This document shows, one piece after another, positions 1-64,000 of a DNA stretch of 64,000 nucleotides. The translations under genes and the position numbers were made by a program. The stretch is from Candidatus Bathyarchaeia archaeon (lineage in GTDB: Archaea > Thermoproteota > Bathyarchaeia > Bathyarchaeales > Bathycorpusculaceae): positions 80,758 to 144,757 of the forward strand of contig JBNIDQ010000006.1 in NCBI GenBank assembly GCA_050108135.1, written 5' to 3'. Numbering within the stretch: the stretch's first letter is position 1; each line of letters starts with the position of its first letter. The notes below the pieces were generated by a model. The model searched no databases and was not told the DNA's origin. It saw nothing but the letters and a program-made list of their open reading frames with translations.

Positions 1-750
1 AAATACGAAATGTTCTTAGACAAGGGCGGTAAAAAAATTAGCAAGTCAGCTGGTAACGTGTTCACTCCACAAGTTTGGTTCCAATACGGTTCACCCCAAT
101 CACTGCTTTTGTTGATGCTTAAACGGTTCGTTGGCACCAGAAGCCTTGACGTTTCAGACATTCCATCATACATGAATGAGCTTGACGATCTTGAAGACGT
201 GTACTTTGGCAAAAAACAGTTAAACCCCAAGGAAGCTGCACGACTAAAAGGCATCTACCAATACTGCTGGGTAATGAAGCCACCAGAAAAGGCAAGCATC
301 CACGTACCCTACAATTTATTGGCATTCCTTGTGAAGATGGCGCCAAAAGAATGCATAACGGATTACGTTGTCGAGAAACTGCAAAGTTACGGTTACTTGC
401 AAAAGAACCAAAAAATCGACGAAGGCTTAGCCACACGCATAACTTACGCAGAAAACTGGTCACGCGACTTTGAAGAAATCAAGGAAGCTGCAGTCACCTT
501 AACTCCCGAAGCTAAAAAAGCCATTACAGAACTGCTTCAAAACTTGGCTGCTGCTGATGACCCTGACAAGATTCAGAACGCCATTTTCAGCGCCGCCAAA
601 AACAACGGAATGAAACCGGGCGAATTTTTCAAAACGCTTTACGCCGTTTTGATGGGTGCGCCTCAAGGTCCACGGTTAGGTCCTTACGTTTTGGCTATGG
701 GTAAGCAGAATGTTTCTGCAGCGCTTCAAAGAGCCTTAAACAAGCAGTAA
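1..750 (+). CDS. lysS: Class I lysyl-tRNA synthetase, C-terminal part (gene starts before the window)
   Basis: Frame is open from base 1 (KYEMFLD...). KISKS is a KMSKS-type signature, and the C-terminal anticodon-binding region FFKTLYAVLMGAPQGPRLG is typical of LysRS-I. Confidence 0.92.
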   Translation, partial: KYEMFLDKGGKKISKSAGNVFTPQVWFQYGSPQSLLLLMLKRFVGTRSLDVSDIPSYMNELDDLEDVYFGKKQLNPKEAARLKGIYQYCWVMKPPEKASIHVPYNLLAFLVKMAPKECITDYVVEKLQSYGYLQKNQKIDEGLATRITYAENWSRDFEEIKEAAVTLTPEAKKAITELLQNLAAADDPDKIQNAIFSAAKNNGMKPGEFFKTLYAVLMGAPQGPRLGPYVLAMGKQNVSAALQRALNKQ

Positions 751-993
751 ATCTTTTTCTTTTTTTTTGACTTTTTTCTTTTTTGCTTTGTTGTAGGAGG
801 TAACAATTCATTTTTGTAAAACTGGTGTGTGTATCTTTTTTTATATTTTTTTGTTTTTTTGCATTTTTTTTAATTTTTGTGTGTTATATTTTTTTATTTG
901 AAAAATTTGTTGGTTTTTTTGCTTTGTTGGTGGGCGTGATACAAAATTTTATAACAAAACAGGTCAGTAAGGGATGCTATCACTTACAGCTAA

Positions 994-3648
994 GTGAGTG
1001 AAAAACAGGTAAAAAATATGTCAAATCTAAAAATATCAAAAAACAACAAAGCATTAGTTTCAATGATACTTTTAGGCTTGCTAATGGCGACAATGCTTCT
1101 CACAACTGCCCCAACAACAGCACAAAGCTCTGGCGGAGAGATAGACACACAAGGAGGACCTCCAGGCGGCGGCTATGAAGGACCAACCACCGTTCCTGCA
1201 GGCGAAACAGCAGACTACACAATCAGCGACCTAGCCTTCCTCAGTGTCTCACCAAACCCAATTGGTGTCGGCCAACAAGCGTTGGTTAATCTGTGGATTA
1301 CTTTTCCATCCGGCGAAGGCAAATACATGAACGGCTACAAAGTAGTCATAACTGATCCTGACGGAGGCAAACAAGAGGTTAACCTCAAATCATACGTGGC
1401 AGATGGTACAAGCTGGTTTTCTTATACTCCACTGAAAGTTGGCACATACCAGTTTCAGTTCTTCTTTGCAGGCGAATACTTCCCAGCAGGATACTACACT
1501 AACGGAAAATACTCAACAACCCGCACGGGAGACTTTGCAGACGCAATCTACAACCCATCAGTTTACTGTACACCAGCGCAATCACCAGTAACCAACCTTA
1601 CAGTGCAAGAAGACATGGTTCTTTCATGGTCTTCGCCTTTGCCATCTGATTATTGGTCACGCCCAATCCAACCAAATAACCGTGAATGGAACGCAATCTC
1701 TGGAAACTATCCATGGATGGAAGCAAACATTGTCGGCGTTACAGGTAACGCGTGGCATGACAACTATTATGGCCCCTACATCCCAGCGGTAAACACGCCA
1801 CACATTGTTTGGAAACGTGTGGGTGCAATTGCAGGCATTATAGGCGGCGAGACAGGACAATACTCGGCACTTGCAAGTCCAGGAACTCCAAACGTAATCT
1901 ACATGGGTAGAGCATACCAAACAAGGTATGAGACAATCAACGGTGTGCCAACTAACTGTGCAGTTTCCTATGACTTACGTACTGGCGAACTATATTATGC
2001 GATTCCAGTTACTCAGGGCGGAGTCACACCTACTCACATCACATACATCTATCCCGGAGACAGCACAATAGTGCCTGGTGCAATTGCGTCATCAAGCCTA
2101 ACAGTTGAACTAAGCACTATCAGCGGCGGAAGACTATACAAGATAAACCCGCTTACAGGTGCAGTGACAGCAAACATTTCCCTACCAAACTTCTCAGGCA
2201 ACGGTGGTAACGCTGAATTGTTCTTCAGAGATGGCTACTACTATAGCTTCCAAGGCGTTAACACAACCACAAACATTCCGGCTCCAGACATCAACGTTAC
2301 AACATCATACGGCGGCTACTTAATCAAGTGGACTTCAGCAGGTTCAACAAGCAACTTTGCAAGCAGAATAATCAGCAACGTCAGTGTTGTTTTGCCCACA
2401 AGCTACAGAACACTTTATCAAACCAGCAACTACGGCAACATCGGTGCAGCTATCGACTATGAAACAATGATTAGTGTACAGCAACATAGATTCCTTTACG
2501 GTGGCTTCTATGGTTACAGTTTAGTAGCTCAAGACTTAACAACAGGCCAAATCCTGTGGGAATATTATTCATCAGACGATGAAATGTCCTCAGCTTATCG
2601 ACCAACTAACGCTTGGGTAAGAGACGGCAGGTACATCGCTGAAATGGAACGTGGTTACATTAAAGCTTGGGACCTACATACAGGTAATGAACTTTGGACA
2701 CTTGAAATTGATGACTATCCGTGGGGAGAATTCTGGATGTACGATGAAGCTGCATATCAAGACTTGATTTTCGCAACAGGCTACACAGGGGTTTGGGCAA
2801 TTAACCAGACAAACGGTCAAGTAGTCTGGCAGTATGCTGACCCAGCAATGCCCTTTGAAACACCATACACATCTGAAGGAGCATCAACATATACAGTGCA
2901 AGACATCAGAGTAATTGGCGGATTACTATACGTTTCAGACAACGAACATACACCAAGCCAGCCAGCACAACGTGGTTGGGGCATGATGTGTATTGATGCA
3001 TTGACTGGAGAGCTTCAATGGAAACTTTCCGGAACACGCATGCAAGCAGGCGCAGCAGCAGACGGCTACTTAACAGCAGCAAGCAACTATGACGGAACCA
3101 TGTACGTGCTAGGCAAGAGCCAAAGCAAGACTACCCTTTCAGGACCACAAGTTGCAGTCGCGCAAGGCAGCAGTGTTGTCTTAACGGGTACAGTGCTTGA
3201 TCAAGCTCCAGCTTCAGAAGGCATCGCATGTGTTTCCGATGAAAGCATGTCAACTTGGATGGATTATGTCCACCTTCAAATGCCAATTGACGGAATCTAC
3301 CATAACGTAACCATAACTGGTGTACCAGTCTCTATTGATGCAGTTGATCCAAACGGCAACTACATTCACGTCGGTGATACAGTCAGCGATATGAGCGGAA
3401 CATTCAGCTACGTCTGGCAACCTGAAAACGTAGGCAAATACACTGTAACTGCAACCTTCATGGGCAGCAATGCTTATGGTTCTTCTTACGGTGAAACAGC
3501 CGTCGGCGTAGTAGCAGCTCCACAACAAACAGAAACACCAACAACAAACACTATCACATTGCCACCATTCGAGCTTTACATTGCCGCTTCAACAATTGCA
3601 ATAATTGCTGCAGTTGCAGTAATTGGCTTGATGCTCAGAAAGAAGTAA
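994..3648 (+). CDS. Secreted, C-terminally anchored PQQ-like beta-propeller surface protein
   Basis: N-terminal signal-like hydrophobic stretch, repeated D/N-xx-TG-xxx-W motifs (DLTTGQILW, DLHTGNELW, DALTGELQW), Thr-rich linker, C-terminal TM helix followed by a basic tail (LRKK). Confidence 0.8.
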   Translation: MSEKQVKNMSNLKISKNNKALVSMILLGLLMATMLLTTAPTTAQSSGGEIDTQGGPPGGGYEGPTTVPAGETADYTISDLAFLSVSPNPIGVGQQALVNLWITFPSGEGKYMNGYKVVITDPDGGKQEVNLKSYVADGTSWFSYTPLKVGTYQFQFFFAGEYFPAGYYTNGKYSTTRTGDFADAIYNPSVYCTPAQSPVTNLTVQEDMVLSWSSPLPSDYWSRPIQPNNREWNAISGNYPWMEANIVGVTGNAWHDNYYGPYIPAVNTPHIVWKRVGAIAGIIGGETGQYSALASPGTPNVIYMGRAYQTRYETINGVPTNCAVSYDLRTGELYYAIPVTQGGVTPTHITYIYPGDSTIVPGAIASSSLTVELSTISGGRLYKINPLTGAVTANISLPNFSGNGGNAELFFRDGYYYSFQGVNTTTNIPAPDINVTTSYGGYLIKWTSAGSTSNFASRIISNVSVVLPTSYRTLYQTSNYGNIGAAIDYETMISVQQHRFLYGGFYGYSLVAQDLTTGQILWEYYSSDDEMSSAYRPTNAWVRDGRYIAEMERGYIKAWDLHTGNELWTLEIDDYPWGEFWMYDEAAYQDLIFATGYTGVWAINQTNGQVVWQYADPAMPFETPYTSEGASTYTVQDIRVIGGLLYVSDNEHTPSQPAQRGWGMMCIDALTGELQWKLSGTRMQAGAAADGYLTAASNYDGTMYVLGKSQSKTTLSGPQVAVAQGSSVVLTGTVLDQAPASEGIACVSDESMSTWMDYVHLQMPIDGIYHNVTITGVPVSIDAVDPNGNYIHVGDTVSDMSGTFSYVWQPENVGKYTVTATFMGSNAYGSSYGETAVGVVAAPQQTETPTTNTITLPPFELYIAASTIAIIAAVAVIGLMLRKK

Positions 3649-3759
3649 ACGCATCCAAAAACAAAAACCAAACTCTTTTTTCTTTTTTTATTTTTAGCAA
3701 AGTTTTAAAAACAAATTTTTAGCCTAAAAAAGTGGCGTTAAAGAAAAGAAAAATTTGTT

Positions 3760-4380
3760 TTATTGTTTTATGAGTTTTAACGTGTTGGTTTGGGTGTAAA
3801 CGTTTTGTTCGTACACGCCTTCCCAGTGGTCATGCCATGTGCCTTCCATTTGGTGAGTTGTGAAAGTGAAAACGCCTACAGTGCCGATTTGGTGTATTGG
3901 TCCTTGGTCGGATTGTGTGATGGTTAATTGTGTGCCGTTGACTGTGCCTTTATACGTCATGGGTGAAACGTCTGGAATATAACCTGAACCTGAGATGAGT
4001 TGGCGGTTTGAATATGTGTAGCTTACTTCTACGTTTACAATGTTTTCTTGGCTTGTTCCTGTTATTTTAAATGTCACTGTGCGGTTTTCTGTGCCTACAT
4101 CCTCGATTGACCATGAATTAGCGTCTGTGGCTATAGTGAATTGGGTGGGTATTGCTGTTTTCCATGTTCCCTCGATGTCTCTTGTTGGTGAGAGAACGTT
4201 TGGAATGCTTATGCCCATGTCACTGAAAAAGCCTGAAAAATAAAGAGCTCCTACAACACAAACGATGAGTATTACAGCCGGTATTGCTTGGGAGCTTTTT
4301 AATGATTTTTTAACTGGGGCTTGAGAATTTTTTGACAACTTTGTCTTGTCACCTTGGTTTCGTACGATAGCGGCGTCCAT
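3760..4380 (-). CDS. Hypothetical membrane-anchored protein
   Basis: 206-aa ORF with one N-terminal TM segment followed by a beta-rich domain. Confidence 0.65.
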   Translation of the reverse strand: MDAAIVRNQGDKTKLSKNSQAPVKKSLKSSQAIPAVILIVCVVGALYFSGFFSDMGISIPNVLSPTRDIEGTWKTAIPTQFTIATDANSWSIEDVGTENRTVTFKITGTSQENIVNVEVSYTYSNRQLISGSGYIPDVSPMTYKGTVNGTQLTITQSDQGPIHQIGTVGVFTFTTHQMEGTWHDHWEGVYEQNVYTQTNTLKLIKQ

Positions 4381-4495
4381 GATTAAAAACCTTGCTTATC
4401 CCTGCTAAGCCTAAAAAACGGTATAGCTTCCATCAACCTGTCCAGTGATTAGCCTTAAATTCTCTAACCAAAGAATCATTAAACCGTGAACAAGC

Positions 4496-5470
4496 ATGGT
4501 AACCATCATTAACCAAGAAGTACAATGGACCGCAAACAACCTTCCCATCTGGGGCACAATAACCCGACCAAAAGACGAAAACCCTCACGTCGCGGTTGTT
4601 TTTGTAGCCGGCAGTGGTCCAACAGACAGAGACTGGTGCTCCCCATTTTTACCAGGAAAAAACGGCAGCGCCAAACTGTTGGCTGAAACCCTAGCAGAAA
4701 ACGGCTACATCACTTTGCGGTATGACAAGATTGCTTCTGGTCCTCATGCTGTAGAAAACGTGCCTAAAATGATTGGAAAAGTCGGCATGCAGAGTCATGT
4801 TGCGGAACTGACTGGCGCTGTTGAAGCATTAATCAAAGAAAGAGGCGTGGATAAAAGCAGTATTTTTGTGTTAACAAGCAGTGAAGGTGCGGTTCACGCA
4901 TTGAACTATCAAATGCAAGCTGCAATTAAGTTTAGGGGCTTGATTTTAACTGGGGCTCCGGGTAGGTCTATTGGTGAAGTAGCACGCGAACAACTAGCTA
5001 ATCAATTAGCCCCCTTGCCCAACGGAGCTGTCATCTTAAAACAGTATGATGTTTCGATAGATGCCTTCTCAAAAGGTGAACCAATAAATCCAGACCCAAC
5101 ACTTCCCGACGGCATCAAAAACCTGTTGCTCGCACTTGAAACCCCAGTAAACATGCCTTTCACCCGAGAACTATGGAATTATGCTCCTTCAGAATACATT
5201 TCAAAAATCCAAGTACCAATACTGGTTGTTATAGGCAAAAAAGACATACAGGCAAATTGGCAAGCTGACGGCAAAGCACTTGAAAACGCCAAAAAAGCTT
5301 CAGAAGTATCTTTTGTTTACCCTGAAAATGCTGACCATGTCTTAAAACATGAAGAAACACCCCCCGAGAAGCTAAACGCAAACATAGCCATCAACTACAA
5401 CGTTGAAGGCCGCAAGCTTGATGATGAAGCCGTTAACGCGATTCTAAGCTGGCTTTCAACCCATTCTTAA
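4496..5470 (+). CDS. Alpha/beta-fold hydrolase
   Basis: VVFVAGSGPTDRD motif, nucleophile-elbow-like LTSSEGA, GKKDIQ (Asp) and ADHVLK (His) motifs. Confidence 0.8.
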   Translation: MVTIINQEVQWTANNLPIWGTITRPKDENPHVAVVFVAGSGPTDRDWCSPFLPGKNGSAKLLAETLAENGYITLRYDKIASGPHAVENVPKMIGKVGMQSHVAELTGAVEALIKERGVDKSSIFVLTSSEGAVHALNYQMQAAIKFRGLILTGAPGRSIGEVAREQLANQLAPLPNGAVILKQYDVSIDAFSKGEPINPDPTLPDGIKNLLLALETPVNMPFTRELWNYAPSEYISKIQVPILVVIGKKDIQANWQADGKALENAKKASEVSFVYPENADHVLKHEETPPEKLNANIAINYNVEGRKLDDEAVNAILSWLSTHS

Positions 5471-5616
5471 CCCCTTTCCCATTTAGCGGGGTATCTCTTG
5501 TTTTTTGACCGGCTTTCTTGTTTTGGAATCCTGCCTGAATGTCTTGCTAATCAAAAATTGTTGTTTGGTTTGAGTCAGGTTTATTTAGTTCTGGGTTGTA
5601 GTTTAGTGCTGGTTCT

Positions 5617-5695
5617 GGGCTCGTCGTCTAGTACGGATTATGACACCAGCCTGCGGAGCTGGAGGTCCTGGGTTCAAATCCCAGCGGGCCCGCCA
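5617..5695 (+). tRNA. tRNA-Arg(GCG), CCA encoded, no intron
   Basis: Acceptor stem GGGCTCG/CGGGCCC, anticodon arm CCAGC-CTGCGGA-GCTGG, T-arm CTGGG-TTCAAAT-CCCAG, discriminator G then CCA. Confidence 0.95.
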
Positions 5696-5697
5696 CC
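5681..5697 (+). repeat. attL-like direct repeat (tRNA-Arg 3' end)
   Basis: Identical to 9424-9440. Confidence 0.85.
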
Positions 5698-5886
5698 CAC
5701 CAAACGAATTTATCCTGCACACAAACTTTCCCTTCTCTTTTTTTAATCTCTGGTTGATAGCATTTTTCAAGGGATAGGTAGAACATAGAAAAAAATAATT
5801 TTATTCCCAGCAGGGTTACGCATATTTGGATGGCAATATCTGAGTTAGCCAAGTTTTTTATTTCCAGTTAGCCCACATAACATTTT

Positions 5887-6195
5887 ATGAAGTCGAAAGT
5901 CAAGCAAGTGGAAGCTTGCATGAGAGAGTTAAAGCTTCATGGAATGGTCGTGGAGACGGGGCTGCAAGAGGGCCAACAAGCATATGTCCTAAGCAGTAAA
6001 GCCATCAGTGCGATAAATGACGCCATGCACAAGATGCGAGAGCAGTACCCAGACATACCAGAAGAGGACATTAAGGTTAAAGCACTGATTTTTGTGGTTC
6101 TGCACAACATGGGTTTAGTCGTAGACAAGAGTTTGCTCGTCTACATGAACATCCTCAACAGCCTCTCCGATTGGAAACTAATCGACCAACAATAA
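5887..6195 (+). CDS. Hypothetical protein (element cargo)
   Basis: 102-aa ORF with ATG start and plausible composition; no family recognised. Confidence 0.55.
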   Translation: MKSKVKQVEACMRELKLHGMVVETGLQEGQQAYVLSSKAISAINDAMHKMREQYPDIPEEDIKVKALIFVVLHNMGLVVDKSLLVYMNILNSLSDWKLIDQQ

Positions 6196-6451
6196 CTAAA
6201 AGCTTCAAGCACAAATCTGAAAGCCTAATAGCTACAGCCCCCAATAGGTAATATGGGTGAGGAGCGCCTGTGAAAACGGTTTTCTACCCTCACGCACTCA
6301 AATTTCTGTGGGTAGAAATAAGTCAGATACTTTAAACCGTCGAGTAGGAGCAGTCTCACCCATAAGTTGCATTACAGTTATCTTTAGACATTTGCTTAAC
6401 TATTTGACTACTTCATAGTCTCTTGTTCTTGCCCCTCTCCATGATAGGTGA

Positions 6452-6475
6452 TTAGTCAAGGAAACTTGACGAAAA
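6452..6475 (+). promoter_or_regulatory. GTCAA-N6-TTGAC operator, copy 1, upstream of BRE/TATA
   Basis: TTAGTCAAGGAAACTTGACGAAAA followed by GACTTAAAAAG (TATA-like), about 40 bp upstream of the ATG at 6516. Confidence 0.75.
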
Positions 6476-6515
6476 GACTTAAAAAGTCTAGAAAATCTCC
6501 TCTTTTTGATAAAGT

Positions 6516-7388
6516 ATGAAGCAACGGAAACTGGCATTAGCTGCCATTTTAACGTTTGCAGTTTCAATGTTGGTTTTACTACAGGTTGTTGGTTTTGTCA
6601 ATTTAGCTGCTCAGACGAATTCAGCCGTAACTATCAGGCCTGACGGGAGCATAGAGGGAACAAGCCAAATCCAACGGCAAGAGGATACCTACACTTTGAT
6701 GGGTAACCTCTCATGCAGCATTTATGTTCAGAGAAGCGGTATTGTGATTGACGGAGCAGGCTACGCAATTAATGGAGGCGGTGAAGGAACCGGAATAGAC
6801 CTTAACAACTATCATGGAGTAGATTCTTCACGCGCTCAAATAACTAATGTGACGGTGAAGAACCTAAAGATCACAAATTTTGGTCATGCAGTAGAGTTCA
6901 TACCCTCGGTTAACAACACTTTCATCGGTAACTATGTGAAAGACTGCTACTGTGGCTTTTACATATGGCACTCTGCCAACAATACGCTAATACACAATAC
7001 AATCGAAAATTGCGTATCTGGAATCAGTATCAGCTTCGGAGGCAACGGCAACATCATCACGGAAAACAACATCTTAAACTCCAGCGTTTTTGTTATGAGG
7101 CAATGTCCAGATAACAAAGTTGACCGGAACTACTGGAGCAATTACACAACAAGGTATCCAAACGCCGAGGAAATAGAGGACACAGGCATATGGGATACGC
7201 CCTACGAAGGACATGAAGCCTTTACTGATAATCATCCTCTGGTTGAGATAATCAATATTGAAACGCCCTTACCACCAACAAATACGGGTAACCAAACCCT
7301 CGAAATCCAGTCCACATTATTCCTCGTGATAGCAGTGTCAGTATTGGCGGTTGTACTTTACTTTAGGAGAAAAACGCAAAAGGGATAG
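6516..7388 (+). CDS. NosD/CASH-type right-handed beta-helix surface protein
   Basis: Signal peptide, TIRPDGSIEG start, IVIDGAGYAI, Asn-rich coil repeats, NYWSNY...GIWDTPY motif, C-terminal TM plus basic tail. Confidence 0.85.
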   Translation: MKQRKLALAAILTFAVSMLVLLQVVGFVNLAAQTNSAVTIRPDGSIEGTSQIQRQEDTYTLMGNLSCSIYVQRSGIVIDGAGYAINGGGEGTGIDLNNYHGVDSSRAQITNVTVKNLKITNFGHAVEFIPSVNNTFIGNYVKDCYCGFYIWHSANNTLIHNTIENCVSGISISFGGNGNIITENNILNSSVFVMRQCPDNKVDRNYWSNYTTRYPNAEEIEDTGIWDTPYEGHEAFTDNHPLVEIINIETPLPPTNTGNQTLEIQSTLFLVIAVSVLAVVLYFRRKTQKG

Positions 7389-7393
7389 GAACT

Positions 7394-8512
7394 TTGATGA
7401 AAAAAGCAGTAGTATTGTTGCTTGTTTATATTTTGGCCGCAGTTTCCATTACAATTCTTCCCGAAAATGCATCGACTTCAGAAGCAACTGAAAATTCTTG
7501 GAGTACCAAAACACCATTGCCTGAGGTGGTAGGTGGCGTTAGGGCTGCTGTTGTAGATGGAAAGATACATGTTATTGGAGGCTCAATTCACTATGTTTAT
7601 GACCCAGCCAAGAACGATTGGACCGCCAAAAAGCCCCTGCCTACTGCAAGGCAATATTTCGGCATCGCTGTATGCCAGAATAAAATCTACGCAATAGGTG
7701 GAGGCTTGTGGAATTCTGACGTAGGGTGGGTTACGAGCAACGTGACCGAAGTCTATGATCCTATAACAGATAGCTGGGAAACCAAGACTGCTATGCCCAC
7801 CAGCCGAATGTCCCTATCGGCCAATGAGGTTGACGGAAAGATTTACCTAATCGGCGGACAAACGGGTGGCCCATCTTCGATCGTCGGTTTAAATGAAGTC
7901 TACGATGTTGCCAACGATTCTTGGACAATCAAGGAGCCAATTCATTATCCGGTTGATAGTTATGCGTCTGCTGTTGTTGACCACAAAATCTATGTTATAG
8001 GTGGGTTTGAGGGTTTGTATCATGGTGTTCCTGTCGGTTACACTCAGATTTATGACCCCCTGATAGATAGCTGGAGTCTTGGGGCTTCGCTTCCAGAAAT
8101 TGTGCGGAGTGCTGCTGCTGGAGCGACGACTGGAATATCAGCGCCAAAGAGAATTTATGTTGTCGGTGGAGCGCAGGATATGGTCGCCTGCAACTATACT
8201 CAAATTTATAATATCGATAATGACTCATGGATGTTAGGGGCTCAAATGCCGACCGCTCGTAGTTCACTATCAGTCGCAGTTGTTAATGATGTACTGTATG
8301 CAATTGGGGGCTCTCTTGGTCCTATGACCCCTTTCATGACAACAGTTGAACAGTACTTACCTTTCGGCTATAGCACCCCTGTGTCCTCAGTTTCCTCGGT
8401 TGATGGGAATGGGCTAACAGCGTCTAATGTTGTGCTAATTGTTGCTGTTTCTATCATCATTACCGTTGCTGGTGCTGGCTTGCTGATTTACTTGAAGAAA
8501 CGCAACGGTTGA
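7394..8512 (+). CDS. Kelch-repeat surface protein
   Basis: Repeated KIYxIGG...YDP..DSW kelch units, signal peptide, C-terminal TM plus KKR. Confidence 0.9.
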   Translation: MMKKAVVLLLVYILAAVSITILPENASTSEATENSWSTKTPLPEVVGGVRAAVVDGKIHVIGGSIHYVYDPAKNDWTAKKPLPTARQYFGIAVCQNKIYAIGGGLWNSDVGWVTSNVTEVYDPITDSWETKTAMPTSRMSLSANEVDGKIYLIGGQTGGPSSIVGLNEVYDVANDSWTIKEPIHYPVDSYASAVVDHKIYVIGGFEGLYHGVPVGYTQIYDPLIDSWSLGASLPEIVRSAAAGATTGISAPKRIYVVGGAQDMVACNYTQIYNIDNDSWMLGAQMPTARSSLSVAVVNDVLYAIGGSLGPMTPFMTTVEQYLPFGYSTPVSSVSSVDGNGLTASNVVLIVAVSIIITVAGAGLLIYLKKRNG

Positions 8513-8632
8513 CTTATTCACGTCGCCATAGCGTTCGAATATCTAACATTAATGCTTTCCCTTGACTTCTTGGCAGTTAATGTTTATTCTGAGATAGAGC
8601 ATGGTCAACACGCTTAATGCGTACCTGCTCAT

Positions 8633-9400
8633 TTGTCCAGCCATCTGATACTAATATCGTTTAGAATAGCTCAAAAAAGGGAAAAAGGATCAAAACTCAA
8701 GTACCGACATGTCCAAGAAGACCTAGAAAACAACCGCATACCAATTCACGTCCACGTTGAAGCAGAAATCACCAAGGGCAAATACCACGACTATGACACG
8801 TTCCTAGCCACAGAAGCCGTCCAATTCCTAAAGCTGTATCTTGAGCAACGCAAGAAGGGCACAAGACGAATTCCGTCCGAAATCTTAACCGAAGAATCAC
8901 CGCTATTCAGAGACGGAACCACAAGCACACCCAGAAGCATTGGCTCAAAGCAAATCCGCAAGCTAGTTCATGACCTCTACATTCAAGCGGGGCTTATCAA
9001 ACAGAAAAGAGGACGCATGTACGACCTAAGAGTTCACAGCTTACGCAAATACTTCAAGACGCAGATGCTAGCGCTCGGCGTTCAAGGAGACTACGTTGAC
9101 TACATGATGGGACATACAGTCGATACCTACCATGATATTCAAAGCCTCGGCATAGACAAACTCCGAAACGTCTACACGGCATCGGGTCTTTGCATAAGAC
9201 AAAAGACGCAGATTAACAAGCTTGAGACAGTTAAGGAAATGATACGGGCGCTAGGAATGAACCCGGACCAGCTACTAACTAAGGATGCATTAGCTGAAGG
9301 TGCAACAACCTACAAAGACCAAGGAGACTTAGAAAACCATCAACTTTCAGTGCTCAACAGTCAACTCAGGCAGTTAATTCACCAAGCGGCAACAGGATAA
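8633..9400 (+). pseudogene. Tyrosine recombinase/integrase, N-terminally truncated
   Basis: Retains ITKGK, HSLRKYF and YMMGH...Y motifs. Homology seems to begin at KLKYRHV, just after where the first catalytic Arg should be. No N-terminal domain is present. Confidence 0.8.
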
Positions 9401-9423
9401 ATTCGTGTCAGGGCTGTCGAATA

Positions 9424-9440
9424 CCAGCGGGCCCGCCACC
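9424..9440 (+). repeat. attR-like direct repeat
   Basis: CCAGCGGGCCCGCCACC, preceded by a degenerate T-loop (TCGAATA vs TCAAATC in the tRNA). Confidence 0.85.
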
Positions 9441-9460
9441 ACAATTCTAAACTGCCTTTT

Positions 9461-10114
9461 TTGTCAGGCGACACCATGAAAACTCCCAAGCTCACCGATA
9501 CCATGCTCAACCAGTTCCAATGCCCCACAGGCAAAATCGGCAAAACAATAGCTGCAAGAATGAACAAAGAACACGACCAACTAACCAATTGGGGCTTAAG
9601 CCACGTAAAAATAGAACCTGATTTTACTGTTCTGGACATAGGCGTCGGCGGAGGCAGAACTGTTGGCAAACTGGCCAGCCTTGCATTTAATGGTAAAGTT
9701 TTTGGCATCGACTATTCACGTGACATGGTCGATTTTTCCAAGGTACAGAATCAGCAGTTGGTGGCTGAAGGCAAAATACAGCTTGTCCAAGGCTCTGTTG
9801 ACGCCTTAAGCTTCCTTGGCGGTCAATTTGATTTGGTTACGGCGGTTGAAACCTGCTATTTCTGGCCTGACTTGCCCAAAGCTTTCAGAGAAGTAAACCG
9901 TGTTCTCAAGCAAGGAGGCAAACTGTTAATCATAAGCGAGATGACTAAAGACGGCAAATTCGAAGTTGAGCATGCTGAAATAATCGCCAAAACACATGTC
10001 AAACTTTACACGTTAACCGAACTGCAGGGTATGCTTGAAGCTGCAGGTTTCGGTGTTGAGGTTTCAAGAAAGCCTAATTCGTACTGGAATGTAATTGTTG
10101 CCCAAAAACGGTAA
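9461..10114 (+). CDS. Class I SAM-dependent methyltransferase
   Basis: VLDIGVGGG motif I, GIDYS motif II, FDLVTA and RVLKQGG motifs. Confidence 0.9.
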   Translation: MSGDTMKTPKLTDTMLNQFQCPTGKIGKTIAARMNKEHDQLTNWGLSHVKIEPDFTVLDIGVGGGRTVGKLASLAFNGKVFGIDYSRDMVDFSKVQNQQLVAEGKIQLVQGSVDALSFLGGQFDLVTAVETCYFWPDLPKAFREVNRVLKQGGKLLIISEMTKDGKFEVEHAEIIAKTHVKLYTLTELQGMLEAAGFGVEVSRKPNSYWNVIVAQKR

Positions 10115-10118
10115 ATTG

Positions 10119-12557
10119 CTATTTGGCGGTTTTGCTTCTTCTTTTTTTCTGCACTTTCTCTGACAACGAAACAAACATGTTGCCTATGGCAAGTGCAAAA
10201 GCAGGAAAAGCTGGTAGAATGTACCAGTACAGTTTAGTTTGCGCAAAAGTGAACAGTCCAAGCACGGTACTTATCCAGATGACAAGTAACGTGTCAGGTT
10301 TTGACCGTTTAACTGCCGCGTATAGGCTTAAACTGATGGCAAAGGGCAAGGCTGCTATCCAGACAGGATTTTCGCTAGTGAACAGGTATGTTAGGTAGTA
10401 CAGGACTCCTCCGCTGTGACCTTCGATTGGGTATGTTGCACGCATGAAACCGCTGTACCCGAAGTACCACATGCCGAAAGATGAGCCAAACTGTTGCAAC
10501 ATGTAGATTATCCATGGCAGAAAAACCAGTAGCCCAACACCCAAAAACAGCAAGAACCTTTTAGAAAACAGGAACCTAACACTGCGTTTAGTAACTACCA
10601 AATAAACTATCATAATCAACGGCAACAGTAACGCTTGAATCTGCTTAGTCATAAGGGCTAAACCAAAAAATGCCCCACCAATCACTGCATACCAATTTGA
10701 CCTTTTTCCAGTTTCGCTTGCAAGAATAAAGTATATTCCGGCAGTTATGAAGAAGAGTAACATTACGTCTGTCATGGCGTGTCTGGCAAAAATGAAAAAA
10801 GTAGCGAAAGTTCCCAGAACCATGGCGGCTGCAAAACCTGTTTTTTGGCTGTAAAGTTTTTTGCCCAAATAGTAAACCATAACCATTGAGAGCGCGGCAA
10901 AGATTGGGCTGATTAGTCTTGTGGAGAAGTTGCTGAACCCAAACAGTTGATACGACAATGACATTAGCCACATGTAAAGGGGTGGTTTGGCAATCCAGAA
11001 ATTGACTTCTCCAAAACACCAAGGAACCAAATAATCTCCAGACTTGCTCATGTGAAAACCCCACTGAGAATAAGTCTGCTCGTCAGCAACCCACAAAGCC
11101 CCGTTGCCTAAATACACAAAAAATGCGACAGAAAAAGCCAGAATCATCAAAATGTAGACCAAGTCTGTGTGAGCTTTAAGCCAAGACTGCTTGCCAACTA
11201 TGTTTGGCTGATTGCTTAGGCTGCTTTGACGGTTTCTGTAAGTAACAAGCAGCAATGTTGCGATTAATCCAGCAATCACCACAAACGCAATAACGTCAAA
11301 AACGACATTATTCAAATTCAGACTAGTGTCTTGCAGAAAAGTTGTACCTGAGTTTGTTAGTGCAAAAGCGTAAATTATGAAGTCATCTGAGCCAACGTAA
11401 AGCGTATTGTTCACGATTGTTGGTGAAGATTCCACAATCCCGCCTGTTTCATACCGCCATTTCTGCTCTCCTGTGAAGGCGTCAAAACAGTAGAGGCTTT
11501 GGTCCTCCGAACCCACGTACACGTTTGAGTTGGCAACAGCGGGAGACGAAACAATCCAGTAGCCTGTTTGGGCTTGCCAAACCAAGTCGCCGTTAACTGG
11601 GTCAAGGCAGTACAAGAAGCCATTGTATGAGCCAACATAAAGGTAACCGTAGGCTATGGCTGGTGAGGATTCTACTTGGCATTGGTCACCTGTTTGGTAC
11701 TGCCAAATTATGGCGCCGTCTGTTGCGTTTAGGCAGACAACGTATCCGTCAACGGAACCAACATACACTTTATCGTTAAATATGCATGGCGAAGACCGTA
11801 TGCTGCCAGTGTGTTTATTCCAAAGTTCCTCGCCATTTGAAGCATTAACTGCGCGGACAACAAAGTCATCACAAGCAAAATACACAACATCCCCCGAAAT
11901 GGCTGGTGAAGAATAAACTTGCTTATCGGTCGGGGCAACCCAAACAATTTCGCCGCTTGTTGCGTTTAGGCAGTAAAGTCCGCTGCTTCCTGAACCAATA
12001 TAGATTCTGCCGTCAACAAGCGTTGGCGAAGACCTTACGGAGCCACCAATTAGTGTTCTCCAAATAATGTCTCCGTCCGTAATGTTTAGGGCGTAAACGT
12101 AGCCGTCATCAACACCAACATAAACCCGTTCCTTGTCAATTGCTGGGGAAGACCAAACCTCCCAACCTAAACCGGTCCTCCAAACAGGCATGCCAGTTGA
12201 AATGTTAAGACAATACACGTTTTGGTCTCTGGAACCCACAAAAAGCAGCCCATCCTCTACTGCGGGTGAAGAGTAAACCGCACGGTATGTTGGATACCTC
12301 CAGAGCAATGTTGCAGAGTCAGTGGATTCTCTGTCGCTTGCAAAAGCTGTGTGGGTTTGGTCATGGCGGAACATTACCCACTCATTATAGTCGCTGTTGA
12401 CTGGTTTGGCTGTTGCTAAACAAGTGGTTTGAACAAGTAAAACAAGCAGGATTAACGTGATTGTTAGTACTGCTTGTTTGGGTTTGTTCATTGTTATCAT
12501 TACAGGCAAGCAAATGTATAGAAAGAATATAAAACCTACCAAAAACCCGCTCATCAA
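10119..12557 (-). CDS. PQQ/BamB-like beta-propeller fused to an ArnT/PMT_2-type (GT-C) glycosyltransferase
   Basis: N-half has many SSP-x-V...VYVGS.D..vYclnA.tG..vW repeats. C-half is polytopic with DE (WVADE), KPPLY, DxxLLFF, TK and WYILP motifs. Confidence 0.85.
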   Translation of the reverse strand: MMSGFLVGFIFFLYICLPVMITMNKPKQAVLTITLILLVLLVQTTCLATAKPVNSDYNEWVMFRHDQTHTAFASDRESTDSATLLWRYPTYRAVYSSPAVEDGLLFVGSRDQNVYCLNISTGMPVWRTGLGWEVWSSPAIDKERVYVGVDDGYVYALNITDGDIIWRTLIGGSVRSSPTLVDGRIYIGSGSSGLYCLNATSGEIVWVAPTDKQVYSSPAISGDVVYFACDDFVVRAVNASNGEELWNKHTGSIRSSPCIFNDKVYVGSVDGYVVCLNATDGAIIWQYQTGDQCQVESSPAIAYGYLYVGSYNGFLYCLDPVNGDLVWQAQTGYWIVSSPAVANSNVYVGSEDQSLYCFDAFTGEQKWRYETGGIVESSPTIVNNTLYVGSDDFIIYAFALTNSGTTFLQDTSLNLNNVVFDVIAFVVIAGLIATLLLVTYRNRQSSLSNQPNIVGKQSWLKAHTDLVYILMILAFSVAFFVYLGNGALWVADEQTYSQWGFHMSKSGDYLVPWCFGEVNFWIAKPPLYMWLMSLSYQLFGFSNFSTRLISPIFAALSMVMVYYLGKKLYSQKTGFAAAMVLGTFATFFIFARHAMTDVMLLFFITAGIYFILASETGKRSNWYAVIGGAFFGLALMTKQIQALLLPLIMIVYLVVTKRSVRFLFSKRFLLFLGVGLLVFLPWIIYMLQQFGSSFGMWYFGYSGFMRATYPIEGHSGGVLYYLTYLFTSENPVWIAALPFAISLSLYAAVKRSKPDTLLVIWISTVLGLFTFAQTKLYWYILPAFPAFALAIGNMFVSLSEKVQKKRRSKTAK

Positions 12558-12615
12558 CCTATTTGGAGCCTAATAGCAGCCTATTAGAGGTTGTATGCAA
12601 AAACCTATAGGGGGT
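12553..12615 (+). repeat. Dispersed intergenic repeat, copy 1
   Basis: ATCAACCTATTTGGAGCCTAATAG...GTATGCAAAAACCTATAGGGGGT. Confidence 0.8.
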
Positions 12616-12629
12616 CTATCAATTCCATA

Positions 12630-12770
12630 AGCCGGTGTGGCTGGTGAACCTCAAAAGTAAACACAACATCAGTCATAACAATACCCTACAATGTAGAATA
12701 CTGGGTTGCTGGTTTATTTGCAATTTGCCATCAACCAATCGGTTAAACGGCTAAATTTTTTTGAAAATAA
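12630..12770 (-). repeat. Ectopic copy of the GH57 gene 5' end and upstream region (original at 49926-50068)
   Basis: 12630-12734 matches 49926-50030 with 4 mismatches in 105 bp by manual alignment. It encodes MTDVVFTFEVHQPHRL, then runs into the repeat and stops (ORF 12605-12676). Confidence 0.9.
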
Positions 12771-12863
12771 CATGAAGAATGGGATGGTGCAATTTGTGCG
12801 GATGATGTTCGTTATCGGTCTGTTTGCACCGTTCGCTAAGCGGTCTGATGAAAAAATCAAAAT

Positions 12864-13814
12864 TTAAGGTTTACGATATCTTCGGCAGTAAAATACAGTT
12901 GATGTTATTCCGATTGCTGTTACCATTGAGACGCCTGCGATTACCGGTGTGAATGAAGACGGAGTTTCCGGTTCTTGTGTGGACTTTACAATCTCGTCTT
13001 TCTCAACGTCATAAGGATACGTGAGCGGGTAGTGATCTATGTTATTCTGGTCAATAACGTATGCTGTGTCGCCAATTCCCGAATTGCCGAGTTCAGAAGC
13101 GTTAGGATACTTTACCGTATAGTTACTCCAGTAATTACCAACAGAACCATTATCCCAAAAATTAGCAGTATTGACTATAAAAGATGCTGATACATTGTTA
13201 AGCAAAATATTATTCGCGGTAAATATATTTGAACCTGACCGAGAAGCGATATACATTTCAGAAATACTGCAGTTTGAGATATGGTTTCCACCACCCCACA
13301 AGGATATTTTTTTAATGCTACTTTCTATTACAGTATTATACTCACCGTTAACTCGAAGAGCGTTTTGGGTTGTTATGTTAGTGATAAAACAGTTTGAACT
13401 GGCCAAAAAAACGCTTGTTGGATTTTCACCAATTATTTCGAGATTTTTAACGGTCACATTAGTCACTTGTAATATCTCTAAGCCAGAATTATCAAAAGCA
13501 CCTAGTGCATTTATTGTATGTCCCCCACCGTCGAATAAGATGTTACTTCGGTCAATTCTGACACTATAATTTTCTATGTCGGCGGTTAATGTGTATATGT
13601 TTTCAGTTCGGTTTATCAGGCCAAGGGCTGGAGATTCTTCATGCGAAGGAGAAACTTGGTAAATTGTTATGCTACCATCGCTTTTTATTGTTAATTCTGG
13701 CAAATATTGACGATCAAGAGGACCTGCTGTTGCCAAATTAACAAACAAGAATCCACAAGTCAGCGAAAACAATAAAACTGAAATTAGAACAATAACTAAA
13801 ACTTTTTTTGCCAA
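12864..13814 (-). CDS. NosD/CASH-type beta-helix surface protein
   Basis: Signal peptide, TIKSDGSI, ILFDGGGHT, GNYWSNY...GIGDTAY...DHYPL motifs, C-terminal TM. Confidence 0.85.
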   Translation of the reverse strand: MAKKVLVIVLISVLLFSLTCGFLFVNLATAGPLDRQYLPELTIKSDGSITIYQVSPSHEESPALGLINRTENIYTLTADIENYSVRIDRSNILFDGGGHTINALGAFDNSGLEILQVTNVTVKNLEIIGENPTSVFLASSNCFITNITTQNALRVNGEYNTVIESSIKKISLWGGGNHISNCSISEMYIASRSGSNIFTANNILLNNVSASFIVNTANFWDNGSVGNYWSNYTVKYPNASELGNSGIGDTAYVIDQNNIDHYPLTYPYDVEKDEIVKSTQEPETPSSFTPVIAGVSMVTAIGITSTVFYCRRYRKP

Positions 13815-13866
13815 GTTTCATTGCCTCTGCATTAATTGGTTTTGGGGTAAAGAGTTTATAAAAGGG

Positions 13867-13890
13867 TTTTCGTCAAAGTTTCTTGACTAA
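13867..13890 (-). promoter_or_regulatory. GTCAA-N6-TTGAC operator, copy 2
   Basis: Minus strand reads TTAGTCAAGAAACTTTGACGAAAA then CCCTTTTATAAAC (TATA). Confidence 0.75.
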
Positions 13891-14000
13891 AGCTTTTTGG
13901 CTACAGATACGCTTTTAAATCTAATAAGAGGCTGTGAGAAACTGCAATTTTAATAAAATATTTTGTTTGATGTTGATTTTGTTTGGTTGTTTTGGTGTGA

Positions 14001-14109
14001 AAATTGTTTTTGTGGTTTGTTTGGGTGTTGGGTTTTTTGTGTGGAGTGTGAACTGGTTGGCGTAGGCACTGCTTTTTCGTTGCTTTACTTTTCATATCAA
14101 CCTATTAGG
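14001..14109. repeat. Conserved non-coding flank shared with 51807-51962
   Basis: 14001-14067 vs 51807-51873 are 65/67 identical; 14079-14109 vs 51932-51962 are 31/31 identical. Confidence 0.9.
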
Positions 14110-14151
14110 CTCCAAATAGGATATCATTGCAGAAACCTATAGGGGGTAGGT
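14096..14151 (+). repeat. Dispersed intergenic repeat, copy 2
   Basis: ATCAACCTATTAGGCTCCAAATAGG...TGCAGAAACCTATAGGGGGTAGGT. Confidence 0.85.
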
Positions 14152-14232
14152 CGTATTGGCGTTTTTTCAAGCCAAAAACATGTTGAAAAATGTTTTAAGA
14201 AAAAAATGAAGGGCTAAACTGCCCAAAATGGT

Positions 14233-14568
14233 TTACTTTAGTTTGTTAAAGAAGCAACTGTACTCGCCAGTGTGGCAAGCGTTGTCTTTCTGCTCAACCA
14301 CGTACAAGAGTGTGTCGTAGTCGCAGTCAGTTGAAACTGAAACAATCTTTTGCGTGTGACCGCTGGTTTCGCCTTTTACCCAGATTTCGTTTCGGCTGCG
14401 GCTCCAGTAGGTGGCTTTGCCGGTTTTGAGGGTTAGGTCAAGTGCTTCTTTGTTGGCGTATGCCAGCATCAAAACAGTTTTAGTGGTTACGTCTTGAACT
14501 ACGACTGGGATTAAGCCGTTGCCTTTAGCGAAGTCAAGTTTAGAGAGTAATTCTTCAGGTGTTGTCAT
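14233..14568 (-). CDS. hisI: Phosphoribosyl-AMP cyclohydrolase (monofunctional)
   Basis: YWSRSR...[15 protein letters not shown] and ACHTG..SCF motifs. Confidence 0.95.
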
Positions 14569-15368
14569 TGTCTTATTGTCACCCCCGCTTTACGAAGATA
14601 ATCCTTCACCATTGGGACAGGATACTTGTTATAGTGAAATACTGAAGCAGCCAACGCCGCATCCGCTTTGCCCGAAGTGAAGACGTCAACGAAGTGTTGA
14701 GGGACTCCAGCGCCTCCGCTCGCGATGACTGGAACGTGGACGCGTTCAGAGATAGCTCGGGTAAGTTCGATGTCGAAGCCGCTTTCTGTGCCGTCTTTGT
14801 CCATTGAGGTGACGAGGAATTCGCCTGCACCCAACTTTTCTGCTTGGAGTGCCCATGCTACTGCGTCGATGCCTGTTGGTTTTCTGCCGCCGTAAGTGTT
14901 AACTTCAAACCACACTGGTCCTTCACTTGTCTGCACCGTGATTTTTCCTTCAGCTGGGGTACGGTTGCGTTTAGCGTCAATAGCTACAACAACGCATTGT
15001 TGACCAAAAACGTCAGCCAACTCCGTGAGCACTTTGGGGTTTTCAACGGCTGCAGTGTTGACGGATACTTTGTCGGCTCCGCTGCATAGGACGTTTCTTG
15101 CGTCTGCCACGTTGCGGATTCCACCGCCTACAGTGAATGGTATGCTGATGGCTTTAGCGACGCCTTCCACGTATTGCCGCATGATGTCGCGTTTTTCGTG
15201 TGAAGCGGTGATGTCGAGAAAGACGAGTTCGTCGGCGCCTTCGTCGCTGTAACGTTTTGCCAATTCCACTGGGTCGCCTGCGTGTTTTAGTTCGAGAAAG
15301 TTGATGCCTTTGACTACTTTTCCGTGGTCAACATCAAGGCATGGAACGATACGTTTTGCAAGTGGCAC
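14565..15368 (-). CDS. hisF: Imidazole glycerol phosphate synthase, cyclase subunit
   Basis: [29 protein letters not shown] and ALAASVFH motifs. Confidence 0.97.
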
Positions 15369-15372
15369 AGTT

Positions 15373-16095
15373 TTAGACCCCTATTTTTTGTATAGCTTCT
15401 TTTAGTGTAAATCGGCCTTCATAAAGCGCTTTCCCGATAACTGCGCCTTCTACCCCGATTTTTTTAAGGTTCGCAAGGTCATCTATGCTGCCTATTCCGC
15501 CTGCCGCCAAAATTTTGACGCCTGAACATTTCACTGCTTCAGCAAGGGTTTCAAGGTCTGGACCACTAAGCAAACCGTCGTGAGTAATTGAGGTTATCAA
15601 GAATCTTTGAACGCCCAATTCAATGAATTTTTCCAGAGCGTCCTGTAGAGTCATGTCTGTTGCTGTTCGCCAACCATCAATCATAACCCAGCCGTTCTTG
15701 TTGTCGAGGGCGACGACGACTGATTCTTTGCCGAACTTGTCCTGTAATCGGGTAATTACTGAGAAGTCTTTGAATGCTAATGAGCCAAGCATGACTTGGG
15801 TTATGCCTGTGTTGAAGAGTTTTTCTGCGATTTCGAAGCTGCGTATGCCTCCGCCGACTTGGATGGGTAGGTTGATGTTTTTGGCAATTTCAGTTATGAC
15901 TGGGTGATTGTTGCCTTTGCCGAAAGCGGCGTCGAGGTCGATGATGTGAAGTTTGCCTGCGCCTTCGTCACGCCAACGTTTCGCCGTTTCTACTGGTCCA
16001 CCGTATTGTTCATAGATTTTGGCGGTTTTTGCTTCTCCCTGTGTTAAACGCACGATTTTGCTGTTCATTAAATCTATTGCTGGAATTAACTGCAT
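15373..16095 (-). CDS. hisA: ProFAR isomerase
   Basis: [28 protein letters not shown] and GKALYEG motifs. Confidence 0.96.
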
Positions 16096-16101
16096 CTTAG
16101 G

Positions 16102-16707
16102 TTACCTCGTTACTATTTTGGCGAAGTTGCGTAGAATCTGCAAGCCTACGTCGCCTGATTTTTCTGGGTGAAACTGTGTGCCATACACGTTTTTGCCTGC
16201 CACTGCAGACGCGAAAGTGGTGCCATAAGTGGTTTTAGTACACACTATACTTTCGTCAGTTGGAGCTGGAAACAGTGAGTGCACAAAGTAAACAAACGTG
16301 TCTTCTTTTATGCCGTCGAATAACTCGCAGGACTTGGTCATGTTGATTGTGTTCCATCCCATATGGGGAATCTTTAAGTCACCTTGCAAGCGGACGATTT
16401 TGCCTTTAAAGAAGCCTAAACCTGCTCCGGGGCCTTCTTCGCTTTCTTCAAAGAACAACTGCAGCCCAAGGCAAATGCCCAGTAGCGGTGTGCCTTCTAC
16501 GACTTTGTTTTGGATGGTTTCTTTTACGCACTCAAGTTTTTGTGCTGCAGGGGTAAAGCTGCCTACTCCGGGGAGCGCGACGGCGTCAGCTTTCTCTAAA
16601 TCCGCAGAGGTTGTTCCGATGGAAACCTCTAATCCTGCTTTTTCCAATGCGCATTTGAGGCTTAGTAAGTTGCCTACGCCGTAGTCGAAGATTACTGCTT
16701 TTGCCAT
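16102..16707 (-). CDS. hisH: Imidazole glycerol phosphate synthase, glutaminase subunit
   Basis: DYGVGN, LPGVG, GICLGLQ and QFHPEKS motifs. Confidence 0.97.
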   Translation of the reverse strand: MAKAVIFDYGVGNLLSLKCALEKAGLEVSIGTTSADLEKADAVALPGVGSFTPAAQKLECVKETIQNKVVEGTPLLGICLGLQLFFEESEEGPGAGLGFFKGKIVRLQGDLKIPHMGWNTINMTKSCELFDGIKEDTFVYFVHSLFPAPTDESIVCTKTTYGTTFASAVAGKNVYGTQFHPEKSGDVGLQILRNFAKIVTR

Positions 16708-16708
16708 T

Positions 16709-17284
16709 TTAGATTACTCCTTTAGAGCTGGGTACGCCTTTGCGTCTTGGGTCAACCGCGACAGCTTGACGTAATGATAGGGCTAGCGCTTTGGTTGCGG
16801 CTTCTGCTTTGTGGTGGTCGTTGCTGCCGTACATTACAAACATGTGCACGTTAGCTTGCAGTGAGTTGGTTAGGGACTCGTAGAAGTGGTTGATGTCTTC
16901 GGTTTGCATTTCTTCTACTTTTCTGCCCTTGAATTTGAGGTCAATCTTGAAGTATGGACGCTTAACCAAGTCGACGGCGGCAAATGCGAGTGAGCAATCC
17001 ATGGGGGCAGCGGCGTTGCCGAAACGTGTTATGCCTACTCGAGTGCCCAGAGCCTTGTTTAGGGCTTCGCCTAAGCCGATGGCTAAGTCTTCTACGCAGT
17101 GGTGTACAAGGTCACCTTTTACAGACGCTTCAATATCGATTAGGCTGTGTGTGGCAAGGCTTGTTAACATGTGGTCAAGGAACGGCACGCCTGAATCGAT
17201 GGCTGCTTTGCCTTCGCCGTCAAGGTTAACTTTTGCTTTTACTTCGGTTTCTTTGGTTTTACGGTAAACTTCTTCAACGCGCAC
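16709..17284 (-). CDS. hisB: Imidazoleglycerol-phosphate dehydratase
   Basis: R.TKET, FLDHML, HH.VED and NDHHKAEA metal-binding motifs. Confidence 0.96.
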   Translation of the reverse strand: MRVEEVYRKTKETEVKAKVNLDGEGKAAIDSGVPFLDHMLTSLATHSLIDIEASVKGDLVHHCVEDLAIGLGEALNKALGTRVGITRFGNAAAPMDCSLAFAAVDLVKRPYFKIDLKFKGRKVEEMQTEDINHFYESLTNSLQANVHMFVMYGSNDHHKAEAATKALALSLRQAVAVDPRRKGVPSSKGVI

Positions 17285-17286
17285 GT

Positions 17287-18405
17287 TTATTCCTCAATTA
17301 TTTGTTTTAATGACTCGATTAGTTTAGCGTTCATTTCTGGCAAACCAACAGTTACACGGAAACAGTTATCATACTGCAGCAGTTTGCCCCACTTCTTTAG
17401 CATAACGCCACGCTTCAGCAGTTTCTCATACACGGCGTCAGCTGGCATCTTTGTGTTGATTAGTATGAAGTCAGCTTGCGAACCAAACGCTTCTACGCCT
17501 TCTATTTGGTTAAGTGCCTTTATGAGTTTTCCCCGTTCCGCCTTCAAGGCTGCAACCGCAGTTTGCATGATATCCATGTTCTCCAGCATCTTGACGCCCA
17601 TACGGATGGTGAAGCCGCTTACTGGGTAGGGCAATGGAGCTTTTTCTGTCAAGATTTTTGCGAGTTCAGGGTTAGCAACGGCATATCCAAGCCGCAACAT
17701 GGCAAGCCCGAATGCTTTGGAGAATGTCCGCAGAATAATCATGTTTGGGAATTCGCGGATGCGTGGCACAAATGAGTAGTCTGCAAACTCGCCGTATGCT
17801 TCATCTACAATGACTATGCCTGGGAATGCTTTTGCGAGTGTTTCAATGTCTTCTGGTTTCATCTGGTTGCTTGTTGGATTGTTTGGTGAGCACAAATAGA
17901 GTAGCCGCGTTTTTTCTGAGAACAATGCGAGCATGGCTGGTACGTCAAGCTGAAAATCGCTCTTCAGTGGCACTGTAACATATTCGCCTTCTTGGCGTTT
18001 CACACAGAGTCTTGGAATCGCGAATGAGGGTGTGAATGAGACTGCGGTGTCGCCTTTTTCTACAAAGAGGCGTATCATGCGGTCAAGCAACTCATCTCCT
18101 GCATTACCGATGACTATGAAATCTTCGGGAACACCCATGTACTCGGCTACTTTGTTGACCAGTTTAGGTACTTCATCTTCTGGGTACATCCGCAAGTCAA
18201 TCTCGTCAGCAACCTCTTTAATCAAAGGTGTTTGGCGGCTGCGGTCAACAAAGAGGTTCTCGTTAAAGTTCAGCTTCACAATCTTTGAAGTGTCAACGCC
18301 AAGTTGCTTCGCTAACCCCTCGGGTGTAACACCTGCCGAGTAACAGTCAATTGCTCGAAGCTTCTGCTTTTTTTGTTCTATCCATTTACGGTAGGCTTCG
18401 CTCAT
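17287..18405 (-). CDS. hisC: Histidinol-phosphate aminotransferase
   Basis: KLNFNEN, CSPNNPT, VDEAY and RTFSKAFGLA.LRLGY PLP motifs; operon context. Confidence 0.95.
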   Translation of the reverse strand: MSEAYRKWIEQKKQKLRAIDCYSAGVTPEGLAKQLGVDTSKIVKLNFNENLFVDRSRQTPLIKEVADEIDLRMYPEDEVPKLVNKVAEYMGVPEDFIVIGNAGDELLDRMIRLFVEKGDTAVSFTPSFAIPRLCVKRQEGEYVTVPLKSDFQLDVPAMLALFSEKTRLLYLCSPNNPTSNQMKPEDIETLAKAFPGIVIVDEAYGEFADYSFVPRIREFPNMIILRTFSKAFGLAMLRLGYAVANPELAKILTEKAPLPYPVSGFTIRMGVKMLENMDIMQTAVAALKAERGKLIKALNQIEGVEAFGSQADFILINTKMPADAVYEKLLKRGVMLKKWGKLLQYDNCFRVTVGLPEMNAKLIESLKQIIEE

Positions 18406-19706
18406 TGTTGGAACCTCGCAGCTATTGACTTGTAGTGATTAGGAAGGTTCTCAGCATCGGTTATCACTTTGACGCTGTCTCTAACTCTTTCTAAACCTGT
18501 TCGTGTGCTTTCAACTATGCTTACCCTTCTCATGAAGTCAAACACGGACAACGCAGAGAATGATTGAGCAAACGCTCCCGTAGGCAACACGTGATTAGTT
18601 CCACTAGCGTAATCACTTAACGGTACAGGACTGTAGGGTCCAAGAAGGATTAAGCCCGCAACAAGTTCCTCCGCTAACTCTCTAGGGTTAGCAGTTAGAA
18701 CTTCTAAGTGTTCAGCAGCAAACTGATTAGCTAAACATACCATTTCCTTTACGTTACTACAGACTATAATGAAGCCATACTTTGCTAGTGCCTCAGAAAT
18801 TTTTTCTCCTCTCTGAGTGGACGCAGCAATCTTTGCAAGGTAATCTTGAACGTTTTCTGCAGTTTTTTCTGAAGTTGTTATAAGTCCAGCAACGCTGTCT
18901 CCGCCGTGTTCTGCCTGCGAAATCATGTCATAAGCAATTAGTCGTGCATCTGCTGTTTCGTCTGCTACAATGAGAACTTCACTTGGACCAGCTGGCATGT
19001 CGATGGCGACGTCTGTGGAAACCAAAACCTTTGCTGTAGTCACGTATTTGCTGCCGGGACCAACAATTTTTCGCACAGGTGCTATGGCTCTTGTTCCGTA
19101 AGCTAACGCTGCTATAGCTTGGGCTCCCCCTACCTTGTAAACTTCGTTAACACCGCAAATGTCAGAGGCAACTAGAACCAATGGGTTAACTTTGCCACGG
19201 GCGTCTGAAGGTGAAACTACCACTATTCTTGGAACTCCAGCGATTTTGGCTGGCACAGCAGTCATTACGACTGTGCTTGGGTAAGCCGCTTGACCACCGG
19301 GAACATAGCAGCCGACACTATCCATTGGTTTTAGAACTGTTTGAATGGATATGCCTTCGCTGTTTTGTTTTACCTCTGTTTGTGTAAGTAACTGTTTTTG
19401 GTAGTTGCTGACTCTTTCTTTCATGAATCTTAAAGCTGCAAGTTGTTCGGGGCTGGTTTGACTGTATGCTTCTTTGACTTCTTCAGATCTGACTTTTAAG
19501 GTTTTGAAGGTAAGTTCGGCTTTGTCAAATTTTTGCGCGAACTCGATAAGTGCTCTGTCGCCTTCTGTTTTGACCTTGTTTATTATGCCTTTTACGTTTT
19601 CTTCCAGTTCAGCGGTGGCTTTTTGGTCTGCCTGTTGCCGTTTAAACCAGTCAGAGGGCAGCGTTTGGGCTGTCCACTGCTTGACTATTCTGGTTTGCAT
19701 TGGCAT
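18402..19706 (-). CDS. hisD: Histidinol dehydrogenase
   Basis: VGCYVPGG, GGAQAIAALAYG, DMPAGPSEV, QAEH and YASGTNHVLPT motifs. Confidence 0.97.
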   Translation of the reverse strand: MPMQTRIVKQWTAQTLPSDWFKRQQADQKATAELEENVKGIINKVKTEGDRALIEFAQKFDKAELTFKTLKVRSEEVKEAYSQTSPEQLAALRFMKERVSNYQKQLLTQTEVKQNSEGISIQTVLKPMDSVGCYVPGGQAAYPSTVVMTAVPAKIAGVPRIVVVSPSDARGKVNPLVLVASDICGVNEVYKVGGAQAIAALAYGTRAIAPVRKIVGPGSKYVTTAKVLVSTDVAIDMPAGPSEVLIVADETADARLIAYDMISQAEHGGDSVAGLITTSEKTAENVQDYLAKIAASTQRGEKISEALAKYGFIIVCSNVKEMVCLANQFAAEHLEVLTANPRELAEELVAGLILLGPYSPVPLSDYASGTNHVLPTGAFAQSFSALSVFDFMRRVSIVESTRTGLERVRDSVKVITDAENLPNHYKSIAARFQQ

Positions 19707-20689
19707 TCGTTTCTCCGCGCTATCTCATCTAGCGCTAAAACCTGCCGTGGCTCATAAACCACTAAGCCCTGTGCGATTTTGCGGATTTTCGGTAAAAGCT
19801 CAATTAGGCAGTCTTTCTCGATAACAGTGTTTACGCTAACCCAAGTTTCATCTGCAAGCGGCGAAATGGTTGGGTTTTTCAGTGCCGGCAACTCTGTGAG
19901 CAGGGTTTGCAGATTTTCTTTCTTTACGTTAACAAAGATGTGTATGCGTTTCTGTCCATCAACAACACCTTTGAGCAGTGCAACTACGTCGAAGATTTTT
20001 TCGCGTTTTTCGGGGTCTTCAAGGGCTTTCTTGTTTGCGATTAAAGTGGCTGCTGAACGCAGGACGGTGTCGATTATTTTGAGGTTGTTTGCTTCAAGAG
20101 TTGTGCCTGTTTCTGTTACGTCCATTATGCAGTCAGAGTTTTCTGGAGGTTTTGCTTCTGTTGCGCCGAAGGAAAGGAAAATTTTTGCTTTTGCGTTATC
20201 GCCTTTTCTCCACCATGGAGTTACGAGCATTGGGTCTTGGTCGCCGAAGCGTTTCTTGTAGTTTGGTTGTGCTTTGAGGTAGTCTGAGGCAATGTTTAGG
20301 TATTCAGTGCTGACACGGAAGTTTTTACCTTGACTCCAAATGTACTCCATGTACTCGTTCATGTCTTTCTGGACAACATCTTTAGGAACCGCAATCACGA
20401 GGCGGATTTTTCCGTACTCTAGGTTCTGGAGGATTGCGACGTCTGCACGGTTTTCTTTTACCCAGTCCTCGCCGGTGATGCCTATGTCTTGTAGGCCTTC
20501 GCTTACAAACACTGGGATTTCTTGGGGTCTTAAAACTTTGATTTCGATTTGTGGGTCGTTAAATGATGGTCGGTATGTGCGGTCCATTGCGCCAAGTTTG
20601 TATCCTGATTTATCAAAGAAGTCAGATGTTGCTTTTTGTAGAGAGCCTTTTGGAATGGCAAATTTTATTTTATCCATAAATTTTTTCAC
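19685..20689 (-). CDS. hisG: ATP phosphoribosyltransferase, long form (likely start near 20677)
   Basis: AIPKGSL, RPQEIP..V, DIGITG.D, GATE and D.TETGTTL.AN motifs, plus a C-terminal regulatory domain (PTISPL). Confidence 0.96.
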   Translation of the reverse strand: MKKFMDKIKFAIPKGSLQKATSDFFDKSGYKLGAMDRTYRPSFNDPQIEIKVLRPQEIPVFVSEGLQDIGITGEDWVKENRADVAILQNLEYGKIRLVIAVPKDVVQKDMNEYMEYIWSQGKNFRVSTEYLNIASDYLKAQPNYKKRFGDQDPMLVTPWWRKGDNAKAKIFLSFGATEAKPPENSDCIMDVTETGTTLEANNLKIIDTVLRSAATLIANKKALEDPEKREKIFDVVALLKGVVDGQKRIHIFVNVKKENLQTLLTELPALKNPTISPLADETWVSVNTVIEKDCLIELLPKIRKIAQGLVVYEPRQVLALDEIARRNECQCKPE

Positions 20690-20948
20690 CTAAATTTTTA
20701 GAGAGTACCCTGAGGGGTTTTTTGTTTAGTGACAAAATGCTGTTGAGAAAGATTGCGCCTAATACTAAATAAGAAAACGGTAAATTGCTTATGCTGGGGT
20801 TGTTGCTGTTAAGCTGAATGAAGGCAATCGCCTTGTATGAACGCAATCCCTCATCATATATCACTCAAGGACACCTTAGCAGGTTTCTTGCATATAAACC
20901 TGTTTCCAGAATATTTAACTATTCAAAAAAGGATTGACTGCCTAATGT

Positions 20949-21515
20949 TTAAGCAGTGTTTTTTATTTCGAAAACAAGCGGCGGAACCGAATTTTTCGTT
21001 TCCAACTTGATTCCAAATAATCCTTCCATTATTCCTTCCCAAAGTGGCGCGTCATTAAGAAACGGTGTTTTAAGAAGCAGGTACTTGTCTTTAAGGTAGA
21101 AATCGCCAAAGCCTTGGACACGAAGCCTAGTGAAAACTGCTTCCCAATTCTCCTGTTTTGAAGAGTCAACGCCAAGGGTTGTTTCCATTGAGACTTTGAG
21201 GGCGTCTCCCATTTTTTTGCCTATGTCGTGCCATTTTTCTTTTGGAATGTTTTGGATTAGGATGTTGATTAATTCTACGTTGACAAAAGCGATTCTGCTG
21301 ATTCCGCAGTAGTATTCTCCTGGGAACCGCCAATCGTAAATCATCATGCTTCGGTAGATGTCAAGCATTTTGGAGATTAATGGTTTGATTCCTGGTTCTT
21401 TGCCGTCTCTGATTAGTTGGTCGATGAAGTCGCGTTCATCCTGTTCTAGGATGATTGTGGTTCTTTTGGCTTCTTCGCTTGCTGGCTGCTCTAGCTTTTT
21501 CTTGCTTGACTGCAT
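20949..21515 (-). CDS. Putative ribbon-helix-helix regulator with a C-terminal V4R-like domain
   Basis: N-terminal RTTIILEQDERDFIDQLI resembles an RHH beta-alpha-alpha unit. The C-terminal GKKMG...LRVQGFGDF pattern resembles V4R/4VR-type domains. Family assignment is pattern-based. Confidence 0.55.
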   Translation of the reverse strand: MQSSKKKLEQPASEEAKRTTIILEQDERDFIDQLIRDGKEPGIKPLISKMLDIYRSMMIYDWRFPGEYYCGISRIAFVNVELINILIQNIPKEKWHDIGKKMGDALKVSMETTLGVDSSKQENWEAVFTRLRVQGFGDFYLKDKYLLLKTPFLNDAPLWEGIMEGLFGIKLETKNSVPPLVFEIKNTA

Positions 21516-21619
21516 AAATGTTATTGCTCAAGTCATACCTAATATGCTTTACGCATTTTTGTGTAACAAACCTCCCTAACTTCGACTTACAGCCTAATCA
21601 TGCCGAGAACGTAGACGTT

Positions 21620-22414
21620 TTACATGGACCTTAAATCAATGGACCTGTGGGGCAACTGCGGGCTTTGAATCTCCCGAACCTCTACCAAAGCATTCTCATC
21701 AAATGGATTAATTCTCAAAGCCAAAGAGAACAGGTAGGGGTAGTCTATTTTAAGATGCTTCACATAATCCAGCCACTGCAAAATAAGCTGGATATACGCT
21801 CTTTTCATATCCTCAGAAAGATGATCGTAGTCTGATTGAGGCAATGTTGTCAAATTGGGTCTGTTGACTAATTCGTCGGTCAAATGGAGGATTGCTAAAA
21901 GCAAATTAGTGAAAGACTCATGTTCAACTAAATTCGGGTTGTCAAGCAAATTTAGTATAAACTGTCTTTTGTTTATCAAAAAAATCTTAACTTGCGTAAG
22001 GTCATGTCTTTTACTATCCATGATACCGCTATGCTGAGCAATGTTTTGTTTTGTTTTTATGAAGTCTTTGTTTGACCACTCTTTTGTGACTAAGAGTTTT
22101 TTCTTAAAATCATCTGTGTTGGTATCAAATTTTAAGCATATTTTCAGTAAATCTGTGCCTACTTCGCTGAAAAACGTGTCAATTACTATATTGATTTTTT
22201 TCATGACGGACTGTTTTTCCCTGTAAACAAGCAAGCGGTGCAATACGAGCGTTACAATTAACACGTCTATGAAAAGAAAGGCTATATCGCCTATTAGGTA
22301 AATGAAAATGTGATGCAAATCTCCAAAAATCAAGTAATGAAGAAAATAGAAAGAGCCTGAAAGAGTTACTAGAATTAAAGCAAGAGCTATCTGCCAATTA
22401 AATTGTTTTTTCAT
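21620..22414 (-). CDS. Conserved hypothetical membrane protein (two N-terminal TM helices plus cytoplasmic domain)
   Basis: HHIFIYLIGDIAF TM region, FFSEVG, LLDNPNLVEHESFT and DYPYLFSLALR.NPF; no function recognised. Confidence 0.7.
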   Translation of the reverse strand: MKKQFNWQIALALILVTLSGSFYFLHYLIFGDLHHIFIYLIGDIAFLFIDVLIVTLVLHRLLVYREKQSVMKKINIVIDTFFSEVGTDLLKICLKFDTNTDDFKKKLLVTKEWSNKDFIKTKQNIAQHSGIMDSKRHDLTQVKIFLINKRQFILNLLDNPNLVEHESFTNLLLAILHLTDELVNRPNLTTLPQSDYDHLSEDMKRAYIQLILQWLDYVKHLKIDYPYLFSLALRINPFDENALVEVREIQSPQLPHRSIDLRSM

Positions 22415-22582
22415 TTTCAGCCCTCTCTAAAACATTGTGAAATCTAAATATCAAATTTAAAGACCTTAAATTTTAACCATCCCGTTTGAAATCAAGTAAT
22501 ACCCATTGGATTTTTCAAAATAGGCAAGAAAATATCCTTTGCAAAAGAATACTTAATAAAATACGTGCCTCTTTAACAGGTC

Positions 22583-22637
22583 GCCGATGAAGAATCTTAA
22601 AAGCTGATTTGATGATGCACCCTAGGGTATCTGAGGC
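22583..22637 (+). ncRNA. Probable C/D-box guide sRNA
   Basis: GCC-(C)GATGA-AGAATCTTAAAAG-CTGA-TT-TGATGA-TGCACCCTAGGGTAT-CTGA-GGC gives C, D', C', D boxes at canonical spacing. Terminal GCC/GGC stem; TATA-like CTTAATAAA about 25 bp upstream. Confidence 0.8.
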
Positions 22638-22643
22638 AAAACT

Positions 22644-22868
22644 TTAGGTTACTACTTTCTTTCTAATAAGAAACAGCAAGTCTGCAACGCCGACAAGAAA
22701 AACTATAAACCCTAAAGTAACAGCGACAGAAAAACCAACACCTAACACTTCATTTAAAATCAAAGCAAAATATGTGGGTCCACCAAAAATGCAAATCACT
22801 GCAACCATTATCAAAAAAACGCGCAAAAATTTAGATTCAATAGTTCCATAAGACATTTTGAACACCAA
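22644..22868 (-). CDS. Small two-TM membrane protein
   Basis: 74-aa ORF with two hydrophobic helices, directly downstream of the PAC2 gene. Confidence 0.7.
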   Translation of the reverse strand: MVFKMSYGTIESKFLRVFLIMVAVICIFGGPTYFALILNEVLGVGFSVAVTLGFIVFLVGVADLLFLIRKKVVT

Positions 22869-22875
22869 AAAGCAG

Positions 22876-23562
22876 TTACTGTTCTGGTGTAATGTCTTCT
22901 TTTAGCCCCTCTTTTATCTCTTTTCCCAACGCCTTCATGAGGAATTTGAAAACCAAAAAGCCTGCTTCCTTGTCAGCTTTAAAGCCCAAAGTCGTACCTA
23001 ACAAGCAGACTCCGTCAAGGTTGCGTTCTTTAGCTAATGCTAAGGTTAAGCCTGTGCCGCCGACAATTCTGCCTTTGCTGTAGATGACTCCGCCTTTCTC
23101 CATAAAATCAGCTGCGAGGCGGTTTGAGGTTGCTGCAACGAAGACTTCTGTTTTGTCTTCTGTGATTGGGACGCCGCCCATTGTTACGATGAATTTGCAG
23201 CCTAAAGATTCGGCAAAGTTCAGGACTTCTTGGCACACTGCGTAATGGGCTACTACGTCGTCGAATGAGGGTTGGATTTCGCCGCTCATAATGATTAGGT
23301 TGTTTTTCTCCATTGGAGCATAATAGAAGTCATATTTTGGCAGGTGCGCAACACCTTTTGAAGTTATTGAGATGTAGTCTGGGAATGATGGCGAGTAAAG
23401 TTCCGCGAAAGGTTTTGCTTCGAAAAACTTTACAAGTAAATGAGCTGCGATTCTGCCGACGTTTCCAAAGCCTGGAAGCCCTTGAACAAAGATTGGGTTT
23501 TCAAGTGGCGGATTTGAAAGCACACTTAAGTATGGTTTATCCATTAAGACTGCCTTGCACAT
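22876..23562 (-). CDS. PAC2 (proteasome assembly chaperone) family protein
   Basis: GLPGFGNVGRIAAHLL, ELYSPSFP, TMGG and GRIVGGTG motifs. Confidence 0.9.
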   Translation of the reverse strand: MCKAVLMDKPYLSVLSNPPLENPIFVQGLPGFGNVGRIAAHLLVKFFEAKPFAELYSPSFPDYISITSKGVAHLPKYDFYYAPMEKNNLIIMSGEIQPSFDDVVAHYAVCQEVLNFAESLGCKFIVTMGGVPITEDKTEVFVAATSNRLAADFMEKGGVIYSKGRIVGGTGLTLALAKERNLDGVCLLGTTLGFKADKEAGFLVFKFLMKALGKEIKEGLKEDITPEQ

Positions 23563-23675
23563 CTAAATATTCTTCACACTAAAATGCTTTTGCCGCACTG
23601 TAGAAACGAAACTATTAATACCTGACAACTAAGTTTAATAGACTGCAAAAACAAAAAAGTGTTTGCACCACGCGT

Positions 23676-23754
23676 AGCGGGGTGGGGTAGCCAGGATTAA
23701 CCCGCTGGGCTCATAACCCAGAGATCGATAGTTCAAATCTATTCCCCGCTACCA
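23676..23754 (+). tRNA. Initiator tRNA-Met(CAT), CCA encoded
   Basis: A1-U72 pair (AGCGGGG/CCCCGCT), anticodon stem CTGGG/CCCAG with three consecutive G-C pairs around CTCATAA, TTCAAAT T-loop. Confidence 0.95.
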
Positions 23755-24047
23755 ATCAACTCTTATTCTAAAAAACAATTTTTCTCCAGAAAATCCTCTT
23801 TGCGCTTGCTTAAATCTATATTTTCTAAATATTTTATGTATGAAATTCTTATTTCCTTTTGCCGCTCAATAGTTTTTGTAAATAGCTTGGCGGCTACCTT
23901 ACATCTGTTTCAGTTTGCCTTGGCAGGCCGTTGGCACACTGCAAAAGCATCTCTGCAGACAATTGGGCTAATGACCTGTCAAGGTGTTGCTTTGTGTTTA
24001 GCATTTATTTACTCGCGAACCTAACTGTTGGGTAACCGTGTCTTTCC

Positions 24048-24893
24048 ATGACAAAATACAAAGCATTGCCCCTCACTACAGCATTCTGGAAACCCAAAAC
24101 AGATTATCTTTCCAGCATCGTTAAAGCTGTAGCGGGCAAAGTGGCTGACGGCGACTTCGTGGTAGTTTCGGAGAAAGCAATCTCCACTGCGTTGGGCAAC
24201 ATTTTGGATGAAAGCAAGATTGTTGCTGGAGGAAACGCCAAGTTTCTTGCAGGGTTTTGGATGCGAAACGTTTGGGGCTACCCTTTAGGAGTGTTGTGCC
24301 ATTTTGGTCAGCGCCTGCTCCGTCGGCTTCGGCAGTACCCTTCTAAGTCAGGAAGCAAGCACAAGCAGGTTGCGTTGGAGTATGCGGGTTTGGGTCAGGC
24401 ATTAATGTTTGGTTCTGAAGGCGCAATTGACGGGTCAAATCTGCCGTATTCGCTGGTTAGTTTGCCCCTAAAAGATGCCGCTGAAGTCGCCGAGCAAATC
24501 TGCAGGGAAATCCGTGCAAGGCTGGGAAAATCTGTTTGCGTGGTTATTGTTGACACGGACAAGACGTATCGGTTTGGCAACTTCTTTTTTACGCCTCGTC
24601 CTCGTCCGCTTCGGGGGATTCATTCGTTTAATCGGTTTGCATTGTTAGTGTATGTTGTTGGCAAGTTTTTGAGGCTCCGAAAAAGCTCTACGCCGCTTGC
24701 AGTTGCTGGCTGTGGGCTTGGGGCTGCGGAAGCGTTAAAGATTGCTAACATTGCTGACCGTGCTCGTGGTGCCGGGTCGGGGGCGACGGTGTGGGATATG
24801 GCTTCACGTTTTCACGTGCAGGTTAACGGTGTCACGTGGGCTATGCTTACGCAAGTTGAACATAACCCTATAGTTATTATCAGAAAGACATAG
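24048..24893 (+). CDS. Coenzyme F420-0:gamma-glutamyl ligase (CofE)-like family protein
   Basis: VVVSEKAIS, G.IDGSN and VCVVIVDTD motifs; actual substrate unknown. Confidence 0.7.
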   Translation: MTKYKALPLTTAFWKPKTDYLSSIVKAVAGKVADGDFVVVSEKAISTALGNILDESKIVAGGNAKFLAGFWMRNVWGYPLGVLCHFGQRLLRRLRQYPSKSGSKHKQVALEYAGLGQALMFGSEGAIDGSNLPYSLVSLPLKDAAEVAEQICREIRARLGKSVCVVIVDTDKTYRFGNFFFTPRPRPLRGIHSFNRFALLVYVVGKFLRLRKSSTPLAVAGCGLGAAEALKIANIADRARGAGSGATVWDMASRFHVQVNGVTWAMLTQVEHNPIVIIRKT

Positions 24894-25014
24894 CGATGCA
24901 ATGAATCATTGGATAATTAGTGGAAGATTCAACATTGTTTATGCTGGAATTGTTTTTTGCATAGTAAGACATAAAAATAAGCCTCAGACTTTTTAGGAAA
25001 AGACCGGGATTACC

Positions 25015-26520
25015 ATGGAAGAGTCAATACAAAAATTAGATGCGTTCTTTAATCCTCGCTCAGTAGCAGTCATTGGCGCAACAAAGAAAGAAGGAAAAGC
25101 AGGTGCAGTTATTTTCAAAAACTTCGCCACAAACAAGCTACGAGGCGTATTTAAAGGCGAACTTTACCCAATTAACCCAAAAGAACCAGAAATTTTAGGT
25201 TTCAAATGTTACGAAACACTCAGCAAAGTCCCAGGCGATGTGGACTTAGTCGTTATTATTGTTCCAACAGGTGCCGTTGCAGGCGTCTTAGAAGAAGCCG
25301 GCAGCAAGAATACTAAAGCAGCAGTTATTATCAGCGCAGGTTTCAAAGAAGTTGGAAACCACAAGGCTGAAGAAGAAGTAATCGCTGTTGCCAAGAAACA
25401 CGGCATACGCGTACTTGGCCCTAACTGTCTTGGCGTATTTTATGCTAAAACTGGTGTAGACAGTCTCTTTTTGCCAGAAATCAAGAAATTGTCAACAGGC
25501 AAAGAAGTTGTTGCTACTCCACGTCCAATGCCAGGAAACATTGCAATGATTACTCAAAGCGGCGCTTTCGGCTCTGCTGCCCTCGACTACCTTACAGGTC
25601 GCCAAATGGGTGTATCTAAATTCGTTAGTTTCGGTAACAAATGTGACGCGTCAGAATCAGACATTCTGGAATACTTAATGGAAGATGACGAGACACACGC
25701 TATCCTCATCTACCTTGAAGACATCAAGTCAGGCAAAGACTTCCTAAGAATCGCAAAGAAAGTAACCCTCAAAAAACCAGTCGTTGTCATAAAATCAGGC
25801 AAATCTGAAGCAGGCGCACGCGCAGCAGCCTCACACACAGGCGCAATCGCTGGTGCCGACAAAATCTACGATGCAGCCTTTGACAAGACAGGTGTTATCC
25901 GTGCAAAGAACATGGATGAATTCTTCGACATCGGCAAAGCCTTGGCAAGCATGAAACCATCCGTTGGCTCAAACATCGGCATTCTTACTGATGCAGGTGG
26001 CCCAGGTGTCATGTGCGTTGACGAATGTGAAATTGTTGGCTTAACTGTTAACAAGTTCAGTGACGCAACCATTGCAAAGTTTGAGGAACTGAAAACAAAC
26101 GGTACTATCCTTACAATCGCTGCAACCCACAACCCAGTTGACTTAACCGGCAGCGTTACCGACGACCAATTTATCGCTGCAGCTGACTTAATGTTCCAAG
26201 AACCAACAATCTGCGGCATCATCTTCCTCGGCTTACACCACATGCCAGGCTTACAAGAAAAATACATTACAGGCGTTGCAGAAATCGCGGCAAAATATGA
26301 CAAACCAATTGTTGCATGCGACATCGGCGAAACCGAAATGGCACTTTACACAAGAAGCCACTTTGACCGTCTAGGCCTTCCATCATACAGTTCACCAGAA
26401 GACGCAGCCCACGCAATGAAAGCCCTGCTCACATACGGCAGCTACCTACAAAAGAACGGCGCTCTTGACGCATACATCGAAGAATACAACAAACGCAAAG
26501 CAGCAACAACAAAACAGTAA
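25015..26520 (+). CDS. acdA: ADP-forming acetate/acyl-CoA ligase alpha subunit (CoA-binding protein)
   Basis: FFNPRSVAVIGAT, IISAGFKEVG, RVLGPNCLG, TQSGAFG, ASHTGAIAG (phospho-His) and NPVDLTG motifs. Confidence 0.88.
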   Translation: MEESIQKLDAFFNPRSVAVIGATKKEGKAGAVIFKNFATNKLRGVFKGELYPINPKEPEILGFKCYETLSKVPGDVDLVVIIVPTGAVAGVLEEAGSKNTKAAVIISAGFKEVGNHKAEEEVIAVAKKHGIRVLGPNCLGVFYAKTGVDSLFLPEIKKLSTGKEVVATPRPMPGNIAMITQSGAFGSAALDYLTGRQMGVSKFVSFGNKCDASESDILEYLMEDDETHAILIYLEDIKSGKDFLRIAKKVTLKKPVVVIKSGKSEAGARAAASHTGAIAGADKIYDAAFDKTGVIRAKNMDEFFDIGKALASMKPSVGSNIGILTDAGGPGVMCVDECEIVGLTVNKFSDATIAKFEELKTNGTILTIAATHNPVDLTGSVTDDQFIAAADLMFQEPTICGIIFLGLHHMPGLQEKYITGVAEIAAKYDKPIVACDIGETEMALYTRSHFDRLGLPSYSSPEDAAHAMKALLTYGSYLQKNGALDAYIEEYNKRKAATTKQ

Positions 26521-26587
26521 CCACAAGTTACTGCCCAACCTTTAATTTTATCTTTTGTTTCTTTTTTAAAAAATTGTTTTTTGCTTT

Positions 26588-26974
26588 TTAGATTGTTACT
26601 GTTACGGTTATTGTGTCGCCGTCTTTGATGTTGCATTGGTTTCTTAGGTTGCCTGCTGCTATGATTTCGAGTAGGTCTTTTGGGTAGCTTGGCACGTCTG
26701 GAACAACCACGTAGCAGTCGCTGTGGAAAATTTTGGCTTTGTAGAGGTATCCGGGTAGGTAACCGTTTTTGGGTTTAACTAACGCTCCATTCTGCGGTGT
26801 TAAGCTGGTGCGTTGCTTGGTGCTTTCTGGGTTCAGGTGCAGGTTTAGGGTTCCCGGGTAGGCTTGGAAACCGGTGATTTGGGTTAGTTGCTGTTTTACC
26901 CATGGCATTTCCAGAAAGATTTTGCCGTGTCCTTTCCCAGTGAAAACTGTGCCAGTAAACTTTAATGTATTCAA
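26588..26974 (-). CDS. ribK: CTP-dependent riboflavin kinase (no HTH domain)
   Basis: GTVFTGKGHG, YPGTLNLHL, LEIIA...LR and IKDGD motifs. Confidence 0.85.
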   Translation of the reverse strand: MNTLKFTGTVFTGKGHGKIFLEMPWVKQQLTQITGFQAYPGTLNLHLNPESTKQRTSLTPQNGALVKPKNGYLPGYLYKAKIFHSDCYVVVPDVPSYPKDLLEIIAAGNLRNQCNIKDGDTITVTVTI

Positions 26975-26998
26975 AAATGGTTCCTCAAAAAAGGGTGT

Positions 26999-27379
26999 TT
27001 ATTGTGGCTGCTGTTTTAGCCATTCAGCTACGCCCTTGAGAATCGGGTCAGACGAAATGTCCACAACAGGCACAATCATCTTTTCCTTCGTTTCAATAAT
27101 GGCTGCAAACTTTGGCATAACAGCATACCCCAAATAGGTCCAATATACTTTGCGTTTCTCAAGTAGCTCCTTAGCGACTGCTGCTGTGGACGCTGGCAAC
27201 GGGAAATACAAGAACACTACCCCATCAGCCCAGTACAAGCCTGCCAGTTTACCTCCTGCAATAACAGAAGTAAAACGTGCAAGCTCCTCAGGGCTGCTGA
27301 AATGGTTCTTCTCCATAACAACAATTTCGCTGAAAGGCTCATAAGAAACAGTGACTTGAGGTTTGCTCATGGAATTCAC
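26999..27379 (-). CDS. Conserved hypothetical protein
   Basis: 126-aa ORF co-oriented with ribK; normal composition (YWADGVVF). Confidence 0.7.
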   Translation of the reverse strand: MNSMSKPQVTVSYEPFSEIVVMEKNHFSSPEELARFTSVIAGGKLAGLYWADGVVFLYFPLPASTAAVAKELLEKRKVYWTYLGYAVMPKFAAIIETKEKMIVPVVDISSDPILKGVAEWLKQQPQ

Positions 27380-27673
27380 CTAGCAAATAGTTAGGTAACA
27401 AAGAGCAAACGCTCCCCTTTTAAGATTCCCTATGACGTTTTACATTTTTAGAGAACATGATATTTCTCTTACGTTACAGCCAAAAGGTGACGTTGAAAAA
27501 ACACGTACTCATGTTTTTAGAAATATTGACTTTTTGTTGGTTTGGAAAATAACCCTTAACACCTCGCAGTTATCTCCATAAGCTACCTAAATGTTTAAGT
27601 TAAAGCAACTTCTTAAAGACCAAGTTAATTCGTCGCTATTTTTGTAGCTTAAAATTAACAGGAACAAAAAGTT

Positions 27674-27898
27674 ATGTCTGATAAAGTTTCAACCCAAATA
27701 AAATGTAGTGACTGCGGAAAAACAGCCACCGTTAATTTTAAGCCCTCCCCAGATAGACCAGTTTATTGTCGTGACTGTTTACCTAAGCACAGAAACTCAG
27801 CTCCAAGAACCGACTCGGGCAATCGAATGCAAACAAGACGTGCGAGTTCTGACAGTGGCGATCAAGCATGGTCTAGACGCCGTGAAAGTTGGAAATAA
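27674..27898 (+). CDS. CxxC-x17-CxxC zinc-ribbon protein
   Basis: CSDCG...VNFKP..DRPVYCRDC motif with an Arg-rich tail. Confidence 0.85.
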   Translation: MSDKVSTQIKCSDCGKTATVNFKPSPDRPVYCRDCLPKHRNSAPRTDSGNRMQTRRASSDSGDQAWSRRRESWK

Positions 27899-28101
27899 CC
27901 TAGCACACGTTTGAAACCCTCTTTTTCAAATAGATGAGTGCCAGTTTCGGTCAGTGCGGCAAACGCTTTGAAGCAATTAGTTGCTAAGTCTGTTTGGAAA
28001 ATGAGTGGTGAGAATAGTTCTTTTGAAATAAATATTGATGAGTTTTGTTTATTGTGTTTCTTTTTTGCTAAAAGTTATATTCAGAACGTGCTTAATTATC
28101 G

Positions 28102-28308
28102 ATGGGTGGTTTGTTGAGTGAAGTTGAACTAGTGAAGATTAGTGTTAAACGTAAAAAGGGCAAGATTTTTTATGAAATTAATTGTGCCAAGGAAGTTACG
28201 GGTGAAGAGTTGGCGCATTATTTGGATGGAATAATTGAAGGTATCTGTAATTGGAAACCTGAGGTTTGCCAGGAAGCTGAGAAATCAGTAAGCGGTACAA
28301 TAAACTAA
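28102..28308 (+). CDS. Small hypothetical protein
   Basis: 68-aa ORF preceded by a TATA-like TTATAT; no family recognised. Confidence 0.45.
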   Translation: MGGLLSEVELVKISVKRKKGKIFYEINCAKEVTGEELAHYLDGIIEGICNWKPEVCQEAEKSVSGTIN

Positions 28309-28328
28309 AAACATCTAAAAATAACCCG

Positions 28329-28380
28329 CCTATTTGGCGCCTATTAGAAATAGTATGCAGAAACCTATAGGGGGGTAGGT
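28329..28380 (+). repeat. Dispersed intergenic repeat, copy 3
   Basis: CCTATTTGGCGCCTATTAGAAATAGTATGCAGAAACCTATAGGGGGGTAGGT. Confidence 0.85.
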
Positions 28381-28532
28381 AAAAACTAGGCTGTAGCTTC
28401 TACGGGATTGTTAAAAACTGCGCGCATTTGTTCGCCGCGCCACGGAAACTTGCTTGCTGTTATGTTGCCTGTTTTTGTAGTGTCGTTGTGGGTTGCTTGT
28501 CTGCTTTGTAGGAGAAAATTAATATGGTTTAG

Positions 28533-29579
<1,047 letters not shown>

Positions 29580-29640
29580 TCTGGGTTAAGCAATCAAACT
29601 TAAATAAAACCCTTTTTTCTTAACCCCTAAATCATCCCTA

Positions 29641-30903
29641 ATGGAGCGTGTGGCAAAAATGGTGAATTTCAAAACTTTAGACGACTTTGACGTAAAAAAC
29701 AAAACCGTGATTGTACGCGTAGACTTTAACTCTGAAATTGACCCACAAACAAAACAAGTCACAAATGACACCCGTATACGCGCCCACGCTTTAGCAACAC
29801 TTAACGAGCTTGCAGAAAAAGGCGCCAAAACCGTTGTCTTATCTCACCAAGGACGCAGGGGCGACCCTGACTACACCACCCTTAAAAGCCACGCAGAAGT
29901 TCTCCAAAAAATTCTCAACTGCCCTGTAAAATATGTTGATGACCTTTTCGGAGAAAAAGCCAAAAAAGCCATCAAACAGTTGCAGGGCGGAGAAATCCTT
30001 GTTTTAGAAAACGTCCGCAGCTGGGATGGAGAAACCAAAAAAGGAAGCCCAGAACAGCAAGCAAAAACCGCTTTGGTTCAAAATCTTGCTCCCCTTGTAG
30101 ATATTTTTGTCAGTGACGCTTTTTCTGTTGCTCATCGTGATAACGTTTCTATGGTTGGATTCACCGCAGTTTTACCAAGTGCTGCTGGAAGAATCATGGA
30201 ACGTGAATTAAAACATTTAAGCAAAGCCTTGGAAGACCCGCATCACCCATGCGTGTATGTTATGGGTGGAGCAAAAGCTGATGACAGCTTAGAAATCAGC
30301 AAATACATCCTAAGTAACGACGTAGCCGACCACGTCTTGTTAGGCGGAGTAACTTCACAACTTTTCATGGCTGCAAAAGGCGTCGATTTAGGCCAAAAAA
30401 CCATGGATTTCTTGGCAAAAAAGGAGCTCCTCAAATTCATTCCCGGAATACAGGCGCTTTTGGCAGAGCATCCAGAAAAAATCCTGCTTCCAATAGACGT
30501 CGCATTAGACGTCAACGGCAAACGCAAAGAAATCCCAACAAGCCAGTTGCCTTCTGACCACCCAATTTTTGACATCGGCACAAAAACCGTTCAAAAATAC
30601 GTAGACATAATCTCAACCGCCAAATCAATCGTTGTAAGCGGTCCACTTGGTGTTTACGAAAACAGCGAATTCTGTTACGGCACCAAAACCGTTTTTGAAG
30701 CAATCGCCTATAGTCACGCTTTTAGTCTTGCAGGTGGCGGAAACACGATTGCCGCAATTGACCAGTACGGCTTAACAGACAAAATCAGCTACATCAGCAC
30801 TGCCGGTGGAGCCTTGGTTGAGTTTTTGATGGGCAAAAAACTGCCGGGTGTTGTAGCGTTGGAGACGGCGACCACAAAAAAGGTTTACCCTATTCCAGCA
30901 TAA
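29641..30903 (+). CDS. pgk: Phosphoglycerate kinase
   Basis: VRVDFNS, LSHQGR, LENVR, DAFSVAH, MGGAK and YISTAGGA motifs. Confidence 0.96.
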   Translation: MERVAKMVNFKTLDDFDVKNKTVIVRVDFNSEIDPQTKQVTNDTRIRAHALATLNELAEKGAKTVVLSHQGRRGDPDYTTLKSHAEVLQKILNCPVKYVDDLFGEKAKKAIKQLQGGEILVLENVRSWDGETKKGSPEQQAKTALVQNLAPLVDIFVSDAFSVAHRDNVSMVGFTAVLPSAAGRIMERELKHLSKALEDPHHPCVYVMGGAKADDSLEISKYILSNDVADHVLLGGVTSQLFMAAKGVDLGQKTMDFLAKKELLKFIPGIQALLAEHPEKILLPIDVALDVNGKRKEIPTSQLPSDHPIFDIGTKTVQKYVDIISTAKSIVVSGPLGVYENSEFCYGTKTVFEAIAYSHAFSLAGGGNTIAAIDQYGLTDKISYISTAGGALVEFLMGKKLPGVVALETATTKKVYPIPA

Positions 30904-30934
30904 AGTTTTAAAAAATTGTTGAGAAAAAGAAAGT

Positions 30935-31414
30935 TTAGTAGTTTGTTTTGCGTGCTTTTTCAGTTTTACGTGCACGGTACAACACAAAACCAAATGATAC
31001 AATCAGTGTGATGACAACTACTACGATGATGATTACCACGAATGTTAAGGGGAAACCTACAAAGTTGGCTTGCCTCTCGTCAGTGGCTGTTTCGCCCTGA
31101 GAATTGTATGCTATCACTTTCATTGTGTGTGAGCCTTCAGTGTAGTTGCCAGTGTTAAAGTTCCAGCTAAATGGCGCAGTTGAATCGCTATGCTGAAGTT
31201 GGTCATCCATGAAAAATTCTACGTACTGAACATCTGAGGAGACATCTGTGTTTATTGTCCATTCACCGTTCATGTCTTTGCCTGCTCCGTAACCGTTGTT
31301 TTTGTAGAAACTTATGCTCAATGTGGGTTCTGCTTTAACCCCAATACTGGCTGCAGTAAATAATGCCGCTAAAACTAAAACAAGTAAACATGCAAACGCA
31401 TTAGTATTTTTCAC
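30935..31414 (-). CDS. Membrane-anchored protein with an Ig-like domain
   Basis: Signal peptide, VEFFMDD...APFSWNF.T...EGSHTMKVIAY (Big-like), C-terminal TM. Confidence 0.7.
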   Translation of the reverse strand: MKNTNAFACLLVLVLAALFTAASIGVKAEPTLSISFYKNNGYGAGKDMNGEWTINTDVSSDVQYVEFFMDDQLQHSDSTAPFSWNFNTGNYTEGSHTMKVIAYNSQGETATDERQANFVGFPLTFVVIIIVVVVITLIVSFGFVLYRARKTEKARKTNY

Positions 31415-31475
31415 TTCTAAATACGCCTCTTTTTTCCTTGGTATTTACTTGAAGTTAGCCTTAAATCTTTGGCAA

Positions 31476-32687
31476 CTAAGCCCTTTTTTTGGCGTTTGCT
31501 CTTTTGGATAGTAGGAAAATGACGCTTGAAACTACCAGTAACAGGCTTAGAGAAAAGAACAGTCCAAGGTAACGTAAGCTCGATGCGAAGATTACACCGC
31601 TTATTATTGGACCTAAAGTTTGGCCAATATCCATCATGGTTGACAGGAAACCCATTGAAGCACCCACCAAACCCGCAGGCACTAACTCGCTAATTAGCGG
31701 CGAAGTCGACGATAAAACAGCTGCAAACGCGACGCCATAAGCAACAATCAGCGTCAGCATCACAGGGAAAGAAGTGGTGAAAGGCATTGCAGCTACAATC
31801 AGGCAGCTTGCGATTATGCCTGTAACGATGGGTTTAGTTCTTCCGATTTTGTCTGAGACTCTCCCGATTAAGGGTCGGGCAATTACCAAAGAAATGATTT
31901 GGCTGCCAGTTATAACGCCGATAGAGAAAAGGTCTAAACCGGCAACGTCCTGCAAGTAGCCAACTAAGAAGAATTCGACTGAACCAAAAACGTAGTATTG
32001 AGTTGCCTGAACAAAACTTACGCCTAACACTCCTGAGTTTTTGATGAGTTCAAGCCACCCGCTAAACATTTTGCGTGCAGGCTTGGATTCACGAGAAACA
32101 ATCTGCGGAATATTCTTTCTTTCAGCAAGGAAGAATAGGGCTATAACAAATGCTGTTACGCCTGCGATGCCTACTGCAGTGTAAAGTGAGAAGAAGCTTT
32201 GGTCTGTTGCGAAAAGAATGTATCCGCCTAGAAACGGTGCTAAAGCTCTGCCTACTGCGGTTGCTGAATTGAATAGTGAAATGCGTTCTCCACGTTTGGT
32301 TGGGTATAATTCTGCTATTGACGCTTCAGCTACGGGGACAAAAATGGCTGTTGCAAACCCGTGGTAGAAACGTACAAGCGCCAACATCCACCAAGTAGAT
32401 ACGCCCAAGTACAGAAATGGTGCTGAAGCGAAAACAAAAGCTGCGAACAGTAAGACTTTGCGTCTGCCAAAAATGTCTGAAAGCGACGCAGCGGGCAGGC
32501 TGATTAGGATGCCGGGTATTGTTGATGCTGAAGCTACTATTCCAAGCAGGTCTGCTGGGGTGTCAAGGCTGGTTGCGAATGGTTTTAGGACTGGGTTTTT
32601 TGACATTGTGGAGCTTAGAATTGCAAATAAGCCCATTATGCAAATTATGATGAAGAAGGCTTTGACCTTCCAGTTCGCCTTAAGCAT
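31476..32687 (-). CDS. MFS transporter
   Basis: About 12 TM helices with SLSDIFGRR and RVSDKIGR motif A repeats. Confidence 0.93.
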   Translation of the reverse strand: MLKANWKVKAFFIIICIMGLFAILSSTMSKNPVLKPFATSLDTPADLLGIVASASTIPGILISLPAASLSDIFGRRKVLLFAAFVFASAPFLYLGVSTWWMLALVRFYHGFATAIFVPVAEASIAELYPTKRGERISLFNSATAVGRALAPFLGGYILFATDQSFFSLYTAVGIAGVTAFVIALFFLAERKNIPQIVSRESKPARKMFSGWLELIKNSGVLGVSFVQATQYYVFGSVEFFLVGYLQDVAGLDLFSIGVITGSQIISLVIARPLIGRVSDKIGRTKPIVTGIIASCLIVAAMPFTTSFPVMLTLIVAYGVAFAAVLSSTSPLISELVPAGLVGASMGFLSTMMDIGQTLGPIISGVIFASSLRYLGLFFSLSLLLVVSSVIFLLSKRANAKKRA

Positions 32688-32774
32688 CCTTAATCCTTTC
32701 CAGAACAGCCCAAATGGTGAATTTATTTTTTGTTTAACAAAGAAAGGGTTTGGATGGTGAATTAGGGTTTATGC

Positions 32775-33332
32775 TTATTGGCGTGCTTTTTGTGCTACCT
32801 CTTTTGTCCAGTTACGGATTTCTTCCCAATTCCTCAAATCATAAACTCCCTCTGGTGACTCGGTGAAGCCGTCTTTTTCAAGCTGTGGACGAATAGCTCC
32901 AAAGGTTTTCCGCGTTATAATGTTCATTTTGTTAAAGTTTAAAACTCCGCCAAAAAAGCCTGTAGCGATTGGGTTCAAACCGAACTTGGCAACTTTATCG
33001 TCAATCTCCATTTTTCTGTCTTTTTCAATTTGTTCAAGTTTGCCTTCCCGTTCAAGAACTGATTTCATTGAGGAAATAAACAGGGCAACTTTCTTTTGGG
33101 GTAGCTCGTTTTTGAATCTTTTAACGAAATCTTCAATTTCGCCAGTCCATTTTCCTAACTGTAAACCTGTCCCGATAACAATTAGTTCGTAGGGTGTTAT
33201 ATCTCTGATTTTTTCTTGTTTTGCATTAACGATTTTGACGTCGAAGCCTTCTGTTTGTAGGATTTTAGCTATTTCTTCTGAGGTAGTGGTGGTTGCTCCG
33301 TATCTGGTGCCGTAAACTAGTAGGGTTTTCAT
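32775..33332 (-). CDS. Flavodoxin-domain protein (HemG-like)
   Basis: LVYGTRYGAT, FFGG and DLRNW motifs. Confidence 0.85.
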   Translation of the reverse strand: MKTLLVYGTRYGATTTTSEEIAKILQTEGFDVKIVNAKQEKIRDITPYELIVIGTGLQLGKWTGEIEDFVKRFKNELPQKKVALFISSMKSVLEREGKLEQIEKDRKMEIDDKVAKFGLNPIATGFFGGVLNFNKMNIITRKTFGAIRPQLEKDGFTESPEGVYDLRNWEEIRNWTKEVAQKARQ

Positions 33333-33496
33333 TTTTGTACCAAGACTTAGTTAACTACTTCATGTTATAAGATTATTGACAAACCGTTTGTAATTCACTG
33401 CAGTGAGAACATGAAAAATGGTTTAGCGTTCGGTTAATAAAATAAGTAAGTTCTTAACAAATTAAACAGGAAGCACCAAAAAGGTGCAGATAAAAG

Positions 33497-33853
33497 GTGA
33501 AAGCAGTGAATAACGCAAACAGAAGTGTTATTGATAATAAAGTCTTAGATGGTTTGGCTTGGGGCTCATTTTTCATACTTTTGGGTCTGGTTTGGTTTGC
33601 ATCAACACTTTATTCAATTGACACAGGCGCGTATGTTGCTGTAGGTGTAGGCACTATATTAATCGCCATTAACGTTACACGGTTGGGCGTTGGCATTAAG
33701 GTTAGCAAGTTTAGCCTTTTCATCGGTGTTCTTGCTTTTGCTTTAGGTACTGGAGGCTTAATCGGGTACTCACTGCCGCTGGTGCCGTTGATTATTGTGC
33801 TCATCGGCATGTTCATCATCGCTGAAGGCGTGCAAAAAATAAGCCGCCAATAA
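33497..33853 (+). CDS. Hypothetical four-TM membrane protein
   Basis: 118-aa hydrophobic ORF. Confidence 0.7.
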   Translation: MKAVNNANRSVIDNKVLDGLAWGSFFILLGLVWFASTLYSIDTGAYVAVGVGTILIAINVTRLGVGIKVSKFSLFIGVLAFALGTGGLIGYSLPLVPLIIVLIGMFIIAEGVQKISRQ

Positions 33854-33887
33854 ACAGTGTTTTTTCCATAAAAAAGCGTGTTAGACT

Positions 33888-33930
33888 AAACCTAAGTATC
33901 CCTTAAGGGGGTAGGTGCTATTGGCTAAAA
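33888..33930 (+). repeat. Partial or interrupted copy of the dispersed repeat
   Basis: AAACCTA[AGTATCCCTTA]AGGGGGTAGGTGCTATTGGCTAAAA; the right half matches 52031-52059. Confidence 0.6.
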
Positions 33931-34010
33931 ATCACGCCAAAAACGGGCTGAACAACATTTAGGCTAAAAAAGAAAGAGAAGGGGAAACTGGTTAATTTGT
34001 GAACGTTACC

Positions 34011-34232
34011 TTACTTGCCCATGACTTTTTTAGCGGCAATCTCTATGTCTTCGGATTTGATGGTTTTTCGTCCAGCGTGCATGGCAAAATCAAGTGCTTC
34101 TTTAGCGATTTTTACACCTATTTCTTCGAGTGCTTTTGCGAGTTCTTTGGCTGCTGCTTCGCTAACGCGATCTGCTCCTGCTTTCTTGCATAATCTGTGC
34201 ATGGGGGCTACAGCTATTTCTAATTCAGTCAT
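34011..34232 (-). CDS. Archaeal histone (HMf family)
   Basis: [17 protein letters not shown]...L...LEE and [12 protein letters not shown] histone fold. Confidence 0.96.
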
Positions 34233-34381
34233 AACGACATCTCTGCAGCCTCTTTTTCTAATTAAAGCAATATTTAACCTTTGTTGTACGTTATTTCTTT
34301 AAATTACCCTTTTAACGGCGGGGTTGATGGGTAAATAGAAAAGTTATAAAAACGGTGCGCCGTTATTAGGCGCTGACAACA

Positions 34382-35173
34382 ATGAAACTAGTTGACGCAC
34401 ATATTCACCTTTCCGATGCAGAATACAATGGGCATTTAGATGAAGTGATAGCTGACGCTAAAACCGTTAAAATGTCTGCCTTAGTCACTAATGCAGTAGA
34501 CTTAAAAACATGCCAAAACGACATTAAACTTGCCGAACAATACCCTGACTTAGTTTTCCCTGCGCTCGGTATCCACCCATGGAACGTCAACTTCCTAAAA
34601 CAAGACGAGCTACAACAAACCGTAGACTTCATCCTTGAACAAAGCAAGAAAACACGTCTTGCAGCGATTGGCGAAATCGGATTAGATTACAAGTACGAAA
34701 CTATTTGGGAAAACCAAATGCTCGTCTTCGACAAAATGCTTCATTTAGCCGAACAACTTGACCTTCCAGTTATCATTCACTCACGAGGCACGACAGACAA
34801 AATAGTAGAGATGTTGCAGTCCTACAAAGTGAAACGTGTCTTGCTGCACTGGTTCAGCCACCCAATGGAAACCTTGAGTAAAGCAATAGACCAAGGCTAC
34901 TTCATTACTGAAGGACCACCAGTCGTTTACTCTAACGGCATCCGAGAAGTAGTAAAGCAAGCACCCTTAACTAACCTGCTAACAGAAACTGACGGTCCTG
35001 TAACTTATTGGAAGAAACCGTTCAATGGGCAACTCACAAAACCATCCTACATCAAAACAGTAGTGGAAGCTGTTGCTGAAATTAAAAACCTGCCAGTCGA
35101 AGAAGTCGCGGAACAGGTTGCTAAAAACTTTGAAGTGTTCTTTAACATCAAACTCAAAAACAACACGCCCTAA
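34382..35173 (+). CDS. tatD: TatD-family nuclease
   Basis: DAHIH, GIHPW, AIGEIGLDY, IHSRG, LLHWF and LTETDGP motifs. Confidence 0.93.
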   Translation: MKLVDAHIHLSDAEYNGHLDEVIADAKTVKMSALVTNAVDLKTCQNDIKLAEQYPDLVFPALGIHPWNVNFLKQDELQQTVDFILEQSKKTRLAAIGEIGLDYKYETIWENQMLVFDKMLHLAEQLDLPVIIHSRGTTDKIVEMLQSYKVKRVLLHWFSHPMETLSKAIDQGYFITEGPPVVYSNGIREVVKQAPLTNLLTETDGPVTYWKKPFNGQLTKPSYIKTVVEAVAEIKNLPVEEVAEQVAKNFEVFFNIKLKNNTP

Positions 35174-35305
35174 AACCATTTTTTCTTTTTCTGAATCCCT
35201 TTTGGGAGGCGTAAGCTTAAATTAAGCCTCTATTCTATTGAAACGTTGCTTCTACGCTTATAAGCGTCGGAGAAAACATAATCGTTGATAATCGGAGGAA
35301 TTTCA

Positions 35306-35539
35306 CTGGGAAAAGTAAAAACTGAACAGATAAAGAGAACCGGCAAAGAACTCATGACACGCTTTCCAAGCAAGTTCTCAAGCAACTTTGATGAAAACAA
35401 AAAAGTAGTTGACAGCTTAACTTCAGGAACAACTACACGTATCAGAAACAAAGTTGCTGGCTACATCACAAGAACTGTCGCGTTGTCAGAAGCTGGTTCA
35501 GAAATTGAAGTAGACACAGATGATTTAGAAGAAGAATAA
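35306..35539 (+). CDS. rps17e: 30S ribosomal protein S17e (probable CTG start)
   Basis: GKVKTEQIKR..KEL...F...F..NK.V...RIRNKVAGYITR. GGAGG lies 7 nt before the CTG at 35306; the ORF track uses TTG at 35285. Confidence 0.93.
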   Translation: MGKVKTEQIKRTGKELMTRFPSKFSSNFDENKKVVDSLTSGTTTRIRNKVAGYITRTVALSEAGSEIEVDTDDLEEE

Positions 35540-35542
35540 TAG

Positions 35543-35935
35543 TTGGAAAAGAAACACTCCATGATGGACCAATATAGGAAAGGCTGGGCATTTAGATATC
35601 TTCGTGAGGCAAAAGCTGAACTGGAAGCAGCCCGAAAAATGCCCTACATGGCGCCAAGCCTTGTTTTGGAAGCCATACGCAAAGCCCGAAACGCAATATA
35701 CTACAGTTTGGGTGAGCCTGCCTTTATTGAAATCCTTCTAAGAGAAGAAGTTGCAAAAAACCCTCAAACCAACGATTCAATCCTTAAATTTTTAATGGAA
35801 CTCGAAGGTATTGTACAGGCGCTTTCACAAGTTGAAGAAGTTAATAGTGACGTAATGATGAAACAAGCAGACACGCTTGTTAACGTGGCTACTGATATAG
35901 TTGAAACTTTGACTCAAGAAAAGTATCAACAATAA
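35543..35935 (+). CDS. Hypothetical helical protein, weak HEPN-like pattern
   Basis: WAFRYLREAKAELEAARK...AIRKARNAIY resembles HEPN N-terminal helices; the family call is tentative. Confidence 0.5.
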   Translation: MEKKHSMMDQYRKGWAFRYLREAKAELEAARKMPYMAPSLVLEAIRKARNAIYYSLGEPAFIEILLREEVAKNPQTNDSILKFLMELEGIVQALSQVEEVNSDVMMKQADTLVNVATDIVETLTQEKYQQ

Positions 35936-35997
35936 ATTTTTTAAAATCAAAACAATTTTTAAGTGACAACTTTACTCTCTCTTTACGAGAGCAGTTA

Positions 35998-36288
35998 GTG
36001 ATGGCTATAAATGTGAAATTTGTCGGCGCATTACGTCACGTAACAGGCAAACCAAAACTAACGATAGATTACTCGGTAAACTTTTCCGTAAAAGACTTAA
36101 TTAAAAAATTAGTTCAAGACCAGCCAGAAATAGAGGCCAGCATCGTTGACCAGCAAGCAGGTGGTGTTATGAAAACAAACGCGTTAATTCTTGTTAATGA
36201 CCGAGAAATCAGTGTTCTGAACGGTCTTGACACGCTGCTTTCAGACGGTGACGAAGTAGTGTTTATTCCAGTTGTACATGGAGGATAA
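35998..36288 (+). CDS. MoaD/ThiS-family ubiquitin-like protein (SAMP)
   Basis: VKFVGALR, LILVNDREI, LSDGDEVVFIP and a C-terminal VHGG. Confidence 0.92.
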   Translation: MMAINVKFVGALRHVTGKPKLTIDYSVNFSVKDLIKKLVQDQPEIEASIVDQQAGGVMKTNALILVNDREISVLNGLDTLLSDGDEVVFIPVVHGG

Positions 36289-37066
36289 AAACAAGTTGAT
36301 TACATTAACAAGTGATTTTGGTCTTGCAGACTCTTACGTTGCACAAATGAAAGGAGTAATCTTAAGCATAAACCCTTCATCCACCATAGTCGACATAACG
36401 CACGAAATTAGCAAGTTTAACATTCAAACAGGCGCTTTCATGCTGGCTTCAGCCGCGTCATGCTTCCCAAAAGGAACCGTACATGTTGCAGTCGTAGACC
36501 CTGGTGTTGGCACCAAACGGCGTGCACTATTAGTTACTACCAAGCAGGGCTACTTTGTTGGACCTGATAATGGCTTGCTGATTTTAGCCGCCGAACGTCA
36601 AGGAATAACTGGTATATACGAATTGACTAATCCAAAATACATGCTGCCAGAAATCTCGGGCACGTTCCACGGCAGAGATGTTTTTGCACCTGCAGCAGCT
36701 TACCTTGAAAAAGGTGTAAAACCCGCAAAGTTTGGTCCCAGAGTTGATGAGCCCGTAATACCTGAGTTTTTGCAGGTAAAACATGAAAATGGCTGTATTA
36801 TCTGCAGAGTTTTACACGTGGATACATTTGGTAATATAATAACTAACCTAAAGAAAGCTGACATACCCAGCGAAAACTTAAACATAACAATCCAAAACAC
36901 CCAACTAAAACTTAAACTCAAAAAAACCTATGGCGAAACCAAACCAAAAGATACCATGGCTCTTGTTGGCAGTCATGGTTTTCTTGAAATCGCTATTAAC
37001 CGGGGAAACGCTGCGGAAAAGTACAAAGCAAAAATGGCAACAGAAATCGTCATTAAACCCGCCTAA
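36272..37066 (+). CDS. SAM hydroxide adenosyltransferase / chlorinase-fluorinase family (DUF62)
   Basis: ITLTSDFG, VVDPGVGT.RR, GPDNG, TFHGRDVFAP and DTFGNI motifs. Confidence 0.93.
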   Translation: MYMEDKNKLITLTSDFGLADSYVAQMKGVILSINPSSTIVDITHEISKFNIQTGAFMLASAASCFPKGTVHVAVVDPGVGTKRRALLVTTKQGYFVGPDNGLLILAAERQGITGIYELTNPKYMLPEISGTFHGRDVFAPAAAYLEKGVKPAKFGPRVDEPVIPEFLQVKHENGCIICRVLHVDTFGNIITNLKKADIPSENLNITIQNTQLKLKLKKTYGETKPKDTMALVGSHGFLEIAINRGNAAEKYKAKMATEIVIKPA

Positions 37067-37102
37067 ACTAAAACAAGTATCGCCCGCCTATTTTTCTCTA
37101 GT

Positions 37103-37357
37103 TTACATTAGGAAGTAGGTGACTTTTCCTTTGTCTTTTTGATTAAGTTTTTGAATTATTTGGTTGCCAAACTTTTTGCAGCAGATACCTGATTTTTGGC
37201 AGTAATAACAAGATTCAGGGAGTAGAATAGTTATTTTGGTATCGCTTAAAAAATATCCAACTGTAAGTTTACATGTATCAGATTTTACATTAGCAATACC
37301 AAAAACATCGTCGTTTAAGTCGTATTTATTGTAGAATTCCAAAGGTTCTGCCACCAT
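37103..37357 (-). CDS. Small hypothetical protein
   Basis: 84-aa ATG ORF containing a CYYC...C motif in an AT-rich stretch. Confidence 0.45.
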   Translation of the reverse strand: MVAEPLEFYNKYDLNDDVFGIANVKSDTCKLTVGYFLSDTKITILLPESCYYCQKSGICCKKFGNQIIQKLNQKDKGKVTYFLM

Positions 37358-37446
37358 TCTCTTGATTTATCTAAAAGCTTCTTGAAACTTAAAAAATCGA
37401 GTTACTGTACAAACACAACAACTTGGTTTTAGAGCGGCATCAAAAA

Positions 37447-38799
37447 CTAAGCAATATTATTTCTAACTATTAGATTACTTGAGGACCCCACTACCTCAAT
37501 TTGAGGTATTTGGTCACCTTTACACACGTTACCTTCTATAAGTGCAGAAAAATAGTTACCCGTTTCTGTGTCTGGTTTACAAATTGCCTGGATCGCAGGG
37601 CCTTTGCAGTCCATTATTAAGTTACCCTTGACAAGTAAACCTGTAATTGGTTGATCTGTTGGGTCTATTTTGATGCCGACTGAATCACCGCCAGTTATTA
37701 TGTTGTCCGCAATAAGATAGCCTTTGCCTATAGCTCCTGATGCGGGTTTGCAGAATATTGTATCATTTTTACAGCCTTTGAAAGAATTATCTACAAAACT
37801 GCAATAGCTTCCAACACTGTTGATGCCACAGCCGCCGCATGATTCGAAAAGTGAGCCTCTGACATGAAGATAATTATTCTCAGCTTGATCTGAATATATT
37901 CCGTGACTTGGTTGATTTAGAAATTGGCAACTTGAAATTATTGTTTGGTTTCCCGGTTGGTGTGCATTAGAGCTTATGTAAACGCCATAGTTGCTTGCGT
38001 TATCGGTGCAGCCATCTATCTTTACTCCTTTCGAGCCAGAGTTTGAATAACCCGAGTTCCCACATTTCTCAGTGTAACAATCAGTAATTGATGCATAACC
38101 AACACCCTGCGTTATTTGAGCTTCCAAGGTAAAACCGTTGTTTGCAATCTCAATTGCTTGGCAGCCACTGAACACAACCACTTCGGTGGCGTCACTTACA
38201 CCTATGCCGAAACCGTTGCTGCCTATTCCATTGCCGACTCTGCCTGGGGTTCCACATTTTGTTACAAGACAACTCTCAAAATAACCATTAATAATATAAT
38301 CGGTGCCAATACCCGTCGCAGGAGTATCATGAACAAACAAATTGTGAAAAACACAGTTTTTCATCCATTGATTTCCTATGCCTTTTCGGTTATAATGATA
38401 ACCTGCCCGATTCATGTCTGTGCCATCTATTTCAAGGTCATAAATGTTAAATTCTGTTAATGGTGCTGTTTGAGAATAATATCCTGTTCCGTCAATGATT
38501 GCCTGATCTGTTTTTTTGTCAAATCCTTTAATTATTGTCTCGCCCCAGCCGCGTCCTTGTAGAGTTACTAAACTTTTAGGCTTTACGCCCAAACATTTGT
38601 AGTTGCCTTTATTGAAATCAACAACTCCTCCGCCTGCATTTTCCGCAGCCGAAATTGCATCATTAAGAGCTTTAGTGTCATCAGCAACTCCATCACCTAC
38701 TGCGCCAAAGTCGTTAACTGGAAAATGTATTGAAGAACGTGCATGCTCAAAACGCTTAATTTGGCTCATAAAATCACTAAAGTGATGTTTGATTTTCAA
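37447..38799 (-). CDS. Pectate-lyase/GH28-like right-handed beta-helix protein without signal peptide
   Basis: VNDFGAVGDGVADDTKAL...GG.V.F..G.Y N-terminal motif followed by parallel beta-helix repeats. Confidence 0.82.
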   Translation of the reverse strand: MKIKHHFSDFMSQIKRFEHARSSIHFPVNDFGAVGDGVADDTKALNDAISAAENAGGGVVDFNKGNYKCLGVKPKSLVTLQGRGWGETIIKGFDKKTDQAIIDGTGYYSQTAPLTEFNIYDLEIDGTDMNRAGYHYNRKGIGNQWMKNCVFHNLFVHDTPATGIGTDYIINGYFESCLVTKCGTPGRVGNGIGSNGFGIGVSDATEVVVFSGCQAIEIANNGFTLEAQITQGVGYASITDCYTEKCGNSGYSNSGSKGVKIDGCTDNASNYGVYISSNAHQPGNQTIISSCQFLNQPSHGIYSDQAENNYLHVRGSLFESCGGCGINSVGSYCSFVDNSFKGCKNDTIFCKPASGAIGKGYLIADNIITGGDSVGIKIDPTDQPITGLLVKGNLIMDCKGPAIQAICKPDTETGNYFSALIEGNVCKGDQIPQIEVVGSSSNLIVRNNIA

Positions 38800-38944
38800 A
38801 AATATTTTACTCTTTAAGCCTTATAATTGTATGTTGACCTGAAAGTTTCACTGAGTTGCTAAGCCCAAAACGTCCGCTTTCCAGAAGGTTAACCTTATTT
38901 AAAATGCCTTCATCTGTAAAAACCACAACAAAGAGGCAGCTGAC

Positions 38945-39301
38945 TTGACCCATAAACATGTCCTCAAAAAAACCCATATTTCGTTTATCGAGTTCGATGA
39001 TGTCTTATTCTCAAAAATGGGCGATTTAACTTATTATGGTGAAGGTAACTCTAAAGGAAGAAAGATGGAGTTTGATTTTGAGTATTGCCTTGACTGTTAT
39101 TTGCGTTTACTTGATGGCAAGCCGATTTTGACTAAAGGACTTTTTGACGAAGAACTCGAAAAATGGGTAACTGAAGCAAAAAACGGCTGTTACATAAAGT
39201 CTAAAGAAGTTACTGTGCAGCATTCTGACTATGAAATTCTTGAAAGATTAATCAGTGACGCTTTGGCACTTGGCGCATTAAAAACGAAATTGCTTAAATA
39301 A
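38945..39301 (+). CDS. Hypothetical protein
   Basis: 118-aa ORF (TTG start); no family recognised. Confidence 0.55.
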   Translation: MTHKHVLKKTHISFIEFDDVLFSKMGDLTYYGEGNSKGRKMEFDFEYCLDCYLRLLDGKPILTKGLFDEELEKWVTEAKNGCYIKSKEVTVQHSDYEILERLISDALALGALKTKLLK

Positions 39302-39423
39302 ACAGCACAAACCCGTGTTTTACGCTGTCTGTAAGCCCTGAGGCAACGCTTTTCTATTACCTACCATATTAACCCCTAAAGACTCCAGCAACTGGTTGAG
39401 TATCAAGAGGGACCGTTTGTCTA

Positions 39424-40719
39424 ATGCGCGTAATTGCTGACCTGCACATTCATGGTCGATATAGTCGAGCTACAAGTAGCCAAATGAACATCACCGAAAT
39501 TGGACGGTACTCAAAAATCAAAGGTTTAAACCTTGTCGGCACAGGTGACTTCACCCAACCCGACTGGTTAAAAGAAATAAAACAAACCCTTGTTCCTGAT
39601 GCAGACTCAGGCTTGTTTAGAATTGTAGGCAACCCTGAATCCCAAACACGCTTCATGCTAACAACAGAAGTCTGCACAATCTTCGATTACAAAGGTGAAT
39701 CAAAAAAGATACACCACGTAATCCTGTCACCAAGCCTTGAAGTCGTTGAGCAAATTAACGAGCGACTTGCACGTTTTGGGGATTTAGCCTCGGACGGCAG
39801 ACCAATTTTGAACATGACTGCACCGCAACTGGTCGAGGAGGTTATGGCTGTTTCGGATTGGAACATGGTTTTTCCTGCTCATGCTTGGACGCCATGGTTT
39901 AGCTTGTTTGGAGCGTTTAGCGGTTTTGACAGCATCGACGACTGTTACCAAGACATGACACGGCACATTCACGCACTCGAGACGGGGCTTTCATCAGACC
40001 CTGCTATGAATTGGCGCCTAAGCAAACTTGACCGTTTCACGTTGCTGTCAAACAGTGATTGTCACAGTTTTTGGCCTTGGCGAATTGGTAGAGAAGCCAA
40101 CGTGTTTGAACTTGAACAATTCACCTACAACCAAATCATTGATGTAATCAAAACCAATGATTCATCAAGGTTAAAGTTCACAATTGAAACTGACCCAGCA
40201 TACGGCAAATACCACTGGACTGGTCACCGCAACTGCAAAACCTCGTATTCACCTCAGGAAGCCATAAAGTTTGGAGGCATCTGTCCAGTTTGCCGACGAA
40301 GACTGACCAAAGGTGTGGAGCAACGTGTGGAAGAACTGGCGGATAGACCAGTCGGTTTTAAACGTGAAGAAGCACCTCGATTCATGCATTTGTTGCCTTT
40401 GTCAGAGATTATTGCTACTGTTTTGGGTGTTGATTCGCCGTCTACTCAGGCTGTTTGGGGTAAGTATTATGCGTTGGTTGGCAAGTTTGGGGATGAATAC
40501 TCTGTGCTTATTGATGCTTCTAAGGAGGCGTTGGCGTCTGTGGTTGACTTGGTGTTGGCTGAGACTATTGTTAAGGCGCGTGCGGGGGCGCTTAAGGTTA
40601 CTCCAGGGTATGATGGGGTTTATGGGCAACTTGTTTTGGATTCGCCGTCTTTGTCGCCGGTTAAGGTTAAGCCTGTTGTTAAACGTGTACAACAGTTGAA
40701 TATGTCTGATTTCTGGTAG
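39424..40719 (+). CDS. Endonuclease Q family (PHP-fold) protein
   Basis: ADLHIHGRYSRATS, GTGDFT, PAHAWTPWFS, ETGLSSDP, SNSDCHS, GKYH..GHR.C and C..C...LTKGV motifs. Confidence 0.88.
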   Translation: MRVIADLHIHGRYSRATSSQMNITEIGRYSKIKGLNLVGTGDFTQPDWLKEIKQTLVPDADSGLFRIVGNPESQTRFMLTTEVCTIFDYKGESKKIHHVILSPSLEVVEQINERLARFGDLASDGRPILNMTAPQLVEEVMAVSDWNMVFPAHAWTPWFSLFGAFSGFDSIDDCYQDMTRHIHALETGLSSDPAMNWRLSKLDRFTLLSNSDCHSFWPWRIGREANVFELEQFTYNQIIDVIKTNDSSRLKFTIETDPAYGKYHWTGHRNCKTSYSPQEAIKFGGICPVCRRRLTKGVEQRVEELADRPVGFKREEAPRFMHLLPLSEIIATVLGVDSPSTQAVWGKYYALVGKFGDEYSVLIDASKEALASVVDLVLAETIVKARAGALKVTPGYDGVYGQLVLDSPSLSPVKVKPVVKRVQQLNMSDFW

Positions 40720-40806
40720 GCATGGATGGGTATGGGAAAATTAGTGTTTTTTTGTTTGACAGTTGATTGAGAAGACTTATTAGTTTGGCGCAGTCGGATT
40801 CTGACA

Positions 40807-41070
40807 ATGAGGGGTATGTGTATGGAAGTCCTAAACCGACAAATTAGTGATTCCATAAACAAAATCATCGACAACGTCTTAACAGAACTGTTTGGAGAAA
40901 AAGGAACCTTCTACATATACAAATACTTAGAAAACAACTACCAACTAACACCAAACCAGTTCAGCGCAAAACTAGACACCTTCTCCAAAGGACTCGAAGA
41001 CTGCCTAAACAGCGGCGCAATCCCCGTACAAACAAGAATTTTGCATGCAATAGGCAACATAGAGGCATAA
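40807..41070 (+). CDS. Small hypothetical protein
   Basis: 87-aa ORF, IDNVL..LFGE.G...IY.YLE helical pattern. Confidence 0.6.
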   Translation: MRGMCMEVLNRQISDSINKIIDNVLTELFGEKGTFYIYKYLENNYQLTPNQFSAKLDTFSKGLEDCLNSGAIPVQTRILHAIGNIEA

Positions 41071-41178
41071 CGCATACCAAGCAACCAACCTCTGTTTTCC
41101 CATTTACTAAACAAAACAATTTAATCCCTGCAAAACTCACTATTAACCTGTTTCTTTAACCAGAAGGTTTGATCACAT

Positions 41179-42564
41179 TTGCAGGAAGTTCTGTCAAAAA
41201 TCATTGAGGCAGCCACACAAAAGCATGGAGCAAACTATGCAGAAACAAGAGCACAAAAGCTCTACAAAACTATGCTGACACTTAAAGAAGGACGAGTAGA
41301 AGCAGCCAAACAAGGAATCGAAAACGGTGTTGCCCTGCGCGTACTCGTCAACGGTGCATGGGGCTTTGCTTCTGTAGGCTCTCTTGAAAACGAAATATTG
41401 TTAAACGCAGTTTCAAATGCCTGTGTTATGGCTAAAACCGCAAGCCAACGACTCAAAAACCCAATTAAACTTGCAGCAACAAAAACCGTACAAGACCACG
41501 TTGAAACAAAAGCGAAAAAAAATCCTTCAGACATAGCAATGGAAGACAAAATCAAAGATGTTTCTGAAATAAACAAAACAATCCAGCGTTATGACGGGAG
41601 AATTAAAAGCTGTACAGTTGACTACTTAGACCTCACAGGCTCCAGCTTTTTTGTTAACAGTGAAGGCACAAGCATCCAGCAAGACAAAATGTACGTTTGG
41701 TCCAGAATCACCGCTACCGCTGAAAGCAAGGGCGTTTTCACTTTTAGCCGTGAAGAAGTCGGCTCCACATTAGGCTACGAAGTATTTGACACCCAAACTC
41801 CACAAATTATTGGGGAAGCAGTGGCAAAACGTGCAGTTGCGCAACTGTCAGCTAAACAGCTTAAAGGCGGTAAAGCCCCCGTGGTGTTAGGTCCAAACGT
41901 GGTTGGCGTGTTTGTTCATGAAGCTTTTGGGCATCTTGCTGAAGCAGATTTGGCTTTGTCAGGCGGAGTACTATTCAATGCAATGGGCAAAAAGATAGGC
42001 TCAGACCTTGTAACCTTTTATGACGATGGCACAGTTACCGGAGCTTTTGGCTCATTCAAATACGATGACGAAGGCGTGCCGGCACAGAAAACGTTGCTAA
42101 TAAAAGACGGCGTGGTTGTGGGGCTTATGCATAACAGGTATACAGCCCACAAATTTAACACTCAACCAACAGGCAACGCAAGGGCAGAAGACTTCCGTGT
42201 GGAACCCATTATTCGTATGCGTAACACGTACATGGCTCCCCGAGACCACAAGTTTGAAGAACTCTTAGAAGGCGTTAAATCAGGTTATTTCTTCAAGAGC
42301 TTTAGGGGTGGCCAAGCTAACCTTGACGGTACATTCCAGGTCGGCATACAAGAAGGCTACGAAATAATTAACGGTGAAATCGGCGCTCCAGTAAGGGATG
42401 CTTCAATAAGTGGTAACACACTTGAAACCCTGCTAAACGTGGACGCGGTCGGTAAAGATTTCGAGATAGATTCCGGAAGATGCGGTAAAGGTCAAACCGC
42501 TTTTATCGGTGACGGTGGACCGCACATTAGAGTAAGTGAGGTGGTTGTTGGTGGCAGTGCTTGA
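41179..42564 (+). CDS. tldD: TldD metalloprotease subunit
   Basis: HEAFGHLAE (HExxGH), YDDEG and IRMRNTY motifs, plus C-terminal CGKGQ. Confidence 0.93.
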
Positions 42565-43918
42565 AAAAAATGAAATGTTAACATTAGCAGAAAAAACCGT
42601 TAAAGCTGCGGTTGTGAAAGGTGCCTCTGAAGCTGAAGCCTACGTTTACGAAGGACAGGCTTCCAACATCGGCATTGAACTTGGACAAGTAAACAAGACA
42701 AACCAAATTATCGACAGAGGCGTTGGCATCCGAGTCGTTGTTAACAAGGCAGTAGGATTTGCTTACACCAACATTGTAAATGACCCAAACGCTATAGAAA
42801 AAATCGTTGACAGCGCCTTGGGCGCGGCGAAAGCCAGCAAGCCTGACGCGGACTGGAAAGGCTTCACACAAAAGAAACCATACGTTTCCGTTTTGGATAA
42901 CACCTTTGACAGCAAAGTCTTGGAAATTGGCTCTGACGAATTAGTTAACATGTCTCAGACGATGATTGACTCTGCAAGCCAAGTTGACAAGAAAGTGTTG
43001 GCTGCTGAAGGCGGCATAGGGAACGCTTACATCGCCAACGCAGTCGCCAACTCAAACGGCGTCTTAGGTTTCGACAAGGGCACCGTTATCGAATGCAGCC
43101 TCGCCACGTTAGCCAAAGATGGCAACAAGGTCACGCCAATTTGTTTTGAGTTTAACGTTGCAAGAAACTACAAGATTGACCCAGCATGGGTTGGAAGAGA
43201 AGCCGCAAAACTTTCCGTTTCAGCACTAAAAACAAAACCAATAGAAACCAAAACCACTAAACTGATTTTGACACAGTTTGCCCTACAAGACCTGCTTGCC
43301 TACACACTGATTAACGCGGTAAGAGCTGATAGCGTGCAACGGGGGCAGTCACCGTTTAAGGGAAAAATCGGCGAAAAAGTTGCTTCAGAAAATCTCACCA
43401 TTTATGATGACGGCTTATACCCCGGCGGCATGAGAACATGGCTCTTTGACGGCGAAGGTGTACCCCACAGGAAAACCCCGATAATCGAGAAGGGTGTTCT
43501 TAAAAACTTCATTTACGACAATTACACTGCCAAAAAGGAAGGCAAAGAAAGCACAGGCAACGCTTCAAGAGCAGGCTACTTGTCCACGCCAGGCATTGAC
43601 ACAACAAACTTCCATATCCTGCCCGGAACAACTTCAGCGGATGACATGGTACGGCAGGTTGACGACGGTTTACTGGTCTATTACCTGCAAGGCGCCCACA
43701 GCAGCAACCCAGTCAGCGGCGAATTCTCAGTCGTAGCAACACCCGCATGGAAAATCAAAAAAGGCGAAATAGACCACGCTTCACGAGGCGTCATGCTTGC
43801 AGGCAACATTTTTGAAGTTCTAAAAAACATCACAGTTGTCGGCAGCAACGAGCGTCAAGTAGGCGGTTTGATTTCTCCTTGGATTGAAGTGGAAAATGTC
43901 CGAGTAATCGGCAAATAG
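42536..43918 (+). CDS. pmbA: PmbA/TldE subunit
   Basis: Adjacent to tldD, FDGEG motif, no HExx[10 protein letters not shown] and AGNIFEVL motifs. Confidence 0.9.
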
Positions 43919-43948
43919 TTTCCTCCACATTTTTAGAAAAATAAAGGG

Positions 43949-46063
43949 TTAGGTTGTTTTGATGGTGACTTTCCACGAGTCGCCCAGGTCAGTGTATGTG
44001 TAGGTTTTTTGGCTGCCGTTAATGAAAACGCTTAACGTTGAAATGTTTGGTAGGCTGTTTTTGTTGATTGTTGCTTCTATTTGGTTTGGTCCGTTTTTGA
44101 TTATGGTTATATTTAGTTGGCTTGTGGCTTGGCGGAAGGTGACTTCGGTTACGGTTACGTTGGCGCTTACCTGTATTGCCTGTTGCATTGGTGCCGAACT
44201 TGGCGTCGGTGTTGGCGAAGGCGTTGGAGTCGGTGTAACTGTTGGGGTTGGTGTGGGTTGCGGTGAAGTTTCAGGGTCAATGTAGGCTGTGTTAACGCGG
44301 ACGCAGTCAACATAAACTGTTGCGCCTGATTCGGAGTACGAGATGCCTGTGCACAAAGTGTTCGTGTTTCCAACGTGAGGACGGTTAGCATCAACTTTTA
44401 AGGCTCCATCTATCCAGAGTCGACTACGCTGGTTAGCAGTGTCTCGACAAATTTCTACATTATAGTATATGCCTGTTTGTGGGTTGCTTGGGGTGGCTTC
44501 TCTATCCCAGTAAAAGGCTCCGTTAACAACCGATACCGTACCCCAATAGTATTGCCCGTTACTGTTGTAGATGAATGGGTCCAGAGTGTTTTGGGAGTTA
44601 GCGTTTTGGAGACTGCCCAAATACAGGTAACTACCGGGAGCTGGTAAAGACGCTATTTTGACTAGTTGTCGATAGTACGCTACAGGTGTAGCTGTGAAGG
44701 TTTTGTATGCCCAGCCTTCACTGGCTGAGCCTGACGAGAATTTAGCATTGTAAATGCCGTGATGCGGATTGCTTTTTTCTACTATTTCTGAATGTGTGCC
44801 TGCACCGCTGGTGCTTTGGTATTCGTTAAAGCTGCCGGTTTCAAAGTCTGCCTTGAAAAGTTCCTGTGCAGGTACTGTTGGGGTTGGCTGAGTTGTTGGC
44901 GTGGGTGTTGGTTGAACGGTTTTTTCTGTTATTGCAAACGTTTTGCTTGGACCGTTAGAGCCGAAAACGATGCCTTTGGGGTTGTAGGTTAACATGTTGG
45001 TGTGGTGGAGGTTTTGGGTTACGTAGTCCTCTTTGATTATTTCCCAGTTTACGCCGTCTCTGCTTGCAACCACACGTGTGGTGCCGTCATAGAATTCGGT
45101 GGTTGACGAGAAAATCATGGTGTTGCCCAGCCAAACTGCGGAGATTACTGGACAGTTGCTGTCTGAGGGAAACGTGTAAACTGTTTGCGGTTTGAAAACT
45201 GTGTCTGCGCCTGTGTCGTAGAAGCGGTCTATCCAGTTTGGTCGGTAAGCTTGGTCCGTTCCTAAATAAACCCAGTTGCCGTCAAACAGCAATGGCAAAT
45301 AAATGGTGTTACCGTACTCTTCGCTTTCGGTTGTTCTGTCCACGATTACTGTCCAGGTTTGTCCAAGGTCTTTACTTCTGTAAACACGTTCACGGTCCGC
45401 ATTATTGTATCCAGGTGTCCATTCCCCTGTTAATGCGTAGAGGTAACCGTTTGCAGGATTAAACTTGACGTTATGATAATGAATCGTGGCAGCTTGTTCA
45501 ATAACCCGCCAAGATGTGCCGCCGTTGGTGCTTTTCAGTAAAGCTGGCAGATTGGGGTAGATGCTGTTGCCATAGCTTGCAGTGTAAAGGTTTCCCTGTG
45601 AATCCTCAGTGACTGCTATGTAGAAGCCGTCGTTTTGTGTGCCGTTTGTGTTAAGAACTGTTGTAAAGCTTGCGCCATAATTGGTACTGCGGTACAGGCG
45701 GTTGGTACAGGGAATTGAGACAAAAAGGTTGTTTCTTGAATCAACAAAAATCGTCCACATATACCCTGTAACCATAGTTGCGGGGTTATTAGGTTTAGGG
45801 AACTGGTAAATCAGCCTAAATGTGGCGCCGTAATCGTCGCTACGGTAAAGGTTGTAGTTGATGTCGCCTGCAAACAGAGTGCCATTTGGCGCAAAATAGG
45901 ATGAAAACATTTGACCTGGAAAACTTGAAACAGGCGATATTTGCAATTCATCACTTATAGAGGCGCCTGCCTGCAAGTTAAAAATCAATAATGAACAAAA
46001 AAGTATGGTGAGGATTGAAACGGTAACGATGCTTCTTACTTTTATGTTTTCACCTCCAAACAA
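43949..46063 (-). CDS. Modular secreted protein: BNR/Asp-box propeller, Pro-Thr linkers and a lectin-like domain
   Basis: Signal peptide, S.D.G.TF/W Asp boxes (RSDDYGATF, RSTNYGASF, KSTNGGTSW, RSKDLGQTW), two PT linkers, and an ADFETG...LWIDG beta-sandwich. Confidence 0.75.
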   Translation of the reverse strand: MFGGENIKVRSIVTVSILTILFCSLLIFNLQAGASISDELQISPVSSFPGQMFSSYFAPNGTLFAGDINYNLYRSDDYGATFRLIYQFPKPNNPATMVTGYMWTIFVDSRNNLFVSIPCTNRLYRSTNYGASFTTVLNTNGTQNDGFYIAVTEDSQGNLYTASYGNSIYPNLPALLKSTNGGTSWRVIEQAATIHYHNVKFNPANGYLYALTGEWTPGYNNADRERVYRSKDLGQTWTVIVDRTTESEEYGNTIYLPLLFDGNWVYLGTDQAYRPNWIDRFYDTGADTVFKPQTVYTFPSDSNCPVISAVWLGNTMIFSSTTEFYDGTTRVVASRDGVNWEIIKEDYVTQNLHHTNMLTYNPKGIVFGSNGPSKTFAITEKTVQPTPTPTTQPTPTVPAQELFKADFETGSFNEYQSTSGAGTHSEIVEKSNPHHGIYNAKFSSGSASEGWAYKTFTATPVAYYRQLVKIASLPAPGSYLYLGSLQNANSQNTLDPFIYNSNGQYYWGTVSVVNGAFYWDREATPSNPQTGIYYNVEICRDTANQRSRLWIDGALKVDANRPHVGNTNTLCTGISYSESGATVYVDCVRVNTAYIDPETSPQPTPTPTVTPTPTPSPTPTPSSAPMQQAIQVSANVTVTEVTFRQATSQLNITIIKNGPNQIEATINKNSLPNISTLSVFINGSQKTYTYTDLGDSWKVTIKTT

Positions 46064-46275
46064 AAGCTCCGCTAAGAGAAGCTATCCTGTTAAGAACTCA
46101 AGCATCACTTTGTTTCTTTGAATTGTTAACAACTGGTGATGCAGTTTTTGAGTGCTTAAAACTTTGCTGGAACGGTGTACCCGTTTATCTTCATTTTAGC
46201 TAGTATTTGCTTAAAGTAAAAGAGGGATATAGTTCTTTTTACGAGCCAGAACTGCCTCCACTGAATGGGTAAAGG

Positions 46276-47484
46276 TTAAGCCCAAAAACTTTTCGAGTAC
46301 TCGCCCAACACGCCCTCGTAGATGCGTTTGGTTTGCTGAGCGATTTCTGCCCAATCATACTTCTCCAAAACTGTGCGGTAAGCGTTTTCACGGATTTTAG
46401 ATGCGTAAGCAGAGTCAAGTAGCAACTTGTTTATTCCCCAAGCCAATGATTCTGGATTGTTAGGGTAAACCTTCACGCCTGTAACGTCATGCTCAACGAT
46501 TTCTGAGAGACCGCCTGTGTCTGATACAACCACGGGGCTTTTAGCCGCCATCGCTTCTAACGCTACAATGCCAAAGGGTTCAAACAGGCTGGGCACAACG
46601 GAAACGTCCGCTACTTTTTGAAGTTTTATCAGGCTATCCTCATCCATGAAGCCTTCAAAATGCACTTTATGCTCTAACCCCATGCTGCGAACAATGTTTA
46701 ACAGTTGCTCTTTCATGTAGCCGCTGCCCACGATTATGAATTTGGCGTTAACTTTGCTTAAGATTTTAGGAACCGCATTAATTAGAATGTGAATACCCTT
46801 CTCGTACACTAGCCTGCCAACGTAAAGCACGATTTTTTCGTCTGGCAAAGCGAAACGGTTTCGGAAAGCTTTCATGTCGCTGTTGGCTTCGTCGTAACTT
46901 TTTGTGTTAACACCGTTTGGAACCATGACTAGTTTGTCACTGGGTAACCCGAAAGCCCACTTTACATGTTGAATCATGTAGTCACTGCAACAGATGACTT
47001 TCCATGCTTCATAGTTAAGCCAGGCTTCGGTTTCATGAATCATCTTCTCTGTTGTCGTGTGGGTGCCGTCACGGCGTCCCATTTCCGTGGAGTGCATGGT
47101 TACCAGCAGAGGTTTTCTGAAGATGTGTTTAAGCCCAATGCCCGCGTTTGCAACCAGCCAGTCGTGTGCGTGAAAAACGTCGATTTTGTCGCCGAGTTTG
47201 CGCATTATTGCCGCGGTTTCTTTTTGCATGTTTAGGTTCATCAGGTAAACCCAAGTGGCAAAATCTGGTGCTGGAGTCTTGTAGCTGTCCATGCGGTAAA
47301 CTTCTACGCCGTCAACTGTGGTTTCGTGTGCTGGGGCGCCTGGGAAATCGCAGGTTGCAACGTAAACTTTTACGCCTTGTTGGGCTAAGCTTTTGGATAG
47401 GTAGTAAATGTGTGGTGAAATGCCGCCGATTACTCTTGGCGGGTACTCCCACGTTAGCATCATAACGCTTAATTCGTGCTTCAA
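46276..47484 (-). CDS. GT4 glycosyltransferase
   Basis: WEYPP..IGG, HAHDW, VPNGV, VGRLVYEKG and EPFGIVALEAMA motifs. Confidence 0.95.
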   Translation of the reverse strand: MKHELSVMMLTWEYPPRVIGGISPHIYYLSKSLAQQGVKVYVATCDFPGAPAHETTVDGVEVYRMDSYKTPAPDFATWVYLMNLNMQKETAAIMRKLGDKIDVFHAHDWLVANAGIGLKHIFRKPLLVTMHSTEMGRRDGTHTTTEKMIHETEAWLNYEAWKVICCSDYMIQHVKWAFGLPSDKLVMVPNGVNTKSYDEANSDMKAFRNRFALPDEKIVLYVGRLVYEKGIHILINAVPKILSKVNAKFIIVGSGYMKEQLLNIVRSMGLEHKVHFEGFMDEDSLIKLQKVADVSVVPSLFEPFGIVALEAMAAKSPVVVSDTGGLSEIVEHDVTGVKVYPNNPESLAWGINKLLLDSAYASKIRENAYRTVLEKYDWAEIAQQTKRIYEGVLGEYSKSFWA

Positions 47485-47485
47485 G

Positions 47486-48100
47486 TTATGCGCCTCCTAC
47501 AGCATGATATGTTTTAAGAACGCTTTTCATCCACTTTTCAGGCTCAGTTGAGATAACACTGATTTTTTCTTTAGGCACATTATATATGCGGACGATTTCT
47601 TCTTTCATCCATTCCGATTTTACGTTGATACAGTTTGACTCGTAGCAGCCCAGCCACTCGATGCTTTTTATTGCCATGTTGTATGGCGAGTTTGAGGAAA
47701 GCGAGCGGTGGTCTTCTAAGCTTTCTACTGAGTAAACAAAGGGTATTCCAAGACCGTTTTTAAGGGCAACAGCGGCTGGAACAAAATGCCAATCAAACAC
47801 GTCTATTAAGTCAATTTTCTTTTTTGAATCATAATAAATGTTAGCGGCGGCTCGTTCTACTTCTTGATTGAGCGTTAGAACCCATGTTAGGACGCCGATG
47901 TGGGTTTTAACTGGGTTGGACACGCGGAAAGCCTTTACGCCTGAAGCTTCCAGAGTTTGACCTGTTAAATAATCGTGATATGTTACAACGTTTGTGTCGA
48001 TTTTGTTTTTTACAAGATTTGTAGATAGCGCGCTAACGTATTCAGCAAGTTTCCCTACAACCCTAGGCGGATACTCCCAAGAAAACAGTATTACGCGCAT
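47486..48100 (-). CDS. Stand-alone GT4 N-terminal domain protein
   Basis: WEYPP.VVG and DVFDW (HDW-like) motifs; paralogous to the N-half of the neighbour; no C-terminal donor-binding domain. Confidence 0.8.
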   Translation of the reverse strand: MRVILFSWEYPPRVVGKLAEYVSALSTNLVKNKIDTNVVTYHDYLTGQTLEASGVKAFRVSNPVKTHIGVLTWVLTLNQEVERAAANIYYDSKKKIDLIDVFDWHFVPAAVALKNGLGIPFVYSVESLEDHRSLSSNSPYNMAIKSIEWLGCYESNCINVKSEWMKEEIVRIYNVPKEKISVISTEPEKWMKSVLKTYHAVGGA

Positions 48101-48112
48101 GGTTTGGTCACT

Positions 48113-48364
48113 TTATGTAAAGAGTGAGCAGACTTTGATTATTCCTCTTCCGTTTAGGTAATAGCGTTTTTTGCCTTCGTTGTCAACAAAGCTTTCCGCG
48201 AAACCTTCAGACTTGTACTTGTCAAGGATGCTTTCAATCTCGTTAGGGTCTTTCTGCAGGATTCTTGCGACTTCGTCACTGCGCCTTGAAAGGTCAGCTG
48301 CGGTTGCACACAAGTTGTGGAGAGTCTGCAGAACCTTGTCTGGGAATGGAAGTTCTTCTCTCAT
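48113..48364 (-). CDS. Small winged-helix-like hypothetical protein
   Basis: 83 aa with the pattern ...EVARIL...EIESILDKY..EG......YYL...G. Confidence 0.6.
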   Translation of the reverse strand: MREELPFPDKVLQTLHNLCATAADLSRRSDEVARILQKDPNEIESILDKYKSEGFAESFVDNEGKKRYYLNGRGIIKVCSLFT

Positions 48365-48424
48365 AACGTGACCTCAAATTCACTTAAAATAAGGAAAAGG
48401 GGTTCTTATAAACACATGCGCGTG

Positions 48425-49972
48425 TTAGAATTGCCTGGTAGCTTCCTGAGCTTTGTCTGAAAGAGTTTTGTAACGGCTCTTTGCAGCAGCAACAAGTGCG
48501 CGTCTTAGGGTTTCTTTCTTTTTCTTTGAAGCAGCGGTTTCACGGATTTTTGCGGCTAACTCTTCATCTTTAAGGGAATATTTAATCCAGTTCTCAAAAT
48601 CGCCAGTGCCCACGTGATACTCAAGGGCTTCCGCATCCACTGTTTGAACGGCTTTAATGAATCCGTACAGGCTCCAAGCCATAACCCCTGTGTAGTATTC
48701 TTTGCCTGTGCCCGTGTAGAAAAGGAACGGTTCATTAGCAGTTAAAATCGCACCTCGCAGGCGTGATTCAAAATCGTTAAGCAGTGTTTGAGCAACCGCG
48801 AAAGCATCCATCGGCGACTCGTAAGGGCTAAAGTATGAATGAACTTCGCCTGGTCCTCCGCCTGCAGTGAACATGTAATATAGGTGGTCGCTTGTTTGGA
48901 AGTCTCGCCAAAGCCGCAGCCATTCAGGGTCTTCTGACTCTTTCGCTAAAGGTTCCAGTCGCCGCAGTGAAGTGTAATATGCCCACTGCATAACGTTGCC
49001 AAGCCAACCTGTCGAGTCACGTGCAACATCCGCCCAAGACACAGTAAATTCGGTTTCGGGAACATCAATCTCTCCTGCTGAAGCATGCCGGTCAACCGCC
49101 TCGCTTGGCGTAACCATTTTCAGGTTGTCGTATTCAAGCAGTTTTTCAGGCATGTGCCGCAAGAAATTGTGGATTCCCGTTTCTGGCCAATGGTGCTCCC
49201 CGAAAGTTTCGTAGTCGGGGAAGATGTTGATGACTTCGCCTTTTGTGCCTGCAAGCCAACTGGCGTATTTTTCGGAGGTTAAGGGCCAATCAGGCCACCA
49301 GCGTGCGCTGAAACGGAAACCAATATCGTCTGTTAATTTGTAGTTGCGAAGCAGCGTTCGGATTTTTTTGCAGCCTTTTGGCGTGTACAGGAAGTTGGGA
49401 GATTTTCCGCCGAGAATTTTTTCTACGCCTTCAGTGTAAATGCCCTTGTAACCCATTTCTTCAACGGTTTTGGCGATGGTGTTGTTGTAGAGCAATTCAG
49501 TGTTTTCAAAAACGCTTGGAGTATAGCCGAGTAGGTCTTGGATTAGTTGGCGGTGCATTTTTACTTGTTCAATGAATTCGGTTTTGTCAGGGTAAAGGCT
49601 GGCGATTGAGTGGTAATAGGTTTGGTCAAGAAACTCTACTTTGCCTGTTTTTGCAAGCTGCTTAAAGGTTTCAAGTAGGTCCTTGTCGAACATTTCGCAT
49701 TGTTCCAAAAACACGCCAGAGAGGCTGAAGGCAACTTTGACTGGTTTGCGTTCGTGACTGTGTCGGTCGATGAGGTCAAGCAGGATTTGGTTTGAAGGGA
49801 AATAGCATTTGCGGGCGGCACGCTTGAAAATTTCCCGGTCACCCTCGTTATCGAAGTAGTAATCGAAAAGTTCTTTTTTGGTTAAGCGTTTGAAGATTTT
49901 GCCTTCCCAAAACAAGCTTCGTCGTAGCCGATGCGGCTGGTGAACCTCAAAAGTAAACACGACATCAGTCAT
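48425..49972 (-). CDS. GH57 alpha-amylase-like glycoside hydrolase with a C-terminal DUF5752-like domain
   Basis: FEVHQP, TYYHS, ENTEL (nucleophile), DYETFGEH, SWAD and QTSDHLYYM motifs; C-terminal YHVGTGDFENWI. Confidence 0.92.
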   Translation of the reverse strand: MTDVVFTFEVHQPHRLRRSLFWEGKIFKRLTKKELFDYYFDNEGDREIFKRAARKCYFPSNQILLDLIDRHSHERKPVKVAFSLSGVFLEQCEMFDKDLLETFKQLAKTGKVEFLDQTYYHSIASLYPDKTEFIEQVKMHRQLIQDLLGYTPSVFENTELLYNNTIAKTVEEMGYKGIYTEGVEKILGGKSPNFLYTPKGCKKIRTLLRNYKLTDDIGFRFSARWWPDWPLTSEKYASWLAGTKGEVINIFPDYETFGEHHWPETGIHNFLRHMPEKLLEYDNLKMVTPSEAVDRHASAGEIDVPETEFTVSWADVARDSTGWLGNVMQWAYYTSLRRLEPLAKESEDPEWLRLWRDFQTSDHLYYMFTAGGGPGEVHSYFSPYESPMDAFAVAQTLLNDFESRLRGAILTANEPFLFYTGTGKEYYTGVMAWSLYGFIKAVQTVDAEALEYHVGTGDFENWIKYSLKDEELAAKIRETAASKKKKETLRRALVAAAKSRYKTLSDKAQEATRQF

Positions 49973-50085
49973 AACAATACCCTACAATGTAGAATACTGG
50001 GTTGCTGGTTTATTTGTAATTTGCCATCAAACAAACAAAGTTAACAGACTAAAATTCTTTGAAAATAAAAAAAGAAGAGGGCTGG

Positions 50086-50414
50086 TTATATCCAGTAGTG
50101 CGCAACAATGTTTGTGTTTGAATTTATCAGTCTACTATCACCGTTCCCTAAACCATCACTAAAATAGGAAAGCACCCAATAATCAAAAGGTGTCTGCACC
50201 GACACAGTATGATACCCAGCAGTCACACTAACAGGCCAAGACGCAGAATACGGAACACCATCAATATAAACCGTAGGACCCAACCACTGGTAAGAGTAAT
50301 CATCATACGCTGAAACAGTCAACGTATAAGAAGGCGGCGGCTGAGTCTGAATAGTTACACTTTTTGGACTTGATGAAAAAGGATTAATGAAAAGAGTTTA
50401 GACTTAAATTTCAT
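50086..50414 (-). pseudogene. Probable remnant of a secreted protein (frameshift or deletion)
   Basis: ATG at 50414 gives MKFKSKLFSLILF out of frame with a downstream PPPSYTLTVSAY...HYWI beta domain. The frames meet at a T5 run (50376-50380). Confidence 0.45.
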
Positions 50415-50522
50415 TACATAACTCACCAAAGCCAATCCTAATCTGTCATGAGTCATAATAGGCAGTATATATAATTTTGCAGATTCAGCCCTAAAAGATG
50501 GAAATTTAAGCAGAATAACTGC

Positions 50523-51578
50523 TCAATTTTTACAAAACTTTTTCAAAATAAAAAAAACGCTAAATAAACCAATTATAACACATAGCGATACAGCAATTAT
50601 GAGAAAACTGTTAAATTGATCAAAAAAGCCCGCATTATTGTTTTCAGGTATCAAGTACTTTGAGGGTTCAAAAGCAACATCATTTTTTTGTGAAAGAGGT
50701 GCTTGGTCAATCCCGCTGGCAGCATCTGCCGAATTATTGACAATATCTTTCCAAAGGTTGCTCCAAAAATTATTGATCACTGTGTTGTTTTCACTCCAAG
50801 CAAGCTCTGGGTCTCCGGAATACATAAGCCCTACTTGATTATCAATGAAGTTGTTGTTGAAAAATCGATTATTACAATTGTGACTTAAAAGGTCAACCGC
50901 AGCACCGCTACTGTTTTGGAAGTTGTTAAACAATACTTGAGAATTATTTAAGCTATAAAATCGGCCGCCGTTACAATAATTATTTGAAAAATTATTGTAG
51001 GCAAGCAAAAGATTGACAGAATCCCTCATAGTTAAGGCTGTGTCAAAATTATCGTTAAGTTGGTTTCCGATGATAAGGCAATCGATATTTCTGTAGGCCG
51101 TAATTGCTTGGAGGCCGCCAGCTAAATTGCAACTCATCACTTGAATGTTTGAACAGTTAACAAAACTAATTGCAACAAAAAAATGGCAAGCCGTGACATT
51201 TGTAATTATTATGTTGCTGGCGTTTGTTATTTGTATCAATGGCGCCGCTGTGAATTCAGGTTTCCAGTAACTAACACTTACGCTGGATGGCAAGGACATA
51301 GTGAACCCGCGTCCATCAAACACTATATCGTTTTTCTGAATTTCAAGGCTATAATTGAGGATATTTCCAGTCAAAAAAAATGTGTTGCCTGACCGCTGAA
51401 TTGGTAATGTTGACGGGCAAATTTCACCGTTACTTTTGATATAACCTTTTTCTGTTGGAACTATCTGAGGAATTATTGCGTTTGCATTTACCACAACAAT
51501 TGATTGAAAACAAATTGTACTAACCAAAAAAACACAGGATAAAAATAGCACAACTTTGTAAGTTTTCAATTTAATCAT
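50523..51578 (-). CDS. NosD/CASH-type beta-helix surface protein
   Basis: Signal peptide, YIKSNGEI..IQRSGN, IVFDGRGFT, Asn ladders, NNFWS and DQAPL motifs, C-terminal TM. Confidence 0.85.
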   Translation of the reverse strand: MIKLKTYKVVLFLSCVFLVSTICFQSIVVVNANAIIPQIVPTEKGYIKSNGEICPSTLPIQRSGNTFFLTGNILNYSLEIQKNDIVFDGRGFTMSLPSSVSVSYWKPEFTAAPLIQITNASNIIITNVTACHFFVAISFVNCSNIQVMSCNLAGGLQAITAYRNIDCLIIGNQLNDNFDTALTMRDSVNLLLAYNNFSNNYCNGGRFYSLNNSQVLFNNFQNSSGAAVDLLSHNCNNRFFNNNFIDNQVGLMYSGDPELAWSENNTVINNFWSNLWKDIVNNSADAASGIDQAPLSQKNDVAFEPSKYLIPENNNAGFFDQFNSFLIIAVSLCVIIGLFSVFFILKKFCKN

Positions 51579-51619
51579 AGCTAACCCTGTTGATTCTGGG
51601 ATATTTTATTTATTAAATT

Positions 51620-51643
51620 TTTTCGTCAAATTTTCTTGACTAA
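51620..51643 (-). promoter_or_regulatory. GTCAA-N6-TTGAC operator, copy 3
   Basis: Minus strand reads TTAGTCAAGAAAATTTGACGAAAA then AATTTAATAAAT (TATA-like). Confidence 0.75.
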
Positions 51644-51948
51644 CAGTTTTTCGACACGAAATAAAAAAGCAGCATTAACAAACATTAATTGTCCATATTC
51701 AAACCAGTAAAGGGCGTATACACATAACTATTGAGAAAATGCCAATTTTTGCCCAACAGTTCACAACAGCAAAAAACTACTTTAATAAGGGTATTTTTGA
51801 AGACTAAAATTGTTTTTATGGTTTGTTTGGGTGTTTGGTTTTTTGTGTGGAGTGTGAACTGGTTGGCGTAGGCTTTGTTTGAAGGGGTCATGCTAGTGCC
51901 CAACTGCATTGCGCTTTTCATTTGCTGTTCTGTTGCTTTACTTTTCAT

Positions 51949-52004
51949 ATCAACCTATTAGGATGCTATTAGCAGTTGTATGCAGAAACCTATAGGGGGT
52001 AGGT
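51949..52004 (+). repeat. Dispersed intergenic repeat, copy 4
   Basis: ATCAACCTATTAGGATGCTATTAGCAGTTGTATGCAGAAACCTATAGGGGGTAGGT. Confidence 0.85.
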
Positions 52005-52030
52005 TAAAATGACGCTTTTTCGAAAAACAC

Positions 52031-52059
52031 TAAGGGGGGTAGGTGCTAATGGTTGAAAA
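52031..52059 (+). repeat. Partial copy of the dispersed repeat
   Basis: TAAGGGGGGTAGGTGCTAATGGTTGAAAA, matching 33904-33930. Confidence 0.6.
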
Positions 52060-52194
52060 CAAGCGCATTAGCATGTTGAAAACCGGTAGTTTGACGCGTT
52101 TGGCGGGTTTTGTTGGTGGAATGTTTTTAGAAAAAGTTATTAGCGTAGCGTAACATTAGGCTTTCAACACCATTAATCTTTGGAAGGTTAAGTT

Positions 52195-53280
52195 ATGCCT
52201 GAAATTCGTGTAGCACTTATCGGCGTGGGCAACAGCGCTTGCGCATTGATTCAGGGAACCCAGTATTACAAGAACGCTAAAGACGGCGAAACAGTTCCCG
52301 GCCTGATGCATGTTAACTTTGGCGGATACCACATACGTGACATCAAGTTTGTAGCCGCTTTTGAAGTAAACAAAGACAAAATCGGAAAAGACCTCTCAGA
52401 AGCAATTTGGATGAAACCAAACTGCTGTGAAAAGTTCAGCGACGTTCCCAACTTGGGCGTTAAAATTTCTCCAGGCATCATCTTTGACGGTGTTGCCCCA
52501 CACATGCGTGAAACCTTCAACGTTTACGACGACAGCAACACCACAAAAGAAAGCGTCGTCCAAACCTTAAAAGACGCAAAAGCAGAAGTCCTCGTCAACT
52601 ACCTCCCAGTAGGCAGCCACGACGCAGTACGCTTCTACGCCCAATGCGCAATCGACGCAGGATGCGCTTTCGTAAACTGCATGCCAGAATTCATCGGCAG
52701 TGATGCTTCAGGTGAATGGCCCAAAAAATTCGAAAAAGCCGGCTTACCAGTCCTTGGTGACGACATTAAAAGCCAAGTTGGCGCAACCATTCTCCACCGT
52801 ACACTCGTAAAACTTTGCCTTGACCGCGGAGCAATCGTAGACGAAACATACCAGCTTAACCTAGGCGGAGACACAGACTTCCAAAACATGACCATCGAAA
52901 ACCGGCTAAAATCAAAACGTATAAGCAAAACCGAAGCAGTCACAAGCTTGGTACCATACGATCTGCCGACAAGAATCGGTCCCAGCGACTTCGTACATTT
53001 CCTTGGTAACAAAAAAATCTGTTACCTGTCAATCAAAACACGCGCTTTTGGCGACCGTCCAATAACTATCAGCGCAAAACTGGAAGTTGAAGACTCACCA
53101 AACAGCGGCGGAGTCGTCATTGACCTTATCAGGGCAGCCAAAATTGCGTTGGACCGCAAAATCTCTGGCGCACTACTTAGTATGCCTTCGTACGCGTTTA
53201 AGCATCCACCAGTTCAAGTTCCAGACAGCCAAGCACGTCAGGATACAGAAGACTGGATTGCCGGTAAACGCGAACGGTAA
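52195..53280 (+). CDS. ino1: myo-Inositol-1-phosphate synthase
   Basis: IGVGNSACAL.QG, NYLPVGS, GDDIKSQVGAT, QLNLGGDTDF, SKTEAV and EDSPNSGG motifs. Confidence 0.95.
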   Translation: MPEIRVALIGVGNSACALIQGTQYYKNAKDGETVPGLMHVNFGGYHIRDIKFVAAFEVNKDKIGKDLSEAIWMKPNCCEKFSDVPNLGVKISPGIIFDGVAPHMRETFNVYDDSNTTKESVVQTLKDAKAEVLVNYLPVGSHDAVRFYAQCAIDAGCAFVNCMPEFIGSDASGEWPKKFEKAGLPVLGDDIKSQVGATILHRTLVKLCLDRGAIVDETYQLNLGGDTDFQNMTIENRLKSKRISKTEAVTSLVPYDLPTRIGPSDFVHFLGNKKICYLSIKTRAFGDRPITISAKLEVEDSPNSGGVVIDLIRAAKIALDRKISGALLSMPSYAFKHPPVQVPDSQARQDTEDWIAGKRER

Positions 53281-53376
53281 AATTTTTTTTTCTTTTCTTT
53301 TTTGTTAACACTTTTAAGCAGGAAAGCTTAGATTTTAGCTTAACTTAATTATTATATCGTTAGAAGGTTTAGTTAC

Positions 53377-53793
53377 ATGGTTAAAGTTGAAGGATACGAT
53401 GTTCCTGAAGGATTGTATTATTCGAAAGATTTTGCATGGTTAAAAGTTGAAGATGATAAAATCCGTGTCGGAATCACTGATTACGCTCAAAAAGCTTTAC
53501 GTGAAATAGTTTACGCAGAATTGCCTGACGCAGACACTGAAGTTAAACAGAACGAGCCGTACGGAACTCTTGAATCCGTCAAAGCAGTATCTGACCTGGT
53601 TGCTCCAGCAAGTGGAGTTATCGTGGAAGTTAACGAGGAAGTCCTCTCAAAACCTGAAACATTAAACGAGGATCCATACGGCAAAGCATGGTTGCTCATC
53701 ATAAAACCATCTGACCTGCAAGCAGAACTCGCAAACCTGATGAACTTCAACCAAGCAGTTGAATGGCACAAAGCTCAAGCCCAAGGAAAATAA
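53377..53793 (+). CDS. gcvH: Glycine cleavage system H protein (lipoyl carrier)
   Basis: VGITDYAQ, ESVKAVSD (lipoyl-Lys) and NEDPYG..W motifs. Confidence 0.93.
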   Translation: MVKVEGYDVPEGLYYSKDFAWLKVEDDKIRVGITDYAQKALREIVYAELPDADTEVKQNEPYGTLESVKAVSDLVAPASGVIVEVNEEVLSKPETLNEDPYGKAWLLIIKPSDLQAELANLMNFNQAVEWHKAQAQGK

Positions 53794-53812
53794 ACGCTGA
53801 AGGCAACGGGAA

Positions 53813-55159
53813 ATGCCAAACAAAATAGTTATCATCGGCGCAAACGCAGCTGGAGTTGACGCAGCTTCTGCAGCAAGAAAAAAAGACCGAACTGCAGAAA
53901 TCACTTTAATCACAAAAGAAAAAACTGCCGGTTACTCCCGATGCGGCTTGCCCTTTGTTATCGGAGGGGCAATTCCCCAATTCAAAGACCTCATAGTTTA
54001 TCCTCCAGCATATTTTCAAATGCTTAAACTAAACCTACGCACCCAAACAACCGCCACATTCATCAACACCAAAGAAAAAACCGTCACAACACAAACCCCA
54101 GAAGGCACAACCGAAACCGTACCTTACGACCGCCTAATAATTTCAACAGGCGCAGACCCCTTTATGCCGCCAATTAAAGGCAAAGAAAAACCCGGCATCC
54201 TAACCCTGCGCGACATTGAAGATGGCGAAAAAATTGATGCTGCCATTAAAGCGGGCGCGAAATCAGCTATTATTATGGGTGCGGGCTTAATCGGCTTGGA
54301 ACTTGGCGTTGCTCTCATAGAGCGTGGATTACAGGTGACTGTTGTTGAAATGTTGCCGCAGATTTTGCCTCAAATGCTTGACAAGGACATGGCAAAACTT
54401 GTTCAGGAGCACCTAGAGCAGAAAGGCATGAAAATCCTGCTAAACAAAATCGTCGAAGAAATTCTTGGCGAAGACAAAGTCACGGCAATACGGGCAAGCG
54501 GTGAAACCTTGACGGCAGACATGTTTGTTAGCGCTTTTGGAGTTCGGGCTAACACGAAGCTTGCATTTGACTCGGGCATACCTTTAGGGGAAACACGCGC
54601 AATTAAAACTAACTCGCAAATGGAAACGGATATAAAAGATGTTTATGCAGTTGGCGACTGCGCCGAAACCACGCACATTTTAACTCACAGACCTATTTGT
54701 CCTCAACTTGGAACCGTCGCGGTACGGGAAGGCAAAGTTGCAGGCACAAACGCTGGCGGAGCCAGCTCCCAATTCACAGGCGTTCTGGTTTCAGTAATTA
54801 CAATGCTCTTTGATATCCAAGCAGGCGCAACAGGCATAAGCGAAACAGCCGCAGCAAAAAACAACATAGACGTAGTAGTAGGAACAATCAGCAGCAAAAC
54901 CAAAGCAGACTATTACCCCACAGCAAAACCCATCAAAGTAAAATTAATCGTGGAAAAAGAGTCCGAACACATCATCGGCGCCCAAATCGTTGGCGGAGAA
55001 GAAGTAACCCAACGCATCAATGCATTATCTTTTGCGATTCAGAAGCAGATGACTGTGAGAGAGCTTGCTAAAGCAGATACGGCGTATGCGCCGCCAATGT
55101 GTGAAACTTGGGAGCCAATGGTTTTAGCTGCAGAAATGGTTTTAATGAAACTACGCTAA
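53813..55159 (+). CDS. FAD-dependent NAD(P)H oxidase / CoA-disulfide reductase family flavoprotein
   Basis: IIGANAAG, single redox Cys in YSRCGLP, GAGLIGLE, YAVGDC and DTAYAPP motifs. Confidence 0.88.
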   Translation: MPNKIVIIGANAAGVDAASAARKKDRTAEITLITKEKTAGYSRCGLPFVIGGAIPQFKDLIVYPPAYFQMLKLNLRTQTTATFINTKEKTVTTQTPEGTTETVPYDRLIISTGADPFMPPIKGKEKPGILTLRDIEDGEKIDAAIKAGAKSAIIMGAGLIGLELGVALIERGLQVTVVEMLPQILPQMLDKDMAKLVQEHLEQKGMKILLNKIVEEILGEDKVTAIRASGETLTADMFVSAFGVRANTKLAFDSGIPLGETRAIKTNSQMETDIKDVYAVGDCAETTHILTHRPICPQLGTVAVREGKVAGTNAGGASSQFTGVLVSVITMLFDIQAGATGISETAAAKNNIDVVVGTISSKTKADYYPTAKPIKVKLIVEKESEHIIGAQIVGGEEVTQRINALSFAIQKQMTVRELAKADTAYAPPMCETWEPMVLAAEMVLMKLR

Positions 55160-55206
55160 ACCTCTGCTTCCTTTTCAGCTTTTTTGGCCTGAAAAAGGGT
55201 TTTTCT

Positions 55207-55259
55207 ACCTGCCCCCTATAGGTTTCTGTATACTATTTCTAATAGGCTCCAAAAGGTTG
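55207..55259 (-). repeat. Dispersed intergenic repeat, copy 5 (inverted)
   Basis: Reverse complement reads CAACCTTTTGGAGCCTATTAGAAATAGTATACAGAAACCTATAGGGGGCAGGT. Confidence 0.85.
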
Positions 55260-55289
55260 GTAAAGAATCGTTTACCCGGTCATTTCAGC

Positions 55290-56057
55290 TTAGATGGTTC
55301 CTGAGGAGTTCCATAGAAACTGGAAATATTCTCGTGCAAACCCAACAACGCCAACGTGGGCACTCCAAATGACAAGGTTCGGTTTATCATCACCCAAAAA
55401 CAACATAGCTTCTTTGCCGTCAACAATGATGCCGCCTCCAAACATGTGGTCACGCAACCGTACCTCGTTTATGCCAGTATATTTTTTAAGAGATACCCAA
55501 TCCTCACGTTTACCTGCAGCCATGAATTGAATATTCACGTTCTTTTTTAGGCTATTAAACAAGGGGTCAGCTAACGCGATTATGGGTTTGGCAAATTCGG
55601 GGGCTGCAACAACAATTTCTTTAGACGCCATTTTTAGCATTTCTTCAAGTTTGGCTAAAACTGCTTGTTGGCCTCGGAGAATGAGCATTTCGGGGCGTTC
55701 AACAATTTCTTTTTGCTCATAGAGCGGCTGTAGGTTTTCGGCAACAATGTTTTCCCAACCTACATACTTGTCTTCCAGGCGTAGTTTGGTGAATCGTGTT
55801 GCTTCTATTGGTGGTACGGGGTAATATTTGGTGGGTCTGGATTCTCCGCTTTTTATCCAGCCTTTTTCTTTAAGTGAGTTGAGGACCTCGTAGATTTTGC
55901 TGTATGGCACTTGGGCTTTTTCGCTGATTTCCATGGCGGTCATTTCTCCGCCCTCGAGCAGCGTGACGTAGGCGTCGATTTCGTAAGCGTTTAAACCCAT
56001 CTCATGTAGTGTAGTTCGTGTGTTCTCATTAATTGACATGGTTTTCCCCTCAATCAC
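55290..56057 (-). CDS. TrmB-family transcriptional regulator
   Basis: GLNAYE..AY..LL, VPYSKIYEVL.SL..KGW and RP.KYYPV motifs, plus a C-terminal PLD-like domain (IVDGKEA). Confidence 0.92.
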   Translation of the reverse strand: MIEGKTMSINENTRTTLHEMGLNAYEIDAYVTLLEGGEMTAMEISEKAQVPYSKIYEVLNSLKEKGWIKSGESRPTKYYPVPPIEATRFTKLRLEDKYVGWENIVAENLQPLYEQKEIVERPEMLILRGQQAVLAKLEEMLKMASKEIVVAAPEFAKPIIALADPLFNSLKKNVNIQFMAAGKREDWVSLKKYTGINEVRLRDHMFGGGIIVDGKEAMLFLGDDKPNLVIWSAHVGVVGFAREYFQFLWNSSGTI

Positions 56058-56146
56058 CGTAGGAAACTTCTGGAAACATTATTATTGTAATTTTGGTTCT
56101 TAAGAGCTTCTACAAAAACGCTTACATGTTAGAAGGCACTTTGAAA

Positions 56147-57637
56147 ATGAAAGATATCAAAACTACAAGAAGCATTTGCCCTGAATGCCTAAAAGCGCTT
56201 GATGCAACAATTTACGAAGACGAAGGAAAAGTCTTCATTAAAAAAACCTGCCCAGAACATGGGTCATTCAATGAACTTTACTGGGGCGACTACGACCAGT
56301 ACGTGCGTGCAGAAAAATTCCGTTTCGACGGAGATGGAATGGCTAACCCACGCACCGAGAAAAAAGGCGGCTGCCCACTTGACTGTGGCATCTGTCCCGA
56401 ACACAAATCACATACTGCACTTGCAATTATTGACATAACCAACAGGTGCAACCTAACCTGCCCAGTCTGTTTCGCCAACGCTACAGCAGCAGGCTACGTG
56501 TATGAACCAACAAAAGAACAAGTTTACGGCATGCTTGAAAACCTGCGTGCCAACAAGCCAGTCCCCGCAACTGCACTTCAGTTTTCTGGTGGCGAACCAA
56601 CAATCCGAAAAGAGCTTCCAGATTTTATACGTAAAGCCAAAGAACTCGGCTTTAGTCATGTAGAAGTAAACACCAACGGTTTACGTATCTCTCAAAGTGT
56701 GGAATATGCTAAAGAGCTCAAAGCTGCCGGAGTAAGCACAATTTATCTGCAGTTTGACGGTTTAACTTCAGATGTTTACAAATTCATACGCGGCGTAGAC
56801 CTTCTTAACATAAAAATGAAGGCAATAGAAAACCTGCGTCAGGCAGGTCTTGATAGCATTGTCCTCGTAGTCACGCTTGTTAAAGGAGTAAACGATCAGC
56901 AACTTGGTGACATCATTAATTTTGCCGCCAAAAACTTCGATGTTGTCCGCTGCGTGAACGTTCAACCAGTTAGCCTATGTGGACGCCTTCCAGCCCAAGA
57001 AAGAGAAAAAATGCGCATCACCATAACTGACTTCATGAAAAATGTTGAAGAGCAAACAAACGGCGTCGTAAAAGCATCAGACTTTTACCCAGTGCCCACT
57101 GTTGCTCCAGTCTCAAAAGCAGTAGGCGCACTCAAAGATAGAAGATACATCGAATTCACAGCGCATCCACACTGCGGAATGGCAACTTACCTGCTTGTTG
57201 AAAACGGCAAAATTACGCCAATCACGAAACTGGCAAATGTTGACAAATTCGTTGCAACTATGAAAAAAGTTTACGAGTTAGCATCAAAAGGTAACAAGAC
57301 CGAAGCTAAACTTCGTTTAGCCGGAGCAGCACGCCATGTCAAATTTGGGTTCATGCGTAAATATGTTTTAGGTGTACTAACAAAAGGCGACTACAAATCC
57401 CTTGGTGACCTGCAAAGAAAATCTTTACTACTTACATCAATGCACTTCATGGATCCATACAACTTTGACCTTGAACGTGTTCAACGCTGCTTAATCCACT
57501 ATGCTGTTCCAGATGGCCGCATCATACCTTTCTGTACAATGAACTCTATTCACCGTCAGGAAATTGAAAAGAAACTTGGCGTTCCAATCAAAGAATGGAA
57601 AGAGCAGCATAAGGTTGAAATAACTCAGCCATTCTAG
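56147..57637 (+). CDS. tes: Radical SAM enzyme of the MJ0619/tetraether synthase (Tes, GDGT-MAS) family
   Basis: N-terminal CPECL and CPEHG zinc ribbon, GCPLDCGICPEH, DITNRCNLTCPVCFA (CX3CX2C), HPHCG, RC.IHY and IPFC, as in the MJ0619 architecture. Likely ATG at 56147; the track starts at TTG 56093. Confidence 0.82.
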   Translation: MKDIKTTRSICPECLKALDATIYEDEGKVFIKKTCPEHGSFNELYWGDYDQYVRAEKFRFDGDGMANPRTEKKGGCPLDCGICPEHKSHTALAIIDITNRCNLTCPVCFANATAAGYVYEPTKEQVYGMLENLRANKPVPATALQFSGGEPTIRKELPDFIRKAKELGFSHVEVNTNGLRISQSVEYAKELKAAGVSTIYLQFDGLTSDVYKFIRGVDLLNIKMKAIENLRQAGLDSIVLVVTLVKGVNDQQLGDIINFAAKNFDVVRCVNVQPVSLCGRLPAQEREKMRITITDFMKNVEEQTNGVVKASDFYPVPTVAPVSKAVGALKDRRYIEFTAHPHCGMATYLLVENGKITPITKLANVDKFVATMKKVYELASKGNKTEAKLRLAGAARHVKFGFMRKYVLGVLTKGDYKSLGDLQRKSLLLTSMHFMDPYNFDLERVQRCLIHYAVPDGRIIPFCTMNSIHRQEIEKKLGVPIKEWKEQHKVEITQPF

Positions 57638-57663
57638 AAGAACGGAAATATCAAATTAATAGG

Positions 57664-58008
57664 TTGAAAAAAGTTATGGGCGGAAAAAAGAAGCTCGGCA
57701 TTAAACAGATGGAAAAGCAGCAAGTGAAAACTGACGAAGACAAAGCTGCAAAAGAAGCAAAGAAGAAAGAGAAAGCAGGACCTCCACGTGAAAAGAAGCA
57801 ATTAGCAATCCTGCCACCTGACGTAAAAGACCAAAAAATTGTTGCTGAAGTCAAAAAGATGGGTGCATTGACACCTTATGTTGTTGCAACACGTTACGGT
57901 GTACGTATCAGTGCAGCTAAAGACTTTCTAGAGCAGCTTGAAGCAGCTGGTCATATTCAGCTTGTCTCAGGCAGCCACAGCCTAAAAATCTACAAAGCCG
58001 CAGCTTAA
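57664..58008 (+). CDS. rps25e: 30S ribosomal protein S25e
   Basis: Lys-rich N-terminus and wHTH pattern LTPY.VA.RYGVRISAAK..L..L...G.I...S.....IY. Confidence 0.85.
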   Translation: MKKVMGGKKKLGIKQMEKQQVKTDEDKAAKEAKKKEKAGPPREKKQLAILPPDVKDQKIVAEVKKMGALTPYVVATRYGVRISAAKDFLEQLEAAGHIQLVSGSHSLKIYKAAA

Positions 58009-58081
58009 AAACTGCGAAACTTTCTTAAATCTTCTTACTATTCTACATACTAACTATACTGACGAGTGTAGGTTATTCTTT

Positions 58082-58561
58082 ATGAGTTTTCCACAAAAAC
58101 TGTACACAACAAAAGAAGTATGTGCAGCCAAAGAATTAATTAATCAAGGCTACAAACACGAGTTATCTGTTGATGGCTCCCCTGATTTTAAATCCAAAGT
58201 ACACCAAGCGTTGGAACACCTAAAAACAGCTGGCTACTACGATTTTCTCAGAACCTACGTTAAAGAAATAACAGAAATAGACGGCATAACGCAACTCCGG
58301 GAGACAGAGGTTTCTATTTGGGCAAACCAGTACGCCGTAGACAACCCAGTTGACGCTGCCAGCTTATTGGTTCAGAAAGCTTTCAGTATGAAAGAGTATC
58401 TTGACGGAGAACTTTACTATGGGGGAAACGCAGAAAAACGTTCTGTAGTAAAACGCATAGAGTTCTTGCAAGCGTTAAAAGAAAAAACTGCTGACCCCAC
58501 CGTAAAGGAAGAGTGCCAGCGACTACTCGATTTATGGGCTGAAAGCTCATTGTCCTTCTAA
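58082..58561 (+). CDS. Conserved hypothetical protein
   Basis: 159-aa ATG ORF downstream of rps25e. Confidence 0.7.
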   Translation: MSFPQKLYTTKEVCAAKELINQGYKHELSVDGSPDFKSKVHQALEHLKTAGYYDFLRTYVKEITEIDGITQLRETEVSIWANQYAVDNPVDAASLLVQKAFSMKEYLDGELYYGGNAEKRSVVKRIEFLQALKEKTADPTVKEECQRLLDLWAESSLSF

Positions 58562-58975
58562 AGAAGGACTTTCCTGACTCGCAGTACTTGGCAGTACCTC
58601 AACCTTTACTGCTGTTCCACTTTTTGCTTTTTTAAACAAGTCCAAGTTTTTAGTGATTTTTCCAAGTATACTTACTGGACTGTAGGGTTGTGATTGCCCG
58701 TAAAACACGCACAACGCGCTGCCCATTGGCCAAAATGCGATGGTGCCTGTTTCAACTGTTCGTTTGGCTTTTTCTTCGCCCATTTTGATTGGTATCTCAA
58801 AATAAATTTCTTCTTTATACAAAGCTATTCTGCCTACTATGGGCAGTTTTCTTACAATCATGTCGATGGTTCTTGGCGCTTTGAACCTGACTAATTCGCC
58901 TTCTGCTTCACCTAAACCTTCAAGGATGAATTTTATTCTTATACGAGAGATATCTTCTTCGGAACTCAAATCCAT
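58547..58975 (-). CDS. Cyclophilin-like fold protein (TM1367/DUF369-like)
   Basis: APRT...IV..LPI, EEIYFEIP, G.IAFWP.G.ALC.FYG and SPVSILG motifs. Confidence 0.8.
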   Translation of the reverse strand: MDLSSEEDISRIRIKFILEGLGEAEGELVRFKAPRTIDMIVRKLPIVGRIALYKEEIYFEIPIKMGEEKAKRTVETGTIAFWPMGSALCVFYGQSQPYSPVSILGKITKNLDLFKKAKSGTAVKVEVLPSTASQESPSLEGQ

Positions 58976-59133
58976 GCAGCCTCAAGAGAAAATCCTCCAA
59001 TTTTTTTTGGAGAATAGTATATTGATACTCAAGGTGCATATTTAACTCTTACACTAAAAACTCCAGTTGAATGCAAAACAAAAGAAAAAGCATCAAAAAA
59101 GCAAAAAAAGTCAAAAAACCGGAAAAAACAGAA

Positions 59134-60237
59134 TTAAAGTAAAGCTAAAAGTGTCCTGCCAATATAGTCGATTTGTTCGCTGGTCACGTTTGGGTGAACA
59201 GGTAAACTGAACACTTGTTTTGCTGCTTTCTCGGTTTCTGGTAGGGCTCTGCTTCTGAAATTGTCACGGTAGAACTCCATTGTGTGTACGGGGTTAACGT
59301 AGTAGGCTTCAGCGCCGATTTCTTTTTGTTTTAGTTCTTTAAGGATAAGGTTGCGTTCCTCTTCTGTGCCATCAACTAGTTTTACAGTGTAGAGGTACCA
59401 ACTGTGATTGTTTGCTTCTGTTTCGGTTGGCAGTTTAAGACGTTTAGACTTTTGAAGTATTGTTGAAAGTTGTTGGGCGTTCTGGCGACGTTTCGCAACA
59501 AACGAAGGCAGCTTTCCCAGTTGCACTATGCCTATGGCGGCTTCAAGTTCAGGCATACGGTAATTATTTCCCATAAGAATTGACGTGTACTTTGCTTTTT
59601 CTCCGTGATTCCTAATCAACCGCAACGTTTCATCAATCTTGTCATCGTCAGTTGTGATCATGCCGCCTTCACCTGTAGTAATGTTTTTGCTTGCATACAA
59701 GCTCCAGCATGCAGCATCCGCGTATGAACCCGCCGGTTTGCCATGATAAGTTGTTCCATGTGCCTGAGCAGCATCCTCAAGCAAAGCCAAACCATGCTTT
59801 TCCGCAATTTCCCGAAGTGGCTTCATGTCTGCTGAGTAACCATACAAGTCAACAGGCAAAATGGCACGGGTTTTGCTGGTTATGGCTTTCTCTACGTCTT
59901 GAGGTGAAAGCGTGTAGGTTTCCGGGTCAATGTCTGCAAAAACCGGTTTCGCTCCAGCAAAAACTACTGATTCAGCTGTAGCTACAAACGTGAAACTTGG
60001 AACAATAACTTCGTCACCATGTTTAACGCCGACTGCTAAAAGTGCCGCGTTTAAGGCTGCGGTTCCATTATTAACCGCAACTGCATGTTTTACGCCTGCA
60101 AATTTAGCATAATTTTTTTCAAATTCTAAGACTTTTGGGCCTTGACCTAACGCGTTGGTTAATGGTCCTTTTCGCATAACTTCTAAGGCTGCTTGGGCTT
60201 CTTCTTCCCCAGTTTTAGGCATGTTAATCGGAATCAC
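59134..60237 (-). CDS. DegT/DnrJ/EryC1/StrS aminotransferase
   Basis: NGTAAL, PSFTFVAT, PVDLYG, EDAAQAHG, S..ASKNITTGEGG and SLPVHP motifs. Confidence 0.93.
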   Translation of the reverse strand: MIPINMPKTGEEEAQAALEVMRKGPLTNALGQGPKVLEFEKNYAKFAGVKHAVAVNNGTAALNAALLAVGVKHGDEVIVPSFTFVATAESVVFAGAKPVFADIDPETYTLSPQDVEKAITSKTRAILPVDLYGYSADMKPLREIAEKHGLALLEDAAQAHGTTYHGKPAGSYADAACWSLYASKNITTGEGGMITTDDDKIDETLRLIRNHGEKAKYTSILMGNNYRMPELEAAIGIVQLGKLPSFVAKRRQNAQQLSTILQKSKRLKLPTETEANNHSWYLYTVKLVDGTEEERNLILKELKQKEIGAEAYYVNPVHTMEFYRDNFRSRALPETEKAAKQVFSLPVHPNVTSEQIDYIGRTLLALL

Positions 60238-60310
60238 TTTTTAACTCACCAGATTTAAGAAAAGGAGAAGGCAGGCTTACTATTTTAGGGTTTCACAAAG
60301 ACGCCTGGGT

Positions 60311-61438
60311 TTACTCGACGCTGAGTTCTTCCCATCGACTGTAATCCACAAGCACCATGAACCTTCGAGCCCTAAACTCCGCGTCTAAGGCTGGGTCGCC
60401 AGTGTCCACTTTGAGACTTTTGAGGTTATGCACTTTACTTGCCGTTGCAACCACAACAATGTTATCCAAGCCTACTTGGCGAATAACTTTTGGGCTGATT
60501 TGCTGGTTGCCCCTGCCAAAAATGAAGCCTTGACCACCAATCAAAGTCACAATAATTTTGGCTGGTTTACCGTTTAGGGCTTGAAGAATCTGCTTCTCAT
60601 TAACGTCCTTTTCAACAATTTTCTTGTTAACAAACAAGTCCACCCCCAGCAAAGTTTTCTTTTGGTCTAAAAGGTCACTAATAGTGCGGGTAGTGGTTCC
60701 GGGACCAAAAATGTAAAGCATTTCAGGCTGCATATTCTCGATAACGTAAACCGCTATGGCTGCTTGATTTCGCACTTCATCCTCCGTTGTAGGACTAGCC
60801 AGTTTACTAACCTGAATTAAATGCGGCTCATACGGACTAAGCACGTACCCAAAAAGCTCCGCTGAAAGTCGCCCTTCCCGAAAAGCCTGCTCATCAACAT
60901 CCATAACCTCCGCCTCACGCAACGGCAATTCACCATTCAAAAACCTGAAAACCACCCGTGCAGCCGCCCTTGGGTTAACCGCAAAAACTGCGCTATGCAT
61001 CTTAACACCAGTAGGTACACCTAAAACTGGCAATTTAGTTTCAACTGCCTTTAGGATGTCGCGTGTTGTGCCGTCACCGCCACAGAAAACCAGCAAATCA
61101 GCTTTAGCATCAACCATGCCTTGAGCTATGACCTTTGTGTCTTCTGAACTTGTCTGTTGACGCTTCTCTCCGACAACAGTGTAAGTGTACCCTTGTTTTT
61201 TTGCTTCCGTTTCTCCCATGTCTCCAGCGCCAACGATAAGGCGAATGTAACCTTTAAGCGGTGCAAGTTCGTTAAGAAAAGCTTCAGCTCTTACTGCAGC
61301 AATAGGTTTGGCTCCAAGTTCTATGGCTTTTTCAAGGATGGCTTTTCCGTCTGTGCCTTTCAAGCCGACGGCTCCGCCCATGCCTGCTATGGGGTTTACG
61401 ATGAAGCCTATGGTTTTTGTTTGAATGTTAGCTGTCAA
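60311..61438 (-). CDS. ATP-NAD kinase (AcoX-like) family protein
   Basis: NPIAGMGG.VGLKGTDG, GGDGT.RD, GVKMHS and GRGNQQIS motifs. Confidence 0.88.
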   Translation of the reverse strand: MTANIQTKTIGFIVNPIAGMGGAVGLKGTDGKAILEKAIELGAKPIAAVRAEAFLNELAPLKGYIRLIVGAGDMGETEAKKQGYTYTVVGEKRQQTSSEDTKVIAQGMVDAKADLLVFCGGDGTTRDILKAVETKLPVLGVPTGVKMHSAVFAVNPRAAARVVFRFLNGELPLREAEVMDVDEQAFREGRLSAELFGYVLSPYEPHLIQVSKLASPTTEDEVRNQAAIAVYVIENMQPEMLYIFGPGTTTRTISDLLDQKKTLLGVDLFVNKKIVEKDVNEKQILQALNGKPAKIIVTLIGGQGFIFGRGNQQISPKVIRQVGLDNIVVVATASKVHNLKSLKVDTGDPALDAEFRARRFMVLVDYSRWEELSVE

Positions 61439-61588
61439 TGCGTATCAACCTCTGTAGTATAGGTGTGTGGTCTTAATAAGAAGTCGAATTGTTTTGTCGA
61501 TAAAAAGTTGCATTCACAAAAGGTGTTAAAAAAATGGTAAGAATTCACAGGTGGCTTATCCACCCGGTGAACCCATGGTTACAGTAGA

Positions 61589-62212
61589 TTATGGCGGAGT
61601 TTGCGCTGGCTGAGTTGGTGGCGTGTAGTTGTATGGTTGGGTTTGGTTGTATTGTTGGAATTGGCGGTTCTTCATGCTGAAGAAACCAATTGTGGCGAAT
61701 ATCCATGAGACGAATATCACCAGTAAGCCTACGCCGATGATTGTTAGTATAGCGCCAATTAGAAGTAGTGTGCCAGCGGTTGCAAGTGTTGCGTCGCCTG
61801 TTTTTTCTGCAAGTACCTCTAAGGTTTTCTTTAGGTATGTTGCGGCAAGCACGTAAAATACGAATGCAATGACTAAGCCTGCGATAGGTGCAATTATGCC
61901 GACGCCTAACCCAGCGGTTAACGCAAATATGCTAGTGAACGGGAATGTTGCAGCCGAGAATAAACCGATTAAGAACACGGTTACAGCTATTGCCACTGCG
62001 ATTATGGCGACGATGTAGTATTTTATGCCTGTCCAAGTGTTTTGGTAGATGCTTTGATCGCCATAATAGTTTGCGAATTCTTTTATGCTTTTTATTAGCA
62101 GAACGATGCCTACTATACCTAATGCCCAACCCGCATAGGGAAGGAAACTGAGTAAGAGCAAGATTGAGCCCACACCGGCTAATGTTTTATTGTTTTCAAA
62201 GTTTGAGTTCAT
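61589..62212 (-). CDS. DUF996 family membrane protein
   Basis: K.LAGVGSIL...GIVLL...KE.A.YY, multiple TM helices, Q/P-rich tail. Confidence 0.8.
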   Translation of the reverse strand: MNSNFENNKTLAGVGSILLLLSFLPYAGWALGIVGIVLLIKSIKEFANYYGDQSIYQNTWTGIKYYIVAIIAVAIAVTVFLIGLFSAATFPFTSIFALTAGLGVGIIAPIAGLVIAFVFYVLAATYLKKTLEVLAEKTGDATLATAGTLLLIGAILTIIGVGLLVIFVSWIFATIGFFSMKNRQFQQYNQTQPYNYTPPTQPAQTPP

Positions 62213-62431
62213 GTTTTATGGTCTCCATTTTTTGAAAACAGTATTACAAAATCGTGATTTAGCCCTAACATTTGAAAGAAAAACCGTTTTTTAGTTCTAT
62301 AAGTTAGAAAATGCGGCTCTAAGAGTTAGAGCTTAAAAAAATGAACAAACTAAAAACACTATTTATTCAATAAAAAATGTTTAGTCCTGCAAAAAGGCAA
62401 GAAAGAAAAAAAGTTAAGAAAACGGGGAATT

Positions 62432-63850
62432 TTATTGTCCGCCGTTGATGTACTTCTTTCGTACATCATTGAGCCATGGGTAAAGTTTCTGAAGTTTCTC
62501 CATTGACTCAGCAACTTTCTCTGCTGGATACTCGCATGGCTGCAGGTTTCCGGCGAAGTATTCACCGTAGGCTGCCATGTCAAAGAATCCGTGACCAGTC
62601 AACACGAAAAGCAACGTTTTTGCCTCACCTGTTTCTTTGCATCTGCGTGCCTCATCAATTACTGCTTTGATTGCGTGTGTAGCTTCTGGTGATGGAATTA
62701 TGCCTTCACTGCGGATGAAAATTTTGGCTGCGTCAAAGGCTTCAATTTGGTTTACTGCTAATGTGTTGATTTGTTTGTATTTTGATAGGACGCTGATGGT
62801 TGGTGCAATGCCGTGGTATCTGAGTCCCCCTGCGTGGATTGGTGCTGGCATGAAGTCATGTCCTAAAGTGTGCATAGGGACAAGTGGTGTTAGTTTTGCT
62901 GTGTCCCCATGGTCGTAAGTGTATTCTCCCTTGGTGACTTTGGGGCAAGCTGTAGGCTCAACTGCGACTAATTGTGTTTCTTTTGCAGCTTTCTTTGCAA
63001 CGCGGTCATGATAGAACGGCCAAATCAAACCTGAGAAGCTGCTGCCTCCACCGATGCATCCGTAGATTGCGTCTGGGTAATCGTCAACCATTTCAAGCTG
63101 CTTCTTTGCTTCTAAGCCTTCAACAGTTTGGTGCAGACACACATGGTTGAACACGCTGCCGATGGTATAGTTGGCTTTTTTGCCTGTTTTGCCGCTTTCT
63201 AAGGAGTCTTCAACGGCTTCACTGATTGCGATGCCTAAAGCGCCTCTGTTTTCTGGGTCTTCTTCAAGAACTTTTCTACCAGCTGCTGTTTGTTTGCTGG
63301 GGCTTGCGAAGACCTCTGCACCATAAGCGTTCATCATCATTTTGCGGTATGGTTTTTGTTCGTAACTGGCTTTTACCATGTAAACAGTTGCTTTTATTCC
63401 GAACATAGCAGCAGCAAATGAGAGTGCTGAACCCCATTGACCTGCACCGGTTTCGGTGGTTACGCGTTCAATGCCTTCTTTCATGTTGTAATATGCTTGC
63501 GGTACAGCGCTGTTGGATTTGTGGCTGCCTGCTGGGCTTACACCTTCATATTTGTAGTAGATTTTTGCTGGTGTTTTAAGTGCTTTTTCAAAGCCTACAG
63601 CTCGGAAGAGTGGTGATGGTCTCCACAAGCGGTAGATTTCTCGGACTTCGTCTGGGACGTCTATCCAGCGTTCTTGGCTGATTTCTTGTCCGATAATTGA
63701 TTTGGGGAAAATTTGTGGTACTATGCCGACGCCTGGCTCTTTTGTTGCAGGGTCGATGAATGGTGGAAGTGGGTGTGGAAGGTCTGGTACTATGTTGTAC
63801 CATTGCTTTGGGATGTCTTCTTCTTTTAGTAAAATTTTTCGGGTTATCAT
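62432..63850 (-). CDS. trpB2: Type II tryptophan synthase beta (TrpB2)
   Basis: IPKQWYN, WRPSPL.RA, GSHKSN (PLP-Lys), TETGAGQWG and [10 protein letters not shown] motifs. Confidence 0.95.
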
Positions 63851-64000
63851 GTTTCTTCTTTCCCGGATTAGCTGTGAAATGTTGTTTCACGCTTTATTTA
63901 AGCTTTTCAGTACATGAACGTACGAAACTGTACATTTGCTTGCTTTGAAACCAAAATCCAAATTAACACTTTTATACTTAAACGCACAAAAACATACACG

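What the first reader, a model, noticed from the sequence alone, without database searches (positions are those of the whole stretch)
6452..51643. Shared palindromic operator upstream of all three NosD-type surface-protein genes
Seen: a 24-bp motif TTAGTCAAG(A/G)AA(A/C)(C/T)TTGACGAAAA with inverted repeat GTCAA-N6-TTGAC occurs at 6452-6475 (+), 13867-13890 (-) and 51620-51643 (-). Each copy lies a few bases upstream of a TATA-like box and 40-55 bp before a beta-helix gene whose protein is very divergent from the other two. I did not see it before any other gene. Known: sites abutting BRE/TATA on the upstream side are typical of archaeal activators (Ptr2-like, TFB-recruiting). Inferred: an undescribed regulon for a variable surface-protein family. 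The cognate regulator is unknown; the TrmB protein and the RHH protein in this window are candidates only.
Basis: partly seen in the sequence, partly recalled or inferred. Interest (0 to 1): 0.75.

Follow-up and report, generated by a model that had tools for sequence, protein, structure and literature searches.

The report
Bathyarchaeal surface-protein promoter operator
A palindromic DNA site fused to the core promoter sits in front of about 35 genes for exported cell-surface proteins in this uncultured Bathyarchaeia genome and its relatives, so it is very probably the docking site of an undescribed regulator of the cell envelope.

Summary
The 24-mer occurs exactly three times in the window (0 expected), each 40-52 nt before a beta-helix gene.

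It is a composite. A palindrome, TTAGTCAAG-N4-CTTGAC, abuts the genome's ordinary BRE (GAAAA). A TATA box follows 3 nt later in fixed register.

- About 35 promoters in the 2.68-Mb genome carry the motif.
- 33 of 37 downstream ORFs start with a signal peptide, and most also end in a membrane anchor (p ~1e-17).
- Targets include several unrelated families.
- Only 15 of 30 beta-helix paralogues carry it.

The element, and many of its target families, recur in many Bathyarchaeia MAGs. This scan had already flagged the same module in at least four other Bathyarchaeia genomes. I found no paper describing it.

The window's TrmB and RHH genes have no support as regulators. Two better candidates lie outside the window:
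- A Cys4 triple-winged-helix protein ("A1"). All 10 orthologues, and 4 more distant relatives, carry a tandem copy before their own promoter. Its paralogue carries a sister palindrome, GTCATA-N4-TATGAC.
- A membrane-anchored ArsR-type regulator, usually divergent to a target gene.

Activation is favoured by site position.

The parts
6452..6475 (+). Site 1: palindromic operator TTAGTCAAG-GAAA-CTTGAC (6452-6470) abutting the BRE-like GAAAA (6471-6475)
   Evidence: Exact match; PWM 35.1 bits
6478..6485 (+). TATA-like box CTTAAAAA of promoter 1
   Evidence: Read from the sequence. The fixed +3/+4 register of the TATA after the motif is seen in 90 related promoters
6516..8512 (+). Target operon 1: beta-helix (NosD/Beta_helix Pfam) surface protein 6516-7388 with signal peptide and C-terminal anchor, followed after 5 nt by Kelch-repeat protein 7394-8512
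   Evidence: Pfam; N- and C-terminal hydrophobic segments. Homologues of this gene lie behind the motif at 12 sites in other Bathyarchaeia MAGs
13867..13890 (-). Site 2: operator TTAGTCAAG-AAAC-TTTGAC plus BRE GAAAA
   Evidence: Exact match; PWM 35.6 bits
13856..13863 (-). TATA box TTTTATAA of promoter 2
12864..13814 (-). Target gene 2: 316-aa beta-helix-family surface protein (signal peptide, C-terminal anchor). TTG start at 13814; the ATG at 13821 is out of frame
   Evidence: 73% identical paralogue with an identical operator at G000 C4:33041
51620..51643 (-). Site 3: operator TTAGTCAAG-AAAA-TTTGAC plus BRE GAAAA
   Evidence: Exact match; PWM 34.5 bits
51609..51617 (-). TATA-like box TTTAATAAA of promoter 3
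50523..51578 (-). Target gene 3: 351-aa beta-helix (NosD/Beta_helix Pfam) surface protein with signal peptide and C-terminal anchor
   Evidence: Pfam

Best explanation
The element is a transcription-factor operator built into a core promoter.

Anatomy. The operator proper is the 18-22 bp palindrome TTAGTCAAG-N4-CTTGAC(TAA). It has 6-9 bp arms and an A/T-rich 4-nt spacer that occurs in either orientation. Half-site centres are about one helical turn apart, which suits a winged-helix dimer or a multi-winged-helix protein. Its promoter-proximal arm ends exactly where the genome's ordinary BRE (GAAAA) begins, and the TATA box follows 3 nt later in fixed register.

Regulon. The same module precedes about 35 transcription units in this 2.68-Mb Bathyarchaeia genome. 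Almost all encode exported proteins: a signal peptide, and usually a C-terminal membrane anchor with a basic tail. The module also precedes homologous genes in many other Bathyarchaeia. It therefore defines a conserved cell-surface regulon.

Inferred steps:
- The bound factor sits side by side with TFB/TBP and most likely activates transcription by helping them bind (about 60%). Repression by hindering them is the alternative (about 30%).
- The binder is most likely (about 45%) the cytoplasmic Cys4 + triple-winged-helix protein 'A1' (G000 contig C23:34636-35604, outside the window), which carries a tandem copy of the operator in front of its own BRE/TATA.
- The second candidate (about 30%) is a membrane-anchored ArsR-type regulator, 'TF-B' (C9:83228-84508).

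What is shown: the sequence anatomy, the genome-wide target class, the conservation, and the candidate genes' operator copies. What is not shown: binding, the sign of regulation, the signal, and transcription start sites.
For: Not chance: 3 exact copies against 0 expected in the window. A 24-nt PWM gives 60 hits of 16 bits or more in the genome against 1 in the reversed genome. The reversed pattern gives 0 hits in 41 related genomes.

Target class: 33 of 37 distinct downstream ORFs have a signal-peptide-like N-terminus, against 24% of all ORFs (hypergeometric p = 4.6e-17). The site precedes 21 of 142 proteins with signal peptide plus C-terminal anchor. Among 1898 proteins without an N-terminal hydrophobic segment it precedes only one, and that ORF is spurious (odds ratio 33, p = 3.6e-19).

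Selection on the site itself: targets belong to unrelated families, and the beta-helix paralogues are only 25-35% identical, yet the core is near-invariant while the flanks are not conserved.

Composite with the core promoter: tRNA promoters of the same genome read (c)GAAAAnc-TTTAAA/TTTATA. In 90 related promoters the TATA sits at a fixed position after the motif, and the start codon lies a median 41 nt downstream.

Conservation: the motif is present in 19 of 24 other species of the genus and in one other family of the order. In those, 90 of 99 downstream ORFs are signal-peptide-like, and 66 of 99 are homologous to this genome's targets.

Candidate A1:
- All 10 genes of the A1 clade (G000, L115-119, L195-198; 63-74% identical among orthologues) carry a tandem operator plus TATA 150-190 nt upstream.
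- Four more distant A-family genes in other genera (L048, L049, L105, L108; L105 and L108 branch beside the A2 clade) carry one 93-120 nt upstream.
- About 50 loci of the paralogous A2 clade with enough upstream sequence instead carry GTCATA-N4-TATGAC palindromes just downstream of their own TATA. The geometry is the same and the arms differ at two positions.
- A1 has ArsR/TrmB/HTH_45-type winged helices.

Position rule: upstream of BRE/TATA means activation and downstream means repression, as shown experimentally for TrmBL1 (PMC4706686).
Against:
- The BRE and TATA of these promoters look as good as those of tRNA genes. Known recruited promoters (TFB-RF1, Ptr2) have weak core elements, which weakens the activator reading.
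- In this genome the A1 promoter sites are degenerate (16.5 and 18.6 bits), and the gene starts about 160 nt downstream.
- A1 could be just another target. The motif-associated A-family genes are not obviously one clade.
- TF-B orthologues fetched without reference to the motif also have palindromes in their upstream intergenic region in 3 of 4 cases, and earlier notes of this scan favoured that protein.
Confidence: 0.8

Rival explanations
1. Same operator and regulon, but the binder is the membrane-anchored one-component regulator TF-B (ArsR-type winged helix, one transmembrane helix, about 300-aa outside domain; G000 C9:83228-84508). This would be analogous to ArnR/ArnR1 of Sulfolobus: it would sense the envelope and control surface-protein genes, and A1 would merely be a target.
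For: - TF-B has an HTH_5/DUF7347 winged helix.
- In G000 it lies divergent to a motif-bearing promoter, with the site 129 nt upstream.
- Of four orthologues fetched independently of the motif, three (L199-L201) have two palindromes in the shared intergenic region with a divergent beta-helix or secreted-protein gene.
- The L111 orthologue has the canonical operator-BRE-TATA 60 nt upstream.
- Its outside domain is paralogous to secreted regulon members, for example C13_46186.
- ArnR boxes are likewise two inverted repeats at -43 to -84 before a surface-structure gene (PMC6396743).
- Earlier scan notes reached this candidate in other genomes.
Against: - In G000, L052 and L199-L201 the strong site is in register with the divergent gene's BRE/TATA, not with TF-B's own TATA (CAAGTTTTATACA).
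- Where the divergent neighbour is replaced (L202), the palindromes are gone.
- The G000 paralogue on C4 has none.
- As a membrane protein with an outside domain, TF-B fits the target class, so a site near it is expected even if it is not the binder.
- This reading gives no explanation for the sister palindrome at A2 promoters.
Confidence: 0.3
2. The factor is a repressor. By occupying DNA flush against the BRE it blocks TFB/TBP, keeping an otherwise strong set of surface-protein promoters off until a signal releases it.
For: - The core promoter elements match the housekeeping consensus and so should not need help.
- ArsR/MarR-type winged-helix proteins, the closest fold and sequence matches of both candidates, are mostly repressors.
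- The paralogue A2 has its palindromes in a typical repressor position, downstream of the TATA.
Against: - The operator never overlaps TATA or the start site. It always sits upstream at one fixed distance, which is the arrangement shown to activate in TrmBL1 experiments and described for TFB-RF1 and EarA.
- Repressor sites are usually more variably placed.
Confidence: 0.3
3. The palindrome is not bound by a dedicated regulator. It would be an extended promoter element read by an alternative TFB/TBP paralogue that specifies a class of secretome promoters.
For: The fixed register with BRE/TATA. Many archaea use several TFB/TBP paralogues (general knowledge).
Against: - Two-fold symmetry, with a spacer that occurs in either orientation, is what a symmetric dimer reads, not TFB.
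- Fully symmetric copies occur detached from any BRE as distal members of tandems and in divergent regions.
- The number of TFB/TBP genes in this genome was not determined.
Confidence: 0.05
4. The shared 24-mer is a relic of gene and promoter duplication within a paralogous family, or a site for recombination or phase variation of surface genes, with no role in transcription control.
For: - Many targets are paralogues.
- Arms of 8-9 bp around a short spacer also resemble tyrosine-recombinase core sites.
- An integrase remnant lies at 8633-9400.
- A first-reader note proposed swappable cassettes.
Against: - Flanks are not conserved, while the core is conserved at proteins that are only 25-35% identical and in unrelated families.
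- The same gene-site pairs persist across species.
- Spacers differ between sites, which would block strand exchange.
- No pairs of inverted sites bracket a promoter.
- The strict register with BRE/TATA has no meaning for recombination.
Confidence: 0.04

Closest known systems
Upstream activating sites of archaeal regulators that abut BRE/TATA: TrmBL1 TGM sites upstream of promoters (PMC4706686), TFB-RF1 of Pyrococcus furiosus (PMC5937170), Ptr2 of Methanocaldococcus jannaschii, EarA (PMC10665913)
   Same: A short palindromic or repeated site for a helix-turn-helix protein lies directly upstream of the BRE. For TrmBL1, upstream position was shown to give activation and downstream position repression.
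   Different: The sequence differs (GTCAAG-N4-CTTGAC against, for example, TATCAC-N5-GTGATA). The regulon is far larger and is defined by export of the products rather than by a metabolic pathway. The core promoter here is not visibly weak. The candidate binders are not TrmB, Lrp or TFB-RF1 orthologues. Nothing has been tested biochemically.
ArnR/ArnR1 and the ArnR boxes of the Sulfolobus acidocaldarius flaB promoter (PMC6396743)
   Same: Inverted repeats (TCGAC-N5-GTCGA, two boxes at -43 to -84) lie upstream of BRE/TATA of surface-structure genes and are bound by membrane-anchored HTH one-component regulators. TF-B has the same N-terminal-HTH-plus-membrane layout, and many promoters here carry two boxes 24 bp apart.
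   Different: The box sequence and spacing differ. The three window promoters have a single box flush with the BRE. There are about 35 targets rather than a few pilus or archaellum promoters. Homology of TF-B to ArnR was not tested. A cytoplasmic candidate (A1) fits at least as well.
ArsR/SmtB- and MarR-type winged-helix regulators with autoregulated palindromic operators
   Same: Both candidates carry ArsR-type winged helices. The fold search finds only MarR/ArsR-type single domains. The operator copy at the regulator's own promoter is the classic autoregulation pattern.
   Different: A1 has three winged-helix domains and an invariant N-terminal C-x2-C-x7-C-x3-C motif in one chain. No solved structure matches the whole chain (best Foldseek E = 0.08). 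NCBIfam scores are far below the family cutoffs.

Membership tests
Archaeal upstream activator site (TrmBL1-upstream / TFB-RF1 / Ptr2 type) | Symmetric or repeated recognition site suited to a dimeric HTH protein | tested here: met
   TTAGTCAAG-N4-CTTGAC(TAA). The spacer occurs in both orientations, and fully symmetric distal copies exist.
Archaeal upstream activator site (TrmBL1-upstream / TFB-RF1 / Ptr2 type) | Site lies immediately upstream of BRE/TATA, not over the TATA or the start site | tested here: met
   The proximal arm ends at the G of GAAAA, and the TATA sits at fixed positions 28-33 in 90 promoters. The BRE was identified from tRNA promoters.
Archaeal upstream activator site (TrmBL1-upstream / TFB-RF1 / Ptr2 type) | Weak BRE or TATA that needs factor-assisted TFB/TBP recruitment | tested here: not met
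   The BRE (CGAAAA) and TATA (TTTTAT/TTTAAT) resemble those of the genome's tRNA promoters.
Archaeal upstream activator site (TrmBL1-upstream / TFB-RF1 / Ptr2 type) | Factor binding and stimulation of transcription demonstrated | not testable with these tools
   Needs EMSA or footprinting and in vitro transcription.
ArnR-box / membrane-bound one-component regulator system | Two inverted-repeat boxes, both required, upstream of the promoter of a surface-structure gene | tested here: inconclusive
   Tandem boxes 24 bp apart occur at the family-2 and A1 promoters. The three window promoters, and most beta-helix promoters, have one box.
ArnR-box / membrane-bound one-component regulator system | Box consensus TCGAC-N5-GTCGA | tested here: not met
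   The consensus here is GTCAAG-N4-CTTGAC. The ArnR box sequence is taken from PMC6396743.
ArnR-box / membrane-bound one-component regulator system | Cognate regulator is a membrane-anchored HTH protein linked to the boxes | tested here: inconclusive
   TF-B has that layout and lies next to boxes in 3 of 4 independently fetched orthologues. However, the boxes are in register with the neighbouring gene's promoter.
NosD (nitrous-oxide reductase maturation protein) for the three target genes | Score above the family cutoff of TIGR04247 NosD_copper_fam | tested here: not met
   35.4, 22.8 and 24.2 bits against a cutoff of 300. Only the generic Pfam NosD/Beta_helix repeat domains pass, and only in two of the three genes. 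They are beta-helix surface proteins, not NosD.
   The TrmB gene is 55290-56057. The nearest site is 3.6 kb away, and no PWM hit of 12 bits or more lies at its promoter.

The most novel reading that the evidence does not exclude
Bathyarchaeia may have a dedicated promoter class for their exported surface proteome. One operator, fused in fixed register to BRE/TATA, would switch about 35 unrelated surface-protein genes together. Control would come from a previously unseen type of archaeal regulator: a Cys4, possibly metal- or redox-sensing, triple-winged-helix protein. This protein would autoregulate through a tandem operator, and its family would have diversified by changing two bases of the half-site (GTCAAG against GTCATA). 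It might act together with a membrane-tethered sensor whose outside domain is a paralogue of the regulon's own secreted proteins.
Probability: 0.3. Interest if true: 0.7.

Novelty: new member of a known kind. Interest (0 to 1): 0.55.

Why it matters
Bathyarchaeia are among the most abundant archaea in sediments and soils, and they are essentially uncultured. Nothing is known experimentally about how they control genes.

This finding supplies three usable things:
- a sharply defined operator with a fixed promoter architecture;
- a target set of about 35 genes per genome, all cell-surface proteins;
- two concrete candidate binders.

That makes a directly testable system: gel shifts, DAP-seq on MAG or enrichment DNA, and in vitro transcription. 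It also marks which of the many anonymous exported proteins are co-regulated, and so probably act together in envelope building or substrate attachment.

The paired A1/A2 operators would be a clean case of transcription-factor and site co-divergence in archaea. In kind, however, it is an ordinary factor-operator regulon, and this scan has already met the same module in other Bathyarchaeia genomes.

Tried and rejected
I replaced this with a genome contigs pattern scan, a metagenome scan and contig look-ups.
- One TF-B look-up returned no DNA.
- Literature: three full-text searches for the sequence, or for Bathyarchaeia promoter motifs or regulons, found nothing relevant.
- Rfam: only two tRNAs in the window and nothing at the sites, so an RNA-element reading was dropped. 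The sites also lie upstream of the TATA.
- Window TrmB and RHH as regulators: no sites nearby, and the RHH ORF has no Pfam hit.
- Long-duplication or cassette explanation: blastn between the blocks shows only about 32 bp shared at the motif.
- PDB sequence search, NCBIfam and a Foldseek search of the AlphaFold model of A1 (pLDDT 79) gave only single winged-helix domain similarities. There was no characterised relative.
- A weak site before an AbrB-like ORF (C7:10964, 20 bits) and a 105-aa ORF behind the tandem site at C19:134443 were judged not convincing targets.
- 308 kb around A2-type genes in metagenomes held no operator of 20 bits or more. This is uninformative because the loci are syntenic and the genomes are unknown.

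Full report
OBSERVATION

The degenerate 24-mer TTAGTCAAGRAAMYTTGACGAAAA matches exactly at 6452-6475 (+), 13867-13890 (-) and 51620-51643 (-). There is nothing else with up to three mismatches, and no match in 100 shuffles.

Reading the three regions shows a TATA-like box 2-3 nt after each copy: CTTAAAAA at 6478-6485, TTTTATAA at 13863-13856, and TTTAATAAA at 51617-51609. The start codon lies 40, 52 and 41 nt after the motif.

The three downstream genes are 6516-7388, 12864-13814 (-) and 50523-51578 (-).
- All are mutually recognisable paralogues at about 23-31% identity.
- Two pass Pfam NosD/Beta_helix and the third has no Pfam hit.
- All score far below the true NosD family cutoff.
- 'NosD-type' therefore means a beta-helix surface protein.

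Each protein has an N-terminal signal peptide and a C-terminal hydrophobic anchor with a basic tail. Gene 1 is followed after 5 nt by a Kelch-repeat gene. The sites are not embedded in long duplications: the blocks around sites 2 and 3 share only about 32 bp at the motif, plus separate segments elsewhere.

WHAT THE 24-MER IS MADE OF

The window lies on contig C6 of a 2.68-Mb, 42% G+C genome. Aligning about 28 genomic copies and 90 copies from relatives shows a palindrome, TTAGTCAAG-N4-CTTGAC.
- Position 14 is C in 62 of 90 copies.
- The spacer is AAAC/AAAG or GTTT/ATTT, the same A-tract in either orientation.
- Copies that are not next to a promoter read symmetrically to the end (…CTTGACTAA).
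- Promoter-proximal copies end …CTTGAC-GA(A/G)AA.

The upstream regions of the genome's 41 tRNA genes show its ordinary core promoter to be (c)GAAAAnc followed by TTTAAA/TTTATA. The operator abuts the BRE without overlapping it. Behind the motif the composition is N-N-C-T-T-(T/A)-T-A-(A/T) at fixed positions, so operator, BRE and TATA form one rigid module.

A PWM built from the copies (26.9 bits) gives 60 hits of 16 bits or more, against 1 in the reversed genome.

At 19 bits or more there are 37 distinct downstream ORFs. Of these, 33 have a signal-peptide-like N-terminus, against 24% of 2711 crude ORFs (p = 4.6e-17).

By protein class, the site precedes:

| Protein class | With site | Total |
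|---|---|---|
| Signal peptide plus C-terminal anchor | 21 | 142 |
| Signal peptide or N-anchor only | 10 | 236 |
| Polytopic membrane | 2 | 324 |
| No N-terminal hydrophobic segment | 1 | 1898 |

The single hit in the last class is a spurious overlapping ORF. For the first class against all others, the odds ratio is 33 and p = 3.6e-19.

Targets fall into three groups:
- a beta-helix family of about 15 members;
- an unrelated family of about 260-300 aa with no Pfam domain (7 members). These carry the variant TTAGTAAAG-N4-CTTTAC, usually as a tandem with a second box 24 bp upstream;
- about ten further unrelated proteins, most with no Pfam hit. One has a weak Ig-like domain match and one a weak DUF420 match.

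Conversely, 15 of 30 beta-helix paralogues have no site. The regulon is defined by export or surface location, not by the NosD-like fold.

CONSERVATION

The pattern occurs in 19 of 24 other species of the genus and in one genome of another family of the order. It is absent from 15 genomes of other families. The reversed control is zero everywhere.

Almost all were titled Candidatus Bathyarchaeota/Bathyarchaeia, including Bathy-6 MAGs. A few contigs were labelled as bacteria or Methanocella, which look like binning errors. This identifies the lineage.

In these loci, 90 of 99 downstream ORFs are signal-peptide-like, and 66 of 99 are homologues of this genome's targets. That includes 12 homologues of window gene 1 and 14 of the C21:45985 gene. 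Gene-site pairs are thus conserved across species while the flanks are not. This argues for function and against a duplication relic or recombination site.

WHO BINDS IT

The window's TrmB gene (55290-56057) and the RHH-like ORF (20949-21515) have no site and no other link.

Candidate A1. Among relatives, the recurrent non-exported gene behind the motif is a protein of about 325 aa with an invariant C-x2-C-x7-C-x3-C N-terminus and three winged-helix domains (HTH_45, ArsR/HTH_5, TrmB-like). This genome has two copies.
- A1 lies at C23:34636-35604. It is preceded by a tandem operator at 34428-34475 flush with CCCTTTTTACAC. The sites are weak here (18.6 and 16.5 bits) and lie about 160 nt before the ATG.
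- A2 lies on C6 and has no such operator.

I checked relatives fetched in three independent ways.
- The nine other genes of the A1 clade all have the tandem operator plus TATA 150-190 nt upstream (five metagenome loci and four contig look-ups; 63-74% identity).
- Four more distant A-family genes found in the motif-selected loci (L048, L049, L105, L108) have it 93-120 nt upstream.
- The A2-type loci have none. About 50 distinct A2 loci with enough upstream sequence carry a different conserved pair of palindromes immediately downstream of their own TATA: TTATTTAAATATGACGCnTGTCATAnnnnTATGACGCGTGTCATGACGG. This contains GTCATA-N4-TATGAC, with the same 6+4+6 geometry and arms differing at two positions.
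- In a tree, the A1 clade is all 'GTCAAG', the A2 clade is all 'GTCAT', and the L105/L108 type branches beside A2 yet is 'GTCAAG'.

Family-wide palindromes of one geometry at the members' own promoters are what autoregulated paralogous factors look like. I therefore rank A1 first. An AlphaFold model (pLDDT 79) confirms three winged helices. Foldseek finds only single-domain MarR/ArsR matches, and no PDB or NCBIfam relative is characterised.

Candidate TF-B. This protein (C9:83228-84508) has an ArsR-type winged helix, one transmembrane helix and an outside domain of about 300 aa. That outside domain is paralogous to secreted regulon members such as C13:46186.
- It lies divergent to a motif-bearing promoter.
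- Of four orthologues fetched without reference to the motif, three have two palindromes in the shared intergenic region with a divergent beta-helix or secreted gene.
- The fourth, whose neighbour is replaced by DtxR/FeoB genes, has none. The C4 paralogue also has none.
- The strong site is in register with the neighbour's BRE/TATA rather than with TF-B's own TATA. One more distant orthologue (L111) does have the canonical module 60 nt upstream.

Earlier notes of this scan on other Bathyarchaeia genomes describe the same module and favour this membrane-anchored type, comparing it with ArnR. I treat those notes as leads. My independent test leaves TF-B as a serious second candidate. The divergent regulator-target layout is classic, but as a membrane protein TF-B also fits the target class.

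HOW IT LIKELY WORKS

Shown: the anatomy, the target class and the conservation.

Inferred: a symmetric winged-helix factor occupies about 20 bp ending at the BRE, roughly -38 to -58 if transcription starts about 25 nt downstream of the TATA. There it touches TFB/TBP.

For TrmBL1, sites upstream of BRE/TATA activate and downstream sites repress, as shown by in vitro transcription (PMC4706686). ArnR boxes upstream of flaB are activating (PMC6396743). The invariant distance here suits a stereospecific contact, so I favour activation (about 60%). Against this, the core elements look as strong as those of tRNA genes, and ArsR/MarR-type proteins are mostly repressors. The signal is unknown. The Cys4 motif of A1 hints at metal or redox sensing, and the outside domain of TF-B hints at envelope sensing.

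COMPARISON AND NOVELTY

In kind, this is a factor-operator regulon of the archaeal 'upstream of BRE' type. It resembles the Ptr2, TFB-RF1, TrmBL1-upstream, EarA and ArnR arrangements but shares neither sequence nor, as far as tested, regulator family with them. It also fails the 'weak core promoter' feature.

No paper describing it was found. Within this scan, the same module was already reported from at least four other Bathyarchaeia genomes. The new contributions here are:
- the separation of operator from BRE;
- the quantified target class in a complete regulon;
- the A-family candidate with its sister operator;
- an unbiased look at the membrane-anchored candidate.

LIMITS

- Gene calls are crude ORFs and the signal-peptide test is a hydrophobicity rule.
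- Related genomes are not independent samples.
- No transcript data, no genome-wide phylogenetic profile and no binding data could be obtained.

Noticed in passing
window 13800-13825 (-): The ATG at 13821 that corresponds to the start of the 73%-identical paralogue (MKLGKK…) is out of frame with the signal peptide here. It runs into a stop after 27 codons. The frame is restored only from the TTG at 13814, just before an A7 run. This could be use of the TTG start, a slip-prone homopolymer, or an assembly error.
   Followed up: partly
G000 contig C6, about 308,570-308,700 (outside the window); loci L120-L194: The widely conserved paralogue A2 of the candidate regulator has its own strongly conserved promoter: GGGGAAAAC-TTATTTAAATA, followed by ATGACGCnTGTCATA-N4-TATGACGCGTGTCATGACGG. 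These palindromes lie over the expected start site and look like an autorepression operator. They are conserved in about 50 metagenomic loci.
   Followed up: partly
G000 C23:34476-34635; loci L115-L119, L195-L198: The leader of about 125-160 nt between the A1 promoter and its start codon is conserved at the nucleotide level across species (…GATGAGAAAAATGTATGTCT…CAGTTTCTCTCTCAGCATG…TTAGT…). It could be a leader peptide or an RNA element.
   Followed up: no
G000 C19:134417-134466: A tandem operator plus good TATA (CCCTTTTTACAA) with no credible gene behind it. Downstream lie convergent genes on the other strand (a 61-aa XRE-type HTH and small membrane proteins). It may be an orphan promoter, an antisense transcript or a remnant.
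   Followed up: partly
G000 C9:83228-84508, C13:45201-46186, C19:155456-156277, C4:30790-31611: The outside domain of the membrane-anchored ArsR-type regulator is paralogous to several stand-alone secreted proteins. At least one of these (C13:46186) is a direct motif target, and two lie just downstream of motif targets.
   Followed up: partly
window 12630-12770 and 49926-50068: A 143-bp segment, 90% identical, is duplicated downstream of target genes 2 and 3. It includes the 5' end of the GH57 gene at 48425-49972. A 216-bp region upstream of the two promoters is 69% identical.
   Followed up: partly
window 5617-5692, 8633-9400: A tRNA lies just upstream of target operon 1. A truncated tyrosine-integrase ORF (weak Phage_integrase hit) lies just downstream of the Kelch gene, so operon 1 may sit on an old integrated element.
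   Followed up: no
G000 C6:375076-375099 and C7:86-109: An identical operator and at least 100 bp of flanks occur at the end of contig C6 and the start of C7. This is probably an assembly overlap joining the two contigs.
   Followed up: no
loci L009, L011, L017, L023, L027, L032, L034, L069, L070, L076, L079: Contigs carrying the operator before signal-peptide genes are filed in MAGs labelled Anaerolineaceae, Verrucomicrobia, Bacteroidales, Muribaculaceae, Acidobacteria or Methanocella. They are most likely mis-binned Bathyarchaeia contigs.
   Followed up: no
loci L199, L200, L202 and G000 C9: The TF-B gene keeps a conserved neighbourhood (TF-B, convergent SAM methyltransferase, NucS). In L200 the divergent partner is a beta-helix plus Kelch pair, like window operon 1.
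   Followed up: no

Follow-up and report, generated by a model that had tools for sequence, protein, structure and literature searches.

A modular intergenic repeat family of Bathyarchaeia that coincides with genome rearrangement and resembles bacterial mosaic repeats

The 64,000-nucleotide stretch of DNA analysed here (the window), taken from a 2.68-Mb Bathyarchaeia genome, carries several copies of a short repeat between its genes, which raises the question of what kind of sequence this is. The first-pass annotation described a dispersed unit of ~55 bp and offered three options for it, namely the end of a non-autonomous element, a recombination site or a nucleoid-protein binding site. The repeat is real: its core, GCAGAAACCTATAGGGGGTAGG, has four matches in the window at ≤3 mismatches versus none in 100 shuffles, and each of the five full and two right-half copies reported is present. 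A possible left-half copy at 6223-6255 falls below the profile threshold and is at most a degenerate form of the G-box described below. The family extends far beyond the window, since ~139 elements were counted in the 2.68 Mb.

The repeated unit is larger than ~55 bp, and it is modular. Our own nhmmer profiles locate 113 "L" and 103 "R" modules in the genome. The L module reads CCAACCTATTWGG-NN-CCWAATAG...TATGCAGAAACCTATAGGGGGTAGG and the R module CTAAGGGGGGTAGGTGCTAWTGG...CAWWAGYATGTTGAAAA; the string TTTTTCA(A/G)GCCAAAAA, listed earlier as a separate feature downstream of some copies, does occur, but as part of the R module. These modules assemble into 139 elements, comprising 77 with both L and R (38 fused, 39 spaced), 36 with L alone and 26 with R alone. 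Common to L and R is a G-box (ACCTA-TAGGGGG-TAGGT), at which the two modules are either fused or separated by spacer modules. Together with the L palindrome, CCTATTWGG-NN-CCWAATAGG, the G-box forms one of two quasi-palindromic cores, and the palindromes are AT-rich. Half-sites of the types CCTATTWGG, CTATTGG and CCATTAG recur several times in the modules, in both orientations. All the parts (L, R and three spacer types) are non-coding DNA, as is a left extension, GCTTTACTTTTCATAT, carried by ~25 copies. Tandem mosaics occur in other species, such as (L-G)x3-R in L094 and an LR followed by L-G-spacer-G-R in L114. The window contains the following features.

8633-10114, plus strand: truncated tyrosine-recombinase paralogue (tblastn, Pfam), solely a candidate trans-acting enzyme
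12554-12616, plus strand: copy 1, an L module (profile) that ends right after the GGGGGT of the G-box
12617-12770, plus strand: DNA of foreign origin adjoining the G-box of copy 1 (sequence comparison)
14072-14190, plus strand: copy 2, a fused L+R with the left extension (the profile places L+R at 14096-14190)
28324-28380, plus strand: copy 3, L alone (profile)
33900-33944, plus strand: R alone, consisting of a G-box and R arm (profile)
51949-52084, plus strand: copy 4, L-spacer-R (profile), with a left extension from ~51925
55207-55261, minus strand: copy 5, an L module between convergent genes (profile)

Copy 2 consists of L (14096-14151), a shared G-box (~14136-14152) and R up to 14190, and copy 4 of L with a first G-box (51949-52004), a 25-nt spacer module (52005-52029) and a second G-box with R (52030-52084). 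Copy 5 is adjoined by a degenerate R-like tail at ~55160-55206. The solitary R lies 5.5 kb downstream of copy 3 in the same orientation, with the genes for GAPDH and PGK and four others in between. At copy 1 the left end overlaps the ATG at 12554 of a minus-strand gene for an 811-aa propeller/PMT glycosyltransferase. Three copies had been said to end, on the other strand, in a Shine-Dalgarno-like sequence and a start codon heading an ORF. This holds for copy 1, where the ATG opens the 811-aa gene, but not for copies 2 and 4, whose "MKSKAT..." frames are the left extension of the repeat rather than genes and end after 7-8 codons in most of ~20 copies genome-wide. As the host is an archaeon, arguments from bacterial promoters and Shine-Dalgarno sequences need care in any case.

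The elements are dispersed in both orientations at a density of ~1 per 19 kb, and 136 of the 139 are intergenic. They occupy every gene context: L+R elements lie between tandem genes in 48 cases (31:17 by orientation), between convergent genes in 17 and between divergent genes in 11. This mixture excludes a fixed promoter or terminator position, and with it the suggestion that the copies might be a known element of either kind placed regularly with respect to genes. A looser host function is nonetheless conceivable, if unlikely, whereby the elements would be selected cis-acting DNA, serving either as an array bound by a protein that organises chromatin or the chromosome, or as an insulator or bidirectional transcription stop between genes, and rearrangements would be a side effect of dispersed homologous sequence. 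In favour of it, a converging gene has its stop codon 3-50 nt from the R end in 31/48 cases, and a stop codon is found 7-44 nt from the L end in 15/34. The T-runs of the consensus also point outward on both sides; they are found at the outer left end (TTTTTTACC) and within R on the opposite strand (TTGTTTTTC). The repeated CCTATTWGG-type half-sites, free of base-pair covariation, are likewise compatible with nucleoid-protein binding. The 11 L+R elements between divergent gene starts speak against such a function, and the tandem arrays and truncated copies would not be expected of a tuned regulatory site. Moreover, the string GAAAC...GGGGGT is only loosely like the archaeal origin-recognition box (Pyrococcus ORB1 oligonucleotide, PMC1904270), the TTCC/GAA core motifs of which are absent.

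Short, conserved, intergenic sequences with local hairpins, including spacer modules that are hairpin-like (e.g. GGTAGGCTCTACC), could also be small structured non-coding RNA genes, parts of these, or cis-regulatory RNA leaders. This seems very improbable. RNAalifold yields no consensus structure (energy 0, for 151 R and 188 L sequences), pairing frequencies are those expected of independent positions, one position of the palindrome shows anti-correlation with pairing (0.20 vs 0.45), and neither L nor R displays base-pair covariation. Rfam 15 gives no match even at E<=1 over window positions 51880-52140, and at the gathering threshold the window contains two tRNAs only. Moreover, the elements face either way with respect to the genes beside them.

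Small, numerous and intergenic elements, in a genome with multi-copy IS5-family transposase genes, might suggest classical MITEs, i.e. internally deleted copies of a DDE-transposase IS moved in trans by cut-and-paste. Such an origin is largely refuted, and we regard it as having very little chance of being correct. There are no terminal inverted repeats: in local alignment the L consensus scores 14 against the reverse complement of R, compared to a shuffled mean of 15.6 (p=0.76). Nor are there target-site duplications among the 77 L+R elements, in which the longest word shared by the flanks averages 5.34 (permuted flanks: 5.31 +/- 0.10). A single multi-copy IS was found, a member of the IS5 family (Pfam DDE_Tnp_1, DUF772); it ends in GARGGGTGTGCA, which is unrelated to the ends of L and R, and no parent IS with the ends of the element was found in the genome. 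The relationship is of another kind, as this IS inserts into the elements instead of sharing their ends: 8/8 of its ends are directly next to CCTATTWGGATCC, in the middle of the L palindrome, and the elements are thus a specific target of the IS. The IS aside, inverted elements enclose no gene within 4 kb, and no RAYT-like gene was found so placed. In the classical transposon or MITE sense, therefore, the first of the three initial options is not supported.

The family is restricted to Bathyarchaeia, where at least 20 species share it, with about 140 elements per genome. Exact matches to a 22-mer of the core come only from Bathyarchaeia/Thermoproteota MAGs (at least 115 loci in about 20 assemblies) and from two viral contigs, and literature searches found no comparable repeat family for Bathyarchaeia. 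While the core is identical across about 20 species of these uncultured archaea, the sequence after the G-box falls into lineage dialects: TGCTAT/TGCTAA in this genome and in its sister species ADS1 (~92% identity), TCGGTA/TCACTA in fen_992 and OY968763, and TCCGTA in CAZJBY and JAFGNM. The dialects are unlike even at orthologous sites. One dialect runs through all copies of a lineage. This is easier to reconcile with copying than with selection acting separately on more than 100 sites, and it counts against a selected cis-acting element. So do eight orthologous intergenic sites that are empty in this genome, and the orthologous copies themselves, which are more divergent from ADS1 (identity 0.84-0.92, with differing sub-variants) than are their flanks (0.92-0.98). 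On the other side stand the exactly conserved core and the elements that as many as four species share at one intergenic site (68-80% identity) between flanks that cannot be aligned, a persistence that could equally reflect a selected host function.

Comparison with relatives places changes of gene order at the elements. Against ADS1, alignment junctions are broken at 10/13 positions with an element versus 1/8 without (p=0.0075); for distant species the figures are 38/54 and 50/124 (p=3e-4), although misassembly of MAGs at the repeats could inflate apparent breaks. Breaks, insertions and deletions relative to ADS1 are located on the elements, in most cases at the G-box or in the middle of the L palindrome, several of them exactly at the G-box. 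Copy 3 is an example: its orthologue in ADS1 is a fused L+R, and the similarity (L013 6726-7570 to window 27539-28380) stops at the G-box. At C11 39331-39437 a fused L-G-R here corresponds in ADS1 to the series L-G, gene, L-G, gene, G-R, with a 1.84-kb insert between two G-boxes, and in three further cases a spacer or arm is replaced. These comparisons show the elements to be preferred breakpoints for inversions and translocations, as well as points at which accessory genes, often those for surface proteins, have been gained or lost. The earlier view that copies mark accessory-gene borders is supported, and the order breaks and indels located on elements make a recombination site the best fit of the three options.

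Whether this recombination is site-specific is another matter. In one account, which we think improbable, the elements would be att-like sites of a tyrosine-recombinase system, in which the G-box is the core, with inverted half-sites around a 7-8-bp overlap, and L and R are arms with accessory sites. Recombination at the G-box would insert, excise or exchange segments such as surface-protein gene cassettes and proviruses, leaving L-G...G-R pairs, solo L-G, solo G-R and fused L-G-R as products. A core and arms of this design can be read directly from the sequence, with ACCTA-TAGGGGG(G)-TAGGT in L, R and fused forms alike, and every insert lies between two G-boxes, be it a spacer of 5-59 nt or a segment of 267 nt or, as at the C11 site, 1.84 kb. 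Neighbouring solo L and solo R elements stand in the proper order in 11/21 pairs versus 25% expected, 8 of the 11 being 0.27-6.6 kb apart. DNA of foreign origin directly follows GGGGGT at copy 1 and at two more sites; the junction of GGGGGT with CTATCAATTCC is seen at three places in the genome. At copy 1, positions 12630-12770 match window 49926-50068, which spans the upstream region and 5' end of a GH57 gene, with 90% identity. Viral contig L117 has a fused LR with an M50 peptidase gene of the host on one side and phage tail genes on the other. Finally, the genome encodes 3-4 paralogous tyrosine recombinases. One is the truncated gene in the window, which amends the earlier statement that no transposase is present there: residues 227-472 of a 476-aa genome recombinase correspond to window 8639-9394, and the gene at 8633-9400 matches Pfam Phage_integrase at E=1.5e-5, below the curated cut-off.

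That gene is without link to the repeats, and a search for co-occurrence found no linkage of recombinases to elements. None adjoins an element array, and tblastn with the 476-aa protein finds no homologue in the 859 kb of element-bearing loci of other species (0/115). No integron-type cassette array adjoining an integrase was found among the elements, dispersed as they are in both orientations. Single-copy housekeeping genes (GAPDH and PGK, SMC-ScpAB, DNA ligase) lie between L...R pairs, spacers of 25-50 nt are too small as circular substrates, and some breakpoints occur at the centre of the L palindrome or in the L left arm instead of the G-box. The related viral contigs L116 and L119 carry the element not at an end but inside, with a holin-like ORF on one side and terS on the other. 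Deletion between directly repeated G-boxes explains the fused forms equally well and can also account for the C11 case and the three replacements. Exchange at the G-box involves only ~15-17 identical bases between non-homologous arms, which is short for ordinary homologous recombination, and a dedicated recombinase would suit this better. The more specific proposal, that the G-box and perhaps the centre of the L palindrome are the crossover of a dedicated Bathyarchaeia system for which ~140 dispersed L-G-R sites act as docking points to shuffle accessory DNA, is a shade less probable again. If it were true, surface-protein gene cassettes and proviruses would be shuffled at dispersed docking points, amounting to a genome-wide, dispersed analogue of the integron in an uncultured archaeal class.

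The explanation that we favour, with about an even chance of being right, is that the family is an archaeal, functional counterpart of the bacterial BIME/REP and ERIC mosaic repeats, spread and homogenised by recombination and acting as a hot spot of rearrangement. The modules would be bound by a sequence-specific DNA-binding protein, and recombination between copies (unequal exchange, gene conversion, and insertion or deletion at the G-box they have in common), rather than cut-and-paste transposition, would multiply them and keep them uniform in each lineage, perhaps with some benefit to the host. The uncultured Bathyarchaeia abound in anoxic soils and sediments, and the family offers a concrete handle on their genome rearrangement and accessory-gene exchange. 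It is also a warning for those who build MAGs, because contigs break or mis-join at these repeats, and a dialect-bearing sequence tag for Bathyarchaeia DNA and viruses in metagenomes. Should the G-box turn out to be a genuine site for a recombinase, archaea would have a dispersed system of cassette exchange of a new kind.

Several known systems invite comparison. Correia elements of Neisseria and other prokaryotic MITEs carry terminal inverted repeats and target duplications (PMC10969869). The Bathyarchaeia elements have neither, yet they too are small, abundant, intergenic and common to related species, and such repeats can affect neighbouring genes and genome order. The lambda-type attP/attB and the integron attI/attC sites are substrates of tyrosine recombinases. 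The G-box half-sites around a 7-8-bp asymmetric centre, the arms with repeated short motifs, the inserted DNA bounded by two G-boxes and the one viral contig with an element at the host/provirus border recall these sites, but ~140 dispersed copies take the place of one or a few, recombinase genes are not adjacent, no cassette array stands next to an integrase, and many L...R pairs enclose housekeeping genes. ERIC/IRU sequences of Enterobacteriaceae and Vibrio are intergenic repeats of ~100-130 bp, strikingly conserved across genera, and each forms a single long imperfect palindrome that is believed to function as RNA. The Bathyarchaeia elements are unrelated to them in sequence and lack an overall palindrome or covariation; they share with ERIC the size, the intergenic location and the wide conservation, as well as copy sites that vary by species, and long and short forms produced by indels at fixed internal points. 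BIME/REP sequences in bacteria are specific targets of IS and sites of chromosomal rearrangement, and the same applies to the elements described here. Unlike BIME/REP, these have an archaeal host, their L and R modules are non-palindromic and polar, and alternating orientation is absent; their palindromes are AT-rich with a G-run core and no alifold structure, whereas those of REP are GC-rich stem-loops, and a gene comparable to the RAYT (HUH Y1) gene flanked by REP copies was not found within 4 kb. The likeness lies in the organisation: as in the BIME/REP of enterobacteria and pseudomonads (background in PMC2817692), there are more than 100 extragenic copies, mosaics of modules and linkers, tandem arrays, frequent placement just after gene ends and a lineage-specific consensus.

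The dispersed intergenic repeat proposed in the first-pass annotation is confirmed: read at the listed coordinates, every full copy and both right-half copies have the layout given for them, and the possible left-half copy placed at 6223-6255 is at most a degenerate G-run, lying below the profile threshold. Its core, GCAGAAACCTATAGGGGGTAGG, has four matches in the window at three or fewer mismatches, compared to none in 100 shuffles. Many more copies exist in the genome that holds the window (2.68 Mb in 24 contigs, denoted C1, C2 and so on, the window being C6:80758-144757), where a 17-mer taken from the core matches 79 times at three or fewer mismatches. When one genome per prokaryotic species was scanned, the exact 22-mer core occurred at no fewer than 115 loci, and its sources among the matches listed are all Candidatus Bathyarchaeota/Bathyarchaeia MAGs or 'Thermoproteota archaeon ADS1', a sister species (hereafter ADS1). 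The core is also present in IMG/VR viral contigs; the phage and plasmid collections hold no match to the repeat, and Rfam contains no family matching it. The literature on Bathyarchaeia repeats yielded no description of it, and it goes unmentioned in the paper describing the first complete genome from Bathy-6.

Alignments of the copies resolve the element into two modules:

L module, about 58 nt: a T-run, ACCAACCTATTWGG-NN-CCWAATAG, a variable hexamer occurring in discrete variants, and TATGCAGAAACCTATAGGGGGTAGG
R module, about 58 nt: CACTAAGGGGGGTAGGTGCTAWTGG, a variable centre, then CAWWAGYATGTTGAAAAMCAGTA; similarity stops about 10 nt past ATGTTGAAAA

Common to both is the G-box, ACCTA-TAGGGGG(G)-TAGGT. 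Genome-wide nhmmer profile matches (113 for L and 103 for R) combine into 139 elements, comprising 77 L+R, 36 L-only and 26 R-only; the L+R elements are divided between fusions through a single G-box (38) and arrangements of two G-boxes 5-59 nt apart (39), with spacers of a few recurring types. Tandem arrays are found in other species, such as (L-G)x3-R, or LR followed by L-G-spacer-G-R. The central 8-mer of the L palindrome exists in two mirror states, TGGNNCCT in 98 copies and AGGNNCCA in 42. A left extension, GCTTTAYTTTTCATA, is present in about 25 copies, and the ATG previously thought to head an ORF is assigned to this extension, because the 'MKSKAT' frames end after 7-8 codons in most copies. 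A family of small-protein genes was rejected on the same grounds, and Pfam gives no hit for the 87-aa ORF.

A structured RNA has very little chance of being the correct reading: RNAalifold found no consensus structure in 151 R and 188 L sequences, the pairing frequency in both palindromes equals the expectation from column composition, and the two W positions flanking the L palindrome centre pair less often than expected (0.20 vs 0.45). There is thus no consensus fold, covariation or Rfam match to sustain it. A classical MITE is highly improbable as well, since terminal inverted repeats and target duplications were both absent when tested. Rfam, MITE and integron membership each failed on defining features. 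In species of about 70% identity, the search for clean empty sites with target duplications met intergenic DNA that cannot be aligned. An origin-recognition box was set aside: no canonical ORB cluster was found, and the Pyrococcus ORB1 oligonucleotide (PMC1904270) has only GAAAC...GGGGGT in common with the repeat.

Genes were mapped roughly, from 2,607 ORFs that cover 87% of the genome, and by this map 136 of the 139 elements fall between genes. Those of the L+R type occur in tandem (48, with 31 in one orientation and 17 in the other), convergent (17) and divergent (11) contexts. In 31 of 48 cases the stop of a converging gene is 3-50 nt away from the R end, and where the R end faces a gene start the distances cluster at 70-115 nt. 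Owing to this spread of contexts and distances, the elements have no fixed promoter or terminator position, although their outward-facing T-runs could stop transcription; a sole role of this kind was rejected, since all four gene contexts occur. Arguments drawn from bacterial promoters are inapplicable, because the host, going by where the exact 22-mer occurs, is an archaeon. A selected host cis-element, e.g. a two-way terminator or a chromatin-protein array, is conceivable, if rather unlikely.

The comparison with relatives locates many rearrangements at the elements. Identity to this genome is about 92% for ADS1 and 68-86% for other species, and the comparative set consists of 8-kb loci (labelled L001, L013 and so on) that were picked because they bear elements. 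Many elements are shared in place with ADS1, yet gene order often breaks exactly there. Where this genome has a fused L-G-R (C11 39331-39437), ADS1 has L-G, a secreted-protein gene, L-G, a paralogous gene and G-R, a difference of 1.84 kb bounded by G-boxes. The spacer at L049 is 25 nt in ADS1 vs 265 nt in this genome, and on C14 1.64 kb plus a spacer module replaces L. Similarity to ADS1 stops at the G-box in window copy 3 (L013), L001 and L050; in L083, L041 and L072 the switch falls at the L palindrome centre or within the left arm of L. Within these element-chosen loci, alignment junctions with an element were broken in 10 of 13 cases in the close species, compared to 1 of 8 without (Fisher p=0.0075), and in 38 of 54 in the distant species, compared to 50 of 124 (odds ratio 3.5, p=3e-4), counts to which misassembly of MAGs at repeats could have contributed. 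Window copy 1 breaks off after GGGGGT, where it meets a duplicate (12617-12770) of the 5' end of the GH57 gene, comprising its first 16 codons and upstream region, with 90% identity to 49926-50068, 37 kb away; the same junction recurs at C3:9469 and C4:28344 (100% identity over 114 bp). At the other end of copy 1, the left end is overlapped by the start codon of a gene at 10119-12554 (-), coding for 811 aa with a BamB/PQQ-type beta-propeller and a PMT/ArnT-like membrane glycosyltransferase domain (Pfam).

Such cuts would suit an att-like system of site-specific recombination centred on the G-box, and the genome does encode three to four 476-aa tyrosine recombinases, paralogues that share 64-70% identity and are located near contig ends, one of them with an L+R element 220 nt downstream:

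8633-10114 (+), window: tyrosine recombinase, truncated (8633-9400), with only residues 227-472 aligning
C9:1317-2747: tyrosine recombinase
C1:12556-13356 with C2:7-450: tyrosine recombinase

No link between the repeat and this multi-copy enzyme was found in the 115 element loci from other species (859 kb). The att-like system is given a low probability. Solo L and solo R follow the proper order in 11 of 21 neighbouring pairs, more than the 25% expected by chance, and eight such pairs are 0.27-6.6 kb apart. L and R are not the ends of a cargo transposon, because the DNA between them includes the single-copy housekeeping genes for GAPDH+PGK, SMC-ScpAB and DNA ligase.

A multi-copy IS5-family element of about 1.0-1.25 kb (Pfam DDE_Tnp_1 + DUF772) occurs at contig ends, with all copies outside the window:

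C19:150153-151399
C3:383-1408
C18:148409/C19:499
C17:74779
C20:422

Eight IS ends can be recognised, and each of them adjoins CCTATTWGGATCC, the L palindrome centre; where both sides are visible, GGATCC is apparently duplicated as the target. At one occupied site (L019) ADS1 has an uninterrupted element. These junctions show that the IS is strict in choosing the repeat as its target. The L right halves on the two sides of one copy differ, pointing to an IS-mediated inversion. Among genes, the IS is the only one found between inverted elements.

Elements also occur in viral DNA. L116 and L119 both carry it between the terminase genes and a holin-like ORF, one contig having L-G and the other G-R; L119, an IMG/VR contig, is 100% identical to C9 230909-236434. 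In L117 a fused LR lies between a host M50 peptidase gene and phage tail genes. The region at about 195-236 kb of C9 is, like L116, L117 and L119, provirus-like, with a large terminase (C9:232564-233991) and, at C9:195852-202573, tail genes 69% identical to L117; a solo R lies here between a holin-like and a small-terminase-like ORF.

The variable DNA adjoining repeats often carries surface-protein genes with a C-terminal PEF-plus-TM tail. Window 12864-14162 and C4:32064-33382 form a paralogous cassette (79% nucleotide identity) with the gene for a 316-aa secreted beta-helix-like protein and its upstream repeat, and a related gene at 50523-51578 has a NosD/beta-helix Pfam match. The tRNA genes at 5617-5695 (Arg, GCG) and 23676-23754 (Met, CAT) adjoin no repeat copy.

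The elements are both persistent and changeable. Eleven sites are occupied here and in species of 68-83% identity, and eight collinear sites are empty in this genome; at C18 36002-36134 four species have an element, no two of them with the same set of modules, and the flanks are unalignable. Orthologous elements of this genome and ADS1 are 0.84-0.92 identical, below the 0.92-0.98 of their flanks, and carry different hexamer variants. The sequence after the G-box follows lineage dialects, which differ even at orthologous sites: TGCTAT/TGCTAA in this genome and ADS1, TCGGTA/TCACTA in fen_992 and OY968763, and TCCGTA in CAZJBY and JAFGNM. The dialects and the divergence of orthologous elements are concerted evolution, in which copies are overwritten from other copies, or replaced.

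The best-supported reading, to which we give about an even chance, is an archaeal counterpart of the bacterial mosaic intergenic repeats (BIME/REP, ERIC). The elements would be non-coding modules, putatively bound by protein, which may spread and be kept alike within each lineage through recombination between copies, and at which rearrangement, turnover of accessory genes and insertion of the IS would be concentrated. The stem-loop of BIME/REP is absent here, and no RAYT-like gene was seen between inverted copies, whereas the mosaicism of BIMEs is shared by this repeat family.

Follow-up and report, generated by a model that had tools for sequence, protein, structure and literature searches.

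Block A and block B in the window

The window analysed here is a 64,000-nt stretch of the genome of a Bathyarchaeon (Bathy-6 / Bathycorpusculum relatives; 2.68 Mb, 88% coding), represented by a MAG with 100% completeness and 2.8% contamination. Between hisI and a PQQ beta-propeller / PMT_2 glycosyltransferase gene (PQQ-PMT), it contains block A, a unit bounded by copies of a repeat made of a U module, a 19-nt core CCCCCTATAGGTTTCTGCA, a D module and sometimes a 'leader' extension. Block A and its flanks comprise:

14233–14568, minus: hisI (PRA-CH), last gene of the his operon and other flank of the insertion site
14079–14190, minus: upstream-junction repeat, full (U, core and D), core 14146–14128
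14000–14095, minus: 'leader' module (ATG 14095, 64-codon ORF) plus a 75-nt segment (14074–14000)
13850–13898, minus: promoter region with palindrome GTCAAGAAACTTTGAC, then GAAAACCC, then a TTTATAAA box (palindrome and box at about 13887–13850)
12864–13814, minus: NosD-A gene, 316 aa
12631–12770, minus: copy of the GH57 upstream region and first 46 coding nt (ATG 12676), 90–95% identical to 49926–50068
12548–12646, minus: downstream-junction repeat (core and D, no U), core 12614–12596, GGTTTTTGCA variant
10119–12557, minus: PQQ-PMT gene, directly after the single repeat in relatives

The GH57 fragment ends at ...CGGCT and is followed by TATGGAATTGATAGA. Block B, at the intact GH57 gene, shows the same order:

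52086–49926, minus: block B as a whole
51932–52086, minus: U-only repeat copy (52086–52035), then core, D and leader (52023–51932; ATG 51948)
51806–51880, minus: 75-nt segment, in a reading frame unlike that of block A
51605–51651, minus: palindrome GTCAAGAAAATTTGAC and a TATA-like box
50523–51578, minus: NosD-B gene, 351 aa (Pfam NosD, 4e-12)
50086–50322, minus: 78-aa remnant, homologue (54%) of the C-terminus of a 1079-aa PKD-domain protein
48425–50068, minus: intact GH57 gene (515 aa, 48425–49972) plus upstream region, source of the duplicated fragment

Every feature that the original prediction had listed for the two blocks was found, with near-identical non-coding segments around divergent genes, including the extra gene remnant in block B; the 1079-aa PKD-domain protein follows a NosD paralog on another contig of the genome, C4. 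The predicted flank identity of 96–100% holds for the best sub-stretches only, as the aligned segments are 109 nt at 95%, 75 nt at 93% (the 75-nt segment, also present in C4) and 32 nt at 88%, and the repeat plus leader is 81% identical over 99 nt. The 'MKSKAT ORF', listed as a leader or reading frame, turned out to be a further repeat module, typically 7–9 codons long, and its 64-codon version in block A is not conserved.

The enclosed proteins are as divergent as predicted (23% identity over the full length, E 4e-8) and belong to a family of about 20 genes in the genome for secreted, membrane-anchored, NosD-like beta-helix proteins. NosD-B scores above the curated Pfam cut-off (46.5 bits, PF05048/PF13229) and is predicted to be membrane-anchored. 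NosD-A had no Pfam match above cut-off and appears, from its sequence, to belong distantly to the parallel beta-helix (NosD-like) family, linked to it through a homolog, P0042 (46% identical, 26.2 bits), and by a weak PDB match to a NosD protein (7o0y, E 0.015); it has an N-terminal signal/TM segment and a C-terminal TM segment with a basic tail, and is likewise predicted to be membrane-anchored. The palindromic promoter element is common to about a dozen NosD-like genes and a few other signal-peptide genes; preceding about 13 signal-peptide genes, it is not the cassette-specific flanking operator it had been taken for. A further copy lies beside tRNA-Arg:

6452–7388, plus: third palindrome, TATA and NosD-like gene (290 aa, gene 6516–7388; Pfam match 40 bits, above cut-off)

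The third operator-NosD unit claimed there thus exists as operator (about 6455) and gene, but has neither leader nor core.

Block A is a derived insertion within a repeat

We compared the hisI / PQQ-PMT site with that of four relatives, G001–G004, of which G001, a fragmented MAG, is the closest. All four carry a single repeat where the source genome has block A: in G001 (contig C50), window position 12615 is joined to 14128 through one repeat, and in G002–G004 the gaps at the site are 33–150 nt. Two direct cores, 14146–14128 and 12614–12596, bracket block A as expected, and both junctions fall inside the core. At the upstream junction, the resident U and core, which match the resident repeat of G001, are followed past ...GGTTTCTGCA by a foreign D of the GH57-locus type; at the downstream junction, foreign sequence and core are followed by the resident D, identical to that of G001. 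With one repeat in four relatives and both junctions inside the core, block A is a lineage-specific 1532-bp insertion at the repeat, which bears out the proposal that such units can be inserted at repeat sites.

The repeat is a dispersed, generic intergenic family

The repeat is mosaic, intergenic and lineage-specific. Its exact 11-mer CCTATAGGGGG occurred 55 times in the genome and never in a reversed control, and a profile search found 162 copies, among them 77 full, 48 U-only and 31 D-only, dispersed over 22 contigs at about one per 16 kb. Only nine copies overlap an ORF by more than 30 bp, despite the high coding density. Both orientations occur genome-wide with no strong bias and no array, and the core is the most conserved part and the longest identical stretch. 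Further copies in the window are:

28318–28399, minus: repeat copy upstream of GAPDH
33906–33954, minus: U-only copy
55174–55272, plus: full copy

Many copies sit between convergent genes, which argues that the repeat is not promoter-like. RNAalifold on 30 full copies gave only a 4-bp stem (−1.8 kcal/mol, no covariation) and thus no conserved hairpin, Rfam matched tRNAs only, and symmetry at the repeat ends is limited to 5 nt (TCAAC/GTTGA). An IS5-like element inserts into the repeat and shares no ends with it. Elsewhere, repeat-bounded segments around unrelated genes coincide with synteny breaks relative to G001–G004. The repeat had also been proposed as a marker of surface-gene borders; genes with an N-terminal hydrophobic segment were not enriched beside it (32% vs 27%, p=0.26), and we consider it instead a generic family.

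Sister units share junctions and form mosaics

Units with conserved 5′ and 3′ flanks around unrelated or divergent centres comprise A, B, C4, a decayed fourth unit on contig C2 and one in another Bathyarchaeon, the last with the same layout, bounded by repeats, in a Ku/LigD context. Three instances of the GH57-fragment/core junction exist in the genome, in block A, in C4 and on contig C3 (GH57 fragment, GATAGA and core 100% identical at C4:28336-28449 and 94% at C3:9437-9574), with a different D module after the C4 and C3 junctions. In addition, an independent 399-kb contig, L113, follows C4 through the core and C3 immediately beyond it. The donor T variant (GGTTTTTGC) is retained at all three right junctions, placing every crossover within the last 4–5 nt of the core, which hints at a fixed exchange point from few events (2–3), perhaps dependent on one another. 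A mixture of strains or chimeric assembly, rather than events within one genome, could underlie both the C3–C4 difference and contig L106.

Block A and its C4 paralog show 100%-identity stretches on either side of about 690 nt at roughly 74%: positions 14067–13868 are 94–100% identical, the variable part (13867–13177) is 58–90% identical except for one gap-affected 50-column window at 30%, and 13126–12927 is 100% identical. This mosaic pattern points to recombination rather than selection alone and supports the predicted exchange of alleles through conserved flanks, although the flanks are not cassette-specific.

The slot upstream of GH57, predicted to be hypervariable, does differ between genomes: it is occupied by NosD-B in the source genome, stands empty in G001 and contains something else in more distant species. 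The G001 locus lacks window positions 51923–50034, and with them a beta-helix gene upstream, but keeps an A-type leader, and this deletion did not use the cores. Among 80 related species, however, the repeat at GH57 was seen in the closest relative only, and a small gene of the NosD-A/B type immediately upstream in none, so the site is not a conserved hypervariable slot; three of the 80 carry a 635–654-aa beta-helix protein there. Same-species contigs with the exact GH57 protein that reach upstream all carry NosD-B.

Comparison with known systems

REP/BIME elements are interspersed mosaic repeats of bacteria; archaea have MITE-like intergenic repeats. The present family resembles both in its length of about 50–110 nt, high copy number, strictly intergenic position, modular mosaic structure, lineage-specific expansion, location at synteny breakpoints and in being a target for the insertion of an IS element. 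It appears to differ in lacking clear inverted repeats at its termini and duplicated target sites, and it differs in that its core forms the junction of a gene-carrying insertion. Features of REP/RAYT systems were absent from the genome: PF01797 (Y1, IS200/IS605-like transposase) had no match, and the repeat no conserved hairpin.

Integrons, including those of archaea (Ghaly et al. 2022, PMC9668308), comprise IntI, attI and attC cassette arrays. The present units are reminiscent of them in having a repeated recombination site at their borders, in occurring in varied contexts and in being inserted exactly at that site, but no IntI/attI platform is apparent and there is no cassette array, the sites are dispersed genome-wide, the repeat has no attC-like fold (in the 30 full copies) and the units bring their own palindrome and TATA promoter. 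Together with the absence of a reverse transcriptase (PF00078), and so of a diversity-generating retroelement, from the 100%-complete genome, this agrees with the original prediction that neither an RT-based nor a classical integron mechanism is at work.

In surface variation based on gene conversion, of the pilE/pilS, vlsE and msp2 type, several genomic copies of a mosaic gene agree at the 5′ and 3′ ends and diverge in the central, extracellular part, as here; by contrast, A, B and C4 each have their own palindrome and TATA promoter rather than a single expression site with silent cassettes, the copies number only 3–4, and programmed switching was not in evidence. Replacement-type flexible genomic islands are reportedly surface-protein loci exchanged through conserved flanks (Rodriguez-Valera, Lopez-Perez and colleagues). 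They share with the present units the surface proteins, conserved flanks and divergent centres, with NosD-B versus an empty slot at GH57, whereas the alleles here coexist as paralogs in one genome and move between loci. Matus-Garcia et al. are said to have described putative mobile promoters in 2012 (Nucleic Acids Res); near-identical upstream regions before non-orthologous genes of one genome are common to both cases, but the upstream region shared here is part of a duplicated unit and of a generic repeat that is not promoter-like.

Origin of block A

We think it probable that block A entered by crossover in the core, combined with gene conversion among paralogous units, with general homologous recombination as the agent. 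An ancestral unit of repeat, leader, promoter, NosD gene, large PKD protein and GH57 would have been copied, truncated and moved, leaving block B at the GH57 locus proper, block A, the 5-kb C4 copy, of which C3 would carry a variant junction, and the decayed C2 copy. The right end of block A, in which GH57 codon 16 is fused to the repeat, would predate the insertion and probably arose by unequal crossover between 'CGGCTA' of GH57 and 'CCCCTA' in a repeat with two cores. Once this lineage and its closest relative had diverged, the 1532 bp between the two direct cores would have entered the resident hisI / PQQ-PMT repeat by a crossover inside the core, presumably as a looped-out circle or an ends-in fragment. 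Unit copies may keep swapping segments by homologous recombination or gene conversion, which would account for the 100%-identical promoter, 3′-end and junction segments around the divergent sequence coding for the extracellular domain. General homologous recombination, acting on the part of the dispersed repeat that is conserved over the greatest length, seems the most economical agent; 19 nt is short for homologous recombination. That G001 shows no other copies carries little weight, since this MAG is fragmented.

A dedicated site-specific system, in which the core is att-like and a recombinase (e.g. a tyrosine recombinase) moves promoter-bearing units as circles among about 100–110 cores, seems unlikely to us. 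The junctions of block A, C3 and C4, like the point at which L113 switches, fall within the core, the most conserved part of the repeat; the donor T is always on the same side, with an exchange point compatible with a fixed TGCA; repeat-bounded units occur in different contexts across genomes; and the genome has ten tyrosine-recombinase hits (PF00589). Yet none of these adjoins block A, B or C4, the nearest PF00589 match, 3 kb from block A (8633–9400, 255 aa), being weak and below cut-off at 25 bits. No dedicated cassette machinery was identified and no recombinase was linked to the units or the repeat; homologous recombination would cross over in the longest identical stretch anyway; the repeats lie in both orientations and form no array; the GH57-locus deletion in G001 bypassed the cores; the A vs C4 breakpoints lie inside the gene, far from them; and the 2–3 events are possibly dependent. 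Such a system, if real, would be an undescribed, integron-like archaeal 'scattered integron', diversifying the envelope of the cell and rearranging the chromosome.

We regard it as improbable that block A stood at the hisI site ancestrally and disappeared from the relatives through deletion between its two flanking repeats. Direct repeats are a classical deletion substrate, and the single repeat of G001 is the exact expected product; however, all four relatives lack block A, at nucleotide identities from 97% to about 71–74% in PQQ-PMT and 83–89% on the hisI side, so at least two independent precise losses would be needed. Block A itself, moreover, derives from the GH57 locus as a truncated, secondary copy; its D module and leader agree with those at the G001 GH57 locus, and its right junction is common to copies elsewhere. 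A second strain's GH57-locus allele mis-joined through repeats, in assembly or binning, has very little probability in our view, even with 2.8% contamination, short-read contigs that end at repeats, the resemblance of C3 to an alternative path of C4, and L106, which joins A to C4 through 250 nt of identical sequence and is itself a possible chimera. An independent 323.8-kb contig reproduces the hisI / block A / PQQ-PMT arrangement at 100% identity, and in another sample a 10-kb contig agrees with this arrangement over its full reach, which takes in the NosD gene and runs into the GH57 fragment, arguing against the artefact that had been raised as a caveat; the 19-nt shared core is also shorter than usual assembly k-mers, and the novel end junction of the GH57 fragment is not obtainable from any intact GH57 allele. 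Least credible of all is purely diversifying selection on a gene diverged in place, with flanks kept for function and no exchange. The variable part encodes an extracellular domain and amino-acid identity (73%) is below nucleotide identity (79%), but over the whole coding sequence dS is 0.555 and dN/dS 0.26, and the divergence lies in 13867–13177, with zero differences in the adjacent 200 coding and 100 non-coding nt; protein-level selection cannot erase synonymous and intergenic divergence.

The proposed cassette system therefore survives in part: the derived insertion at a repeat, the recurring units and the mosaic stand, while the flanks are generic, the slot is not conserved as a hypervariable one and dedicated machinery was not identified. 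In our view a surface-gene family is being shuffled by way of the repeats rather than by a dedicated cassette machine, the outcome of which would be variation in the copy number, position and sequence of surface proteins.

Two units of common layout

Bathyarchaeia are abundant archaea of sediment and soil, mostly uncultured, and the dynamics of their genomes are poorly known. The genome studied here (G000) comprises 2.68 Mb in 24 contigs at 42% GC, and the window corresponds to C6:80758-144757. Relatives of its GH57 protein lie almost all in Bathyarchaeia MAGs, the nearest being that of 'Thermoproteota archaeon ADS1' (G001, GH57 locus L001; 98% amino-acid and about 95-97% nucleotide identity), followed by those of Bathy-6 MAGs and Bathycorpusculum. 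A sequence check of block A, an insertion between hisI and a PQQ-PMT gene, and of block B, at the intact GH57 locus, bore out the common order that the original prediction had assigned to them:

Parts shared by blocks A and B, in order
1, minus strand: repeat
2, minus strand: ATG, then AAAAGTAAAGCAAC ('MKSKAT' leader)
3, minus strand: shared 75-nt segment
4, minus strand: palindrome GTCAAGAAAnnTTGAC, with an A/T-rich TATA box immediately after
5, minus strand: gene whose product has an N-terminal signal/TM segment and a C-terminal TM anchor
6, minus strand: GH57 upstream region and GH57 start

A repeat search recovered segments common to both blocks of 109 nt at 95%, 75 nt at 93%, 32 nt at 88% and 99 nt at 81% identity. 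The proteins NosD-A and NosD-B share 23% identity; NosD-B is a clear member of the Pfam NosD/beta-helix family and NosD-A a distant member only. The predicted extra remnant in block B (50322-50086) proved to belong to a family of 1079-aa PKD-domain proteins, of which it represents the C-terminal domain (54% identity to the member encoded on contig C4), and the third operator-NosD unit, adjoining tRNA-Arg, is also real.

Block A is inserted at a repeat core

The repeat belongs to a mosaic family composed of a U module, a 19-nt core and a D module, sometimes followed by the leader. In G001, the sequence at window 12615 is joined to that at 14128 via a single repeat within one contig, and in three further related genomes (G002-G004) the PQQ-PMT gene also adjoins hisI, with gaps of 33-150 nt. 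Alignment showed that the upstream repeat of block A is identical to the G001 resident repeat across U and core (...CGACCTACCCCCTATAGGTTTCTGCA) and then passes into a different D module and leader, while the downstream repeat has a foreign start (a GH57 fragment, then TATGGAATTGATAGA), the shared core and, after ...TGCAT, the resident D module and PQQ-PMT gene. With the two cores spaced 1532 nt apart, these junctions are what a single reciprocal crossover would leave if the resident core recombined with that of a circular or ends-in donor. The G001 GH57-locus sequence is closer to the incoming D module and leader than block B is, and the sequence 3' of NosD-A is homologous to what follows the remnant or big gene, both at the GH57 locus and on C4, indicating that block A is a truncated copy of a GH57-locus-type unit.

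An assembly artefact, which the original prediction had named as grounds for abandoning the idea, is contradicted by independent contigs. A 323.8-kb JGI contig matches the whole block A arrangement at 100% identity, and a 10-kb contig from another sample is 100% identical over the his operon and NosD-A up to its own end, which falls in the GH57 fragment.

The longest ORF of the adjoining gene, a PQQ-propeller/PMT_2 glycosyltransferase (10119-12557, minus strand), begins in the repeat D module (TTG 12557 / ATG 12554); a start at the later ATG, before MNKPKQAVLTITLILLV..., is more likely and gives a proper signal peptide. At 3 kb from block A, past tRNA-Arg (5617-5695), a NosD-like gene and a Kelch-repeat gene, a 255-aa ORF (8633-9400, plus strand) has a weak tyrosine-recombinase match (25 bits, below the cut-off), and this region looks like the remnant of an integrated element.

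The right junction is shared and older than block A

The right junction of block A (GH57 -32..+46, TATGGAATTGATAGA, then the GGTTTTTGC variant of the core) recurs at C4:28336-28449 with 100% identity over 114 nt and at C3:9437-9574 with 94%, and past the core each copy runs into a different D module. On C4 it closes a complete unit of repeat, leader, promoter, NosD-A' (73% amino-acid identity to NosD-A), 1079-aa protein, GH57 fragment and core; at the C4 site, G001 departs from this sequence before the repeat is reached, and the comparison gives no clean breakpoint. L113, an independent 399-kb contig, carries C4 sequence and then C3 sequence directly after the core, so two different contexts follow the C4 unit downstream, whether across the population or within the genome. 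Contig C3 (9.9 kb) holds a 99%-identical copy of the final part of the C4 unit (C4:28336-29059) and continues with DNA ligase and flavodoxin genes; the MAG may be a mixture of two structural variants or hold two copies. Separately, C6, at its end (375338-end), shares at least 700 nt at 100% identity with the start of C7; these are redundant assembly ends beside a U-only repeat.

The GH57 fragment carries ancestral states common to G002 and G003, not those of the present GH57 of G000 and G001, and the junction is therefore older than the block A insertion. The repeat at the G001 GH57 locus is a double-core variant (CCTACCCCTA-TCGGAAAGGTAGA-CCCCCTATAGG), the first CCCCTA of which is replaced by GH57 CGGCT in the junction. 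An unequal crossover at this CGGCT/CCCCTA microhomology probably formed the GH57-fragment/core junction, and would have produced a tandem unit between two direct cores, able to loop out.

Mosaic paralogs

Scored in 50-column windows, the identity of block A to the C4 unit changes abruptly along the unit:

Identity of block A and the C4 unit
14067-13868, minus strand: 75-nt segment to palindrome, 94-100%
13867-13177, minus strand: 5' UTR and ~210 codons of extracellular domain, 58-90%, with one gap-affected window at 30%
13126-12927, minus strand: last ~65 codons including the TM anchor, 100%
GH57 fragment, to its junction with the core: 100% again

For the coding sequence as a whole, dS is 0.555 and dN/dS 0.26. 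The divergence is thus old and under purifying selection, with flanks recently shared, a combination that points to recombination or gene conversion and led us to reject in-place hypermutation. Leaders have been shuffled too, as C4 combines the 47-nt-longer leader of block B with the promoter region of block A. Contig L106 (JGI 3300050336, Ga0528475_004019) tracks the window at 99.87% identity across the his operon and NosD-A as far as 12870, and C4 thereafter at 99.93%, including the 1079-aa protein; the switch lies inside a 250-nt stretch where A and C4 are 100% identical, and the contig either comes from a true recombinant strain or is an assembly chimera. On C2 there is a fourth unit, now decayed, in which leader, NosD 3' segment and big-protein remnant survive with other content between them. 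In a different Bathyarchaeon, a unit of repeat, leader, promoter, NosD (68%) and remnant, closed by another repeat, lies between Ku/LigD and a PAS kinase.

The repeat family and the flanking modules

The 11-mer CCTATAGGGGG occurs 55 times in the genome versus 0 in the control. A profile built from its copies found 162 repeats (77 U+core+D, 48 U-only, 31 D-only), nearly all intergenic although the genome is 88% coding; across 30 full copies the invariant part is ACCTACCCCC(C)TATAGGTTTCTGCAT. Allowing at most 2 mismatches, the 19-nt core has 77 copies in G000, 32 in one congener and no more than 3 in the other 23 genomes sampled from the genus, and it is absent from 16 genomes that represent 15 further genera of the order: a recent, lineage-specific expansion. 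A role as 5' UTR or promoter module was rejected because downstream genes are co-oriented in 57 cases versus opposite in 49; start distances are also broad. A structured RNA or attC-like hairpin was likewise rejected, as the 30 full copies have no conserved secondary structure.

The original prediction called for enrichment of the repeat at surface-gene borders. A crude hydrophobicity test showed none: 32% versus 27% lie beside genes with N-terminal hydrophobic segments (p=0.26). Since the repeat is family-wide, the MKSKAT module follows about 21 D modules and the palindrome with TATA box precedes ~13 genes, no flank is private to A and B. MKSKAT is a further repeat module; we rejected a small protein family, as its ~21 copies are usually open for 7-9 codons. 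Its ATG is replaced by ATA in the related contig L093, and the reading frame of the shared 75-nt segment differs between A and B.

Upstream of ~13 genes (window 6455, 13872 and 51628, with 10 further sites in the genome) stands the palindrome GTCAAGRWWNYTTGAC, with GAAAA next and then a TATA box 45-57 nt ahead of the start codon; all of these genes encode signal-peptide-like N-termini and many are NosD-like paralogs. Palindrome and TATA box together resemble a promoter element for a surface-protein regulon, with the palindrome a candidate transcription-factor site.

Rearrangement and IS insertion at the repeats

Further repeat-bounded segments fall at synteny breaks relative to G001-G004, of which G004 is a complete genome, making the family a general rearrangement hotspot:

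C2:39524-40597: one secreted 244-aa protein
C15:222004-225105: repeat-bounded segment

Another rearrangement with a repeat at the break is seen in L097 (G001:C9), where a gene orthologous to the 123-aa gene downstream of the C4 unit (C4:28182) is joined via one repeat to genes whose place in G000 is on C19 (C19:151400-152784).

An IS5-like DDE element (C19:150157-151390; terminal inverted repeats GARGGGTGTGCAYAATT) has several near-identical copies, mostly at contig ends (C19 start, C17 end, C20 start, C18 end, C3:733-1459); the C19 copy has an internal 221-nt tandem duplication and an N. Its insertion point is precisely the GGATCC in the middle of the D-module palindrome CTAATAGGATCCTAATAG, which marks the repeat as a preferred IS target, like the targets of REP-targeting IS elements of bacteria.

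The slot upstream of GH57

In G001, the repeat at the GH57 locus is followed by an A-type leader and the beginning of the 75-nt segment, and the GH57 upstream region comes immediately after; window 51923-50034 is missing, and the deletion ends are not in cores. The slot differs between the two closest genomes, but across species (80 loci) it is not a conserved hypervariable locus. In more distant species, the position is taken by a 635-654-aa beta-helix protein, by GAPDH-PGK or by unrelated genes, and a repeat at GH57 was absent from all 80 loci examined except L001. Wherever a same-species contig encodes the exact GH57 protein and extends upstream of it, the gene there is NosD-B, and no metagenome contig context fetched had NosD-A directly upstream of an intact GH57.

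Mechanism and implications

Insertion at the core, junctions with differing D modules and mosaic paralogs are all present at this locus. In line with the original prediction, a route based on reverse transcriptase or a classical integron finds no support: genome searches found no reverse transcriptase and no Y1 transposase, and, set against the integrons of PMC9668308, the repeats form neither an attC-like hairpin nor cassette arrays. The pattern probably arose by homologous recombination between dispersed repeat copies at their longest conserved stretch, together with gene conversion among unit copies. Site-specific recombination at the core, a less likely alternative, is kept alive by the donor T of GGTTTTTGC, which is retained in all right junctions and places the crossovers in the last few core bases, but these are only 2-3 events, possibly dependent, and no recombinase, the 10 tyrosine recombinases of the genome included, is linked to them. 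The original observation is thus confirmed and its interpretation holds in part: the locus is one of a surface-gene family that recombines through repeats, and it does not amount to a demonstrated new cassette system.

For users of MAGs, the repeats and identical unit segments break or mis-join assemblies, and the 19-nt core is a sequence worth testing as a recombination site. The locus provides a base-resolved case in which lineage-specific intergenic repeats serve as the junction for insertion of a complete, promoter-bearing surface-protein gene, with mosaic exchange among surface-gene paralogs and repeats that also mark synteny breaks and act as an IS target. This suggests a route of envelope variation in these archaea without DGRs or integrons, a variation probably relevant to virus and partner recognition.
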